Of a stretch of DNA of 64,000 nt, positions 1 through 64,000 are shown piece after piece (within the stretch, counting starts at the first letter, position 1; each line of letters opens with the position of its first letter). The DNA lies in NCBI RefSeq assembly GCF_004010195.1, contig NC_057754.1, positions 2,264,228 to 2,328,227 on the forward strand. Reading direction: 5' to 3'. Below the pieces are notes generated by a model. It ran no database searches. It saw only the letters and a list, made by a program, of their open reading frames with translations, and was not told the origin of the DNA. The translations under genes and the position numbers were made by a program. The stretch is from Chiloscyllium plagiosum (taxonomy: Eukaryota).

Positions 1-1665
1 CCAGGCCCACTGTCTGACAACACCCTGGGCCCACTGTCCGACCCCGCGTAAGCCCACTGTCTGACCCTGCTCCAGGCCCACTATCCGACCCCGCCCCAGG
101 CCTACTGTCTGACCTCACCCCAGACCCACAGTCTGACCCCGCATAGGCCCACTGTCCGACCCTGCCTCAGGCCCACTGTCCGACCCCGCCCCGGGCTCAC
201 TGTCTGACCCCGCCTCTGGCCCACTGTCCTCCCCCGCCCCTGGCCCACTGTCTGACCCCCGCCCCGGGCCCACTGTCTGACCCCGCCCCAGGCCTAGTGC
301 CACTGTCCGACCCCACCACGGGCCCATTGTCTGACCCCGCATGCGCCCACTGTCTGACCCTGCCTCAGGCCCCCTGTCCGACCCAACCCCGGGCCCACTG
401 TCTGACCCCGCATGGGCGCCTGTCTGACCCTGCTCTGGGCCCACTGCCCGACCCTGCCCCGGGCCCAGTGTCTGACCCTGCTCCAGGCCCACTGTCCGAC
501 CCCGCCCCAGGCCCACTGTCCGCCTCCGCCCCAGGCCCACTGTCCGACCCATCTCTGGGCCCACTGTCCGACCCCGCATAGGCCCACTGTCTGACCCCGC
601 CCCAGGCCCACTGTCCGACCCTGCCCCAGGCCCACTGTCTGACCTCACCCCAGGCCCACTGTCTGACTCCGCATAGGCCCACTGTCCGACCCTGCCTCAG
701 GCCCACTGTCCGACCCCTCCTCGGGCTCACTGTCTGACCCCGCCCCTGGCCCACTGTCTGCTCCCATCCCATGCCCACTGTCTGCTCGTGCCCCAGGCCC
801 ACTGTCTGCCCCTGCCCCTGCCCCAGGCCCACTGTCTGACCTCACCCCGGGCCCACTGTCTGACCCCGCCCCGGGCCCACTGTCCGAACCTGCCCCAGGC
901 CCACTGTCCGACCCTGCCCCAGGTCCACTGTCTGACCCCGCCTCTGGCCCACTGTCTGACCCCGCTCCGGGCCCACTGTCTGCTCCCGCCCCTGGCCCAC
1001 TGTCCGACCATGCCCCGGGCCCACTGTCCAACCCCGCATAGGCCCACTGTCCGACCCCACCCCAGGCCCACTGTCCGCGTCTGCCCCAGGCCCACTGTCC
1101 GACCCCTCTCTGGGCCCACTGTCCGACCCCGTATAGGCCCACTGTCCGCCCCCGCCCCAGGCCCACTGTCTGACCTCACCCCAGGCCCACTGTCTGACTC
1201 CGCATAGGCCCACTGTCCGACCCTGCCTCAGGCCCACTGTATGACCTTGCCCCAAGTCCACTGTCTGACCACGCCTCTGGCCCACTGTCTGACCCTGCCC
1301 TGGGCCCACTGTCCGACCCCGCTCCGGGCCCACTGTCCAACCCTGCCCCCGGGTGTACTCTCTGACCTCACCCCAGGCCCACTGTCTGACCCCGCATAGG
1401 CCCACTGTCTGACCCTGCCTCAGGCCCAATGTCCGACCCCGCCCCGGGCTCACTGTCTGACCCCACCTCTGGCCCACTGTCCGCCCCCGCCCCTGGCCCA
1501 CTGTCTGCTCCCGCCCCAGCCCACTGTCCGCCCCTGCCCCAGGCCCATTGTCCGACCCCACCCTGGGCTCACTGTCTGACCCCACATAGGCCCACTGTCC
1601 GACCCTGCCTCAGGTCCACTGTCCGACCCCGCCCCATGCCCAATGTCTGACCCCACTCTGGGCCA
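1..1665. repeat. GC-rich minisatellite, 23-24 bp unit (consensus CCAGGCCCACTGTCYGACCCCGCC), ~70 units, runs off the window start
   Basis: GGCCCACTGTC recurs every 23-24 nt. All ORFs here are 8-aa periodic (SDSGPGAG / RTVGLGRG). Confidence 0.97.
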
Positions 1666-1757
1666 CTGGCAGAAGAGGAAAAGGACAGAAGGCAAAAAGA
1701 ATGAAAGGAAAAAGGGAGAAAATGAGTAGATGAGCTTCAGCTGGAGCGTCTAACTCT

Positions 1758-1769
1758 GCCGCCATCTTG
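1758..1769 (-). promoter_or_regulatory. YY1-type motif CAAGATGGCGGC, possibly the 5' end of a minus-strand LINE
   Basis: Plus strand reads GCCGCCATCTTG, the known YY1 consensus often found at retroelement 5' ends. On the minus strand it precedes a pyrimidine tract and then the minisatellite. Confidence 0.4.
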
Positions 1770-1775
1770 CCATAG

Positions 1776-2285
1776 ATTGGACGGGAACTTGAAGGTGGTG
1801 GTTCTGTTGCCCTTGACCTTCTAGATGGAAATGGTCATGGGTGTGGAAGATGTTGACTGAGAATCTTTGATGAATTTCTGCAGTGTATCATGCAGCTAGT
1901 ACACTGCTGATGTTTGTAGATGTGGTGCCAATCAAGCAGGCTACTTTATCCTGGAAGGTGTTGAGCTTCTTGAGTATTGATGGAGTTGCACCTATCCAGG
2001 CAAGTGGGGAATATTCCATCACGCTCCTGACTTGTAGATGGTAGGCAGGCTTTGGTGAGTCAGGAAGTGAGTTACTTGCTGCAGTTTTCCTACCCTCTGA
2101 CCTGCTCTTGTATGTGGTGAGTCCACAAGAGTTTTTGGTCAATGGTAACTCCCAGGATGTTGATACTGAGGAATTCAGTGATGGTAGTACCGTTGAATAT
2201 CAAGGGGCAGAGGTTAGATTGTCTTTTATTGGTGATAGTCAGAGTCTGGCATTTGTGTGGCGCGAATGTTACTTGCCACTTGTCA
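1776..2285 (-). mobile_element. Decayed CR1/L2-group LINE, ORF2 C-terminal region
   Basis: Minus-strand ORF fragments KWQVTFAPHKCQ..INILGVTIDQKLLWTHHI and QVRSVMEYSPLAW..LKKLNTFQDKVACLIG. Confidence 0.85.
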
Positions 2286-2324
2286 TTGTTGTGGTTCATG
2301 TTCGCCGAGCTGGGAATTTGTGTT

Positions 2325-2364
2325 GCAAACGTTTCGTCCCCTGTCTAAGTGACATCCTCAGTGC
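2325..2364 (-). ncRNA. Minimal hammerhead ribozyme motif in the PLE pLTR (family D)
   Basis: Minus strand GCA-CTGAGGA-t-GTCAC-ttagacag-GGGAC-GAAAC-GTT-TGC. It has the core boxes, stem II, palindromic ACGT stem III and a 3-bp stem I. Confidence 0.75.
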
Positions 2365-2997
2365 TTGGGACCCTCCTGTGAAGCGCTTCTGTGATCTTTC
2401 CTCCGGCATTTGTAGTGGTTTGAATCTGCCGCTTCCGGTTGTCAGTTCCAGCTGTCGGTTACCGTGGTCAGTATTTTGGGTCCAGATCGATGTGCTTATT
2501 GATTGAATCTGTGGATGAGTGCCATACCTCTAGGAATTCCCTGGCTGTTCTCTGTTTGGCTTGTCCTATAATAATAGTGTTGTCCCAGCCGAATTAATGT
2601 TGCTTGTCATCTGCATGTGTGGCTACTAAGGATAGCTGGTCGTGTCATTTCGTGGCTAGTTGGTGTTCATGGAGGCGGGTCGTTAGCTGTCTTCCTGTTT
2701 GTCCTGTGTAGTGTTTTGTGCAGTTCTTGCATGGCATTTTGTACACTACATTGGTTTTGCTCATGCTGGGTATCGGGTCCTTCGTTCTGGTGAGTTGTTG
2801 TCTGAGAGTGGCTGTTGGTTTGTGTGCTGTTATGAGTCCTAGTGGTCGCAGTAGTCTGGCTGTCAGTTCGGAAACGCTCTCGATGTATGGTAGTGTGGCT
2901 AGTCCTTTGGGTTATGGCATGTCCTCTTTTCATTGTCTTTCCCTTAGGCATCTGTTGATGAAATTGCGTGGGTATCTGTTTTTGGCGAATACATTGT

Positions 2998-3266
2998 NNN
3001 NNNNNNNNNNNNNNNNNNNNNNNNNNNNNNNNNNNNNNNNNNNNNNNNNNNNNNNNNNNNNNNNNNNNNNNNNNNNNNNNNNNNNNNNNNNNNNNNNNNN
3101 NNNNNNNNNNNNNNNNNNNNNNNNNNNNNNNNNNNNNNNNNNNNNNNNNNNNNNNNNNNNNNNNNNNNNNNNNNNNNNNNNNNNNNNNNNNNNNNNNNNN
3201 NNNNNNNNNNNNNNNNNNNNNNNNNNNNNNNNNNNNNNNNNNNNNNNNNNNNNNNNNNNNNNNNNN
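2998..3266. other. Assembly gap (N run) inside the PLE RT
   Basis: Run of Ns. Confidence 1.
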
Positions 3267-3440
3267 TCTTTGTTGATAGGTTCAACGTCCTGTTGTCTGT
3301 TCTGTATGTCCAGCAGGTTGGCTATTGTTTCTCTGGCTAGGGTTTTGTCGATAGAGTTGAACAGTGCCATTACATCGAATGAGACCATGGTTTCTTCCTT
3401 GTCTATGTGTATATTTCTGATGATGTCCAAGGATTCCTGT

Positions 3441-4022
3441 CTAGATCTCCTTGCATTTTAACATGGACTGTTTCAGTATCTGAGCAGTTGCAAATGGTGC
3501 TGAACATTGTGCAATGATTGGCAAACATCCCCACTTCTGATCTTATGAGGGAAGGTCATTGATGAAGCAGGTATAAATGGTTGGGCCTAAGACATTAACT
3601 CCTGCAGAGATGTCATGGAGCTGAAATGACTGACCTCCAACAACCATGACCATCTTCCTATCTGCCAGGTATAACTCCAACCAGCAGAGAGTTTGCCATC
3701 TGATACTTATTGATTCCAGTGTTGGTAGGGTTCCTTAGCGCTGCACTTGATTGAATGCAGACTTGATATCAAGGGCTATCACTCTCACCTTCCCTCTGGA
3801 ATTTGGCTGTTTTGTCCATGTTTGAACCAAGGCTGTAATGAGGTCAGGAACTGAGTGGAACCCAAACTTGGCGTCAAGGAGCAGGTGTTGCTTAATAGCA
3901 TTATTGATGGCACCTTCCATTATTTTACTGATGATCGAGAGGAGACTGATGGAAAGGTAATTGGCCAGGTTGGATTTATCCTGCTTTTTATGAACAGAAC
4001 ATACCTCGCCAATTTTCCACAG
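3441..4022 (-). mobile_element. Continuation of the CR1/L2-group LINE (RT region)
   Basis: ORF 3735-3920: LLDAKFGF..PDLITALVQTW..VRVIALDIKSAFNQV (RT motif). Confidence 0.85.
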
Positions 4023-4357
4023 TGTTATAGGATATAATTAGCCTAATTAACCATTACTAGTAAAGTTCTTGTTGAGTGTTATGCGTTCACCCAGTCCTCC
4101 TTTTTGTTTCCTGACTTAATTGAGACTGATAGGCAGTAACAATGACACCGTTTCCCCAATCACCTCCACACACCGTGCCTTCCGCCGCCCATTACCACTA
4201 CCACTCACACACACCCTGACAGCTGCTGAACATACATCAGTTAAAAACCACCCTAGTTGATTAGCCATTGGTGCTGCAGAGATGATTTAAAGTTATTTAT
4301 GTCTCCTGTGATTTTCATTTCATCAGATTGACTTGGAACTCAGAAGACTGTCTGATA

Positions 4358-4990
4358 ATCATAGAGTCATGCAACACAGAAACAGACCCTTCAGTCTTAA
4401 CTTGCCATTGCCGACCAAGTTTCCCAAACTAAGCAAGGCCCATTTGTCTGCACTTGGCCCATATCCTTCTAAACCTTTCCTGTTCATGCATCTGACCATA
4501 TGTCTGTTAAATGTTGTAATTGTACCTGCATCTACCACTTCCTGTGGAAGTCCATTTCCACATACGCATAACCCTCTGTGTTAAAACGTTGCCCGTCAGG
4601 TCCCTTTTAAATCTTTCTTCTCTCAACTTAAAAATATGCCCCCTCGTTTTGAAATCCCGACTCTAGGGAAAAGACCTTTGCTATTAACCTTATGATTATA
4701 TAAATCTCTATAAGATCACTCCTCAACCTCCTACACTCCAATGAAAAAAGTCCCAGCCTATGCAGCCTCTCCTTCTAACCCGAGCCCTCCAGTACTGGCA
4801 ACATCCTAGTAAATATTTTCTGAACTCTCTTCTGAACTCAATTTAATAATACACTCCCTACAGCAGGGCCACAACTGCACACAATATTCCTGAAGTGGCC
4901 TCACCAACATCTTGTACAACCTCAGCATGATGTCTCAACTCCCATACTCAATGGTCTGAATAATGAAGGCAAGTATGCTAAATGCTATTA
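4358..4990 (-). mobile_element. CR1 (HER1-like) LINE 3' fragment
   Basis: Tail CATAGAGTCAT..AAACAGACCCTTC and body similar to the CR1 copies at 14767 and 45229. Confidence 0.85.
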
Positions 4991-5039
4991 CAACCCAACT
5001 GTTCATACATATATCTGAGATCTCTCTACATAATTGCTT

Positions 5040-5615
5040 CTCAGTTTCCTGTCGATTATTGGGAGGAGGCCTCTTAATATAATTCTATCAAGGTGATCAT
5101 GCCCTTATTTCTGAGATCCATCTATTCACTGGACAATCCCTCAGGAATATCCTCCTAAGTACAGCCGTAATGTTTTCCCTAAACAAGAATGCTACTCCCC
5201 CTGCCCTCTTGCCTCCCTTTCCTTCCTATCACATCTATAACCCAGAATATTGAGCTGTCAGTCCTATTCCTCCCTCAGCCATGCTTCTTCAAAGCTATGT
5301 TGTCCCAGTCCCATGTTCCCATACATGCCATAAGTTCATCCACCTTACCTGTCAGACCCCTTGCATTGAAATAAATGCAGTTTAACTCTTAAGTATTACC
5401 TCTTTCTCTAACTTGATGTTGCTTGTCTTGTCTAATTAACTTGCTCTCTTTCACTTCAAAACTATCCTCATCTATCTTTCCATTCTCACTATTCTTTTAG
5501 ATCCCTCCACACGTCCTTCCTGCTAGTTTAAAGGTTCCTGAATGGAACTAGCAAAGCTCTCCACCAGGATATTGGTCATCTTCCAGTTCAGGTGAAACCC
5601 AGCCCTTTTGAACAG
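5040..5615 (-). mobile_element. CR1 ORF1 C-terminus (esterase-like) and ORF2 AP-endonuclease start
   Basis: Minus-strand manual translation FKRAGFHLNWKMTNILVESFA..LN*, then LNCIYFNARGLTGKVDELMA. Confidence 0.75.
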
Positions 5616-6198
5616 ATCTGTTAACCCTGGTTACAACTTTATTTTATATCCTGAAGTGTTCTTATGCACAACTGAATATTTTTCTTCTCCCATCCCCAAA
5701 TCTCCATGACGTTTTTTTGTATTTAATTATAAACTGCCACTAGTAAATCACCTGTTTAGCCAACTGTATATTTACTAACAAAGCCCATTAAGGGCAATGC
5801 GATACAATCAGAAGGTGAAGAGGTGGTGGGGAGAGAGGGAAGGGGCTAAATCATAATGGTGTTATCCTGTTCCACAAGTCGTCACAAAATGTATAAATAT
5901 ATAAAATCCCAGTGACACTACCAAAATTTGCCTATCTGACAGGTTTCTTCAGTAGCAGTAAAGTAAAAGCAGTGAAAATAATTTCTAATGTATTCTAAAT
6001 AAACTATCTTCCTTCAATACATCACTCTCATACTCTCACACACTTACTTACACACTCTCACTCAATCACGTCTACCATGGGTGGGAAAACAAAATAGACA
6101 GGGTAGACAAAATTCTGAAGATCAAACATCCACACCACAAGGTAGAAAGATTTTTTCCTCATAGTCTTTCTGATTTTTGTTATAATGACCTTAATATA

Positions 6199-6511
6199 TT
6201 AGATTAGATTACATTACAGCATGGAAACAGGCCCTTCGGGCCAACAAGTCCACACCAACCCGCTGAAGCGCAACCCACCCATACCCCTACATTTACCCCT
6301 TACCTAACACTACGGGCAATTTAGCATGGCCAATTCACCTGACCTGCACATCTTTGGATTGTGGGAGGAAACCGGAGCACCCGGAGGAAAACCACACAGA
6401 CACAGGGAGAACGTGTAAACTCCACACAGTTAGTCACCTGAGGCGGGAATTGAACCCAGGCCTCTGGCGCTGTGAGGCAGCAGTGCTAACCACTGTGCCA
6501 CCGTGACGCCC
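6199..6511 (-). mobile_element. HE1-type V-SINE
   Basis: tRNA-like head (TGGCACAGTGG..GGTTCAATTCC), V-domain (GTGTGGAGTTT..GTGCTCCGGTTTCCTCCCACA) and CR1-like tail with (TAATC)n. Confidence 0.93.
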
Positions 6512-7006
6512 ACCGTGACTGCAAAGTGGCAGTTGTCCTTTGATTTATTAGTTGATTAGATGAACTTCGGTTTTTTAATGTACAAACTCTTACTTTTAAG
6601 TTTTCTTGGGTTTTCTGTCTTTTCCTCACGCAAAGAGAGTGAGAGATGGCTGTTGTCTGTCTGCAGACTCGGGATATTTCTTCTACCCTGCTGTGTTTGG
6701 CACACTCACCTTTTTAACACTCTGCAGCTCAACCCATCACAGCGCTCATGTCAGGTATGTTTCCCTAACTTGAAAGATTCTTGGTGCCAGTCAGCCTTGA
6801 AATTTGCTTTGTAATGCTTCCAAAAAGCAACGTGGTATTGCGTCGATCAACAATATGCAACACCTGAGTTTGAAGTTGCAAAGTTTGCCTAATTTTCCAA
6901 TGATAGCAGTCCAATTTCCATTTCTGTTTATAGTCCAAAGCTGAAAAGAAAATGTGGTACCCTACATAATCATTCATGGGATTTTGGGCATTGCTGTCTT
7001 GGACAG

Positions 7007-7338
7007 TTAGATTAGATTCCCTACAGTATGGAAACAGGCCATTTGGCCCAACAAGTTCACACCAACCCTCCGAAGAGTAACCCACCCAGACCCATTCCCC
7101 TACCCTATATTTATCCCTGACTAATGCGCCTTACACTGTGGGCATCTTGGCATGGCCAAATCAATTAACCTGCACATCTTTGGACTGTGGGAGGAAACTG
7201 GAGCACCTGGAGGAAATCCACACAGACACAGGGAGAATGTGCAAACGTCACACAGACAGTTGCCCGAGGCAGGAATCGAATGCAGGTCCCTGGCGCTGTG
7301 AGGGAGCAGTGCTAACCACTGAGCCACCATACCGCCCC
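7007..7338 (-). mobile_element. HE1-type V-SINE
   Basis: Same head, V-domain and tail. The 5' end has a short duplication (GAGCCACCRTRCCRCCCC twice). Confidence 0.92.
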
Positions 7339-7499
7339 AGAGCCACCGTGCCACCCCAGTGTTAATTGCTATTTGTAGTTTGGAGGGGAACTCATAGATG
7401 GGAGTGTTCCTACCCATTATTTCATTTGACATGTCACTTTAACAATACTGCTACCTATACAACAATGGATCTATCAATGTTATGGCAAAGAAAGATGCC

Positions 7500-7825
7500 A
7501 TATTGGTCATTGGGTCTGTGCTAGCTGAATAAGTTAGCTGCTCATTTTAATCTCACTTGCCAGAACCTGGTCCAGTGCAGATTCGGGTTCTTTTGAAATG
7601 AGTTGAAGATTGCTGCCTCAAACACCAAATTCCAGATAGCTCCACACTCTGGGTGAAAATGTATTTTCTCACATCCCCTCTAAACTTTCTCCCAAACATC
7701 ATAAATTTGTGCCCCCTGGCAACTGACCTCTCTGTCTTCCCTGTCCTTGCTATCCAAAGCCCACATTATATTGTAAGTCTCAATTAAGTCACCCCTCAAC
7801 CACCTCTGTTATAAGGAGAAAAACT
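7500..7825 (-). mobile_element. Old CR1 3' fragment
   Basis: Degenerate ACTCTGGGTGAAAA..CACATCCCCTCTAAA..AAGTCACCCCTCAAC, matching the CR1 3' region. Confidence 0.6.
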
Positions 7826-8164
7826 CCAATCAACTCAATCTTTAAGTTAGAGCACTTCTTCTTACTTCCTTTGTTCATTCCTCTCCATGTTGAGGATAAC
7901 CTGCTGGGTTGTCCCGTGCTGTTTGAGATCTTTCTTCCCCAATGCACTGTCTTACATTGCCAGGAACAGTAGCTGTACTGTGTATTACCATCTGATTAGC
8001 AAAATAAAGCTCACAACCATCTTGTGATTCAGTCGATCATTAATATGATATATTACTGAGCTATGACTGAGGTTATGTGGGATTTGGGTTCAATACTTGA
8101 CCTATGCAGAGCTGTGCATCTCATCTACATCTGTGACTATATTTGGTAGCAATGTAAGAGACAC

Positions 8165-8470
8165 TTCATCCTCGGACAAGCCAAACAGAGACACATACGA
8201 GAATTCCTAGATTCCAATCGGATGTCTATCAATAAACAAATTGAGTTGGACTCCATTTACCACCCCTGAAAAAAAAACAGGAAATGATATCACCATAGGA
8301 CAACATCATCACAGGAAATGACATCACTAACCAGAAGAAACCCAAACATTTAAATAGAAAGCAAGAACCATCAGCAGTGCTTCACCTGGAGGCTCACTGA
8401 AGATGTTACCTTGTATGGTGACAAAATGTCTGAAAATGAACCTTTCAGCTCAAATCTTCTCAAAATTCGC
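8165..8470 (+). mobile_element. PLE 3' remnant (related to family D) with a degenerate hammerhead
   Basis: Translates ILGQAKQRHIREFL..SINKQIELDSIY. It contains TCA-CTGAAGA-t-GTTACC-ttgtat-GGTGAC-aaaatgtc-TGA at ~8394-8433. Confidence 0.8.
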
Positions 8471-8756
8471 TTACACTGCAGCCAATTTGCACACAGCCAG
8501 GAGAGCCAGCAACGGTAATTTCCATTTGAGAAGTTAGTTGTGAGGGACCTTCTTGAACTGCTACAGTCTGTGTGATGTTATAGTTATTAGAGAGGGGAGT
8601 TTCAGAATGTCAAGTCAGTGACAGTGAAGAAACAGCAATTTAGCTCCAGGTTGGGATGGTGTATGACTTGGAGAGAAATTTGTAGGTGGTCACGATGCCA
8701 AGTATCTGCTGACCCTGTCCTGGAGGTGGCAGAGGTTACGGGTTTGGCAGTTGCTA

Positions 8757-8887
8757 GGAGAAAGTGAGGACTGCAGATGCTGGAAATTGGAGTGAAAAAA
8801 TGTGGCACTGGAAAAGCACAGCCGGTTAGGCAGCCTCCAAGGAGCAGGAGAGTCGATGTTTCGAGCATTAGCTCTTCATCAGGAATG
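8757..8887 (-). mobile_element. PLE pLTR fragment (family A) with hammerhead; 14-bp degenerate TSD
   Basis: Minus strand CATTC-CTGATGA-a-GAGC-taat-GCTC-GAAAC-ATC, ending CTCACTTTCTCC. Flanks are GTTTGGCAGTTGCT (8742) and GTTTGGAAGTTCCT (8887). Confidence 0.85.
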
Positions 8888-8936
8888 TTTGGAAGTTCCT
8901 GTTGAATGAGCCTAGGTGAGTCACTGCAATGCATCT

Positions 8937-9709
8937 ACACAACAATAACAATCTCTCCCTCAGTGTCAGCAAAACAAAAGAACTGATCATTGACTTCAGG
9001 AAGAAAGGAAGAAGACATGCCCCAATCTACATCAACGGAGCTGAAGTGAAGAGGATCGAGAGCGTCACGTTCCTAGGAGTGACAATCAACAATCTGTCCT
9101 GGACTTCCCACATAGATGTTTTGATCAAGAAGGCACAGCAATGCCTCTTCTTCCTCAGGCAGCTTGGAAAATTAGGCATATCCATAAGGACCCTCACCTT
9201 TTTTTTACAGATGCACCACAGAAAGCATTCTATCCAGGTGCATAATGGCCTGGGAAGGCAATAGCTCTGCCCAGGGCCATAAGAAACTACAGAAAGTTGT
9301 GTGCACAGCCCAGACCACCACGGATCCAACGTCCCATCCACGGACTCCGTTTACACTGCTTGTTGCCGGGAAAGGCTGCCAACATTATCAGAGACCCCTC
9401 GCACCCCGGTAATGCTGTCTTCCAACTTCTTCCATCAGGCAGAAGATACAGAAGCTTGAACACATGTACCAAAAGATTCAAGAACAGTTTCTTTCCTGCT
9501 TTAATTAGACTGCTGAATGGACCTCTCTAATTTCAAATAATGCTGATCTTGCTTTAGGCACCTCCTGTGCAACTGTAACCTTGTATGCCTCACTCTGCCT
9601 AAGCACCCTATGATCTGTATGTCCTTGTTTGCTTTGATTCGTCTGTACTGCTCGCAAAACAAAGCTTTTGACCTTACTTAGGTACATGTGACTACAATAA
9701 GTCAAATCA
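8937..9709 (+). mobile_element. Rex1/Babar LINE 3' fragment
   Basis: NNLSLSVSKTKELIIDFRK..VTFLGVTI..KKAQQCLFFLRQL and KAANIIRDPSHPG..LLPSGRRYRSL..RFKNSFFP. Confidence 0.9.
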
Positions 9710-11566
9710 TGGCTGCCATGTGAAGGGATTGAATGTTTAAGACAGTAGATGAGGTGCTGACCAAGCAGGCTGCTTTGTCCTGGGTGGTATATTGTAGCTT
9801 CTTGAGTGTTGTTGGAGCTGTACTCATCCAGATGAGTTGACAGTACTCTACGACACTCCTGACTTGAGCTTTGTAGCTCATGGGCAGGCTTTGAGGAGTC
9901 CAGAGATGTGTTATTCAGTGCAGAATTTCCAGACTCTGATCTGTTCTTGTCGCCACGGCATTTATATGGCTAGTCCAGTTCGATTCCGGGACAGTCATAA
10001 TCCCCAGTATTCTGATAGTGGGACATTTGGTGAGGCTAATGCCATTGAATGTCAAGGGAGGAAGCTTAGACTCTTGGTGGAAATGGTCATTTCCTGGTGC
10101 CTGTTTAGTTTGGATATTACTTGGAATACAACCAATCTAAACCTGAATGCTGTCCTGGTCTTGCTGCATTTGGACACAGCCTGTTTCAGTACCTGAGGAG
10201 TCACGAATGAAACTGAGCACTGCAATCATCAGCGAACATCTCCACTTCGAACCTTATGATGGAAGGAAAGTCATTGATACAATAGCTCTTGATGGTTTAA
10301 CCCAGGTTACTTTTCTGTGGAATTCCTGCTGTAATGACCAGGGGCTGAACTATTGGCTTCCAAAAACCACAACTGGGCTGGAAGTGCATGTTGCAATCCA
10401 TGCTGCGTATGTGCAATCCCCCCCCCACCTCCTCCTTTGGCCAAATTATCCACTTTTACTCAGGTTGCCATGGGAAATGCCTACATTTCAGTATGGGAGA
10501 GGCTCACTGACTTCAAATGAACAGGACTCTGGTGAAAATAAGTGGTTTAAAACAGGAAGAAGACAAACTGACCAAAAGTAGAACAGGGTAAAAGGCATAA
10601 AAGTGTAATGCATTTGCACAGCTTTCAGTAAAAGGATCACAGGAGGATAGGAACACTGTGCCCCAAAGGAGGTTGCACTCGGCTGTATACTCATGTTTCT
10701 TTTGTGCTCAGTAAGAGAGGAAACTAACAGCATAAACTGCCTGTGTAACCTTGTGCCTGACGCCTCAGAATGGACAATAAATGCTTGCTCAGAAATTCAT
10801 AGATTGTTTACCTGGCTCAAGCATCCAGCATTGGAGTAGCTATACGGAACAAAATTCAGGGTTAAGTCTTTCAGGCAAAACACAGGAGGAGTGAGGATTG
10901 TACCCCCGTGTAATCTCTGCTTGTTGCCAATGGTTCAGTAATAGTCTGATGTAGTAAAATGTGAATTTCTTTGATTCCCACGCTGGCCAGCAGTTCCCCT
11001 GTGAATACAGCTGCTATTGAATATCTGTTTGAAATTGTGAAAATAAGAGACATTATATTTTAAAGTGGAACAAAGCAATTTTGCTTTACCTTTTATCCAC
11101 ATCCCTGATTAACAGAATCCTATTTTTAAATGAACCAGTTTCATTAGACATGCTCTTCTAAAAACTTAAGTCTTTGCAAATAGCCACCAACATTGCCGAC
11201 AGTGTGAGAGAGCTGCATCATCTTTATAGATGTGGGATGCGTCATGCAGTGTTAGCTAGGAGGACTTTATTGAACACATTGAAAATCTTCAATGGATTTG
11301 ACAGAAAAAAGGACTTGACAGTTGTGAGACATTTTACAAATTATTTACAAGAGGTGATATTCAGTCTTTTTGACCTAAAAAATATTGCAGTCTTTCCCTG
11401 AAGATAGTAATAGTGGGTTACAGTTCCTTGGCCTCCCTGGTACATTAATCCTAGAATCACAGTTCTTTCATCACATAACAAGGCCATTCACTCCATCCGA
11501 ATACTCTATCAGCTCGAAGCAATGACTCTATGAGAGACTGAACTCTTTGGACACTTTCCAAGGACC

Positions 11567-12310
11567 AGAAACATATGAGCAAGGTACAGGAATACATCAC
11601 TTGGCCCTTTGAGCCTCCTCCACCATTCAATAAGCTAATGGCTGATCTGATTTTAACCTCCACTCCATTTCCCGCATACCCCTCTCATAATCTTAATCCC
11701 CTCAGTAATCAAGAATCTATCTACCTCAGCCTTAAAAACATTTAAAGATTCTGCATCCACTGCCTTTCGAGGAAGGAAATTCCAAAGACGCACACCGTCT
11801 GAGAGTCATAGAGTCATACAGCACAGAAACCGACCCTTCAGTCTAGTCAGTCCATGCTGAGCATAACTCCAAACTAAACTGGTCCCACGTGCCCCCTCCT
11901 GGTCCATACCTCTCCATATCTTTCCTAGAAAAAATGTTTCCTCATTGCTATCTTAAATGGGAAACCCCTTATTTTTAAACCATGACCTCTAGTTCTAGAT
12001 TCCCTCACAATTGGAAACATCCTTTCAACATCCACTCGTTCAAACTCAAGTGACCTCAAGATATTCTGTGTTTCAATTAAATCACCTCTGACTCTTAACT
12101 CCAAGCTTAGCCTCTCTAGCCTTTCCTTTGAAGGCAATCCAGATATTAGTCTTTGAACAGCTTCCAGTGCCTTAACACCCTTCAGTAAGGACAGTGACGA
12201 GTACTGTACATACTACTGTAGATGTAGTCTCACCAGTGCCCTGTGGAACTGAGACATAACTGCTCTACACTTCCTCTTTCAGTAAGACATAACATTCTAT
12301 TAGCTTTCCT
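11567..12310 (-). mobile_element. Older CR1 3' fragment with a younger CR1 tail (~11800-11925) inserted
   Basis: ORF 11925-12137 LERLSLE..RGDLIET..RTRGHGLKIRG, plus an internal GAGTCATAGAGTCATACAGCACAG tail. Confidence 0.8.
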
Positions 12311-12729
12311 CTCCTCGTTTTGGCCAGAAACATTTGTTTTAGCTGAATCTATAATGGATCTTCCATATTCTTAGTGTTTGTTGTTGTAATGAGGAAAGAT
12401 GTATGATTTAAATGTATTTTGTTTTAAAGTTTGGAATATAACCTAATCGCATAAGGGTTTGGTCGATTTCTATGAAGGGCTTTAATACATAACGAGGTCA
12501 GTCATTTCAGAACCATGATTTTAAAGCAGAGAGCAGCTGACTGAAAAACTCCCAGAGAGTTCATGGAAGTTTGTCGATGTCGTGAGGTTTTACAATAAGA
12601 GACAGAAAATGTAGAAATACAGTAGCTTGCTTTTTGATTGAGTATAATCAAGGATTGATTTTAGATTAGAAAAACGCAGCGATGGAAAGCTTTTGGATTC
12701 ATTTGAAGCAGAACCAACTGAAGATTTTT

Positions 12730-13052
12730 TTGATTCAACTCATGGGCATCACTGGATGGCCAGTATTTCGTGCCCATCCCTAGTTACCCCTTGAGAAGGT
12801 GGTGGTGAGCTGCCTTTATGAACCATTGCAGTCCACATGTTGTAGATAAACCCACAATGCCAGTAAGGAGGGAATTCCCTGTGCAGTGACATTGAAGGAA
12901 TGGTGATATATTTCCAAATCGGGATAGTGCGTGGCTTGGAGGGGAACTTGCTGGCATTGGTGTTCCCATGTAGCTGCTGTTTTTGTCCTGGTAGATGGGA
13001 GTGGTCGCAGGTTTGGAAGATGCTGTCTAAAGATCTTGGGTGAATTTCTAAA
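12730..13052 (-). mobile_element. 3' end of the CR1/L2-group LINE, nested in the LTR
   Basis: TGCCCATCCCTAGTTACCCCTTGAGAAGGTGGTGGTGAGC, the reverse complement of the 3' end at ~19295-19350. Confidence 0.75.
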
Positions 13053-13140
13053 GTTGACTCAAATGTGAAAATAGATTCTTCTCAAAATAAAAAAAAATCC
13101 CATTCAGGGCAATCAAGGGAATCTGTTAAGAAAATGATTA

Positions 13141-13367
13141 AAAACCCAAAGAACTGCAGTTGCTGTAAATTAGAGACAAAAATAGAAATTGCTGGAAAAA
13201 CTCAGCAGGTCTGGCAGCATTGTGGAGAGAAATCGGAATTAACGTTTTGGGTTGAGTGACCCTTCCTCATTGAGAAAGAGTCACTCAACCCGAACCGTTA
13301 ACTCTGATTTCTATCCACAGATGTTGTCAGACCTGCTGAGCTTTTCCAGTAATTTCTATTTTTGTCG
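13141..13367. mobile_element. Inverted pair of PLE pLTR fragments (family C), 13-bp TSD
   Basis: Arms are reverse complements about 13270. Each has a degenerate TGARRAAGRGTCACTCAACCCRAAMCGTTAA hammerhead. Flanks are AAGAAAATGATTA (13128) and AAGGAAATGATTA (13368). Confidence 0.85.
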
Positions 13368-15541
13368 AAGGAAATGATTAGCTCAGCTGAAGTGTCAGCA
13401 GTCTGGCCCAAAATGGAAAGTGCTGACAGCTCCTCAGCTTAAGGGTTTCAGTTTGTGAGAACTTTCAGATTGAAGAGAGTTTGGTTGGAGATCTGCAATG
13501 GTTATTCGAAGTTGAAAGATCTCAGTTGTTTGATTCAAAGAAAATGATTTGTCAGCGCACAGGACCAAGATTAAAATGAAGCTGCTAAGTCAATCTACAG
13601 ATTTGATGTGAAGGGAGAATTTCTGTCAATTTTGATTAACTGTAAAATGAAACCATTGGGGATTGGATGGGATTTTGTTTTGCTGGATGCTTGAAACTTT
13701 ATAATCTGTGTGAACTGTGGATATCTTGGTTTGTTTTATTCTTCCTTTTGCATAATAAACTTTTGCTTTATTGTTAAAGCCAAATCTGCAGCCTAGTGTG
13801 CTTATGTTTCAGTGAAAGACCACCACACTAAATTAATAAACCAAAATGTGAGCGATCAAGCCAGATTTCCTCCTGGTTTCTGACTCGTCGAATAGCAACA
13901 ATAGCTGGGATCATAACATTGTTACAAATGGCTCCAACTTGCCAACAAATCTCATTCTTGATTTCTTTACCACCCTTTCATGGTCGACATTAAGGAATAA
14001 CAATATGGTAACAGATCCGTTGTTATTTCTTCTTTCAACCCAGACAGACTCCATTTGAGCCCTATCGTTGATATAAAAACCTTCCTTTTTACCTCTTTAA
14101 TTGTGCCCTTAAGCTAAGGAACCATTCCACTTCCTTTTATTGTATCTCGTGACAGCCAGCTGAAGTCAAGCTTTCAGTAAGACTTTAACACTTGATCTCT
14201 CTGTTGAATCTCTCAACTCTCTGACATCGTTTTTAATGGTTCGTAGATTTGCATAAAACCCTGCAATGCTGGACACATTCGTATGCCTCAGTAACCTTTA
14301 CACAGCTTTCAGTTTATATTCTTTCCTTCAAAGGTTTTCCCACATTTATCCAAAACTTGTTATTTTTACCCATTGCTATATTCCTTCACTATGCATTATG
14401 GTTTATTTAATCTATAAATATATCTGTCAAGCACCATCTTAAACACTAAGTGTATCAGATTTATTACATTTCTGGTTGTGAAATCCTGCTTTGTGCAATG
14501 TTGGCTCTCATATTTTCCAATATTGCAACAGTCACAATAATTTGACTTTAAGGCACTTTCAGATGTGCACAAGTCATGCAAGTCATTGCATAGATCCAAG
14601 ATTTATTTTCTGTATATGGCAGAGATGTACCCAAAGTTTGGAGATCCTTCTAAGCACTACCAGTAGCTTGGATTAATGCAACGATGTGGCTCTGTATGAT
14701 GGTGGTGGACAGGTCAGAGTGATGGAGAGCCACTAGAAGTCAAACCTGTGACTGTCTCGCTTCAGGTTAGAGTCACAGAGATGTACAGCATGGAAACAGA
14801 CCTTACAGTCCAACCCGTCCAAGCCGACCAGATATCCCAACCCAATCTAGTCCTACTTGCTTGGACCTGGCCCATATCCCGTTAAACCCTTCCTATTCAG
14901 ATACCCATCCAGATGCTTTTTAAATGTTGCGATTGTATTAAACTCCACCACTTCCTCTGGCAGCCATTCCACAAACATACCAGCTTCTGCATGAAAAAGT
15001 TGCCCTTAGGTCTCTTTTATATCTTTCCCCTCTCACCCTAAATCTATGCCCACTAGTTCTGGACTCCAGGGAAAATACTTTGTCTATTTACTCTATCCAT
15101 GCCCCTCATGATTTTATAAACCTCTATAAAGTCAACCCTCAGCCTCTGACACTCTGGGGAAAACAGTCCCAGCCTATTCAACATCTGTCTATAGCTCAAA
15201 TCCTCCAACCCTGGCAACATCCTTGTAAATCTTTTCTGAACCCTTTCAAGTTTCACAACATCTTTCCAAAAGGAAGGAGACCAAAATTGCATGCAACGTT
15301 ACAAAAGTGGCCTAACCAATGTCCTGTACAGTTGCAACATGACCTCCCAACTCCTGTACTGAATACTCTGACCAATAAAGGAAAGCATACCAAACGCCTT
15401 CTTCACTATCCTATCTACATGCGACTCCGCTTTCAAGGAGCTATGAACCTGCACTCCAAGGTCTCTTTGTTCAGCAACACTCTCTGGGACCTTACCATTA
15501 AGTGTATATGTCCTGCTAAACTTTGGTTCCCCTTTGGTTAT

Positions 15542-15854
15542 GGGCGGCACGGTGGCACAGTGGTTAGCACTGCTGCCTCGCAGCGCCAGAGACCCGGGTT
15601 CAATTCCCGACTCAGGCGACTGACTGTGTGGAGTTTGCACGTTCTCCCCGTGTCTGCGTGGGTTTCCTCCAGGTGCTCCGGTTTCCTCCCACAGTCCAAA
15701 GATGTGCAGGTTAGGTGAATTGGCCATACTAAATTGCCCGTAGTGTTAGGTAAGGGGTAAATGTAGGGGTATAGGTGGGTTTCGCTTCGGCAGGTCGGTG
15801 TGGACTTGTTGGGCCGAAGGGCCTGTTTCCACACTGTAATCTAATCTAATCTAA
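15542..15854 (+). mobile_element. HE1-type V-SINE (young, near-identical to 62630-62947)
   Basis: GGGCGGCACGGTGGCACAGTGGTTAGC ... ACACTG(TAATC)n. Confidence 0.95.
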
Positions 15855-16857
15855 ATCAAACTCCATCTGCCACTTCTCAGCCCATTGGTCCATTTGTTAA
15901 AGATCCCGTTGAAATCTGAGGTAACCTTCTTTGCTGTCCACTGCACCTCCAATTTTGGTGTCATCTGCAAAATTACTGCCTGTACCTTTTATGCTCGCAT
16001 CCAAATCATTTATATAAATGATGAAAGGTAATGGACTCAGCACCGATTCTTGTGGCACTCCACTGGTCACAGGCCTCTAGTCTGAAAAACAACCCTCCAC
16101 CACCACCCTCTGTCTTCTACCTTTGAGCCAATTCTGTATCCAAATTACTAGTTCTCCATGTATTCCATGAGATATAACCTTGCTAACCAGTCTCCCATGG
16201 GGAACTTTTGTTTAATGCCTTACTGAAGTCCATATGGATCTGTCTACCACTCTGCCCTCATCAATCCTCTTTGTTACTTCTTCAAAAAACTCAATCAAGT
16301 TTGTGAGACATGATTTCCCATGCACAAAGCCATGCTGACTATCCCTAATCAGTCCTTGCCTTTCCAAATACATGTACATCCTGTCCCTCAGGATTCTCTC
16401 CAACAACTTGTCCACCACCGACGTCAGGCTCACTGGTCTATAGTTCCCTGGCTTGTCCTTACCACCCTTCTTAAACAGTGGCACCACGTTGGCCAACCTC
16501 CAGTCTTCCAGCATCTTACCTGTGACTATCGATGATACAAATATCTTTGCAAGGAGCCCAGCAATCACTTCCCTAGCTTCCCATAGAGTTCTAGAATACA
16601 CCTGATTAGGTCCTGGGGATTTATCCACATTTATGCGTTTCAAGTCATCCAGCACTTCCTCCTCTGTAATATGGACATTTTTCAAGGTGTCACCATTTAT
16701 TTCCCTCCATTCTATATCTCCCATGTCTTTCTCCATAGTAAACACTCACAAAATACTCATTTAGTATCCCCCTATCTCCTGCTGCTCCACACAAAGGCCG
16801 CCTTGCTAATCTTATGAGGGGCCCTATTCTCTCCCTAGTTACCCTTTTGTCCTTAAT

Positions 16858-17158
16858 GGTATGGTGGCTCAGTGGTTAGGACAGCTGCTTCACAGCGCCA
16901 GAGACCTGGGTTTAATTCCCGCCTCAGGCAACTGTCTGCGTGGAGTTTGCACATTCTTCCCATATTTCCTCTGGGTGCTCTGGTTTCCTCCCACAGTCCA
17001 AAAATGTGCAGGTTAGGTGAATTGACCATGTTAAATTGCCCATAGTGTTAGGTGGGTTAGTCAGTGGTAAACGTAGGGGGGTGGGTTGCTCTTCGGAGGG
17101 TCGGTGTGGACTTGTTGGGCCGAAGGGCCTGTTTCCACACTGTAAGGAATCTAATCTA
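16858..17158 (+). mobile_element. HE1-type V-SINE inside CR1
   Basis: Head, V-domain and tail present. The host CR1 resumes on both sides. Confidence 0.92.
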
Positions 17159-17697
17159 GTGTATTTGTAAAAACGCTTTGGATTCTCCTTAACTCTATTT
17201 GTCAAAGCTATCTCATGTCTTCTTTTTGCCCTCCTGATTTCCCTCTTAAGTATACTCCTACTGCCTTTATACTCTTCTAAGGATTCACTCGATCTATCCT
17301 GTCTATACCTGACATATGCTTCCTTCTTTTTCTTAACCAAACCCTCAATTTTTTTAGTCATGCAACATTCTCTATAGTTTGTGTTTTGGATGCTGGGACT
17401 TTATACTTGACCAGGCACTTGTAGGAATTGTTGTGCTTTAAATGTGGATTGTCAGTCCCAGGCAAGGAATAATTCACCTCATTTTTCACTCAGGTGCAAA
17501 ACCACTGTGGTTAAGCATAAATTATGTGAGCTACCGTCTAAGGTGCTGTGGTATTCTAGAAATGTGAAAAAAAAAGTATAACGAAAGGGAACACTGATTA
17601 GTTCAGCTAAAAATGCCAGCAGTCTGGACCAAGAGAGAGCTGCAGAGAGCCTGTCAGTGTTTAGAAAAAGGAATCCTGACAAAGGTTTACCATTGAA

Positions 17698-18232
17698 ATA
17701 GAATCCCTCCAGTGTGGAAACAGGCCCTTTGGTCCAACAAGTCCACACCAACCCTCAAAGAGTAACCCACACAGACCCATTTCCCTACCCTATTGCTTTA
17801 CATTTGCCTAATCTACACATCCCTGAACATTATGGGCAATTTAGCTTGGCCAATTCACATCTTTGGATTGTGGCAGTAAAGTGGGGGGTTGAGAGTGTGG
17901 TGCTGGAAAAGCACAGCAGGTCAGGCAGTATCCGAGGAGCAGGAGAGTCAACGTTTCGGGCGTAAACCCTTCATCAGGAATGCTGCCCAATGAAGGCCTC
18001 CTCGGATGCTACCTGACCTGCTGTGCTTTTCCAGCACCACACTCTCAACTCTGATCTCCAGCAGCTAGTATTTTCTCCATTGTGGGAGGAAACTGGAGCA
18101 CCCGGAGGAAACCCACGCAGACACAGGAAGAACGTGCAAGCTCCACACAGACAGTCACCCGAGGCTGGAATCAAGCCCTGGTCCCTGGTGCTGTGAGGCA
18201 GCAGTGCTAACCACTGAGCCCCCTTGCTTCCC
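17698..18232 (-). mobile_element. HE1-type V-SINE interrupted by a PLE pair
   Basis: Tail at 17698. The V-domain resumes at 18079 and the head ends at ~18230. Confidence 0.9.
17874..18078. mobile_element. Inverted pair of PLE pLTR fragments (family A), 7-bp TSD ATTGTGG
   Basis: The minus arm has CTGATGA-a-GGGT-ttac-GCCC-GAAAC-GTT and the plus arm ends TTTTCTCC. ATTGTGG occurs at 17867 and 18079. Confidence 0.85.
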
Positions 18233-18649
18233 TAAAAAAATCATTTAAATACTTAGCCCTCTTTTCTCTTTACAGTTATTGTCTGAACTACAGTGTACTT
18301 CCAGCATTTTCTGGTTTTGATGCTATTTAGTTGAGGGACTGTGGCCTTTGGCCCAATGGTCCAAGGCCCTGAAAATGGAATAAAACTCCTGTTCTTACCA
18401 ACCTCCCTATCCATCAACAGATTGGTTTCCTGAAATCACACTAATGCTGCCTCAGCACCAAGTGCAATATCAGACAGTACCTTCGAGGCTTCTGTTCTAT
18501 CCTCCTTCCCATTACAGTCACTATTCCCACATTTGCAATTCCACTGACTTCAAAAAGAAGAAAGCGTCCATTTTACAAAATGTCCACATAGTCAATCAGT
18601 AGGACACTTGGTTAGCATCTCATTTAACACATTAATATTCGTTCCCGCC

Positions 18650-19350
18650 GATGCACACTGGCATGTACCATCTATAAGATGCACTGCATCAAGGCTCCTT
18701 AGTTAGCACTTTCCAAACACGTGACTTTTACCATCTAGAGGGACAAAGATGCATGGAGCCACCATCACCTTCAAGTTCCCTTCTGCACCACACACCATCT
18801 GATTTGGAAATATATCGGCATTCCTTCACTGTTGCTAGGTCACAATCACCACACACCATCTGATTTGGAAATATATCGGCATTCCTTCACTGTTGCTAGG
18901 TACAAGATGATTAGGGGGTTAGATAGGGTCGACAGTATGAACCTTTTCCCGCGTATTGAGTCGGGTATTACAAGGGGGCATAGCTTTAAATTAAGGGGGG
19001 GTAGATATAGGACTGATGTTAGGGGTAGGTTCTTCACTCAGCGAGTCGTTAGTTCATGGAATGCCCTGCCAGTAACAGTGGTGGACTCTCCCTCTTTATG
19101 GGCATTTAAGAGGGCATTGGATAGGTATATGGAGGATAGTGGGTTAGTGTAGTTTAGGTGGGCTTGGATCGGCGCAACATCGAGGGCCCAAGGGCCTGTA
19201 CTGCGCTGTATTCTTCTATGTTCTATGTAATCCTGAAACTCCCTCCTGAACGGAATTGTGGTTGGTTTGATACCAGGTGGACTCCTGCTGTCAAGAAGGC
19301 AGCTCACCACCACCTTCCTCAGGGAAATCAAAATGGGCAATAAATGCCCG
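18650..19350 (+). mobile_element. CR1/L2-group LINE 3' end, interrupted by a CR1
   Basis: TGTACCATCTATAAGATGCACTGCA..CTCACCACCACCTTCCTCAGGG..GGGCAATAAATG. Confidence 0.75.
18901..19228 (+). mobile_element. CR1 3' fragment (subfamily with a TTCTATG tail)
   Basis: YKMIRGLDRVD..TRGHSFKLRGG..FFTQRVV..FKRALDRYM, tail TTCTATGTTCTATGT. Confidence 0.93.
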
Positions 19351-19489
19351 TGAATGGATAAAAATGTACCTTTGAAGCACAGTCGGCTTTGGTAATGCTG
19401 CAACCAATCTGTACACATCAAGCTCTCAAACAGAAAGGTCATAATAGCCAGAGAGTGTGTTTTAAGGGGCATTGGCTAATCATTGTTGT

Positions 19490-19720
19490 AGTTTAATGGG
19501 GAGAACTCCCCTGTTTCCCTTTGAATCGTGCCATGGAATCATTTATGTGGACTTGAAAGAACAGATAGGGTCTGGATTAATGTCCCATGTGAAAGATGGC
19601 ATTTTCAAGAGTGCAGCATTCCTTCAGCCTGAGTTCAGTCAACTTGAGTTAAGTGACAAAGTCTCTGAAGCAATCCTGAACTCAAAATCATCTCTCTCAG
19701 ATATGAATGCATCCCCAACT
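19490..19720 (-). mobile_element. Degenerate DeuSINE (SacSINE1-like)
   Basis: GGAGAACTCCCCTG..GTGCCATGGAATCATTTATG..GAAAGATGGC..AGTGCAGCATTCCTTCAG matches the Deu domain on the minus strand. Confidence 0.65.
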
Positions 19721-21474
19721 TGTGCTGCAATTACTTGGGCTAATAATTTTTCATCAGGTTCTTGAGCTGAGTCCACTCTAACTTTAAAGTCAGGTCTCTT
19801 GCAACTAACCCAAAGAGAGGAGATTTCTACTCCATCAGTCAAGAGTTGAATTTCAGCCAGCTTTCAAAACTGAAAGGATAGAATTTTAATCAAGAACAAA
19901 GCATAATCCCCCGCAGTCTATATTCATTCTCACTTTCTCCGCTGACCCAGACAGCGCTCTCCTTGTTTACTGTGTCACTGCTAATCTTTCCTTCATCTCC
20001 AGTATGTTCCACATGCCACAGATTTCTTCAGGAATTCAATCTATTTCATAATCCAAAGGCCATATTTTATTTACCTTCTGCATCAAAACATAATCCTTAA
20101 TGATGCACATTTAATTGTTAATGTAAACAATTTCAGCAACAGATTTTTAAGTTTAGCTGCAGCTGAGTTGCTGCTCAGTGGAATCAGCCCAGACTGGTCT
20201 TGCATATTTGATTGTATTTTCCCTCCTTCATGCATGGCCAGAATTGGAGAGTCTCCCGCACTAAGTGCAAGTGAATAAAACATTTTTACAGCATGTTAGG
20301 TAATGTTATGGGTTAAATAAGATTGCAGCTTTGAATTAAACTTCTTAGCAACAGTAATTGGAGTTTCAATTATTGATGAATATAATATTACACTTAAAAT
20401 ACACACGGAAAATAACAGGGAAAGATATCAGGTGGATACCATGTTGACTTTCCTCCTCAATGTAGAAGGGTTTTCATGCTGTAGACCTCTATGACCCTGT
20501 GACATCAGTATTGTTTCAAAGCAGAATAAGAGACCTTCTCCCCAGGTTTTTTTTTGGTGGATTTTTAACCTTTGACTGGCATCACTAAAGCAGGTTCAAA
20601 GCAGCTGGAAAAGCATGAACTGAGATACAGGTGCCATCAGTTCACTGACCTTCTGTTCAAAATGAGCTCATCAGGGAGGGATGCATTGTTGACAGTGATT
20701 CTACTCAACTTTGCTTTGTAGCCCATTATATCGTGTGATTGTCACAGTTGACACAAATTTGTGTTGTTGCTCTGGGTCTCTCATCTGGTATTGTCTCTTG
20801 GTGTCCCTGATGGCTTTGCGAATGTTGAGGCTGCAGTGTCAGTGGGCGAATTACCTTAAGAGATCTCATTGCTGAGCAAACTCTTGCCAGTTTAACAGAC
20901 ATGAGAGGAACCCACTGAACAGATATTTGGAATGGGAAACTATGCTGTTTTTTCTATCCAGGACACAGCAGCACCGAGGTCACCTCTCATCCTTCAGTGG
21001 GGATGGACTAACACAACTGATCCAGTTCAAGATCAAAGTTGGGTTCTTACTTATCTCTCTGTCTCAGTGTGCAAGCCTACACACAACAGGGAGCAACAGT
21101 ACTTTACAAAACATGCTGTTTTCTTAAAAACAACATTTTGTGTTTGTACATTGAAACAATTTTTTTTCCTTAAAAGGAGCAAACGTACCCTTGATAAAGT
21201 TGGAAAGGTAAGTGAAAGCGTTATGAAGCTAGATGCTATCAAAACTGTGCCTTCTGGCAATGTGGCTATCAGCAGGAATCACAAATGTACAATCAATGTG
21301 ACAGTCACAGGAGACAGCAAATCACTAATGCAGAAGGCTTCTCTACTGCACAAGGCTTGCTGGTTAGATCAGTAAAGAAAATCTGAATTTTCAGAATCAC
21401 AGAAGGTAAGGACATCCCAACATGTTTGAGTGTGAATCCTAAACTAGCCAGTTGATTTAGCCTATCCCCATTGA

Positions 21475-21670
21475 GTTACAAATCGCACGACACCAGGCTA
21501 TAGTCCATCAGGTTCATTTGGAGGCACTAGCTTTCGAAGGTGTGACAACCACCTGATGAAGAAGCAGCACTTTGAAAGCTAATGCCTCCTCATAAACCTA
21601 TTGGACAATAACCTGGTGTTGTGTGATTTTTAGCTTTGTCCACCTCAGTACAACACCAGCTCCTCCAAAT
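21475..21670. mobile_element. Inverted pair of PLE pLTR fragments (family B), perfect 14-bp TSD
   Basis: CCTATCCCCATTGA at 21461-21474 and 21671-21684. The plus arm has CAC-CTGATGA-agaagcagcacttt-GAAAG-CTA. Confidence 0.88.
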
Positions 21671-21691
21671 CCTATCCCCATTGAAGTAGTG

Positions 21692-22014
21692 AGAACAAAG
21701 AACAAAGAAAATTTATAGCCCAGGAACAGGCCATTCGGCCGTCCAAGCCTGAGCCTATCCAAATCTACCGTCCAAACTTGTCGCCCAATTCCTAAGCATC
21801 TGTATCCCTCTGCTCCCCACCTACTCATGCATCTGTCCAGATGCATCTTAAATGAATCTACTGTGCCTGCCTCCACTACCTCTGCTGGCAACACATTTCA
21901 GGCACCTACCACCCTCCGTGTAAAGTACTTGCCGCATGTATCCCCCTTCTACTTTTCACCTCTCACCTTGAAAGTGTGACCTCTTGTTATTGGATCCCTC
22001 ACCCTGGGAAAAAG
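21692..22014 (-). mobile_element. CR1 3' fragment (TTCTTTG-tail subfamily)
   Basis: LPAEVVEAGTVDSFKMHLDRCM, tail AGAACAAAGAACAAAG. Confidence 0.9.
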
Positions 22015-23290
22015 GGAGAGGTAACCTCAGTGCTGTTGTGTCTTCGAAAGAGAAAACCAGCACCGTTTCCCATTCCAAATGTCTGTTCTGTCGGTTCTAC
22101 TCACATCTGTCAAACTGGCAAGGACAGGAGTTAGCTGAGCAATGAGATCTTTTAAGATAATTAACCCATTGACACTGCAGCCTCAAAATTCTTGGGTTGG
22201 AGTTATCGATATAAGTTGACAATTGTATATTTGCAGAGGCCGGGGATAGGATCAGCATTCTGCCGCAGAGCATCTGTGTACACTGCGTTGACATAAATCA
22301 ACCAGCATATAACTGAATGGTGAAACAGGTGCAAGGGGTTCCTGCTCCCATGTACCTTTGTAAGTGTCTTACCAATTCAATCACAGCCACATCCAAATGG
22401 TAAGAGTTGGGACATGCAAATGTTGTTGGACCTAAATTAACTTACTTCCACCCTTGTCATCATGTCCTAACATTTATTTTAGCAATTTGGACTCATTCAT
22501 CCTGGTGGAAGTATTTCATTGAATAGATACTGCTGGTCTATGATTCCTTGTGGATACATTTGGAACTTGGAACTCTCTGCAGGCAATTGGAAAGACATAA
22601 AATGGTGCTGTTACACACAGGAAGCCTTTTTCTGACTATTTGCATCATGCTTGGAAAAATGTTGTCTTGAAAGATTATTACTGAGACACTGTGTGACACC
22701 TGCACCACTGGCTTGCCAATGGGAATTCCATTTTATGTAATGTATATGCTGGAGAAAGAGGAGAACAGAAAGGTGGTAAAGAGTAATAGATTAATTAGGC
22801 AGCATTAGAGCCATTACCCATCCAACAGAATGTATAGATCCACATTTTGAGTGTTTTAATAGAAGCCCTGTCTCAGAACAGACTATGCTTTAGTCATGGC
22901 CTTCTGAAGGAGCTTAACTCCTTGCCACATTGGGATGTATGCTTAAATAGGTATCTCTCTAAGTGTATGCAGGGAAAGTGGCCACTTCTCAACTTGAATC
23001 TGGACACACATTGTAGGGAACTGCAGGGATGAGATCAGTTCATTTGTGGTACACTCCACTCTGAGGCAATTCAGTAATGAGTGCCCACTTCTCAGTTTAT
23101 ATCTGTTCCCAGAGAGATAACTGAGAGCACCATCACATTTTTCACAATTGCCCAGTTCACCTGGGTTGTGATGCTATTGGCTACACCCTTCCCAACATAA
23201 ACTCACAAATTTACATGACCCAAAAACCACTGTTCTTGAAGTGTCCATCTTATTTGGGATGACAGACGTTAATTCTGGTGTCTGTTAATG

Positions 23291-23679
23291 TAGAACATAG
23301 AACATAGAACAATACAGCACAGAATAGGCCCTTCGGCCCACGATGTTGTGCTGAACATTTGTCCTAGCTTAAGCACCCATCCATGTACCTATCCAATTGC
23401 CGCTTAAAGGTCACCAAAGATTCTGACTCTACCACTCCCACAGGCAGCGCATTCCATGCCCCCACCACTCTCTGGGTAAAGAACCCACCCCTGACATCTC
23501 CCCTATACCTTCCACCCTTCACCTTAAATTTATGTCCCCTTGTAACACTCTGTTGTACCCGGGGAAAAAGTTTCTGACTGTCTACTCTATCTATTCCTCT
23601 GATCATCTTATACACCTCTATCAAGTCACCCCTCATCCTTCGCCGTTCCAATGAGAAAAGGCCTAGTACTCTCAACCTA
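23291..23679 (-). mobile_element. CR1 3' fragment
   Basis: LGLFSLERRRMRGDLIEVYKMIRG..FFTQRVVGAWNALP, tail (AGAACAT)n. Confidence 0.93.
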
Positions 23680-26600
23680 AAATAGGGCAATAGAGGAAGC
23701 TATTGAAAGCTCAAAGGATGATGTTAGTGTTTGAGTAGGTTTAGACATGCACTGCCTCACTACTTGTGACATTACACCATTTTACAATAAGTAGGCTCCA
23801 GCATCTGATGAAGACATTGTTGCTGCTGAAGGTCCAACCCAAAAGCTGACAGTAACTGCTGCTGGGCAGCTGAGAGATAAACTCATTTGGCACATCTTCA
23901 TAAACCAGCATTGTTCAGAAATCTCAGTCAATCAGTCAACTCCTCATACCAACCTTTTTGTTACCCACAGCTAACCAGAACATCTTAACCCTGAGCTTCA
24001 ACATCATTGCATTCCTTGTTCCCTGTTGTCCTGGATGAGAACCAAAGCTCATGAAGCCCTTCCATCAATTATCCCAATAACTTATCACAACTATTTACAA
24101 AATGTTCTGGAAAGAAAATACACATCTTGTCAAAGTTTTCTGTTGTTTCTCTGAGATGATTTGCAATCTGGTTGGCACTCCCCTCTCCCGACAGTCCCCC
24201 ATAATCCATGGGCTCCCATTTAGTGCCTCCACATTGTATTGACTGACCTGCCTGGATCTTTGATAGAATGAGGGAAGGTTTACAGAAGTTTGAGCAGCTG
24301 CTGTCTTCTCCAGGCTGCTTGCCGATGAATTGAACTCTTCCTACAGAGGATGTTGTACAACAGAGGTGATGGAAAGAGTGGAAATTAGAAACATCAAATG
24401 TGAATGGTTTAAGTTTTCACAAGCCCACTGGAATACAGCTGATGCACTAACTCTCCATCTCCAATTGCCAGATATTTGCGATTGCCTCCTCTACCTAGGT
24501 TCTTACATGTCAGGTGTTAGCATCCCCTGGCATTCTCCTGTAGGAGGAACACATAGTGTTAATTGGATGTTGCACTCTCCAGATTTTGCTGCCACAACCT
24601 CAAGATTTGTGAAATGGTTGGTGTTAATGTTAAGTGGGAGAGAGCAAAAAGGATTAGAGACTTCAGTATGCTGCCATACTTTACAGGATATGAGCTACAC
24701 GACACAGAGGCTGCCAAGTGACTTTGCGACTGGGACAAGGAACTTGTGATGACTCCAAAGAGCATTGCATGATGTCTATGCCAGTGAACACCCATTTGCC
24801 TAACTGTGATTCACCTACTTGCCTTTTTACTTATCAAAAAGCTTTCTTTGCCAGCCTTGTATGAGGTCAGTCAACCTCTTCTGACATTTTAAATGTATCC
24901 TTGGAATTATGCAAATTGTCTCTTCCACATGGTCAGTGCCACTGCAGCTGGTGGTTCCTTTCCTGGCAACCATCTTCTATAACTGCTCTTATTTTCTAAC
25001 CTGTGATAGAAGCATTTCCACAGAAGCCACAGGAAGGGTAGGTGTTCGCGTTTTTCTATTTGACACTCTCTCTCTCCAAAGCTTGTTTTTTCTTTCCAAC
25101 CCTTATCCAAATGCAATCCTTTAAAGAGAAGATTGACAGCCTCAGTCCATTGTATTTCTCCTCCCAGACTGAGCGCAAATGAACATATGAGAAAGGAATA
25201 ACAATAGGCCACTCCGCCCTTGGGTTGGATAATTATTTGCAGAGGAAACAATTTGGCAGGCTGTAAGGAAAAGATGTGGGTGTGAGACAAGGTGAGCTGT
25301 TCATGTGTGGAGTTTGCATAGACATGATGGGCCAAACTGGCCTCAATCTGTGCTGTAACTAGACCACAATTCTCTGTAGCTGTTCTACATCACTTGACTA
25401 CCACAGAAAACTCCTCATTGTCTGAACCACAGAGAGAGAAAAGAAAGAAAGAAACAATTATGAGCCAAGTATTCTGCAACCAAGCCTTGTTATCTTACTC
25501 CCTTTTCCCTGGCAGTCCAAAGCTGTCTCCCCCAGCATTTCTTCTTCATCATCTACCCACTATCTTTAGAAGTCACCTAAGTGTTCGACTTTTTTATCGT
25601 ACCTCAGCCCTGTTCTTCCCCTTTCCTGCTCGCTACTCCCTCGTTGTTCATTATTGTGTAAAACAGTCTAACGTCTAAGGAACATGATCAAATTAGCCAT
25701 CCTTAGATGCTTTTACAGGCTGCTGAGAATAGGAGCAGGTTTTCTCTTATTTGGTCTCATTCATCGGAAGGCTGAAGAATCTAACAAGGGCAGAGAAAAA
25801 GTAAAAATGGATGAACAGTTACCATTCTGATGTATGGACACATTAATTGGGCATTGAAGTTTTCCATTTCTCGATTTCAGCTCATCATAGCACATTTATG
25901 AAATTTCCAGTAGCACTGCAGAGATTTTATCTGAGCAGCCCGTCAGTCAGTTCTTGTCATGGTTCGTTGTATGCCTCTTCATTGCACAGTCATATCGTCT
26001 GAATTTTGATCATCTGTGCAGTTAGCCAGGACACCATGCTGTCAGATAATGAGCATTCCTGCAGGGCCAAGCCATAGCCGTTCAATCACCATGTTGTAAA
26101 TTAAAAGAGACTTTCAGGAATAAGTAGCAACCATGCGAAAAAAAACTCATGGCATTTAATGACATAATCTAATGATAAATTTAAAGGAGGAATGAGAGGA
26201 TCGCATCTGTTAAGTTCAGAGAGTAGAATTCTAAAAATGTAAAAACCTTTGTGCATAGCTTGTACACATCAAAATAACTCTCTCAGGAATCTTACAGTCA
26301 CAGTAACTTGGCTTTATGTGCATAATGGTCCTATGGGATGCAGAAAATTACCTTCTAACTGCCTCAAAGATGCATCCTTTTTGGTTTGATTTATGCGTTC
26401 TTCCACTCATTTTGTCTCATCTGCCCACCTTCAGCTGCTTCTCCTGGCTGAGGAAGGAGCAGTGCTAGTGTGGGAGCTGCGAACTTGCTTGTTTCATCCT
26501 TGAAGCACTGCCGGTTTTGAGATTGTAAGGCTGGCCGAAATAGAGAACAAAGGCAGCACAAGGCCTGCACAGTTCAAAGTCCTCAGAAACACTGTTGTGA

Positions 26601-28759
26601 GAGAGAATTTCCCTGCCTCCTATGCCTTGTCAGAATTCAACAATTGCATAAAAATTCTCCATTTGTCAACTAGAAATTGATTGATTAGTTCAGTAACTCC
26701 CATCCACCTTTTATAATTTAATTGAGATCAGATCTGTTTGTAATGTTGAAAGACTGGGAGGACAATTTGCATTTTTCAAGTGCTCAGGATGTCCCAAAGC
26801 ATTTCACAATCAATCAGATACTTTGAAAATATAATTGTTATTGAAATATAGGAAAAATTGGTGGAAGATTTCCCCAGAAAAACATTTCATCCATTCTCTG
26901 CAGAATCGATCAAAGAACTGTTAGTTTGTGGGGAATCAGAAATGCAATCTTATCACCGTGCAACCTGTGAGACAAACTATCAGGATTTCTTAAACACGTG
27001 ACCTTAAGGGCCCCTCTTACTGATTCATTAGGTAAGATCTCAGCCAAGTATGGAATTGGGTCCTTCAGGTCATTGAACATCCAAGTGCAATCACTGACTT
27101 TGCTGACTCAACTGATCACAGCAAGCAGGGAAGGAGATAGTAGAATCATAGAAGCATAAAGAGAGGCCATTTAATCCACCTTTTCTGTACTAGCTCTTTA
27201 AAAGGGTGTCACATTTTTGCTATTCTCCTGCACTTTTCCAAAACCTCATTAAACAGTCTCATTCCCAGACTCTTCCCTTCAATCCCTCTCTTCTGATTCT
27301 AGATACTTTCCTAGTACCAACCACCTTCAAAGCTCACCTCTGGCAAATTGACTCTTCTGAGTTGAAACAATATTGACCAGCTCTTCCCACCTTGCTCCTT
27401 GCTAAGCCTCAATTAGCTTAATCCCAGAATTTTAGGACTTTACAGAGCATACATTAAGATCATTTGATCCATTGTGTCTGTACTGGCTCTCTCCAGCCTA
27501 TTCCCCTGTCCTTTTGTTCAGTATTGCTTAAAATATTACCTAAAGAGTACCACAAATCTTGCTTTTATCACTCATTTTAGTGGCATATTCTTAAATCCAT
27601 TGGGGAAAAAGTCCTTCCCTTGGCTCTTTTGCTTTCTACTTAATGTCTGAATGACCAATGGCTGTAGTTTCCAAAAGTAAGATCATTTCTAATCTTGAAT
27701 ATTTGAATCAGATATCTTCTTAACTTTGCTAATTCTTTTTTAAAAAGCTCTGAACTTTGGGTAACCCCCTCTGCCTTCTCCTTCTCCCATTATTCCAATG
27801 ACAGCTATTGGATGGTGTTCGTCTCCACAATTACACCCTCCAAATTTAAATCATCGAGCAGCATCAGGGATAAATTAGTCAAGGAATGCCAGTGGCCTTG
27901 GACGTTTAACTCCAGGAACTTTAACTCTAACACTTTTCAACCATTGCTGTGGCATCAAGTTGCTGCCTTGCTGATGAGATGCGAACCTCTGTGAGTGTCA
28001 GGGTTAAAATTGGTCAAAAGCCTCTTAAGAAGACACAAGAGCTCAATGCCTTGAAAGAACCAAACAAATACAAGGAAAAACATCATAATGAAAATGTAGT
28101 TCTGATCTTTTTTCTGTTCATGCACAGGATAAGGGCACCACTGGCTAGGTCAGCATTTATTGCCCATCCCCGATTGCCCAGAGGGCAGCTAATGGTCACT
28201 GCGTAAGGACAGCAATTTCCTTCCCTAAAAGGCACTTGTGACCCAGGGGATTTTACCAGCAATGGACAATGGTTTCACGGTCAGCATTAGACCCTGGAGT
28301 TCCAGGTTTTCATTAAATGTAAATTCCACTATCTGCAATGGCGGGATTCAAGCCCAGGTCATCAGAACAATTTTCTGCTAGGCATCCTGCAATACAGCAG
28401 CAATGACACTTCAGTAGCATTTCTTTGTAAAGCATTTTAGAATTCTAAGTTGTGAAAGACGGTATATAATTCTGATGCACTCTTCTTTCTGTTTCAATGA
28501 ATGGTCCTAATTCCTAAATTATGGAGCCCAATTTTAACCCTCCCATTCACAGAGTTAAAAATCAAGGTCACAGAGTCAGAAAGTCTGACTCTTATCAATG
28601 ACAGAGCCAAAGAAAGTTTATTTGAATAAATTATTAAAACATAAGAATCTTTAGAAGAGGAGGTCACTAGGTCTAACAAATCTGTTTGGGTGACCTGGCA
28701 TGTGGGTGGAATATTGGCCTGGACATTACATTCTTACAGCTAGTTCCATCAGATATTTA

Positions 28760-28912
28760 TGATGTGGAGATGCTGGTGTTGGACTGAGGTGGACAAAGTC
28801 AGAAATCACACAATATCAGGTTATAGTCTCTGACAGGTTTATTTGAAATCACAAGCATTCGGAGCACTGCTCCTTCATCACTATAACTTGGTGTCGTGAG
28901 ACTTCTGACTTT
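28760..28912. mobile_element. PLE family B: minus arm with hammerhead plus a short inverted arm, perfect 12-bp TSD
   Basis: ATCAGATATTTA at 28748 and 28913. The minus arm has TGATGA-a-GGAGC-agt-GCTCC-GAAT-GCTTGTG. Confidence 0.85.
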
Positions 28913-30174
28913 ATCAGATATTTAACATCCCTCAGAGAGGCAGACAAGACCTAGATTTATATTTCATCCAAAGACAGTGTTAAGATCTCTGGAGGTAGAG
29001 CAGTCTCTCAGTTGTTGATTAGAGTGTTAACCTAGATATGTATTCAAATCTGATGCAGAGCTCAAACTCTCAACCTTCTGTCCCTGAAGCTAAAACTGCT
29101 ACCGGGCTGAGCAAGTCTAATATCTAAGGAATTGCAGAATAAAGCAATGTTCTGCTCCATGTAAGATGTTACATGGAGCAGAACATTGATAAAACTTGAA
29201 ATCGCCATGCATATCAGACAGTGCTTTCACTATTTTATAACAGGTAACTGTTGTAGGTGTGGGTTGTGGATAAAGTGGTGCCAAGTGTACAATAATCGCA
29301 GAATGGACTACAGGAAAACCCAAAGGTTGAAAAGTCAAACTTACAGGAAACCTAGCTGTGCACAAAATGGCTGTTGGGTTTAACCATCTAACAGCAATGT
29401 TGCACAACTGTGTTAAAGGCTTTGGGGCATTTGAGAGTGGGGCAATAAGTTTTCTACAGATGTAAGACTCACCTTATGTAAATGAGATGCCAAGCTCATG
29501 ATTGTAGACATCTAATGTAAAGGAGCAAACTGGCTTCATGGGGAAGGTGACTAATTAACGACATCAGTCATACTTTTCGAAAGCACAATAAACCTTATTA
29601 AATCATCATCTTTGCCTTTGGGCTCTTTGCTTCATGTTCTTCTGATTATCACAACAGGATCTTCAGATGGTGGGAATATTAGACTGATGAGCTTTGATGT
29701 ACTGAAAAGCTTTTCTCATCGCCAGACTTTGTATGTTCCCTGTTCATTTTTCAAAAAAGCTCTGTAAATTATAAGCCAGCTGACCACTCTGAACCAAATG
29801 AGTGTTGGGTTTCCTGTTGCCTGGAGATTTCACAATGATCTGACAAGCCAGTACAAAACCCACTTCCTCTCTTTGCTGGGATTTTAAACATTCCTTTACT
29901 CAGAATATTTTATCAAATGTAAACGGTGCTTATTTATTGCTATGAGCGTTGCCTTTTTATAAAAACTCAAACCATCTGTCTATATCACTTTTAGAGCTGT
30001 TCCTCACGGCAGGTTGTGATTTTTTTTGCTGATAATTTACTGACAAGTATTGTTCTCTGTTCTTTCTTTAAAGAAGACTTAGCTTCAAGATATAGGGATA
30101 CTATCAATCAGTCCATATGCTTTACTTCTGGGACTTGGATTTGAATCTAGCCTCGAAGGTAACAATTCATAAAT

Positions 30175-30454
30175 CTTTCTTTCATTCTCCCTCTCTCTCT
30201 TTCACTCTCATTTTTCAACTTTCTCTCATCTCTCACCTCTCGCCTCTGTCCATCCCTACCCCTTCCCCTCCTCTTTTGCTCTCTTAGTTCTCTCCATTTC
30301 TCCCTCTGTCAACTCTCCTGATCCCTCTCCATCTCCTATTCTCTCCTACTGTCTTTTCACTCTTCTCTCCCCCTGCTTTTTCTATCCCATCCTTTCCTGA
30401 GGCACGCCTTCATCTCTCTTCCCCTCCTGTCTGGACCCATCTCTCTTTCCCTTC
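30175..30454. repeat. Polypyrimidine (CT-rich) tract, continues at 31075-31140
   Basis: Almost exclusively C/T, split by the CR1 insertion. Confidence 0.85.
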
Positions 30455-31073
30455 CAAGAAGGCATTTGGTATGCTTTCCTTTATTGGTCAGAGCATTGAG
30501 TACAGGAGTTGGGAGGTCATGTTGTGGCTGTACAGGACATTGGTTAGGCCACTTTTGGAGTATTGCATGCAATTCTGGTCTCCTTCCTATCGGAAGGATA
30601 TTGTGAAACTTGAAAGGGTTCAGAAAAGATTTACAAGGGTGTTGCTAGGTTTGGAGGGTTTGAGCTATAGGGAGAGGCTGAATAGGCTGGGACTGTTTTC
30701 CCTGGAGCATCAGAGGCTGAGGGGTGACCTTATAGAGGTTTATAAAATCATGAGGAGCATGGATAAGGTAAATAGACAAGGTATTTCCCCTGGGGTGGGG
30801 AAGTCCAGAACTAGAGGGCATAGGTTTAGGGTGAGAGGGAAAAATAAAAGAGACCTAAGGTGCAACCTTTTCACACAGAGGGTGGTACGAGTATGGAATG
30901 AGCTGCCAAAGGAAGTGGTGGAGGCTGGTACAATGACAACATTTAAAAGGCATCTGGATGGGTATCTGAATAGTTTAGAGGGATATGGGCCATGTGCTGA
31001 CAAATGTCTGGTCAGCATGGATGGGTTGGACCGAAGGGTCTGTTTCAGTGCTGTACATCTCTATGACTCTATG
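30455..31073 (+). mobile_element. CR1 (HER1-like) 3' fragment with open ORF2 C-terminus
   Basis: ORF 30471-31163 LYRTLVRPLLEYCMQFWSP..RGDLIEVYK..WNELP, tail CTCTATGACTCTATG. Confidence 0.95.
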
Positions 31074-33339
31074 TGCTCCTCTCCTATACGTCCCTCTCCT
31101 CTTCTCTTTTCTACCTCACCCTCTTCCTCTTCTCCTCCTCATAGGTATACTTCTATGAAATGATAAGTGTTAACCACGTTGCTGTAGGTACAGAGCATGT
31201 TATCCATTGTTGGGACAGAATAGCATTAAACTGTCTTGTTCAGAAAGGTCAAAGAGAGTGGCTGATGCAGCAAATGGAAAATGTCACATTGCTTCAGCAG
31301 AGAGTGTTGTTCACATAGTGAAGGTTAAAGCATCGTGAGGGGAAGCATAGAGAGTGCTTTACCAGTTTGTGGACATTTAAGTGAGTATAACAGTCCACCC
31401 AGAAATGTCCGGTCAGAGATATTCTGAGTAATTTGAGAATTGCAAGGCTCATCAAAGCCTTCAACAGTAGTCACTGAGGAAGCGTCCTTTTGTATGTAAG
31501 GTTATTTCCTTGGGAAGAATTAGATGCCCATTGCAGTATATTGAGGGAGATTGGGGCTGAGCCACATTTCCAGCTTTTACCCCAATTTTGAGCTTCACTT
31601 TGTGCTGGGTCGCATTCAGGGTTAGTTAGATAGGCAACAGTTTTTGTGGTAAGAAATGATTAGCCCAATGCCTCGTTCCCTGCATCAGTGCTTGCATTTA
31701 ACTGTCGGAAAGGGAGGAATGGTGTTTCGGCCACTGTCTTTTTGATTTAGTGGAGCAGAGTGCTTGGCTACTTTGTGGCTTATCTAATCAGATATATGTA
31801 GGAGATAGCATTAAGGCCACTTTCTATTAAAATGTAAATGATTCATCAATGAAGACAAGAGTGCAAAGCAAGCCATCGATCGGCTTCCATTAAAAATAAT
31901 GTACTTTATAAATGGCACACTGTACATAAAGCTGTCAATGGCATCAATAGCAGCCAGCTGTTTAGTTGTGCTTGATTAATACAAACTACTTACAACACAC
32001 CCTTCAGCCGCTTCCCCCTTCAAATCAATTGGAGTAAGAGCAAGGTAGCAAAGCTGTTTACAACACACTTAATGACCCTTCATCGAGAAAATTGCAACTC
32101 AGAGAGAGAGAGGTCAGCCCCACCTGTGTCTCCAGCAGCATTTCTCAATGATATGTGCAGTGATTTGAAACAACGCCTTCATTTTTTTATCTTGTACAAC
32201 TGGCGTATATTATCAGGAAGATACACATGGGGCATATGGAGACAGACAATCTAACCAGCAAGTGATAACCTTGTTATCCAGGGATAATGAAGGTCTGAAT
32301 CTCAGAGGAGCATTTATTTATTTTGTTTGTTTTTTTCAAGCTTCCAATACAAGGTCAATGTAATAACCAACTCGAACATATCCTTTCCCAGGAGTGAGGG
32401 ACTGTTTGTCTTTCTGATGAGATATTGAAACCAGGGATGGATGAAATCCTGCATCCCTCCTCAAGTAAGCGCAGGGGATTTCTCTCCAATTTCCTGGGGC
32501 TAACAAGTGCATGTGTGTGATGTCAATATACACAGCTTACATATCTCCTAAGTGCCGTCAGTTGTTGTTGTTGTCATGTGTGCAGGAGTCTGCTAAGTTC
32601 ACATCACTGTGGATACGCTTCGAAAAGTACTTCAAAGATTATCAGTGGTGGGGTAGATCAGAATATGAAGCTGTGGCCATTGTCACATCAGCCATGCTCT
32701 TATTGGATGGTGGAACAGGCTGGAGGGGTCGAATGGCTTGCTGTTGCTCATAATTTGTGTATTCATATGCATGTACTTCTCTGGCTGTAATGTGCAAATA
32801 CTGAGGTCATGAAGGGCTGCACTGAGACTGCCTATCCAGCTCTAGTGTTCTGAGCAGATGCCTTAGTTGTCTACCCACAGTCTAACTGTTTCAATAATGA
32901 GCATCCACTGCACCTTTCAAAACAGTCCATTGTCAGCATTGGCTCTGTTGAACTGATTGCTTACAACTCCCTTGGAGTGATGACAACAAAGATGAGACAA
33001 TTCGGTAAAACTCTGATGATAGAAGCTTTTCCCTGTCCTTATCTTTATTTTTAATTTGATGTGTGACATTTATCTGCTTTATTTTCACCTTTCAAGAGAA
33101 AATGGACCATGATTCACCTCCCATACCTACGCCGGCACAGTTTATTTGTAAAGTGTTGGAAACACCTATTTTCTTTCTGAACTAAAAGCTTATTGAATGT
33201 CACAACAGTGTGCCGCTGAGTGGTGTCATCACACACAGTGCACACTACGGCAGAGGAATGAGGCTTGTACAATCTTGTTCAGCTCTCAGGAAGCATGTTA
33301 CAGCCAGTGAGGCCAGTGTAGTCACTGTTAGACTGTAGG

Positions 33340-33545
33340 AAAGCCAATTTGTGCACAATGAGGTCCGACAACAGGAATATGATGATAACCTAATTAGTAA
33401 ACTGCTTTAATGATGTTGGTTGAGTGCTGATGGGAACTTCCTTTCTCTTCTTTGGAACAGTGCGACGGGATGCTCTACATCCACCTCACGAGGGAGTTAT
33501 GGCTTCAGTTAACATCTCATCTGACAGTGGAGCACTCCCTCATTA
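33340..33545 (-). mobile_element. DeuSINE (SacSINE1-like) 3' and central part
   Basis: GCCAATTTGTGCACA..TGATGTTGGTTGAG..ACATCCACCTCA..AACATCTCATCTGACAGTGGAGCACTCCCTCA. Confidence 0.75.
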
Positions 33546-34850
33546 CTGACCCTGTAGTGGTCCATCAGTACTGACCTTCTGTTGTGTGCCACTTGCAGGG
33601 TACTAATGCTTCAGCAGTCTGGCACTTGCTCAGCATTGACCTTCTAACAGCACTCCCTCAGCACTAACACTCCAACAGTGCAGCATTCCTTCAGCATTGA
33701 CCCTCTCACAGTGCGGCACATCCTCAGCACTGACCCTCTGACAGTGCAGCGCTCCCTCAGCACTAACCCTCCAACAGCGCAGCATTCCTTCAGCACTGAC
33801 CCTCTGACAGTGTGGCGCTCCCTCAGCACTAACCCTCCAACAGTGCAGCATTCCTTCAGCACTGACCCTCTGACGGTGCAGCATTCCCTCAGCACTGACC
33901 CTCAAACAGTGCAGCATTCCTTCAGCACTGACCCTCTGACAGTGCAGCACTCCCTCAGCACTGACCCTCCGACAGTGTGGCGCTCCGTCAGCACTAACCC
34001 TCCAACAGTGCAGCATTCCTTCAGCACTGACCCTCTGACAGTGCGGCACTCCCTCAGCACTGACCCTCTGACAGTGCGGCACTCCCTCAGCACTGACCCT
34101 CTGACAGTGTGGCGCTCCCTCAGCACTAACCCTCCAACAGTGCAGCATTCCTTCAGCACTAACCCTCCAACAGTGCAGCATTCCTTCAGCACTGACCCTC
34201 TGACAGTGCGACACTCCCTCAGCACTGACCCTCTGACAGTGTGGCGTTCCCTCAGCACTAACCCTCCAACAGTGCAGCATTCCTTCAGCACTGACCCTCT
34301 GACAGTGCAACACTCCCTCAGCACTGACCCTCAAACAGTGCAGCATTCCCGCAGCACTCCCTCAGCACCGACACTCTGAAAGTGCCCACTCCCACAGCAC
34401 TGACTGTTATCAGTCACTCCCTCAGTACTGACTTTCCTACAGTACAGCATTTCTACAGCACTGATCCTTACACAGTGTGGAGCTCCTCAGCAATGACCCT
34501 CTGACTGTACAGCCCTCCCTCAGCACTGACCCTCCAACATTGCAGCATTCCCACAGCACTGACCGTCCGACAGTGCAGCACTCCTTCGGCACTGACCCTC
34601 CAATAGTGTGGCACTCCCTCAGTACTGAGCTTCTGACAGTGCCTGCTCCTTCAGCACTGATCGTCCAACAGTGTGTCATTCCCATAGCACTGACTGTCCG
34701 ACAATGCAGCACTCCCTCAGTACTGACCCACTGATAGTCTGGCACACCTAGACACACTTGCAGGGTACTAACGCTCCAGCATTCTGGAGACCCTCTGACA
34801 GTTCATTGCCACATGAGTACTTGAGGTCTAACAGTGCAGCACTCCCATAC
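33525..34850. repeat. 33-bp minisatellite CAGCACTGACCCTCTGACAGTGCAGCACTCCCT
   Basis: Homogeneous core ~33650-34350 with degenerate flanks. ORFs show 11-aa periodicity (QHSFSTDPLTV). Confidence 0.96.
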
Positions 34851-35380
34851 CAATAATGATGTCCAAGATTGTATTGCTCTGGAGGGTAAACTTCTGTTCT
34901 GGATTATAAATGCTACATATTGGGCCACTGCAACAGAGAATTGTACATTATTGACCATATCCAAAACTGGACACAGCTTTGGAAAATAACTGTATTAAAA
35001 TTGCACCTACAGATTGTTTCAGCTGGTTTGCCCTCATCAGTCCACTGGTGCACAGGATATATTGTTCATTTTCAATTCTCCCCGAGCATGCTCTGAACTT
35101 CATTCTAAGGCCGTGTTCTGTTTCAGAGCTAGGAAAATTCTTATCAATCCAGTTTGATATTTTAGAGCAAGCTTCACATTCAGAAATCCAAGTATAAACA
35201 GCTACCTATCTAACTGGCTTCACATGTAACAGCACAAGCCCATTCTTGTGTGACTGTTGAGAATAGTCATACTGTCATAAACAAAGGTTTGTCCCACCTA
35301 TTCATGTAGCCCTTTGTTTTATCAGGATATGGCAGTGTTCTACAGACCAAAGATTGTCTTCATTCTGTGTCTGGTACTCA

Positions 35381-36857
35381 GATTAACATCAGCAGAGATA
35401 CAGTCAGTAACACTGGGCACAGGGGAGAGAGGGGTTACTGAGTGACAGTGTGAGGGAGCTGGATTAACATCAGTAGAGGTACAGTCAGTAACTCAGGGCG
35501 CTGGAGGGGGACGGGGTTACTGAGTGACTGTGAGGGAGCTGGATTAACATCAGTAGCGATACAGTCAGTAACACAGGGCGCTGGAGGGGGACAGGGGTTA
35601 CAGAGGGACAGTGTGAGGGAGCTGGATTAACATCAGTAGAGATGCAGTCAGTAACACAGGGCGCTGGAGGGGGACGGGGTTACTGAGTGACTGTGAGGGA
35701 GCTGGATTAACATCAGTACAGATAGTCAGTAACACAAGGTGCTGGGGGGATAGGGGTTACTGAGTGACAGTGTGAGGAAATTGGATTAACATCAGCAGAG
35801 GTACAGTCTGTAAAGACACTGGGGGAGAGGGGTTACTGAGTGACAGTGTGAGGGAGCTGGATTAACATCAGCACAGATACAGTCAGTAACACAGGGTGCT
35901 GGGGGAGAGGAGTTACTGAGTGACAGCATGAGGGAGCTGGATTAACATCAGCAGAGATACGTCAGTAACACTGGGCACTGGGAGTGGAGAGGGGTTACTG
36001 AGTGACAGCGTGAGGGAGCTGGATTAACATCAGCACAGACACAGTCAGTAACACAGGGTGCTGAGGGGAGGGTGCGTTACTGAGTGACAGCGTGAGAGAG
36101 CTGGATTAACATCAGTAGCGATGCAGTCAGCAACACAGGGAGCTGGGGCAGAGAGGTTACTGAATTACAGTGTGAGGGAGCTGGATTAACATCAGCAGAG
36201 ATACAGTCATTAACACAGTGCTTTTGGGGGGGCGGGGGAGAGGGGTTGCTGAGTGACAGTGTGAGGGAGTTGGATTAACATCAGCACAGATACAGTCAGT
36301 AACACAGGGAGCTGGGGAAGAGGGGATACTGAGTGACAGTTTGAGGGAGCTGGATTAACATCAGCACAGATACAGTCAGTAACACAGTGTGCTGGGGTGG
36401 GGAAGAGGGGTTACTGAGTGACAGTGTGTGGATACTGAATAAACATCAGTAGAGATACAGTCATTAATATGGGAGGGGAGGGGGTTACTGAGTGACAGTG
36501 TGAGGGGGCTGGATTTACATCAGTACGGATACAGTCAGTAACACAGGGGAGGGGAGAGGGGTTACCAAGTGACAGTGTGAGGGAGCTGGATCAACATCAG
36601 TAGAGATACAGTCAGTAAACAGGACACTGGCCAGAGAGGGGTTACTGAGTGACAGTGTGAGAGAGCTGGATTAACATCAATAGAGATACAGTCAGTAACA
36701 CAGGGTGCTGGAGAGGGACAGGGGCTACTGAGTGACAGTGTGAGGGAGCTGGATTAATATAAGCAGAGGTACAGTCAGTAACACAGGGCACTGGGAGGGT
36801 AGAAGGGTTACTGTGTGATAGTGTGAGGGAGTTGAATTAACATCAGTACAGATACAA
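35381..36857. repeat. ~80-bp minisatellite, ~19 units, with an internal inverted repeat
   Basis: GGATTAACATCAGYAGAGATACAGTCAGTAACAC-[variable G-rich]-GGGTTACTGAGTGACAGTGTGAGGGAGCT repeated. Confidence 0.96.
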
Positions 36858-37294
36858 TGATTCTTCCTAAAAACAACTGATACAGTTGTGACTCAATATG
36901 TCAGCACATTAATGCAGACTATATTCTGGCAAAAATGGAACTCTTGTGAATGAGCATTTGGTTTGGGACGTACTGGCTGAGGGAAGAATGTTTGCCAGGA
37001 TGCAGAGAAATGTTTCCTTCAACAATCTCTCCATCAGCAAATGTTGCTTCAGTTGACCTCTCGGTTGAAAAGCATGGCCTCTGACAATGCAGCCCTCCCT
37101 CGTAAACTGCATTCTAGTATCAGCCGAATTCACCAAGAGACACACGAGTGAAGGACACAGGGTCATCAAGCAGCCAAACTCTGTTACCCCAGGGGAATTA
37201 TAGCAAAGAGAAAATGCCCTTTTGAGTACAGTGGTTGTTCTGTCAGTAATGATACAGAAATACAAGAAGGATTTGCATTCTCCAGCATCATTTG

Positions 37295-37885
37295 AGACCT
37301 TAGAAAATTCCAAGTGCCTACCAGCTGATTAACTACTTTTATGAAGTGTTGTCACAGATCTATGGTAGGAAATGCAGCACCCAATTTGCACACAGCAAGC
37401 TCCCACAAACACCAAATTGACACTGACTTGATCATTTGTTTTCAGTGATGTCGACTGAGGTATAAATATTGGTCCCAGGATGCTGGCAAGAAGCCCTCCC
37501 CCAACTCCCTAATTTCTTCCAGTAGTGACTGCACCAACTGCACCCCCATCTGACCAAAAGGGTAGATGGGGTCTCAGTTTAGTGTCTCATCTGAAAGACA
37601 GACACCTCCAACAATCCAGTGCTCCCTCCGTGCTGCTGCTCTGCCAGTGTAGCACTCCCTCAGTCCTGTTTTTCTGACACTGCAATCCTCTTTCAGCGTT
37701 GCCTCTTTGACAGTGTGGAGCTCCCTCAGTCCTGTCCCTGAGACACTGCAATGCTCCCTCAGAACTGCATTCCTGATGCTGCAATGTACCCTTAGTACTG
37801 ACCCTCTGACAGTGCAGAACTCGCTCAGTACTGTCCCTCTGGTATTGCCCAAGGTACCAGACTGGACCGTGTGCTCAAATCCTTA
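37295..37885 (-). mobile_element. DeuSINE with a short degenerate 33-bp array (~37605-37845)
   Basis: CCAATTTGCACACAGCAAGCTCCCACAAAC..GTCTCATCTGAAAGACAGACACCTCC, then ~7 units, then GTGCTCAAATCC. Confidence 0.8.
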
Positions 37886-39742
37886 GACTGATGCATCATC
37901 CATCAGCCATCTGCCTGGGAGGAGAGAATCTTACCCCTACTCTTAGGCTGACATTTCACATCTTGTAGACAACACTGAGGTAGATGAGTAATGGAACTGT
38001 TCTTCAGATAGTGATGGCTTGGAATATTAGGACAGAAAACCCTGAGAATTATCTTGTTCCTCCTGGAATACTGCATCTGGATCTTCAAGACCTTCTACTA
38101 AGGCCAGATGTCTGATCCACAGGACACCTCTCAATAGTCAAACACCTCCTACTGTGTAGCTTGAACTTCCATTCTTCTGCTCAACTCATTTTTAAAAAGA
38201 ACATTTCCATTCTCATAACAGACTCGGCTTTAACAAAGCTGTGCGCTGTATATCATGACTGTCACTCTCCTGCAAAAAAAAATCCTTCGCCCGACTGCAG
38301 TCCAGCAGGTTAGTGAGGGAGTACCTATTAAACTATTCATTAATCTGCTGACTGATGATGCTGGAGGCGATTAGCATTTTGAAGGACTCATAATAATCTG
38401 AAACGCCTATTAATTTTAAGCGGTTTTATGCTGTTGGCACTGAGTAAGGAGAAATAAATGTTAAAGATTTAAATGGGCTGCTAAATTTTATGAGATGGCA
38501 AAAAATAAATAAATTCCTTTTTGTTAACTCCCTGTGACATACAGCCTTGCTCATGCAATAGAAATGACCAGATGCAGAGGGGATCTGAAGTCCTTAAGAC
38601 CATGTTGGGTGGGACAGGCTATTAGGCTGAATGGCCTATTGCTTACTTTGTTCTTAGTGGATTCTGCAGGTTAGGTGAAACTTTCAACTCTCAAGTGCCC
38701 ACTGGCTGAGCAAGTAAAGGCATTGTCTGGTGTGTGACTGAGCCAACTTATACTACCAAGTCGAAAGTTCAACCTGCTGCCTGTGCTCAATTGGGTAACA
38801 TTTGTCTGAGGGGGTTGGAGTGGCATACCTTGGTCTGAGCAGCCTGAGGCTTCTGGAGAAGATAAAATGAACCATTGTACCCACTTGTGTTAACTAGATA
38901 CCTGGATATATAGTCGTTAAGTGAAGAAAAGGTTAAACATGCGAGTGATACTGCCCATAATGACATAACCTATTGTTCGGGTCAAACATGGAAATTGGTC
39001 TTAAAGAGGTCTGCCAACATCTACAGAACAAAACCATAGGAAGAGTAGGAGTCAGCCATTCCTGTTCCAACACTCAACAAGGTTTGTCTCTTGGCTACAT
39101 CCATCCACTTGCCTTGGCTCCAGTTTCTTTCATCCACCAAAGGTCTGTTAATATGAGAATTAAAATTAATTGAACTCCAGCATCTGTTGCTTCCTGTGGG
39201 CATAAGTACCAAATTCTGGCCCCTGTTTGTGTGAGGAGATATCTCTGAAGTCACTTCTCAATGGCCTAGCTTTGATTTTCAGGATTTGGCCCCTTGATTT
39301 GAATTTCCCAACCAGCAGTAAACATTTCTGTCAGAGCACAATTCCTTTTAGAATTCTACACCACTCAGTCAAACTGAGCCTCAGACTTCTGCATTCCAGA
39401 AAATATAAGCCTAGCGTCTGTAATCTCTCCTCATAATTAACTTTTGGATTCTTGATAAGACTGTGCTAACTCAGAAGCTCAGAGTGTTAGCTGGATTATA
39501 TCACACACTGATGGAAGAAGTAAAAATCACATTAAGACATGACAACAGATGGAAAGCATTGGACAGAGATACCGAGCACAGCGTGACGACAACCTGACAA
39601 GGGGAGAGGAGAAGGAGCAGTGGGACTAGCTAAAAGTTACTGTAGTCATTAAATCAGCAAGGTTATGAGAGATATTGTTCTGCGATGAATGTGTTAAGGA
39701 CAACCCCCAAGCTATTTTGGCATCAGGTTTACTGGACCACAG

Positions 39743-39990
39743 TTCTGTTGAAGCGTCAGCAGAGTCAAAATATAAATTCTGCTTTCCCCCTGCAGATATT
39801 GCCAGACCTGCTGAATTTCACCAGCAATTTCTGTTTTCATTACTGGCCCACAACTTGGTTTAGTGATCTGCCTCCAGTCCTGGCTGCAAGCCACAATAAG
39901 CTAAGGCCGTTTAAATTCCAGATCTGCTGAGCTTTTCCAGCAGTTTCTTTTGTTTTGTTTCTTATTTCCGACATCCATAGTTCTTCCAGT
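39743..39990 (+). mobile_element. Two degenerate PLE family C pLTR fragments
   Basis: GCCAGACCTGCTGAATTTCACCAGCAATTTCTG and CCAGATCTGCTGAGCTTTTCCAGCAG resemble 13325-13365. Confidence 0.65.
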
Positions 39991-41476
39991 TTCTTGCCAT
40001 TTACTTAACTGGCGCACGGAGCTGTTTGAGTCAAATTTGGCCAACAACACATGATTGTTGAAAATCGTTAAAACTATATGAAATTATTCATGCAAAGGTC
40101 GGCAGATTCTGCTTAGGCAGGGGAATCGAGGCTTATTGAGGGTAGCTGAGAATGAGGAATTTGAAACACAAACAGATGAGCCACTAACTTAGTGAATGGC
40201 AGAGCAGGCTTGAGGGGCTGAATGGTCTACTTCTGCTGCTGTTTTGTATGTTTGTAAATGCTGGCGGCCATAAGGAGCAGCACATCATTGCTGCAGTGAC
40301 TGGTTTGAAAGCCTTTCCGATGTTGCAGCTGTTCTGATGATAAACAAAATCCTTGCTGTGAGCTCTCTCAGCCTGATACCTGATCTCTCAGTCACTGGTC
40401 TTTATTCCCAAAATATCATCATGCAGCTCTCTTCCTGATGTCACATCTGTATTGAGAGGTAGAGCACAGGAATGAAATATGACAGAAGTTGATGACAGCT
40501 ACGTTCAATCTGCCTCTCCTCATTCCTTGTCATTGATGTGGGTCCAGGACTACATACAGGATTTGACACGAGCAACCACTTTTGCTGGAGCCTTAAAACA
40601 AATGGATTTCGTGTTCGGAGCTGTCATTCATATCCAATCCCCTGCCCCGAGCTGTCAATCATATTCACTGAACTCCTCTCTCAATTTAATCTGCCAATCT
40701 GTATAGCCTCATGGTTTAACTTCAAACCCCTCACATCAGTTCACCCATTCACTTACTTTAAATACTGGCATAAATTGGTTTCCAGTCCAGCATTGCCTCG
40801 ATTTTAACATTTACATGCTTTTTGAACAGTGCTGAAACATACCCTTCAGCCCAAGAGACCCATGCTGATAGCTATGCTCCACACGAACTGCCTTCCATCT
40901 TTCTGATCTAAACCAATCATCACTTCCATTCCTTTCTCCCTCATATGGCTATCTCTGTTCCTCTATGTCACATACACTCCCTGTGATAGCAAGCTTCACA
41001 TTCCGACTATGGGAAAATGAGAAATACAAATGATGCTGATGTAACTTTACTTTATCTGCAAATCTTGGCAGCTTATTTGGCTCTGGGGATGTTGCAGCCA
41101 TATCTGATCCTGTCTTCTATGAATGCACCATGTCCTGTAATAACTTTATGGCCAGAGTTTTCCGGAGTTAGGTTGAGCAGAGAGACCTTCACAAATGGCA
41201 GATCTTGATTCTAGAGTTCGCACTCCTGTTCCATTTCCACCAATTCTTAGCAGTGGAGGATATGGATGGGGTAGTCAGCTCATGTAGAGGACTCAAGCCC
41301 AGGCTGATTCCATTGTGGTCCCTTCCCATAAATTTGGCATTGAGTCAGCTGTTTTCACAGACATAGTTTATGGCACCTCAGAGTAGCGATGAACCAATTG
41401 GATTCTCAGTCTTAAGTTGGGAATCCAAAAAGCCATTTAGCATTTCTGTTTGAAATACATTATTTTTGAAATACAT

Positions 41477-41790
41477 GGGGCGGCACGGTGGCACAGTGGT
41501 TAGCATTGCTGCCTCACAGCGCCAGGGACCCGGGTTCAATTCCCACCTCGGGTGACTGTCTATGTGGAGTTTGCACATTCCCCCCGTGTCTGCTTGGGTT
41601 TCCTCCAGGTGCTCCAGTTTCCTCCCAAAGTCCAAAAATGTGCAGATCAAGTGATTTGGCCATGCTATATTGCCCATAGTGTTAGGTGCATTAGTCAGGG
41701 GGAATGGGTCTGGGTGGGCTACTCTTCGGAGGGTCGGTATAGACTTGTTGGGCTGAAGGGCCTGTTTCCACACTGTAAATAATCTAATAT
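41477..41790 (+). mobile_element. HE1-type V-SINE
   Basis: Head, V-domain and tail present. Confidence 0.93.
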
Positions 41791-42822
41791 AATCAAAACT
41801 CATGGCATGACTTTAACATCAGTAAGAGTGCTTGAGAGAAGACATCAGACTAGAAGGAACATATAAAGGGACAGGTCTTACAAACTGCATTAGAGAGCTG
41901 TTTTCAGTAACCTAGATTTAACCGATGTCAGTAAAAGACTATTACAATATATCAGGAGTAATGGAGCCTTACCCAAGCATAAGGAGCCAACAGTCTCATG
42001 GGTGTATGCGTAGACACCCACAATGCAGACATACTAAGACTTAACGCTCGTAGTTACAGCCTAAAGAATATGGCACTAACCACTTGAAAACTGCCACTGG
42101 AGTTATGTGACCTCACCTCCTCTGTTTTATTGATGCTGTTGAGGTTCCATATTGGCTAAAGTCCTGGGAATAACTTCCCTGCTTCTCTTTAAAAGAGTAC
42201 ACCTACTTCCACCTGGAGAGCAGACAGGCCCTCGGCTTAATGAAAGAGCAAACAAAATCTTGAAAGAGCAAGATTTAAGAGAGTTCAGCTTCCATAGAAT
42301 CTATAGATAAGTTTATTGATGATCCTTCAGATTAGTGGAAAACTGTGACTCTGGACTTTGTAATCAGAATTCATAAGCGACAAACTTGGAACTACCAATG
42401 AGTCATTGTCAGAGTTATTACAATCCAAAGGAAATTTCACTTAAGAGAAAGCTATTCCGAATGTGCTGTCAGCAGAAGCCAATGAGAATGACAGGATATC
42501 CCGAGAGGAGAAGGTCAACTTTATCACAGGAAAACAACAGAATCTATCCACTGTACAAGGTATAAACACTTAAAAAGCACACATAACAAACCAACACAAA
42601 GCATAGGCCAAACTGCAGATACTAGGAGTCAGGTCCAATTCGGAAGCTGAGTTAAATGACATTAATCAAATGCAACATTAGCCTGTCCCACCCAACATGG
42701 TCTTAAGGACTTCAGATCCCCTCTGCAGCTGAATTACTGATGTGTAGAAAACTGAAGACTCGACTCCATATCCTACCAAAAGGTTGACTCCATAGTTCAG
42801 TCATGGGGATGTAAGATTTGTA

Positions 42823-42915
42823 CGAAGTCAAAAATCACACAACACCAGGTTAGACTCCAACAGGTTTATTTGAAACTGCAAGCTTTTGGAGCCCCCATTC
42901 CTTCCTCAGGCAGCT
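42823..42915 (-). mobile_element. PLE family B fragment with a degenerate hammerhead
   Basis: AAAAATCACACAACACCAGGTTA..CAAGCTTTTGGAGC..TCCTTCCTCAGG. Possible TSD AGAYTTGTA (42814, 42916). Confidence 0.7.
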
Positions 42916-43293
42916 AGACTTGTAGAAAGGGCCAGTTATACAGAGAAAAGCAGGCTACCCATTGTAATAGATGTCCCTGTGCATGATGGTTGCCACGCTT
43001 GAGCCAAGAGCAGTGGGTACGGATAAGGAGCTTTAACAGGAATAGTATGGTTGCTAAAGAGGTGGCAGGGGAGCAGCAGCGATCCTAACTTGTCCATAAA
43101 GTTGAAGGGGTTGTATAGAGCCACTGCAGGAACCTTGCCTCATTGCAGAACTATTGTCCTCTAATGATTGGTTTGAATGATTATAGTGAGAAATGTCATG
43201 ATGATAATGGTTTGCAAATCATGCAAGGTCGAGATAGACTCATGGTCAAGGTCAACAGTCCTCAAACTGAAGAGCAACCTACCTTCCACACCT

Positions 43294-43643
43294 GAAATCT
43301 CCTCTGCACCCTCTCCAGTGCAATCACATCCCTCCTATACTGTAGTTATCAGAACTGCACACAGTACTCCAGTTGTGACCTAACAAATGTTTTATACAGT
43401 TCCTTGGTCTTGTATTCTGTGCCTTAACTCTGCCTTCTTAACCACATTGTCTACCTGCCCTGTTACCTTAGGCGATTTATGGGTATGCACGCCAAGATCC
43501 CTCTGATCTTTGGTACCTTCCAGGGTCTATCATTCGTGGTGCAATTATAGTCATAGAGTCATAGAGTTGTGCAGCGTGGAAACAGACCCTTCTGTCCAAC
43601 CTGTCCATGCCGATCAGATATCCCAACCCAATCTAGTCCCATT
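43294..43643. repeat. 350-bp direct duplicate of 44972-45356
   Basis: Near-identical sequence, including the junction between an old CR1 and a young CR1 tail. Confidence 0.93.
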
Positions 43644-44291
43644 GTGGAAGAATTTTGAAACCTCCTGTTAGGCAGAATTTGTGAAGTCTGAAACTTGAGG
43701 GGAGATAGGCTAGTGGTTAATGTAATTATATACATGGAGGTATAAGTGGCAACTATGGGAATAAAGTTGGAGGGCACATATTGTATAAGACAATGGCTCT
43801 GAAAGGGTTCATGCTGGAGACTACATTACCCAACCTGATAATGTCATAGTGGGGATAAAGTAGAGCAAATTCTGATCCTGTAGGGTGAAGACCTGCATTA
43901 TTACAATTGTAGTGAAAATGATCAAACAATATTCACCTTTCATCCTGAGGCTTACATGGTGTAAAAATGGTTTTGAAAAGCACCCTGCTGACCACAAATG
44001 GTTACTGTGGTCATCTGACAAGCTCAGGCACTGCATACACAATGTAAGAAATCAGTTGCTTCAGAATTACAATTTTAGCCAAGAGACACTACTCTGTGAG
44101 GTGGCAAAATAATTAATGTCTTTTGTTTAACTCACACTTGCAAGATAGCTGCACATATTAAGAAGTGAAAGTGCCTATAACTATCCAGCTCAGAGTGAGA
44201 CAATGACACAGAAACCAGGACCCATATCCTTTGGGTGAAAAGAGAGAGGAAGCAACATGGACTGATAACAGCAAGAATCCTGGAAACTCTC

Positions 44292-44294
<3 letters not shown>

Positions 44295-44327
<33 letters not shown>

Positions 44328-44348
44328 TTCTCTTTGTCTCTCTCTCTC
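44295..44348. repeat. (CT)n microsatellite
   Basis: Seen directly. Confidence 0.9.
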
Positions 44349-44526
44349 AGTGAGAATCCAAGAACTGCAATCAAACAGAGCAACAGCTAAACAGTTGAAC
44401 TGAGGTCTTTTCATTTTTACAATTCAGGGGATTCAGCATTTGCCTTGCATTTTATGACAGTATTGAACACCAAACTCCCCACTGCTTTGTAAGCTCATTA
44501 CCTGTGATTGTGGATGTATTTGACTC

Positions 44527-45228
44527 AGAGACATTTACAGCACAAAGGAGGCTATTAAGCTCAATGTGTTTGCATTGGTTAACAAATTCTGACTGCACTA
44601 ACCTCAGCTTTCAGCACTTGGGGTGGATCCTATGGCAACCCAAGTGAATATCTAAATAGTCCTTAAATGTTAGGAGAGTTTCTGTCTCAACCACCCTTTT
44701 GAGCAAGTGAGTTCTAGGCTCCCAGTACCTACTGAGTGAAAAGATTTCTCTTCAACTCTTAGCCTTTTACTTCCTCCCTTAAATCTATTTCCCCTAGTTA
44801 TTGACCCCTCTACTAATTGAAAAAAGACCTTATCCACCCTATCTATGTCTCTCATAATCTTTTACACCTCCATCAGGTTCCCTCCCAACCTTTGCTGCTT
44901 CAAAGAAAACAATCCTACCTTTGCCAATCTATGATTATAGCTCAGACCCTTCATTGCAGAAAGCATCCTGGGAAATCTCCTCTGCACCCTCTTCAGTGCA
45001 ATCACATCCCTCCTATACTGTAGTTATCAGAACTTCACACAGTACTCCAGTTGTGACCTAACAAATGTTTTATACAGTTCCTTGGTCTTGTATTCTGTGC
45101 CTTAACTCTGCCTTCTTAACCACCTTGTCTACCTGCCCTGTTACCTTAGGCAATTTATGGATATGCACACCAAGATCCCTCTGATCTTTGGTACTTTCCA
45201 GGGTCTATCATTCGTGGTGCAATTATAA
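44527..45228 (-). mobile_element. Old CR1 3' fragment (resumes at ~45835-45935)
   Basis: MRDIDRVDKVFFQLVEGSITRGNRFK. Confidence 0.75.
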
Positions 45229-45820
45229 TCATAGAGTCATAGAGTTGTGCAGCATGGAAACAGACCCTTCTGTCCAACCTGGTGCAGCATGGAAACAGAC
45301 CCTTCTGTCCAACCTGTCCATGCCGATCAGATATCCCAACCCAATCAAGTCCCATTTGCCAGCACCTGGCCCATATCCCTCCAAACCCTTCCTATTCATA
45401 TACCAATCCAGAGGCCTTTTAAGTGTTGCAATTGTACCAGCCTCCACCACATCCTCTGGCAGCTCATTCCATACATGTACCACCCTCTGCATGGAAAAGT
45501 TGCTCATTAGGTCCCTTTTATATCTTTCATCTCTCACCCTAAACCTATGCCCTCTAGTTTTGGACTCCCTCACCCCAGGGAAAAGACCTTGTCTATTTAC
45601 CCTATCCATGCCTCTCATGATTTTATAAATCTCTATAAGGTCACCCCTCAGCCTCCGACACGCCAGGGAAAACAGCCCCAGCCTATTCAACCTCTCCCTA
45701 TGGCTCAAATCCTCCTAACCTGGCAAAATCCTTGTAAATCTTTTCTGAACCCTTTCAAGTTTCACAACATCCTTGCAATTGCAATAGGTAAGAGACCAGA
45801 ATTGCATGTAATATCTATCT
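45229..45820 (-). mobile_element. Young CR1 3' fragment with a 35-bp tandem duplication in the tail (45247-45316)
   Basis: ORF 45229-45708 LNRLGLFSL..RGDLIEIYK..WNELPE, and GTGCAGCATGGAAACAGACCCTTCTGTCCAACCTG twice. Confidence 0.93.
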
Positions 45821-48800
45821 CCCATGGATTACCTCAGACTTTTCTGGGTTGAATTCCATTCGCCACTGCTCTGCCCAGCTGATCTGTCCAATGATATCCT
45901 CCTGCAGTTTATGGCTGTCCTCCTCTCTATTTACTAGTTGATGCAAGTGTTAAGACTCACTAGTAGTTAATCATCTACCAGTACAAACCAGATAGGCCCT
46001 TTGACCCAGTCAAGGAAAGTGGAATGATGGCAGAAACCTTCTAACTACAAATATCACACCACAACAATCTGAAGCCGAGGCAAGAATGCAACCAACTGAG
46101 CTCCAGTTGACACTTAAGTCTTGCTAGTTTCAGTTCCTGGGATGCTATCTCCATCCACAAGTAAAGTGTGTCATCAACTTTAGCATTTGGAAAAAGTGTT
46201 CAGAGAAAGTTGTGTTTTGTGCCTGATCATGATGCTTTCCATTGGGTGCATGCATTCCCAGTGTAGAATACTCTCTTTCTCAATGGATCCCATGAGAGTG
46301 ATGGGATCACCTTCTATTCAATTATAAACCATTATAAGAAATAAGAACAGGTACACAATATTCTTCTGCCTCGAATCCATTTACCCTCCCTCTCACCATA
46401 CCTCTTACTCAATCAGTCCTCATAAAACAAACACATCTTCCTCAATTGAAGTCAGATGTTAAAAAGTATTTTTTACTGGGTTTTTACTGAGTAAAGGCAT
46501 TTGTCTTTAAACACTTTTGGTGCTGCTCCTGCAGCAGGACCTGCAGTTTCAGCGTCAAAAGAAGTGGGTTTAAAGATACATTGTTTATTTTCATGATGTT
46601 GTTTGACAATTGATTAGGGAGAGCCTTCCCTGCTCCACTCTGCATGAGGAAGCAAATGAGGCCTCAGTTCAAAATCTCGTCTAAACAACAGCTCTGACAG
46701 TGCAGCCTTCCCTCGACTGGCTTCAAAAGTGTGAGCATAGATTGTGTCTCTAGAATGGGACTTGAATCCTGATTCAGAAGCAAGAATGCTATCACGGCAA
46801 CTCTGCATTTTATGCCCTCCTATCAAAGTGTGCCATTGACCAAGCCACCTGGGCAAAGACTTCATATGGCAGTAGTTTATTCAGATTAGTTGCATGAACC
46901 CCAAACAGGAGATTCTAAAACCGAGGCTGCTATCGTTTTAGGGAAGTCCTCTTCCAACCTGTGACAGACTACATAAGCACAGCAACCCAGAATTTCAGAG
47001 TGCTGAAACCTCCAGTCACTTTGCTTATCTTCTGGCTATTGCCCAGTACAGTGCGTGTGTGCATCTTTCTGCTGCACTAATTTAAATCTGAGGAAACTGC
47101 GGAAAAGTAAAACAGATTGGAGGACAAACTTTCTTCCATCAATTCCAAGGCCCTGTCTCTTTGTCCATTATCGCTCTCAGCTAAGAGGCCCATTACTGGC
47201 CCTTGTTTTTAATTACCGCATGGAACCTTGGAGGAAGTGGCTTCCTCTGGCAGCCAGTTCTCTGACAGAGACGAATTATGCAGTGTTAATTAGTATTAAT
47301 GCTATTATTCCTTCCAGGAAAACTGCGCTGTTTTGCTTTCAGGCTCTCAGCTGTCTGCTTGCCCAATTTAATCAATCACACAAGGCCTACTTGAGAAAGG
47401 CTTCCTCTTGCTGTCCTGGCTGACTTTGCCATTCTCCATTAATTCAGGGTTTGACAAATGTTGTCAGCTAAAACAAATATGAGAGGATTGACGCTAATAA
47501 ATATTTTGATGGGGTCATAAATAATAGTTAAAAGCATAATTTTTTTTGTCCTGTTTAAGCTGATTTTTTGTTTCAAAAAAGATTTTTATTAACATTAACC
47601 AGTCAATGCAATTCTTTATCAACAGAACTTTTTCTCATATTTTATTCTATTCAGTTTTACTTTTAATCACACCATGTAATGTCAGCAAAATTTTAACATT
47701 GGTATGAGAGAAGGACATAGTTAGGGGTATAGTTTAAAGCAATTTGAGAATCAAGGGGGAAGAATTTGACAAAAGAGCAAACAAAAATGTGCAGCGGCAT
47801 TATAAAAGATAAGGAAACACTAATTAACCGATTGATGTCCCACATCACTGTTCCAGTGTTGTCTGTATTTTGCAGCAATTTCTGGTTTTTATCACTGCTG
47901 CAAACATACCTGTGGGTGAATGACCCAGTAACTGTTAATTTCAGGCACAACGTCACAGGCTGGCTTTCTATTCTTTTTATTCTTCAAATCAACACTTGTT
48001 ACCCATGCTTCATTGCCATTTTAAGGTGGTTGTGAACCATTATTTATAAATGGCTGCAGTCCATGTGGTTCAGCTACATCCACAGCAACACCTCTGTGGG
48101 CCTGGGGATCACGGAGGTTGGCACGTCATCACCCATATCCTCACTCCACTTTCACAATCCGTGAATCATCTCGTGCGCCATTCTCATTGACACCATCTGC
48201 TTGCCCAGTATTTGAGCTGATGCATGGGAGAGAGAAAGAGAATGGCATGGAGTGAGATTGAGGGAGTTGGAGCAGAGAAATACTTTCAGGAGGTCTTTTA
48301 TTGAGATGACACTATCTTGCCCATGGGGTTGGGCACAGGATGTTTAGTCTCTCCACCTCCTCTTCCTCATCAACATCAGTGGATGACGAGGATCCTGTCA
48401 GAATCTTTAGAAGAGACTTCACATTCTCTAGACTTTTGTTTATTTTTGGTGTATGAGCCAATATTTATAGTTCAACCAACATCCCGAAAACAGATTCTCT
48501 GATAATTATCACATTGTTGTTTGTGAGAGCTTGCTCTATGTAAATTGGCTGCACTTCAAAAAGTACTTCAGCAGCTGTTGTGTGCTTTGAAAAGTTCTGA
48601 GCTGATGAAAAGGCTGTATAAAATCATTAGTTTTTCTCTTTCTGTGATGGTTATGCTTGTGCAGCTTATCTCCACGTTTAATCGGACATTTTTGGCCCTG
48701 CTGTTTGCAGTTATACAGCTCGAGACCAGCTTTTGCATATTATTATTCTGTCATAATGCGTGAATCGAGAGTCTTTTCTAATGTTGTGCTGTTTTAGGCT

Positions 48801-50131
48801 GAGAAGCACTCATGTTTTAAATATTTTAGAAGGGAACCGCATACGTGGGGAGAAATGGGATGGGGAGCATGCCTACGTGGCCTATAAGAAGTCAGATTGA
48901 ACATTGACAATTCTGCCAGTGCTCAACAGGAGCAATGCTGCTTGTAAAAGCTCTAAAGGACAATCAGTTATTGGAGGGTTAAAGAGAGGCAAGTGAGAAG
49001 CTGCCGACTTATGGACTCTGTGACAATTTATTCTCTTAAGTAGCAGATCAATTCCAAACCCTCTATGTTCCCCTTGATTTATAGAGTGTATTAGGATGTA
49101 CTCTATCCTTCATGTGTGCCTTACGTGCAGTTGCAGTTCTGAATGTGTAACGGACAGGCTTTAGTTGAGAGAGTATAAGTAAACACTATTACAGCAGCCT
49201 CCATTTGACATTCTTTCTATTTGCAATGGTTTCAGCAGGGGACCTTAATGGACGCACAGTATTTTATTCTGCTTTTCTTCTCAGGTCACTGCAGCACTTC
49301 TCAAACAAAGACTTTCAAAGAGGTTTTGGCCATACAGATTACAGTGCAAATTGGTTCAGGCTGGAGACATGAATCATTTTATCCCGAGCGAGAGTATTAG
49401 ATTTAAGGGATTTTAGATTTACTCAGAAGGTATCAGGAATGTGAGACTTCATTGCATGCAGAGAGACTGGAGAAGCTGGGGATTGTTCTTCTCAGAGCAG
49501 AAAAAGTTAGGGGGGAAGGGATTGAGTGGAGGCATTCAAAATCACGAAAGGTTTTGGGTGAGTAAGTAAGTAAGGGGCTACAGGAGGATCAGAAACCAGA
49601 GAGATAGATGTAAGAAAATCAAGATTAGAACCAGAGAAATTTTGACCGAGTGAGTCGCTGTGATCTGAAAGGGTAGTGGAAGTAGATCGAACAGGAACTT
49701 GGGTAAGTACTTGAAAGGGAGAAAATAATAATTACAGGATGATGGAGCAGGACCAAGAGAATGGGTTTAAGTGGGTAGTTCCTTCCAAAAGTCTGTTCCT
49801 GTGCTGTAAAATTCTAAAATCATGAGGGAGCTTTCACAGCTGGGTGAAGGATAATTGTTACTTATTTGCTTGGCTGTTTTTGTCCTGGTCTGTCTTTTAC
49901 CTTTGTCCTTTCAGTTCTTGTCCTCTTTTGTATTGTGCTGGAGGTGCTAGATCACCTTCCCGGTTCCTCATTGAAATGCTGTTCTTGGTATGTGCAAATC
50001 CCTAAGGCTATTATTCAGCTGTGGAATTAATCACAAACATGAGCCCATAATCACCCAGTCTGCTTTGCCATGAGCACCCGAGTGGTCATCAGGGCTGAGG
50101 AATTGGCTGTTATCCCAGTTGGGCTATGGTC

Positions 50132-50612
50132 AGATGTCATCACATTACAGGAAGGATATGGAGGGTTTGGTGAGGGTGCAGGAGAGGTTTATCAGCATGT
50201 TGCCTGGATTAGAGGGTATGAGTTATAAGGAGAGGCTAGAAAAACTCTGGTTGTTTTCTCTCAAGTGGCAGAAGCTGAGGGGAGACTTCAGAGAGGTCTA
50301 TAAAATAATGAGATGCTTAGAAAGGTTGACAGTCAGAATCATTTCCCCAGAGTTGGATTATCTAATACTAGGGGGCATGTATTTAAGGTGAGGGGGGGAA
50401 AGTTCAAAGAAGATGTGAGGGGCAAGTTTTTTTTACATAGAGAGTGCAGTAGAGGAGCATTTATGGGACTTTTGGGAAGCATGTGAATATGCAAGGAATA
50501 GAGAGATATGGACCAAGGGCAGGCAGACAGAAAAGGTTAGTTTCATTTGGTGTCATTTTTGACACAACATTGTGGGCCAAAGGGCCCATTTCTGTGCTGT
50601 CCTGTTCTATGC
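50132..50612 (+). mobile_element. CR1 3' fragment
   Basis: HYRKDMEGLVRVQERFISMLPGLEGMSYKERLEKL. Confidence 0.85.
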
Positions 50613-50661
50613 TCAATGTGGCAACCTTTAAAATTATAAGAAATTGTTTACCATTAATTAA

Positions 50662-51319
50662 GTAGAATCCCTACCGAGTGGAAATAGGTCCTTCGACCCA
50701 ACAAGTCCACACTGACCCTCTGAAGAGTATCCCACCCAAACCCACTCCCCTACATTTACCCTGACTCATGCACCTTACCTACACATCCCTGGACACTACG
50801 AGGCAATTTAGCACGGCCAATTCACCCTAACCTGCATATCCCTGAACACTATGGGGCAATTGAGCACAGCCAATCCACCTTAACCTGCACTACCCTGAAC
50901 ATTATGGGGCAATTGAGCATGGCAGATGCTGGAGATTAGAGTCGAGAGTGTGAGGCTGGAAAAGCACAGCAGGTCAGGCATCCAAGGAGCAGGAAAATCA
51001 ACGTTTCGGGCAAAAGCCCTTCATCAGCAAGGCTTGATGAAGAGCTTTTGCCTGAAACATTGATTTTCCTGCAATTTAGCATGGCCAAATTCACCTAACC
51101 TGCGCATCCCTGACCACTGTGGGCAATTTAGCACAGCCAATTCACCTAACCTGCACACCTTTAGACTGCGGGAGAAAACTGGAGCACCCAGAGGAAATCC
51201 ACGCAGACACAGGGAGAATATATAAACTCCACCCAGACAGTTCCCCGAGGCTGGAATCAAACCCCGGTCCCTGATGCTGTGAGGCAGCAGTGCTAGCCAA
51301 TAAGCCACCATGCCACCCC
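50662..51319 (-). mobile_element. V-SINE with an internal ~50-bp tandem expansion and a PLE insertion
   Basis: About five copies of ACCTGCAYATCCCTGRACACTAYGGGGCAATTKAGCAYRGCCAATTCACCTA between tail and V-domain. Confidence 0.88.
50922..51071. mobile_element. Inverted pair of PLE pLTR fragments (family A), both with hammerheads
   Basis: Minus arm CTGATGA-a-GGGC-tttt-GCCC-GAAAC-GTT. Plus arm TTGATGA-a-GAGC-tttt-GCCT-GAAAC-ATT. Flanks GCAATTKAGCATGGC. Confidence 0.85.
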
Positions 51320-52084
51320 TAGTAGGTTTCTCCATTTCTGTCATATTTAATTTCTCCCTCCTATTACCACATTTTCTTCATTCATCTCTCCTGCAAGTGG
51401 TTATTCTTTGCGGGCTATGCCTGGGTGTAGGCATGGCTGACTCTGTGGTCCTGCCCTTGCCATTTATATCCAATAGGAGGCTTTAATGCTTCGCAGTTGT
51501 GAGTGGGAATCCCTTCCAAGTGCAGACGCACCAAGGCCCACATTGACATCCCGACTGCAAAAACAGGAACACTTTGAGGCAAGCGACAGATGAGTCCCTC
51601 AGTCGTTTTTTTTTTGTTTGGTGTGAGGCCAAGGTTCACAGATGGAGAGCAATCACATTTGGTGCCCTGTTATTTCTTATGGTTTCCAAAGAAAAGTAAG
51701 AGGCAATTTCATTGGATTCAACTTCATTGTTACATGACTTGCTTCTTTATGAAAGAGAAAATTGCTGGTTTTCACATGACAAATAACATACTGTGCACTA
51801 ATCCAAGCTTGGAAATTACTGGATTTCCAAAGGGAATTGTTATATATTCAGTATATGTATTACCGATCCTTTAACTTAGCTGCCATTTTCTATCCCTGAA
51901 GGATTTAATTTTTTTTTGATGAGTGTATAATGTTTTTCTCTTCAGTAGAAATTGTGTATTTCCTCTGTGTCACAGCATTTCCCACAAAAAATGGTCTACG
52001 TTGGGGATCTGTGTCATTCATTTTTGGGTACAGAGCTCCTTTTCCTCTATTACACACTTGTGTGCTGCACACAGTATCCTTCAG

Positions 52085-52298
52085 ATACACATGGTCAGAC
52101 CATATGTAGAGTTTGCTGACAATACAAAACCTTGTAGCCTTATCAACTGAGGAAGACAGTGTAAATCTTGAAAAGGACATTGATAACTTGTTGGATTGGG
52201 GGATGGATGGCAGATATAGCTCAGTGTGCAGAAGTATGGCAATACATTTTGGTACAAGGAAAATGGATAGACAGTATAAAATAAAGAGTACAACTCTT
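52085..52298 (+). mobile_element. Old CR1 RT fragment, resumes at 54721-54875
   Basis: FADNTK motif (TTTGCTGACAATACAAAA). AAAATAAAGAGTACAA continues as ATTCTAAAACATGTGCAGGAGCAGAGAGACCTGGG. Confidence 0.7.
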
Positions 52299-52397
52299 TG
52301 GGACGGCATGGTGGCTCAGTGGTTAGCACTGCTGCCTCTCAGCACCAAGGTCCTAGGTTTAGTTCCATCCTCAGGCTATGTGCAGTTTGTTTTTATG

Positions 52398-52778
52398 TTG
52401 TCACAATGTACCTAAGTGCAGTGAAAATTTTGTTTTACAGACAGTACAGGCAGATTATAACATACAAGGACAAACAGATCATAGGGTGGTTAAACACCGT
52501 GAGGCATACAGAGAAACAGCCGCACAGGAGACGCACAAAGGCAAGGTCAACATTAGATTTTAAATAGAGAGGACCATTCAGCAGTCTAATAACAGCAGGG
52601 AAGAAGCTGTTCTTGAACCTTTTGGTACATGTGTTTAAACTTCTGTATCTTCTGTCTGATGGAAGGGAGTATAATTGAGGTGTGGAGTCTTTGATGATGT
52701 TGGCTGTCCTTCCACAGCTACAGGAAGTGTACATGGGTTCTATGAATGGGAGATTGGCTTACATGATGGTCTGGGCGG
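52398..52778 (-). mobile_element. Rex1/Babar 3' fragment
   Basis: TANIIKDS..LPSDRRYRSLNTCTKRFKNSFFPAVIRLLN. Confidence 0.88.
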
Positions 52779-52897
52779 TGTAGGCAGGTTTCCTCCGGGT
52801 GTTCGGTTTTCCTCCCGCAGTCCAATGATGTGCAGGTTTGGTGGTTGGGCTATGTAAAATTGCCCATAGTGTCCAGGAATATGCAGGCTAGGTGATT

Positions 52898-54591
52898 TTG
52901 CATCAGTGCTTACAGCGGAGAAGGACATAGAAAATATAGAATGTACGGAAACAGATGGTGACATCTTGAAAAATGTCTATATTACAGAGGAAGAAGTGCT
53001 GGATGTCTTGAAACGCATAAAATGGATAAATCCCCAGGACCTGATCAAGTGTACCTGAGAACTCTGTGGGAAGCTAGGGAAGTGATTTCTGGGCATCTTG
53101 CTGAGATATTTGTACCATCGATAGTCACGGGTGAGGTGCCAGAAGACTGGAGGTTGGCTAATATGGTCCACTATTTACGAAAGGTAGTAAGGGCATGCCA
53201 GAGAACTATAGACCAGTGAGCCTGACCTCGGTGGTGGGCAAGTTGTTGGAGGGAATCCTGAGGGACAGGATGTACATGTATTTAGAAAGGCAAGCACTGA
53301 TTAGGGATAGTCAACATGGCTTTGTGCGTGGGAAATCATGTCTCACAAACTTGATTGAGTTTTTTTTCAAGAAGTAACAAAGAGGATTGATGAGGGTAGA
53401 GTGGGAGACATGATCTGTATGGACTTCAGTAAGGCATTCGACAAGGTTCCCCATGGGAGACTAGTGAGCAAGGTTAGATCTCATGGAATACCGGGAGAAC
53501 TAGCCATTCGGATACAGAACTGGCTCAAAGGTAGAAGACAGAGGGTGGTGGTGAAGGGTTGTTTTCAGACTGGAGGCCTGTGACCAGTAGAGTGTCGCAA
53601 GGATCGGTGCTGGGTCCACTACTTTTCGTCATTTATATAAATGATTTGGATGTGAACATTGGAGGTATATTTAGTAAGGTTGCAGCTAATGCCAAAATTG
53701 GAGATGCAGTGGACAGCGAAGAAGGTTACCTCAGATTACAACGGGATCTTGACCAGATGGGTCAATGGTCTGAGGAATGGCAGATGAAGTTTGATTTAGG
53801 TAAATGCGAGATGCTGCATTTTGGGAAAGACAAATCAGGGCAGGACTTATATACTTAATGGTAAGTTCCTGGGGAGTGTTGCTGAACAAAGAGACCTTGG
53901 AGTGCAAGTTCATAGGTCTTTGAAAATGGAGTCGCAGGTAGATAGGATAGTGACAAAGGTGTTTAGTATGCTTTCCTTTATTGGTCAGAGTATTGAGTAC
54001 AGGAATTGGAAGGTCATGTTGCAGCTGTACAAGACATTGGTTAGGCCACTTTTGGAATATTGTGTGCATTTCTGGTCACCTTCCTATCGGAAGGATGTTG
54101 TGAAACTTGAAAGGATTCAGAAAAAATGTACAAGGATGTTGCCAGGGTTGGAGGATTTGAGCTTTAAGGAGAGGCTGAATAGGCTGGGGCTGTTTTCCCT
54201 GGAGCGTTGGAGGCTTAGGGGTGACCTTTCAGAGGTTTATATAATCATGAGGGGCATGGATAGGGTAAATAGACAAGATCTTTTCCCTGGGGTGGGGGAG
54301 TCCGGAACTAGAGGGCATAGGTTTAGGGTGAGAGGGGAAAGATATAAAAGGGGCCTAAGGGGCAACGTTTTCATGCAGGAGGTGATGTGTGTGTGTGGAA
54401 TGGGCTGCATGAGGACATGGAGGATGTTGGTATAATTGCAACATTTAAAAGTCATCTGGATGTGTGTTTGAATAAGAAGGGTTTGGAGGGCCGGGTGCTG
54501 GCAAGTGGGACTAGATTAGGTTGGGATATCTGGTCGGCATGGACGAGTTGGGCCAAAGTGTCTGTTTCTGTGCTGTACATTTCTATGACTC
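52898..54591 (+). pseudogene. CR1 (HER1-like) ORF2 RT, frameshifted, with 3' tail
   Basis: KSPGPDQVY, NYRPVSLTS, DFSKAFDKVPH, QGSVLGPLLFVIYINDL, LVRPLLEYCVHFWSP, and tail CTATGACTCT. Confidence 0.96.
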
Positions 54592-55630
54592 TATTAGCCA
54601 TGGGAATTGTAGGGTTTTGAGGAATAAGGCAGTGGAGTGGTCTGAGTGGGATGTTCTTCGGAGGGTTGGTGTGGACTCGATGGGCTGAATGGCTTGCTTC
54701 CACACTGTGACGATTTTATGATTCTAAAACATGTGCAGGAGCAGAGAGACCTGGGAAAATATGTGCATGAGTCAGAAAAGATGGCAGGACAGGTGGAAAG
54801 TGCACAGCATAATGAAGCGTACATTATCCTCAGCTTTATAAATAGTGGCATAGAAGGCAAAAATAAGGAGGTACTAACTACTGGACAGACCACCCAATCT
54901 AGACACAAGAAAAGATCATGGCAACCCCGTTGACCTGGTGAAATCTTCCGAGCAAACATTTGGAAGTTAGTGACAAAATTGGGAGAGGTGTCTCACAGAC
55001 TAGTCAAAGAACGCACTGACATAGTCATACTTGTGGAAACATACCTTACAGACAATGTTACTGGTGGCCCAGTGCTTTATGGTCAGGAGGGAGCGCCCTA
55101 GGAGTTCTCAATATTAAGTCTGGACTCCATGAAGTCTCAAGGCACCAGGTCAAACTTTCTGCTGGTTACCATTTATTGCCTACTCTCAACTGATGGAACA
55201 GTTCTCCTCTAAGCTGCACAACACTTGGAGGAAATACTGAGGGTGGCAAGGCCACAAAGTGCTGTGGTTAGGGAACTTGATCATTAAGAGGAGCACAACA
55301 GTGCCACTATTAAGGTGGTTAAGTCCTAAAGAACATTGCTGCTCTGTGATGAGGGAACCAGCGAGGGAGAGAAAAGACTTACCAGATCCTGACCAATGTG
55401 CCTGCTGCAGATGCACCTGTCCGTGACAGTCTCGGTAGAAGTGACCACCACACAGTCTTTGTGAGGATGACATCCTGTCTTCATATTGAGGGTACCCCCC
55501 TCCATTATGTTAGGTGGCACCATCACCATGCTAAATGGAATAGGTTTTAAACAGATGTGGCAACTCAAGAATCTCCAACACAAACTGCAACATCATGGCC
55601 AACATTTCTCGTAATTACCATTACCCTCAA

Positions 55631-56405
55631 GAGTGGGGTGCTGGAAAAGCACAGCAGGTCAGGCAGCATCCAAGGATCAGGAGAATCGACGTTTTGGGCC
55701 AGAGCCCTTCATCAGGAATGAGGCTGGAAGCCTCAGGGGTGGAGAAGTAAATGGGAGAGGAGTGTCATTTATTGTATCCATTGCTCCCGATGTGGTCTCC
55801 TCTACATTGGGGAGACTGGACACCTTCTTGCAAAGAGCTTTAGAGAACATCTCCGGGACACTTGCACCAGTCAACCCCACCGCCCCGTGGTTGAACATTT
55901 CAACTCCCCCTCCCACTCTGCCAAGGACATGCAGTTCCTGAGCCTCCTCCATCACCACTCCCTCATCACCCGGCCCCTGGAGGAAGAACGCCTCATCTTC
56001 TGCCTCAGGACCCTTCAACCCCAGGGCATCAACGTGGACTTCACCAGTTTCCTCATTTCCTCTCCCCCCACCTTACCCCAATTCCAACCATCCAGCTTAG
56101 CACTGTCCTCATGACCTATCCCACCTGTCATTCTTCCTTCCCACCTATCCGCTCCACCCTCCTCTCCGACCTATCACCTTTACCCCCCCTCCATCCACCT
56201 ATTGCATTCTTAGCTACATTCTCCCCAGTCCCAACCCCCTCCCATTTATATCTCCACCCCCGAGGCTCCCATCCTCATTCCTGATGAAGGGCTCTGGCCC
56301 GAAACGTGGATTCTCCTGCTCCTAGGATGCTGCCTGACCTGCTGTGCTTTTCCAGCAACACACTCTTGACTCTGACCTCCAGCATCTGCAGACCTCACTT
56401 TCTCC
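55631..56405 (+). mobile_element. Neptune-like PLE (family A): inverted pLTR, GIY-YIG domain and pLTR, perfect 14-bp TSD
   Basis: ACCATTACCCTCAA at 55617 and 56406. The open frame 55764-56114 reads VIYCIHCSRCGLLYIGETG..FREH..HFNS..EERLIF..QPQGIN. 55631-55760 is the reverse complement of ~56238-56365. Confidence 0.93.
56276..56312 (+). ncRNA. Minimal hammerhead motif (family A)
   Basis: CATTC-CTGATGA-a-GGGC-tctg-GCCC-GAAAC-GTG-GATT. The triplet is GUG here versus GUC in the sister copy. Confidence 0.7.
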
Positions 56406-56659
56406 ACCATTACCCTCAAACCAGAAGATTAGCCCTGTTCAATGAACAGTGCAAGAGAGCATTCCAGGAGCAGCACCAGGCATATCTGAAAATGAGTTGT
56501 CAATCAGGTGTGCCACATACCATCAGTGTCAACCAATGGATCAGATCTAAACTCTACAGCCTTGCTACACCAGACGTGCCCAGCATCACAGATGCCAGCT
56601 TTCAGCCAATTCAGTTCACTCAATGTGATATCAGTAGCAGCAGAATATACCATCCACAA

Positions 56660-57290
56660 GGTGCACAGGTGAAAGGTCAGAGGGAAGAGGGGAAATGAGG
56701 AAACTGGTGAAATCCACGTTGATGACGTGGGGTTGGAGAGTCCTGAGACGGAAAATGAATCGTTCTTCCACCAGGCATCAGGTGGTTAGGGAGTGGCAAT
56801 GGGGGAGGCCCAGGACCTGCATGTCCTCAGCGGAATTGGAGGAGGAATTGAAGTGTTCGGCCATGGGGCAGTGGGGTTGATTGGTGCAGATGTCCCGGAG
56901 GTGTTCTCTGAAGCACTCTGCGAGAGGGCGGCCTGTTTCCCCAATGTAGAAGAGAGTGCAATGGGAGCAACGGATACAGTAAATGATGTGTGTGAAAGTG
57001 CAGGTGAAACTTTGATGGATGTGGAAGGTTCCTTTGGGGCCTTGGACGGAGGTGAAGGGGGAGGTTTTACAATTTCTGCGGTGACGGGGAATGTGCCAGG
57101 AGGGGAGGGTGGGTTGTTGGGGGGTGTGGACCTGACAAGGTAGTCATGGAAGGAATGGTCTTTACGGAAAGCAGATAGGGGTCAGGATGGAAATATATCT
57201 CTGGTGATGGGGTCCGATTGCAGGTGGTGGAAATGGCGGAGGATAATGTGCTGTATCTGGAGATTAGTGGGGTCAAAGGTGAAGACCAGA
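56660..57290 (-). mobile_element. Neptune-like PLE fragment (Cys linker and GIY-YIG)
   Basis: Minus translation RRNCKT..TSVQGPKGTFHIHQSFTCTFTHIIYCIRCSHCTLFYIGETGRPLAECFREHLRD. Confidence 0.9.
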
Positions 57291-57629
57291 GTTCTCAGTG
57301 CGAGAACACAAACACTGACTCGTCGAGGAATACTTTTGTTATGAAACAATCATAGTTAGACTTATTACTTTGCTCCAAATGTATTTCAAAGCACCATGGT
57401 TTTCCTATGGTTTATTATGTGATCCAGACAATGCGCTATAGATCGGTGTTATACCATGGGGTAAAGCTTATATCATTACCATGGCCAGTGAATTTGAGTC
57501 ATGTAGAACAAAGATGGTGCCAGGTAAATTCTCTGAACTGTTCTGATTGTAGCAGGGATGGCAGTCACCAACCACAATTGGCTTTATTAGCCTTAGGCTA
57601 GAGAGAAGCCACTATTCAGTGTGCAGTAG

Positions 57630-58005
57630 TCTTACTTCAGTCAGAAGGCTGAGGGTTCATTTATCATTCAAGAAACTGGAATGCAAAGGCCCTGACAGAA
57701 TCTCCAGTGCAATGCTGAGGGAGTTGCTAATTTTTTTTGTTTACATGTTAACCACGATACATGCATGACATTCTATTGAGTATTTTGAAAATTGGGGATT
57801 TACCACAGACCTGGTCACTATTTATCCCATAACTAACCACATTAAAACAGATTATTTGGCTATTATCACAACGCTGTTTGTGTGAATTTTTGTGCAATTG
57901 ACTTCTGCATTTCCTACAATGCCGCAGTGACCACAGACAAAACATGTATAATTGGCTGTAAGGTACCTAGGGTTGACCAAGAACTGCAAATAGTGCTATA
58001 TAACT
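57630..58005 (+). mobile_element. Degenerate DeuSINE
   Basis: AGTCAGAAGG..CCAGTGCAATGCTGAGGGAG..AAAACAGATTATTTGG..CATTTCCTACAATG..GTGCTATATAA. Confidence 0.7.
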
Positions 58006-58631
58006 CCAAAATTAAAAACTCCAAACTCACACCGACACACGGACCCTCTCACACATACCCCATCACACTCACACACAATTAACCAAGCTTACACACACAC
58101 ACACACACACACTATCACATGCACTCACACCCAGATGCACATTCAATCTGTCGTTCCTACATGTGCACACATATAAGCTTATGGGTTGAATTTGTTTTTA
58201 CAGAATTCCATTTTATTTTGCTCAAAAACTGCATGAATCTATGTAAAACTCTGTAAAACTATACAGAGGGTTTATCAGTCTGACACAGCATTGGGATACA
58301 GACAGACTTCACACTTATTGTTTAAAAAACTGAGCTAGCTTGAGAATGTAATTTAAATGAAGTTCTGGGATTTACATATCATAGAACAGAAACCAGTATA
58401 TCCCATTATAAAAGATGAAAGTTTTAATCTAAGATTGCTTACTGTGTCAAATCTCCATGACACTGGCCTCGTTTGGCTGTACATTCTGTGAGCATGATCT
58501 TAACCTCCACAACCACCTGAAGGAGCAGCACTCTGAAAGCTAGTGCTTCCAAATAAATCTGTTGGCCTATAACCTGGTGTTGTGATTTTTAGCTCTGTCA
58601 ACCCCAGTCGAACACCAGCACCTCAAAGTCA
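58006..58631 (+). mobile_element. PLE family B long pLTR with (CA)n and a deleted hammerhead core; 9-bp TSD TATATAACT
   Basis: CAC-CTGA[-]AGGAGCAGCACTCT-GAAAG-CTA-GTG, with 3' end as in 21560-21670. TATATAACT occurs at 57997 and 58632. Confidence 0.75.
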
Positions 58632-58989
58632 TATATAACTTCAAGTATTTTTTGTTGGACCCGAGCAGACATCAATGCCTTCAGGAAATGAGGAGTTTGC
58701 AAATATAAACATCCTAGTGGCTTCCACTTTATTTAATGCTTTGATCCTTAGTAATAGTTTATGTATGGACAATAATTGACTTACTCTATTGTCATTGAAG
58801 TTTGAGCACTGACAAAATTCTGGATCTTGTTTTACTACAAGCATCACCTGAAATAACAGGAGAATTGAAGTAGCTAAACGGGACAGATGTCTGGAGATTC
58901 TCAATTTAAACATTTTCATATTATAATCAGAAAAAGGGAATCAGGACTGTGCCCAGATCCCAGGCCTGCCCACTAGAGGAAGATGTCAG

Positions 58990-59079
58990 GCACCCTCGGA
59001 TGCTGGTTGACCTGGTGTGCTTTTCCAGCACCAAACTCTTCGACTCTGATCTGCAGCATGTGCAGTCCTCACTTTCTCC
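58990..59079 (+). mobile_element. PLE family A 3' tail only, ~19-bp TSD
   Basis: Ends CAGTCCTCACTTTCTCC. CACYAGAGGAAGAKGTCAG occurs at 58971 and 59080. Confidence 0.8.
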
Positions 59080-59976
59080 CACCAGAGGAAGAGGTCAGTC
59101 TTTCGGGATTTTCAAGGCAATGTCTCTTAATTGGCACTGAAACAGTTTTATTGAATTCAAATTCTACGTTCTGCCTTTGCATGATTTAAACCCTGGTCCC
59201 TAGAACATCACCTGGGTCTCTAGATTAATAGTACAGTGATAATACCACAAGGTCATTATACAGTGTGGAGGCAAAGCATATATAAAGCATAGCATTTTGG
59301 CCCATAAAATCCAAGCACTTACCACATACTGTACACTTCTTATTTGCTATTCCCTATTCAAGTATGTGTCTCTGGACTTTGTAAAGTGATCAATGCACAT
59401 TAATGGAAATATGGATACTTTGTAGCACAAGAGATTTTCTTTGAGTTGGATTTTGTTGTAAAACAGGTTAACAATGCTCATTGTTACTTGCGCATATACT
59501 GGACAGCAACTTTATCAATTGAACACGTGCAGTGAAAATTTCAAAGTTTCTTGTCATCTGATTCACCATTCAAACCAAATGAACAGACAATAGATGCTGT
59601 ACTCAACTATAAGATACAGAATAAACACACCAGAGAAGATAGATCAGGGTTTCTTCTTTCCTATGTATTTAACTGCTTAAACCTGTAGTAAGTCTTAATT
59701 AGTCCTCAGATGGTGCATCCACTTAAGGTTGACTACTGAATACCTGATTCATCTCCATTGTATTAACCATGCATCTGTGTAGTTCACCATTGATGGTGGG
59801 GGATGAGGCTGAACAGAGATAGTATGTTGACTTTAAGGCAGACTCATGCAGAGTTGTTGGAATAAGGTTCATCTACGCTGACTATACACAGCAAAGCTGG
59901 TCTAGACTCTAGAGACAATGATCAATGTTTACACATATGATCTGCAGTCTGACAAGATTGACATTGATAATGTTAC

Positions 59977-60202
59977 CTCTCCGTCCCCACCCCAGTCTGA
60001 CCTATCACCCTCACTTTGACCTCTTTCCACCTATCACATTTCCGACGCCCCTCTCCCAAGTCCCTCCTCCCTACCTTTTATCTTAGCCTGCTGGACAAAC
60101 TTTCCCCATTCCTGAAGAAGGGCTTATGCCCGAAACGTCGATTCTCCTGTTCCCTGGATGCTGCCTGACCTGCTGCGCTTTTCCAGCAACACATTTCCAG
60201 CT
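59977..60202 (+). mobile_element. PLE family A pLTR
   Basis: Similar to 56150-56365. Confidence 0.85.
60107..60143 (+). ncRNA. Best-preserved minimal hammerhead motif (family A)
   Basis: CATTC-CTGAAGA-a-GGGC-ttat-GCCC-GAAAC-GTC-GATT, with intact core and a GUC triplet. Confidence 0.78.
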
Positions 60203-61558
60203 GTAAGTTAAAGAGACAAGTTTTTTGAAGCTTCTAACATATGCTTAAATACCACAAACCAACAAGCGATGCCAACATTTTGTGATCTTAATTTCTATAT
60301 CTGGGGTCCAACCTCACTCATCACTGCTGCATGTAGAAAATCCCTATACTCCAGAGTGTGCCTTTACCTATCCAGTAGCCAAATAATTGTTAACAAATCT
60401 GGGGATCAAACAGCAAGCTCTTCTAACCATGTTTCGGTTTGCTGGTCTTATTGCCTGGCTCCCATCTGATGTCCCTTGACTTCAGACAGTGATGAAATAA
60501 ATAAATACTTACCGGTCCTTGGCTTAGAGTAGGAACAGTCTGGCAGATTTATTGAACAGTAACTGGATAATTGAACAGATGCAATAACAAACTTAGATTT
60601 ACCGTAGTTATAGGCTTAACTATGCCTCCTCTTAAGATAAAAGGTAATGAATCATCCTGTCTGCTGCACCAAGCTGTTGGAGTGAATATAATGGAATGGA
60701 ACGGTGGGCCTGCATTCCTTGTAGCATTTGTTCAAAAGACCTGCAACTGACAGGCACCTCACTTGCTCCAATCGGATTATTACAGACTTTCCACCGAGGC
60801 ATCATTTGTTACCAGCTTTAAGAACTGCAGTGTGCCCTACCTTCTGCCAGTCCATAGCCATCCTCAATCCCAGCTTCCTATCTGACCCAAGCTGAGCTCC
60901 TGAGGCCCACAAACACACCCTATCACCCTGACCAGCTACTCACACAATGTGGAAGAGAAATCTGGAACTCCAAAAGTCTGTGAACATTTGTTGAAATTTT
61001 CAAGACTGGGATAGATGTTTTTGAGGAAAGTTTTGAGGAAAATGGAACTGGTATCCATACCAATCACGATCCAGTTAAGTGGTGGAGAATGGGCTGTTCC
61101 AGTTCCTGAGGCTCTGAATCAATGATATTACTGTGCAATATGATTAAAAACAGTTCCCCTGTTTGTGCACCATTCTCAGCAGCAGGTCACTTTCTTTCAA
61201 AGTCCTGTCTTAGCGATCATAGAGTCCAACACAGAGGGAGGCCATTTGGCCCATCTTGCCCCTGCACCTTTTAGATTAGTCCCACTTATTTACCTTTTTT
61301 CCTCAGTTGTTATAATGTTTCCCTTTAAAGTTGTGTATGATTCCCTCTGAAAGTTACTATGGAATCAGGTTTAACAGCATCTCAGACGGCACATTCCAGA
61401 TCACAGCAACTCACTGCAAAACATCTTATTCCTTCTGCTTTCCTTTGGTCAATTATCTTAAATCTGCATCCTGTGGTAACTCAGCTTGCTGCTGCTGGAA
61501 ACAGCATCTCCATATTTACTTTTCCAAAATCATGCATGGTTACTGGATGTCTCTATTT

Positions 61559-61640
61559 AATGATGTGAAGGTGCTGGTGTTGGTCTGGGGTGGACAAGGT
61601 CAGAGGTCACATGTCAGCAGGTTATAGTCAAACAGGTTTA
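61559..61640 (-). mobile_element. PLE family B 3' tail
   Basis: GATGTGAAGGTGCTGGTGTTGG..GGTGGACAAGGTCAGA resembles 28760-28840. Confidence 0.65.
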
Positions 61641-62325
61641 AATGAGCTACACTCTTGCATTAGGAAACAATAAACTGTGGGAGGACTACACTGTAATGCG
61701 ACCAGCATTAACAGCAAGAATGACATTAATAATTAGTAATGGTGCAATAGATTGTCATCTCCAGATTGGAGACACTCAGCTCTGTATGAGAGCACGGAAC
61801 ATGTCCTCTTCCTGAAGGCTGTACTTTTGTGCATTTTGGTTACTATTCCTGATGGTTGTGGTTTAAATGTTTTATTGGTTTTGTGAATGCAATAAATCCT
61901 TCTGGCAAGACAAAACAGGTGAAATATTTTCAGGTTTCGAGAGTGGAATGTTTGAAATGCACAGCAAGTGGGTCGGTGTGACAAGGAAACAGGTGTGGGT
62001 TAATGGTTTTCTCTCGCCCTTCATCAAAGGGCTCTTCCAGTCAGGATTAGAAACCCTAAAGCAACCTTGTCCTGGCCATCAATCCTCGCAGCCAACAGCA
62101 GAGTGGTTCAGTGTTGAAACATAGCCCCCTTTACGACCCTAGCCATCTTAGATGGGGGTTTGGGCTTGAAAACACAAACAGATCCACCATGATCATATTG
62201 AATGGTGGAGCAGGCTTCAAGGACTGATCAGTCTATATCTGTTCCTAGTTCATATTCCCACATTGAAAGGTTCTGAAGCCACTTTGACAGCTGCTGAGAA
62301 AAGGCCTACTCTCTCTTTTGAGAGA

Positions 62326-62629
62326 GATTAGATTACTTACAGTGTGGAAACAGGCCCTTCGGCCCAACAAGTCCACACCGACCCGCCGAAGCGCAACCCA
62401 CCCATACCCCTACATTTACCCCTTTAACCTAACACTACGGGCAATTTAGCATGGCCAATTCGCCTGACCCGCACATTTTTTGGATTGTGGGAGGAAACCG
62501 GAGCACCCGGAGGAAACCCACGCAGACACGGGGAGAACGTGCAAACTCCACACAGTCAGTCGCCTGAGTCGGGAATTGAACCCGGGTCTCTGGCGCTGTG
62601 AGGCAGCAGTGCTAACCACTGTGCCACCG
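62326..62629 (-). mobile_element. HE1-type V-SINE (left member of head-to-head pair)
   Basis: Full V-SINE lacking ~8 nt of its 5' end. Confidence 0.95.
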
Positions 62630-62947
62630 GGCGGCACGGTGGCACAGTGGTTAGCACTGCTGCCTCACAGCGCCTGAGACCCGGGTTCAATTCCCGCCTC
62701 AGGCGACTGACTGTGTGGAGTTTGCACGTTCTCCCCGTGTCTGCGTGGGTTTCCTCCGGGTGCTCCGGTGTCCTCCCACAGTCCAAAGGATGTGCAGGGG
62801 CAGGTGAATTGGCCATGCTAAATTGCCCGTAGTGTTAGGTAAGGGGTAAATGTAGGGGTATGGGTGGGTTTCGCTTCGGCGGGTCGGTGTGGACTTGTTG
62901 GGCCGAAGGGCCTGTTTCCACACTGTAATCTAATCTAATCTAATCTA
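62630..62947 (+). mobile_element. HE1-type V-SINE (right member of head-to-head pair)
   Basis: GGCGGCACGGTGGCACAGTGG ... (TAATC)4. Confidence 0.95.
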
Positions 62948-62950
62948 AAG

Positions 62951-63098
62951 GAGAGAGACAACTAATGATGGTTTAACCTGAGGGTCACCACCCTCTGACA
63001 AGAAGAGAAGCTGAAAAGGAAAGTCCTTCTTGGTACCTTTAGCCTGTGCAGGAATCAAACCCATCACTCTGCATTGCAAACCAACCATCCAGCCGACT
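62951..63098 (-). mobile_element. Older tRNA-derived SINE whose tail is split by the V-SINE pair
   Basis: Minus strand AGTCGGCTGGATGGTTGGTTTGCAATGCAGAG..GGGTTTGATTCCTG is a tRNA-like head. It appears to continue at 62303-62327. Confidence 0.5.
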
Positions 63099-63548
63099 AC
63101 TATGATAACTGCTCTGCCCAGGTCCATAAGAAACAACAGAGAGTTGTGAACACAGCCCAGTCGATCACGCAAACCAATCTTCCATCCATTGACTCTATCT
63201 ACACTTCTCGCCATTTCAGAAAAACAGCCAACATCATCAAAGATTCTCTCCCACCCGGTTATAATCCCCTCCAACCTCTTCCATCATGCAGAAAATATAA
63301 AACACATCTCCCAACAGGTTTAAGAACAACTTCTTTCCTGCTGTTATTAGACTTCTCAATGGACCCTTCAAATTTCAAATTTAAATATTGATCTCGCTCT
63401 TTGTGCACCTTCTCTGCCGCCATTAAATTGTACTCCTCGCTCTGTTCTATCACCCTGATGATTTTGTATGGTATGATCTACCTGTACTGCACACAAAACA
63501 AAACTTCACCATACCTAGGTACACGTGATAACGATAAATAAAAATAAA
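63099..63548 (+). mobile_element. Rex1/Babar 3' fragment
   Basis: NCSAQVHKKQQRVVNTAQSIT..LPSIDSIY..KTANIIKDS, with a 3' UTR like 9530-9709. Confidence 0.88.
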
Positions 63549-63554
63549 ACTGGG

Positions 63555-64000
63555 CTAACTGGTGGGTGAGGGTTTGGTATGCTAAACAGTTGGCGGGGGG
63601 GGGGAATGGTAGGGATGAGAGTGTTAACGGTATGGGGAGTAGTGGTAAAAATGGTGGATAATAGAGGGAATAGGGTGGCCAAAAGGTGGGCCAGGTAGGA
63701 TGCCAGGTGTTTGGGAGTTTAGAGTATCTGCTAAATGTGGTTTAGGATGCCAGGTGATTGAGGGAGTGGGTTGGCAGGTGTGTTGGGAGAGTAGGCAGAT
63801 GAGTGTTGGCAGATGAGTGAAGTTGGGTGGCAGTGAGTGAAGGATAGGGAGGCAGGTGGGTGAAGGCAAGGATACCAGGTGGGTGAGGGGTTATAGTGCC
63901 ATGTGGGTTGTGTGCAAGGTGATGTGGGTTTTGGGATACAAGGTAGGTCAGAGGTTGGGCAAATAGGTGATTTTGTTGTAGTGGGCCAGGTGGGTAAGGG
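63555..64000. repeat. G-rich low-complexity tract (GGTGGG/GGCAGG-rich), runs off the window end
   Basis: Strong G skew with recurring GGTGGGT(G/A)AGGG. Confidence 0.6.

Follow-up and report, generated by a model that had tools for sequence, protein, structure and literature searches.

Minimal hammerhead ribozymes in the pseudo-LTRs (pLTRs) of metazoan Penelope-like elements (PLEs) were described as early as 2014 (Cervera and De la Pena, PMC4209133, in the available part of that paper), and cleavage of the motif as a dimer is ascribed to Lunse et al. in the available part of PMC6765202. Two 3' ends about 35 nt apart are likewise known from such elements (PMC8557442 and PMC11167929). We analysed a 64,000-nucleotide window of the Chiloscyllium plagiosum genome (contig NC_057754.1, positions 2,264,228 to 2,328,227), in which an initial annotation had described about 15 hammerhead-like motifs in four families, A to D. 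The kind of arrangement is already known; what the present genome adds is scale and resolution. The motifs are very probably the 3' ends (pLTR plus an optional 35-nt tail) of truncated PLE insertions. Each carries a type-I hammerhead motif of the minimal kind, whose cutting is predicted to need a dimer or the element's protein; the motif was likely selected in active master elements and decays neutrally in the scattered copies.

All 15 listed sites are PLE ends, and a member of the family assigned to each coordinate is present there, which supports the PLE origin and the minimal type-I hammerheads first proposed. Families A and B lie behind a gene with a CX4CxxC linker (CHRRNCKTC in A, CHVYHCKTC in B) and a GIY-YIG domain; in A, reverse transcriptase (RT) motifs precede a GIY-YIG region with weak Pfam support, and in B the GIY-YIG end alone is seen. 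Family D has two hammerheads 2,503 nt apart around an RT frame (Pfam RVT_1, E 2e-11), followed by GIY-YIG motifs; it lacks the linker, and its ORF start overlaps the hammerhead. GIY-YIG Pfam scores fall under the curated cut-off (E 6e-4 to 0.04). With clade names taken from the linker alone, A and B appear to be Neptune-type and D Poseidon-type, in keeping with the earlier calls for A and D. A CX2-5CxxC linker is also found in Nematis. Family C, which had been set apart, is an older relative of A and no independent family, because its tail is common to A. The A tail continues into the ORF start at 721 exact junction matches, a continuation not seen for B or C; no ORF belonging to C is seen.

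Further PLE hallmarks are present: the 35-nt tail, A, B and D each having two 3' ends that differ by about 35 nt; an inverted partner, at 102 of 229 A copies and 41 of 78 B copies; and target-site duplication (TSD)-like repeats of 9-16 bp at nine of the ten window units tested, the 9-bp ones being weak. One family D locus, L156, shows a further feature of the EN+ PLE arrangement. In the 17 regions covered, long ORF frames are broken or filled with assembly N, and no intact full-length ORF is seen.

The consensus of every family contains the core CUGANGA ... GAAA ... UH, an extra nucleotide separating positions 9 and 10.1 (A in A, B and C; U in D), a G10.1-C11.1 pair closing stem II, and a palindromic 15.2-16.2 segment without loop 3; the stem III palindromes named earlier, ACGU in A, C and D and AGCU in B, are confirmed as consensus states. 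Helix II spans 4-6 bp. Families B and D have a helix I of 3 bp; it reaches 4 bp in C and one A subfamily (AUUC/GAAU) but consists of only 2 bp, a U.U and 1 bp in most A subfamilies, so that the weak stem I suspected for family A is borne out for most of its copies. These are genuine minimal hammerhead-ribozyme sequences in PLE end pieces, for which self-cleavage as a dimer or with protein help is predicted. By MFE, monomers do not reach the hammerhead fold (stem II forms in 6/8), and forcing stems I and II in both units of a 224-nt tandem costs 2.1 kcal/mol, both measures being uninformative on activity; single-strand folding z-scores are mostly near 0.

The initial count of about 15 copies of CTGANGA-stem II-GAAA stands for family membership, but all core letters are kept at only seven of the 15 sites in the window: 8882, 17977 and 51027 on the minus strand and 56281 and 60112 on the plus strand (A), 21553 on the plus strand (B) and 2361 on the minus strand (D). 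A hammerhead descriptor matches exactly these seven (100 shuffles: mean 0.05, maximum 1), although the Rfam scan of the window returned no hammerhead at E<=10. Its microRNA matches at 62577-62689 were rejected as the product of an inverted SINE pair. Position 17 is G at 56281 and U at 17977, 51027 and 2361; the palindrome is gone at 8882 (ACAT), at 21553 stem II is weak and stem I is missing, and 60112 is the sole window site that matches the young consensus throughout. Most of the sites first listed are dead: the eight broken ones have C3>T with a disrupted stem II (51035, A), G12>A (55715, A; 42912, B; 8397, D), a cut at C3 with A15.1>T (28880, B), a 3-nt core deletion (58515, B), or a cut within CUGANGA with a changed GAAA (13269 and 13272, C).

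Table 1. PLE-derived features of the window (positions counted from its first nucleotide).
Positions	Strand	Feature	Evidence
2281..3445	-	5'-truncated Poseidon-type PLE, family D1: RT fragment, GIY-YIG region, pLTR, short tail; N run inside	tblastn with L102/L118 proteins (83-94% identity), nhmmer, sequence
2325..2364	-	D1 minimal hammerhead with intact core and GUU triplet; stem I pairs as GCA/TGC; stem II 6 bp, A.G mismatch at one place	
8168..8451	+	Older D2 end with a C-terminal remnant of GIY-YIG and a TATA-like box rich in A/T; hammerhead 8394-8435 dead (G12>A)	
8753..8887	-	Short A unit with long tail, beginning 5 nt ahead of C3; 11-bp TSD; hammerhead 8882-8855, GAGC/GCTC subfamily, palindrome gone	
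13141..13367	.	C head-to-head pair, both arms cut within CUGANGA; 13-bp TSD; tail common to A	
17877..18078	.	A unit (17984 to ~17885, minus strand, intact core, U17) and inverted partner without ribozyme; 10-bp TSD; within tRNA-derived SINE	
21475..21668	.	B unit (plus strand, start 8 nt before C3 at 21553, long tail) and inverted truncated partner; 14-16-bp TSD	
28760..28912	-	B unit cut at C3, A15.1>T; 12-bp TSD	
42818..42915	-	B unit, start 1 nt before C3, G12>A	
50924..51070	.	A head-to-head pair: 51027 (minus, intact core, U17) and 51033 (plus, broken); 15-bp TSD; within SINE	
55631..56405	.	Single PLE insertion of canonical form: inverted pLTR carrying hammerhead 55715 with G12>A, truncated GIY-YIG at 55761-56111, 3' UTR, pLTR (hammerhead 56281, G17), long tail; perfect 14-bp TSDs on both sides	
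56679..57289	-	Second Neptune-type linker/GIY-YIG fragment, without hammerhead end	
58325..58630	+	B end, ~190 nt upstream UTR; 3-nt core deletion at 58515	
59975..60202	+	A end, 137 nt upstream UTR, short tail; hammerhead 60108-60143 (GUC triplet, predicted cut after 60139)	

Where do the copies begin? In families A and B, roughly every second copy begins no more than 10 nt from the 5' edge of the ribozyme and not at its cut site. Their truncation points show no scatter: among A and B copies extending to -1, more than half end within 10 nt. Starts in A peak at -4/-3, on a YYANWYY initiator-like motif. The excess of cut-site starts predicted from in-vivo cleavage is not seen (8/229 A copies at +26..+31, 0/78 B copies), and the A bin at +32..+60 is inflated by older relatives whose ribozyme region fails to align to the references. 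A splice-acceptor reading of the A tail and its upstream pyrimidine tracts was also rejected, as the positions differ from one subfamily to another and copy starts do not peak there in the 5'-end histogram. The clustering of A and B starts at the ribozyme edge suggests that the template RNA starts there, and copies that run on into the ORF start (L271) begin at the same edge, which points to the 5' end of the autonomous RNA. Family D shows no such pile-up, indicating that a run-off step is not general. Unit lengths form a continuum from tiny units, many of them non-coding as originally described, up to ORF fragments. Reads of a raw poly(A) single-cell run, from a library ill suited to revealing such ends, contain the unit on both strands, with no peaks of molecule starts or ends and no read ends at the cut site. 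Tandem hammerhead units are absent among the window copies, which are solo or inverted, but a 224-nt retrozyme-like tandem derived from A, with a hammerhead in each unit, recurs at loci L287 and L290; no reads cover its junction in ~2% of one RNA run.

We propose that the element's endonuclease would nick the target and that RT would start internally at either of two sites separated by 35 nt, which would correspond to the two 3' ends. In the Neptune-type families A and B, RT might often copy just 90-130 nt before reaching the RNA 5' end just upstream of the ribozyme. The products of such short copying would be tiny units and fold-back pairs, or tandems where a template jump follows. The ribozyme would likely serve to process the active element's tandem transcripts and not host RNA. 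More tentatively, the Neptune-type hammerhead may be the first ~30 nt of the mRNA, with RT, started internally in the 5' pLTR's own tail, running off the capped end; the tiny units, in their hundreds of thousands, could then be strong-stop-like cDNAs that map the transcription start, and template jumps from that end could build partial tandems and retrozymes such as the 224-nt array with its parent subfamily. Should transcription begin at the 5' pile-up, the origin of partial tandems and retrozymes would be explained. The copy numbers also offer a fossil record of the points at which reverse transcription begins and ends.

Could the tiny units instead propagate themselves, as a non-autonomous family of SINE-like mini-PLEs? 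An initiator before the ribozyme, with downstream elements, would make the 100-130-nt unit transcribable, and PLE protein would copy it in trans. The fixed 5' edge at the initiator-like motif in A, the very high copy number and the internal promoter of D. virilis Penelope (in the available part of PMC2377424) agree with this scenario, but subfamily sequences are the same in short and long copies, lengths are continuous up to ORF fragments, and the edge is shared by the L271 copies, so we consider it unlikely. More doubtful still is that cleavage is vestigial and that masters keep the motif for promoter activity, for RT pausing or as a fold that binds protein. The missing excess of cut-site starts would fit, stalling of RT on the folded motif could produce the 5' pile-up, ribozyme mutants of the Anolis element PAc insert normally in vitro (PMC11167929), and eight of nine Xenopus dimers were uncleaved (bioRxiv 2026.07.22.740005). 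Yet the catalytic letters, extra nucleotide, G10.1-C11.1 pair, palindrome and stem I complementarity are kept though the families' stems share no sequence, and the PAc ribozyme cuts when protein is present (PMC11167929). Selection in active masters on a motif predicted to cleave remains our preferred reading.

The same reading accounts for the covariation. In A stem II, pair 10.2-11.2 shows the A-U double change 430 times against 18.8 expected; in D stem I, pair 3-42 is paired in 21/21 cases, as U-A, G-C or C-G; and true partners pair at 94% against 29-40% in slid-partner controls. Family A loop variants had been listed correctly, and of the stem II compensations claimed, GAGC/GCTC is a real double change, whereas GGGT/GCCC is a one-sided C>T giving G.U; the D stem I states GCA/TGC and TCA/TGA recur, with a third, CCA/TGG. 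The covariation first described is real between subfamilies, but it consists of a few master-element events passed on to many copies and does not argue for upkeep of dispersed cassettes. Breaking changes are not purged (1,297 pair-breaking A.C mismatches against 1,040 G.U wobbles), G12>A occurs in 21/116 A copies, similar to other CpG sites (p 0.68), and G12 is lost in 20/43 B copies. Core and tail decay in A at 2.2% and 6.0% unmatched; after base matching the difference disappears (p 0.07-1.0), A residues alone keeping a weak trend (p 0.07). Scattered copies thus behave like unselected DNA, with neutral decay. Loss of the essential G12 proceeds at the rate of CpG sites and pair-breaking changes persist, so selection fell on master elements and not on a host cassette. 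That the host maintains dispersed copies as ribozyme cassettes cutting its own transcripts, as ~40 fully intact motifs per 1.41 Mb and RNA reads from both strands might suggest, is accordingly very improbable: solo copies have no dimer partner, head-to-head partners lie on opposite strands, and no read ends fall at the cut site in the poorly suited library. Chance matches to a short consensus within repeats, despite the missing Rfam match and near-zero folding z-scores, are refuted by the shuffle and slid-partner controls and by the same position of the motif in four families.

A DNA search with 60060-60200 gave nothing, as common words are skipped, so we counted the genome by exact patterns and found 71,919 copies of A, 17,116 of B, 298 of C and 12,475 of D, with none in reversed controls. 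This makes at least 101,808 exact matches in 3.6 Gb, or ~300,000 core-intact copies by extrapolation, and the genome likely holds a few hundred thousand such motifs. Axolotl has up to 120,000 canonical hammerheads, and the per-base density here is higher. Copy numbers of this size allow selection on master elements to be told apart from neutral decay, and this speaks against a host role.

With at least 100,000 exact motifs in 3.6 Gb, the genome greatly exceeds published PLE counts, which lie in the thousands: the available part of PMC4209133, in which sharks are not named, gives ~4,000 for coelacanth and ~9,000 for Xenopus. As in the motifs described there, we find the type-I core, the extra nucleotide between 9 and 10.1, G10.1-C11.1, the palindromic 15.2-16.2 segment without loop 3, several consensus families per genome and mostly single motifs from truncated PLEs; unlike them, helix II here has 4-6 bp. 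Family D resembles the Poseidon element PAc of Anolis (Frangieh et al. 2024, available part of PMC11167929) in its ATG at the start of stem II, in the distance from ATG to cut site (28 nt, against 26 in PAc) and in two 3' ends that match the two RT start sites. Families A and B differ from PAc: in A the ATG comes after the tail, 162 nt past C3, in B the ORF and the ribozyme are kept apart by a long CA-rich UTR, and the 5'-end pile-up has no counterpart in that part of the report. With EN+ PLEs in general (Craig et al. 2021, PMC8557442; Arkhipova et al. 2013, PMC3846280) the insertions share 5' truncation, partial tandems, an adjacent inverted copy, a 30-40-bp tail, TSDs, TATA/initiator-like pLTR motifs and, in Neptune-type elements, the CX2-5CxxC linker, but A and B truncation points are clustered. 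Finally, whereas the solo or inverted window copies are unlike tandem non-LTR retrozymes, the array at L287 and L290 is, like those of animals (PMC7229834; bioRxiv 10.64898/2026.07.22.740005), a non-coding multimer that stems from a PLE pLTR and has a single type-I hammerhead in every unit.

We show that the hammerhead motifs in the window are ends of Penelope-like elements (PLEs). The initial annotation had listed about 15 copies of CTGANGA-stem II-GAAA in four families, A to D; all 15 coordinates are members of the families assigned to them, but the core is intact at only the seven matching a descriptor (CTGANGA plus one further letter, a stem II whose first letter is G, then GAAA, two more letters and T), the other eight carrying core mutations, deletions or truncation. 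The descriptor averaged 0.05 matches (maximum 1) in 100 approximately dinucleotide-preserving window shuffles, and no hammerhead family in Rfam matched the window at E<=10. Target-site-duplication-like repeats (9-16 bp, <=1 mismatch) surround 9/10 window units tested, two being only 9 bp and possibly chance, and an inverted partner lies directly upstream of 102/229 A and 41/78 B copies. In sets that include targeted loci, 3' ends, counted from hammerhead position C3, are bimodal in A (60/158 at +90..99, 71/158 at +120..139), B (30/53 at +80..94, 15/53 at +120..129) and D (20/40 at +75..84, 14/40 at +110..119); this spacing is the 30-40-bp PLE tail, explained by two internal RT start sites (PMC11167929). 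Several PLE units are inserted within LINE-type/SINE fragments.

Features in the window and at tandem loci elsewhere in the genome
Feature	Position	Details
Family A copy	60112	sole window copy with full young consensus; triplet GUC
Single PLE insertion	55631-56405	inverted pLTR (pseudo-LTR), truncated GIY-YIG, UTR, pLTR, tail; perfect 14-bp flanking duplications
A and B tail-only fragments, additional to the 15 sites	58994-59040, 61591-61659, 21470-21539, 17998-18050	
GCTTCA...GGAGG, kept in all D subfamilies	2364-2395 (minus)	just 5' of stem I; possible 5-bp hairpin
LINE-type fragments and SINEs	14783-16745, 30459-30837, 45282-45784, 53023-54395	RT match
Pfam RVT_1 match in LINE-type fragment	16215-16745	
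Head-to-head tRNA-derived SINE pair	62468-62798	165-bp hairpin; source of spurious Rfam microRNA matches
Minisatellite arrays	1-1700; 33500-34750 and 37590-37850; 35370-36900	periods about 24, 33 and 80 nt
224-nt family A unit, tandem	L287 (G000:C1); L290:1399-1963	identical junction at both loci
Tandem family C copies	L272 (G000:C4:54039860-54040066)	177 nt apart; both cores intact
Tandem family B copies	L280	355 nt apart; both cores intact
AATAAA in tail, youngest A subfamily	L290:1687-1700	

Upstream of family A stand RT motifs, then a CHRRNCKTC linker, then a GIY-YIG domain (a weak Pfam match, E 6e-4 to 0.04). The tail runs on into the ORF start, 162 nt beyond C3, across a junction with 721 exact matches, and at one A ORF start (L284) the frame is open for >350 codons up to a gap. 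Family B is preceded by a GIY-YIG end, whose linker reads CHVYHCKTC, and by about 750 nt of CA-rich UTR. The CX2-5CxxC-type linker is a mark of Neptune and Nematis (PMC8557442); by this linker, shared with Nematis, A and B are probably Neptune-type, in line with the proposal that A is Neptune-like. Family C has its tail in common with A and is picked up by A's profile. The Poseidon-like assignment of D is also probable, the linker being absent and the ORF starting inside the hammerhead: the in-frame ATG consists of A9, an extra U and G10.1, and the stop of the upstream ORF falls in loop II. At one D locus (L156), two hammerheads 2,503 nt apart flank an RT frame (RVT_1 E 2e-11). An Anolis Poseidon element likewise begins its ORF at stem II (PMC11167929).

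Exact patterns match the host genome (3.56 Gb) 71,919 times for A, 17,116 for B, 298 for C and 12,475 for D, with 0 matches for reversed-pattern controls. Profile searches of 142 pieces chosen without regard to content (1.408 Mb excluding N: the window, 30 pieces from its contig, the remainder at round coordinates of large contigs) found 252 A-type matches (C-like relatives included), 84 B and 42 D. The descriptor found 125 core-intact motifs there, 40 fully intact, which extrapolates roughly to ~300,000 and ~100,000 genome-wide. Published counts are about 4,000 minimal motifs in coelacanth and about 9,000 in Xenopus (PMC4209133), and up to 120,000 canonical motifs in axolotl (PMC7229834); Penelope is among the elements listed for whale shark (PMC8455134). 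PLE-end hammerheads as a kind are already known. A literature search that took in neither Repbase, Dfam nor the PMC4209133 supplements, and only a minority of subscription journals, found no publication on these families, their number or their 5'-end pile-up; the supplements of bioRxiv 10.64898/2026.07.22.740005 may list these families.

Where do the copies begin? Both their 5' and 3' ends are shown here to be clustered. For A, long reference copies could be aligned with 246 of the 252 matches; 231 of these could be used (identity >=0.8, clear of edges and N), and duplicate removal left 229. Their 5' ends number 37 at <=-51, 9 at -50..-31, 4 at -30..-11, 64 at -10..-1, 45 at 0..9, 21 at 10..25, 41 at 32..60 and only 8 at 26..31, the bin containing the predicted cut site (+28). 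Among copies reaching -1, 56% end within 10 nt, against 0-15% in upstream bins, and young A copies without an inverted partner show a like pile-up (25/45). In B (78/84 usable), 26 begin at -10..-1, 0 at -30..-11 and none of the 78 at the cut site. The pile-up is not an alignment artefact, since short-copy flanks are mutually unrelated and lack the true UTR's pyrimidine bias (fraction 0.47 versus 0.72).

RNA reads, too, break off at this 5' edge. The A peak, at -4/-3, falls about 31 nt after TTTATC on YYANWYY, which we take to be an initiator-like motif; family B has TATAAA at -38. Both TATA and initiator-like motifs are present in pLTRs (PMC3846280, PMC2377424). One copy (L271) begins at -3 and extends 70 nt into the ORF start, and so derives from a 5' pLTR, and in chimeric copies at L281, L283, L289 and L290 ORF-start sequence is fused to a segment whose first base lies at -4..+3. 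These ends are consistent with an RT that would run off the RNA's 5' end, with template jumps following. Alternatively, RT may stall at the folded motif, producing the A and B pile-up; no transcription start sites are evident in the RNA data examined. Run-off is also not general, because in family D the 5' ends do not gather at the hammerhead edge (16 usable copies in one count). In counted copies of D1, the younger subfamily, and D2, GCTTCA...GGAGG lies 30 nt downstream of a TATA-like box; 4/11 D1 copies begin at -78..-90. Minimal hammerheads cleave poorly, as dimers only (PMC4209133; PMC6765202), and a PLE minimal hammerhead cuts with the element's protein and is dispensable for insertion in vitro (PMC11167929). 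Hammerhead processing would be confined to tandem transcripts.

Selection on the stems is shown to have acted at the level of master elements. Across 21 D copies, chosen by a pattern fixing two stem II pairs and leaving stem I free, 93.7% of cells are paired, against 29-40% with slid partners. At the outer end of stem I the pair is U-A in 10, G-C in 9, C-G in 2 and unpaired in 0; in stem II the third pair is C-G, U.G or U-A, and the fourth is a mismatch in young D1 copies. Such changes count as about three events at subfamily level rather than 21. Stem I reads AUUC/GAUU or GAAU in A, AGUU/AACU in C, CAC/GUG in B, and GCA/UGC, UCA/UGA or CCA/UGG in D, bearing out the suggested D covariation (GCA/TGC versus TCA/TGA) and adding a third state. 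The supposed compensatory variant GGGT/GCCC in A stem II is a one-sided change. Genome-wide, A pair 10.2-11.2 is G-C in 71,919, A.C in 1,297, G.U in 1,040 and A-U in 430, against 18.8 A-U expected under independent changes; most listed A-U copies have one haplotype, so this state reflects one master event.

Dispersed copies, we show, decay neutrally. At the same A pair, pair-breaking A.C is as frequent as tolerated G.U, and G12, within a CpG, is A in 21/116 A copies spanning the motif, equalling five other CpG positions (p 0.68). An unmatched test at non-CpG positions of family A gave core decay of 2.2% versus 6.0% in the tail; once base-matched, with subfamily-variable columns left out, core and tail show no difference: 3.9/4.5% for G, 2.2/2.7% for T, 4.3/4.6% for C and 1.2/2.9% for A, the last with p 0.07. 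Family B has lost G12 in 20/43 and keeps the whole core in 12/44, as independent decay predicts.

A 224-nt unit comprises hammerhead, tail and ORF start, rejoined 20 nt before the hammerhead, and its tandem arrays carry one intact hammerhead per unit. Among the first 100 matches listed, this spacing turns up at 5 places, and the unit falls in an A subfamily whose stem I pairs perfectly over 4 bp. No RNA read crosses the junction in about 2% of sequencing run X19; 29 reads from this run carry poly(A) from L290 position 1700, where genomic copies have their short 3' end (+91). By its sequence organization the array is a candidate retrozyme derived from family A. It fits the proposed origin of animal retrozymes from PLE pLTRs, a proposal that already covers one chondrichthyan (bioRxiv 10.64898/2026.07.22.740005).

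Follow-up and report, generated by a model that had tools for sequence, protein, structure and literature searches.

How does a Penelope-like element (PLE) come to carry, inside a single TSD, an inverted and shortened copy of its own 3' end? The question is raised by positions 55617-56419 of the window (the whole 64,000-nt stretch of Chiloscyllium plagiosum DNA that was analysed), and the way in which PLEs make inverted ends is still called undefined in the literature (PMC8557442). The insert at this site is almost certainly a dead, old, 5'-truncated EN+ PLE whose 5' end carries an inverted copy without a tail. From left to right it consists of the inverted tail-less arm, a 5'-truncated GIY-YIG end, the 3' UTR, the pLTR and a 36-nt tail, and the features of the insert and its target are as follows:

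55353..55616, + strand: target, a decayed multi-copy coding repeat that continues after 56419
55617..55630, + strand: left TSD copy, its last 4 nt overlapping the end of the inverted arm
55627..55760, - strand: inverted arm, tail-less and 5'-truncated (3' UTR end plus pLTR core), mirroring 56236-56369
55688..55715, - strand: minimal hammerhead homologue of the left arm, in which the conserved GAAA reads AAAA (55695)
55761..55764: four junction letters, untemplated or diverged arm, of uncertain origin
55765..56114, + strand: end of the PLE ORF, a GIY-YIG endonuclease with CCHH motif, 5'-truncated, with no start codon and no RT
56115..56275, + strand: 3' UTR, pyrimidine-rich, with a read depth of 1,250-6,400 that marks it as family sequence
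56276..56369, + strand: pLTR core, by read depth the most abundant part of the family
56281..56308, + strand: minimal hammerhead homologue of the right arm (helix II at 56289-56300, cleavage triplet GTG at 56308)
56370..56405, + strand: 36-nt tail, present on the right arm only
56406..56419, + strand: right TSD copy

The two copies of the TSD, ACCATTACCCTCAA, match at 14 of 14 positions (55617-55630 and 56406-56419) and enclose a 775-bp insert, which confirms the perfect 14-bp duplication around two opposed arms described in the original prediction; by chance, a 60x60 box would yield a match of this kind with a probability of about 1e-5. Over 134 nt the arms (55627-55760 on the - strand, 56236-56369 on the + strand) are identical at 122 positions and differ at 12 (91% identity), and no microhomology between the two 5' ends was found at the central junction (55761-55764). 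Homology to the element begins at 55765, as judged from a second copy in the window (56687-56986; 81%), so the first codon of the frame (55764) is partly junction-made. This second copy of the focal family (56687-57290, - strand) is longer and more decayed, and lies 270 bp from the focal insert.

Of the reads in one raw-read run of Chiloscyllium plagiosum, 216,271 map on a 1,251-bp stretch. Read depth was about 89,000 at 56324-56365 in the pLTR vs. about 3 at 55568-55609, just left of the TSD, and the focal family comprises tens of thousands of copies in the genome. Behind the right-arm end at 56405, 25,381 family reads break off in loose ends with unrelated flanks (agreement 0.35), so that this arm does have the complete 3' end ascribed to it earlier. 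Another 21,671 loose ends lie behind 56362, where true ends are mixed with continuing variant copies (agreement 0.48), and these were excluded as proof of a fixed tail-less end.

Between the arms, 116 codons (55764-56111) are stop-free, as had been predicted, and the stop follows at 56112-56114. The Pfam GIY-YIG match of this frame is weak (E 0.037, below the cut-off); relatives that have RT plus GIY-YIG are matched at E 1e-32, the best two (75% and 68% identity) being assigned to Chiloscyllium punctatum by their source. In the closer one (P0001), RT lies upstream of the matching EN, with RVT_1 below the cut-off. The frame contains the GIY-YIG with CCHH motif (two Cys between GIY and YIG), and none of the solved structures matched it by sequence. 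Codon 25 is Ser, but the family reads mostly (5,905 of 6,826) carry the letter giving Arg; we take this to be the catalytic Arg position on the basis of the alignment and a published statement of the residues. The GIY-YIG residues are stated there as R, H, E and N (PMC8557442), and a literature search on the catalytic Arg found no paper. The probability that the frame stays stop-free is 0.46-0.63 for 30-18 random changes, and 10 of the 18 listed coding differences alter the residue vs. 71% expected at random, a small count in which some silent differences may derive from the source element. The open frame thus loses the meaning that had been attached to it, as openness arises by chance about half the time or slightly more, the conserved Arg is lost and no start is present; selection on the frame is rejected, as is an active or domesticated GIY-YIG gene, given the missing start codon, the Ser for Arg, the share of residue-changing differences and the chance of openness.

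Each arm has one copy of the 12-mer helix-II variant GGGCTCTGGCCC and there is no third in the window, so within the window the loop variant is confined to these two arms, as first noticed. The family motif has the features given for minimal PLE hammerheads (Cervera and de la Pena 2014), namely the core boxes, an extra base between 9 and 10.1, G10.1-C11.1 and a palindromic 15.2-16.2. In the focal copy each arm has a lesion in the catalytic core (AAAA for GAAA on the left, GTG at the cleavage triplet on the right), and a functional hammerhead is rejected for both; the earlier statement that both arms contain the hammerhead holds as homology and fails for an intact core. No Rfam family reached its gathering score in the window. 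Folding of four 51-76-nt pieces gave z-scores of -1.1 to 0.5 and recovered only helix II, so that fold stability is no evidence for a hammerhead.

The layout is already published as typical of PLEs, and the focal locus is a clean example of a known architecture. An inverted shorter pLTR with TSD (8-10 bp) and optional tail (31 bp) has been called 'the typical Penelope structure' (PMC3846280), an inverted 5'-truncated copy with TSD and one-sided tail is drawn as the general PLE arrangement in Fig. 2 of Craig et al. 2021 (PMC8557442), and inverted pLTRs, like short 3' extensions, are among the known peculiarities given in a curation guide (PMC8969392). The insert shows the marks of an EN+ PLE in its pLTR-type end with a 36-nt one-arm tail and in the inverted 5'-truncated copy inside one TSD. 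With Pen2a_Av and Pen2, as described by Arkhipova et al. 2013 (PMC3846280), it shares an inverted shorter pLTR at the 5' end, a head-to-head junction, one TSD, a one-arm tail (36 bp in the focal insert, 31 bp in those elements) and a target that is probably another retroelement; unlike them, its main copy retains only the endonuclease and lacks a direct pLTR upstream, the TSD is 14 bp rather than 8-10 bp, the junction has no palindrome, and it belongs to a far larger family in a vertebrate host. The Neptune/Nematis architecture as set out in PMC8557442 is alike in the inverted 5'-truncated copy, the 30-40-bp one-end tail, the pLTR hammerhead and the C-terminal GIY-YIG with CCHH, whereas the focal copy is without linker and RT. 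A CX4CxxC linker is found upstream of GIY-YIG in three relatives (P0001, P0004 and P0005); the second window copy retains a decayed version, and truncation has removed it from the focal copy. As a CX2-5CxxC linker is given as the mark of Neptune and Nematis and not of Penelope/Poseidon (PMC8557442), the focal element is probably of Neptune/Nematis type, a placement based on the linker of its relatives and not on an RT tree.

Other PLE-like sequences in the window include a tail-less copy at 59975-60203, whose 3' UTR differs from the focal one (73% alike) and which has no TSD within the 60-nt flanks searched, and a solo tailed copy at 8742-8900 with a 12/14 TSD, no inverted arm and its 5' end just upstream of the hammerhead core. 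Weak profile matches at 39743-39942 and 61937-62026 (E 0.003-0.006) may be more distant pLTR families. Window positions 1-2000 have a GC content of 0.67 with strong negative GC skew, compared with 0.39-0.50 in the rest of the window, and the window contains 269 N. Pattern scans of metagenome contigs gave 0 matches.

The target repeat had no match in Pfam; by its motifs, we take it to be the endonuclease region of an old LINE. After removal of the insert and one TSD copy, the reading frame across the site looks continuous. With respect to an empty site, no paralogue in the window spans the insertion site, homologue searches with the flanks found nothing, and a profile-free search with the target returned six proteins, of which three plausible relatives cover the left flank only and none spans the site. 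Likewise, no joint skipping the insert occurs among the best 15 of 2,509 joints. Of these 15, 14 link a position in the left arm to one in the right, the pattern that other head-to-head copies produce on the focal reference.

Four further TSD-flanked head-to-head pairs or stubs were found in the window (TSDs 12/13, 15/18, 14/15 and 19/21). A pair of a second PLE family (13128-13380, 12/13 TSD) has a palindromic centre (about 13250) and a tail on the left arm only, and its tail-less arm ends at the homologue of the focal left end, without microhomology. The pair at 17867-18096 belongs to the focal family (family A) and lies in another short repeat; it has a 15/18 TSD and a tailed right arm with an apparent deletion of about 28 nt in the hammerhead. 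At 50909-51085, a 147-bp pair with a 14/15 TSD has two non-standard 3' ends (20 nt into the tail, and the equivalent of 56319), a 2-nt target overlap at each end and a private letter common to both arms. Lastly, a tailed 86-nt copy at 58969-59098 (19/21 TSD) is perhaps preceded by a 3-nt inverted stub with 5-6 nt of target microhomology, which could be chance.

The left arm of the focal insert lacks 36 nt, or 40 nt if the TCAA overlap is assigned to the target, and the '~40 nt' reported as missing is the known PLE tail. Published tails measure 30-40 bp, often at one end only (PMC8557442), 31 bp and optional (PMC3846280), or 34-37 bp (PMC2377424). The 4-nt TCAA microhomology needs a T at 56367, a CpG position at whose equivalent all three gap-free family-A arms covering the site (in two other pairs) have C, and with C in the source the match falls to 3/4. 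Four of six tail-less arms in the window end near the tail base (the focal one, 17885, 13367 and about 60203), and the two exceptions (51070 and 58990) both end at short microhomologies. Among the other three arms ending near the tail base, the two with a TSD have no clear microhomology, and microhomology as the cause of the left end is therefore rejected; the shortfall seen earlier stands, and the role given to TCAA in setting the end does not.

Whether both arms stem from one event was assessed from shared variants, divergence and related genomes. At 56296, the right arm is at odds with 39,725 of 42,439 reads, and the left arm, at the mirror site 55700, with 20,226 of 21,358, so that about 94% of family reads are without the shared loop letter; at 56294, the right arm is contradicted by 30,510 of 42,371 reads. 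With at least 30 shared columns required and two comparisons below 30 dropped, paired arms are 91.9-93.0% alike in all three family-A pairs of the window vs. 71.2-89.7% in 31 unpaired comparisons, which bears out, within the window, the expectation that paired arms are more alike than unpaired ones. Paired arms are also mutual best matches in 3/3 pairs; the corresponding value of 1.7e-4 for top ranking is indicative only, as it assumes independence of comparisons that are not independent. No second duplication flanks the left arm (55630/55761). The right copy differs from the read majority at 29 or more of 641 sites (4.5%, from the best 40 of 302 rows), and the arm-to-arm distance of 9% is about twice this value, as expected for arms identical at insertion and also of two same-age copies of one subfamily. 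Contigs of three organisms (A, B and C) contain the left flank plus 26 letters of the inverted arm, less than the 31-letter bridging rule, with 0, 7 and 6 other letters in 257, and the left junction is present in two related species. The right junction is probably present in B, one of whose contigs matches 12 tail letters plus the right flank with 12 differing and 25 gapped letters; no contig spans the whole insert among the matches listed. Since the flank differs by <3% between species and the arms by 9%, the insertion would, at equal rates, predate those splits. An origin of the arms from one integration event and one source is supported by the single TSD without a second duplication, the shared rare letter, the likeness of paired arms in the window and the left junction in the relatives' contigs.

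Sequential insertion is accordingly rejected on the single TSD and the rare letter common to both arms. Taken together, two independent insertions, with the inverted arm arriving later at the 5' junction of the first, and assembly error are very unlikely: the great abundance of the family, the 9% between the arms and the want of a spanning contig among the listed matches would suit them, but the absence of a second duplication at 55630/55761, the junctions seen in A, B and C (left) and probably B (right), and arms too different to be a collapsed copy speak against them. In L1 twin priming, both target ends prime and an inverted 5' segment comes to lie in one TSD, but the two segments come from parts of the RNA that do not overlap. 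The focal arms are copies of one and the same 134-nt stretch; the overlap in template that had been noted thus holds, and an L1-type product is rejected.

The reading that we favour, with a probability of roughly 45%, is a single old retrotransposition in which both target ends were primed on the same transcript at two RT starts and the cDNAs were joined head to head. The geometry of the insert, the common source of its arms and its decay can be read directly; every step of the reaction is an inference. The element's protein would make a 14-nt staggered cut; one target 3' end would prime cDNA at the distal start (the tail end, 56405) for a run of 641 nt, the other would prime on the same transcript at the proximal start (the tail base, about 56365-56369), perhaps aided by 3-4 paired bases, for a run of about 134 nt; and the two truncated cDNAs would then be joined head to head and repaired. 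Work in vitro with a purified PLE protein from a lizard, a predicted dimer, has shown cleavage and extension of both target strands, and reverse transcription that begins at two internal sites bracketing the tail (PMC11167929), which makes two-end priming the best single explanation. The genomic ends found here fall on the two RT starts that bracket the tail in that system, the Anolis carolinensis Poseidon of Frangieh et al. 2024 (PMC11167929), although it belongs to another clade and uses an AT-rich ATT target, whereas the focal target is a coding repeat (the TSD does contain ATT); in the portions of the study available, two-strand extension is not tied to inverted copies. The recurrence of tail-less ends at the tail base (4/6 window arms) favours priming at both ends, and against it stand the two arms of six that end elsewhere, at short microhomologies, and the fact that, in all readable pairs, the tail-less arm is nested in the tailed one, give or take a few bases.

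Such nesting is required if the first cDNA folds back, and priming at both ends does not require it. In this alternative, which we consider possible though somewhat improbable, a single TPRT starts from the right nick, the 3' end of the cDNA folds back or jumps onto its own strand at 56236 and copies the pLTR in sense, stops or is cut at the tail base, and joins the other target end via TCAA/TTGA pairing, so that one RNA with one pLTR suffices. Besides the nested arms of the window pairs, it agrees with near-symmetric palindromes, which are frequent in the family (joints 55718-55723 to 56273-56276, and the palindromic centre at about 13250), with the short microhomologies at the non-standard ends of the 50909 and 58969 insertions, with the tally of pairs carrying two full tails (0/5 in the window), and with the ascription of the tail to endonuclease resolution of an intermediate (PMC8557442). 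The focal central junction, however, has neither microhomology nor palindrome and a 470-nt loop would be needed, and the fixed stop at the tail base calls for an extra assumption where the two measured RT starts give it directly (PMC11167929). The products seen here fit the fold-back and priming at both ends equally, so the earlier proposal that both 3'-OH ends of the staggered cut were primed gains plausibility from the lizard protein's extension of both strands without being singled out. The original prediction went further and held that the template must have offered the pLTR twice, as a tandem transcript or as two RNAs in a hammerhead dimer; this does not follow, as an identical product arises if one RNA is copied a second time or if the first cDNA acts as the template. 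PLEs do form partial tandems and are transcribed across them, and minimal hammerheads have been proposed to work as dimers, but hammerhead mutants left insertion in vitro unchanged (PMC11167929), which leaves the link to a dimeric ribozyme unsupported, two independent RNAs would often give arms of different variants (3/3 pairs match), and independent starts predict some two-tailed pairs, of which none is seen in this small sample. On these small numbers the two-RNA or ribozyme-dimer version is the weakest of the three models, and we regard it as improbable. Self-priming on an antisense template before integration, proposed for the head-to-head repeats with junction palindromes of rotifer Penelopes (PMC3846280), is decidedly improbable here: the focal junction has no palindrome, and the in vitro measurement is of sense-template priming at the tail (PMC11167929).

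Within the favoured reading, in which both target ends are primed on one transcript, it is conceivable, if doubtful, that a dimer of the PLE protein works on a single RNA and uses two adjacent RT starts, at the tail end and the tail base, one for each target end, so that every complete inverted insertion would have exactly one tail, with both arms derived from one molecule. Bearing on this are the lack of two-tailed pairs among the five of the window and the common source of the arms in all three testable pairs; a literature search, whose coverage did not extend to older key papers, found no paper stating a link between the one-sided tail and the inverted arm. The locus itself is a dead copy, and its value is that of one data point on how PLEs form inverted ends. 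If true, the action of one dimer on one RNA would account for an inverted structure that has long lacked an explanation, with no need of tandem templates or a ribozyme dimer. It can be examined by counting, since the genome has tens of thousands of copies; the same copy number lets priming at both ends, fold-back and the two-RNA model be separated by counting arm ends, nesting and shared variants.
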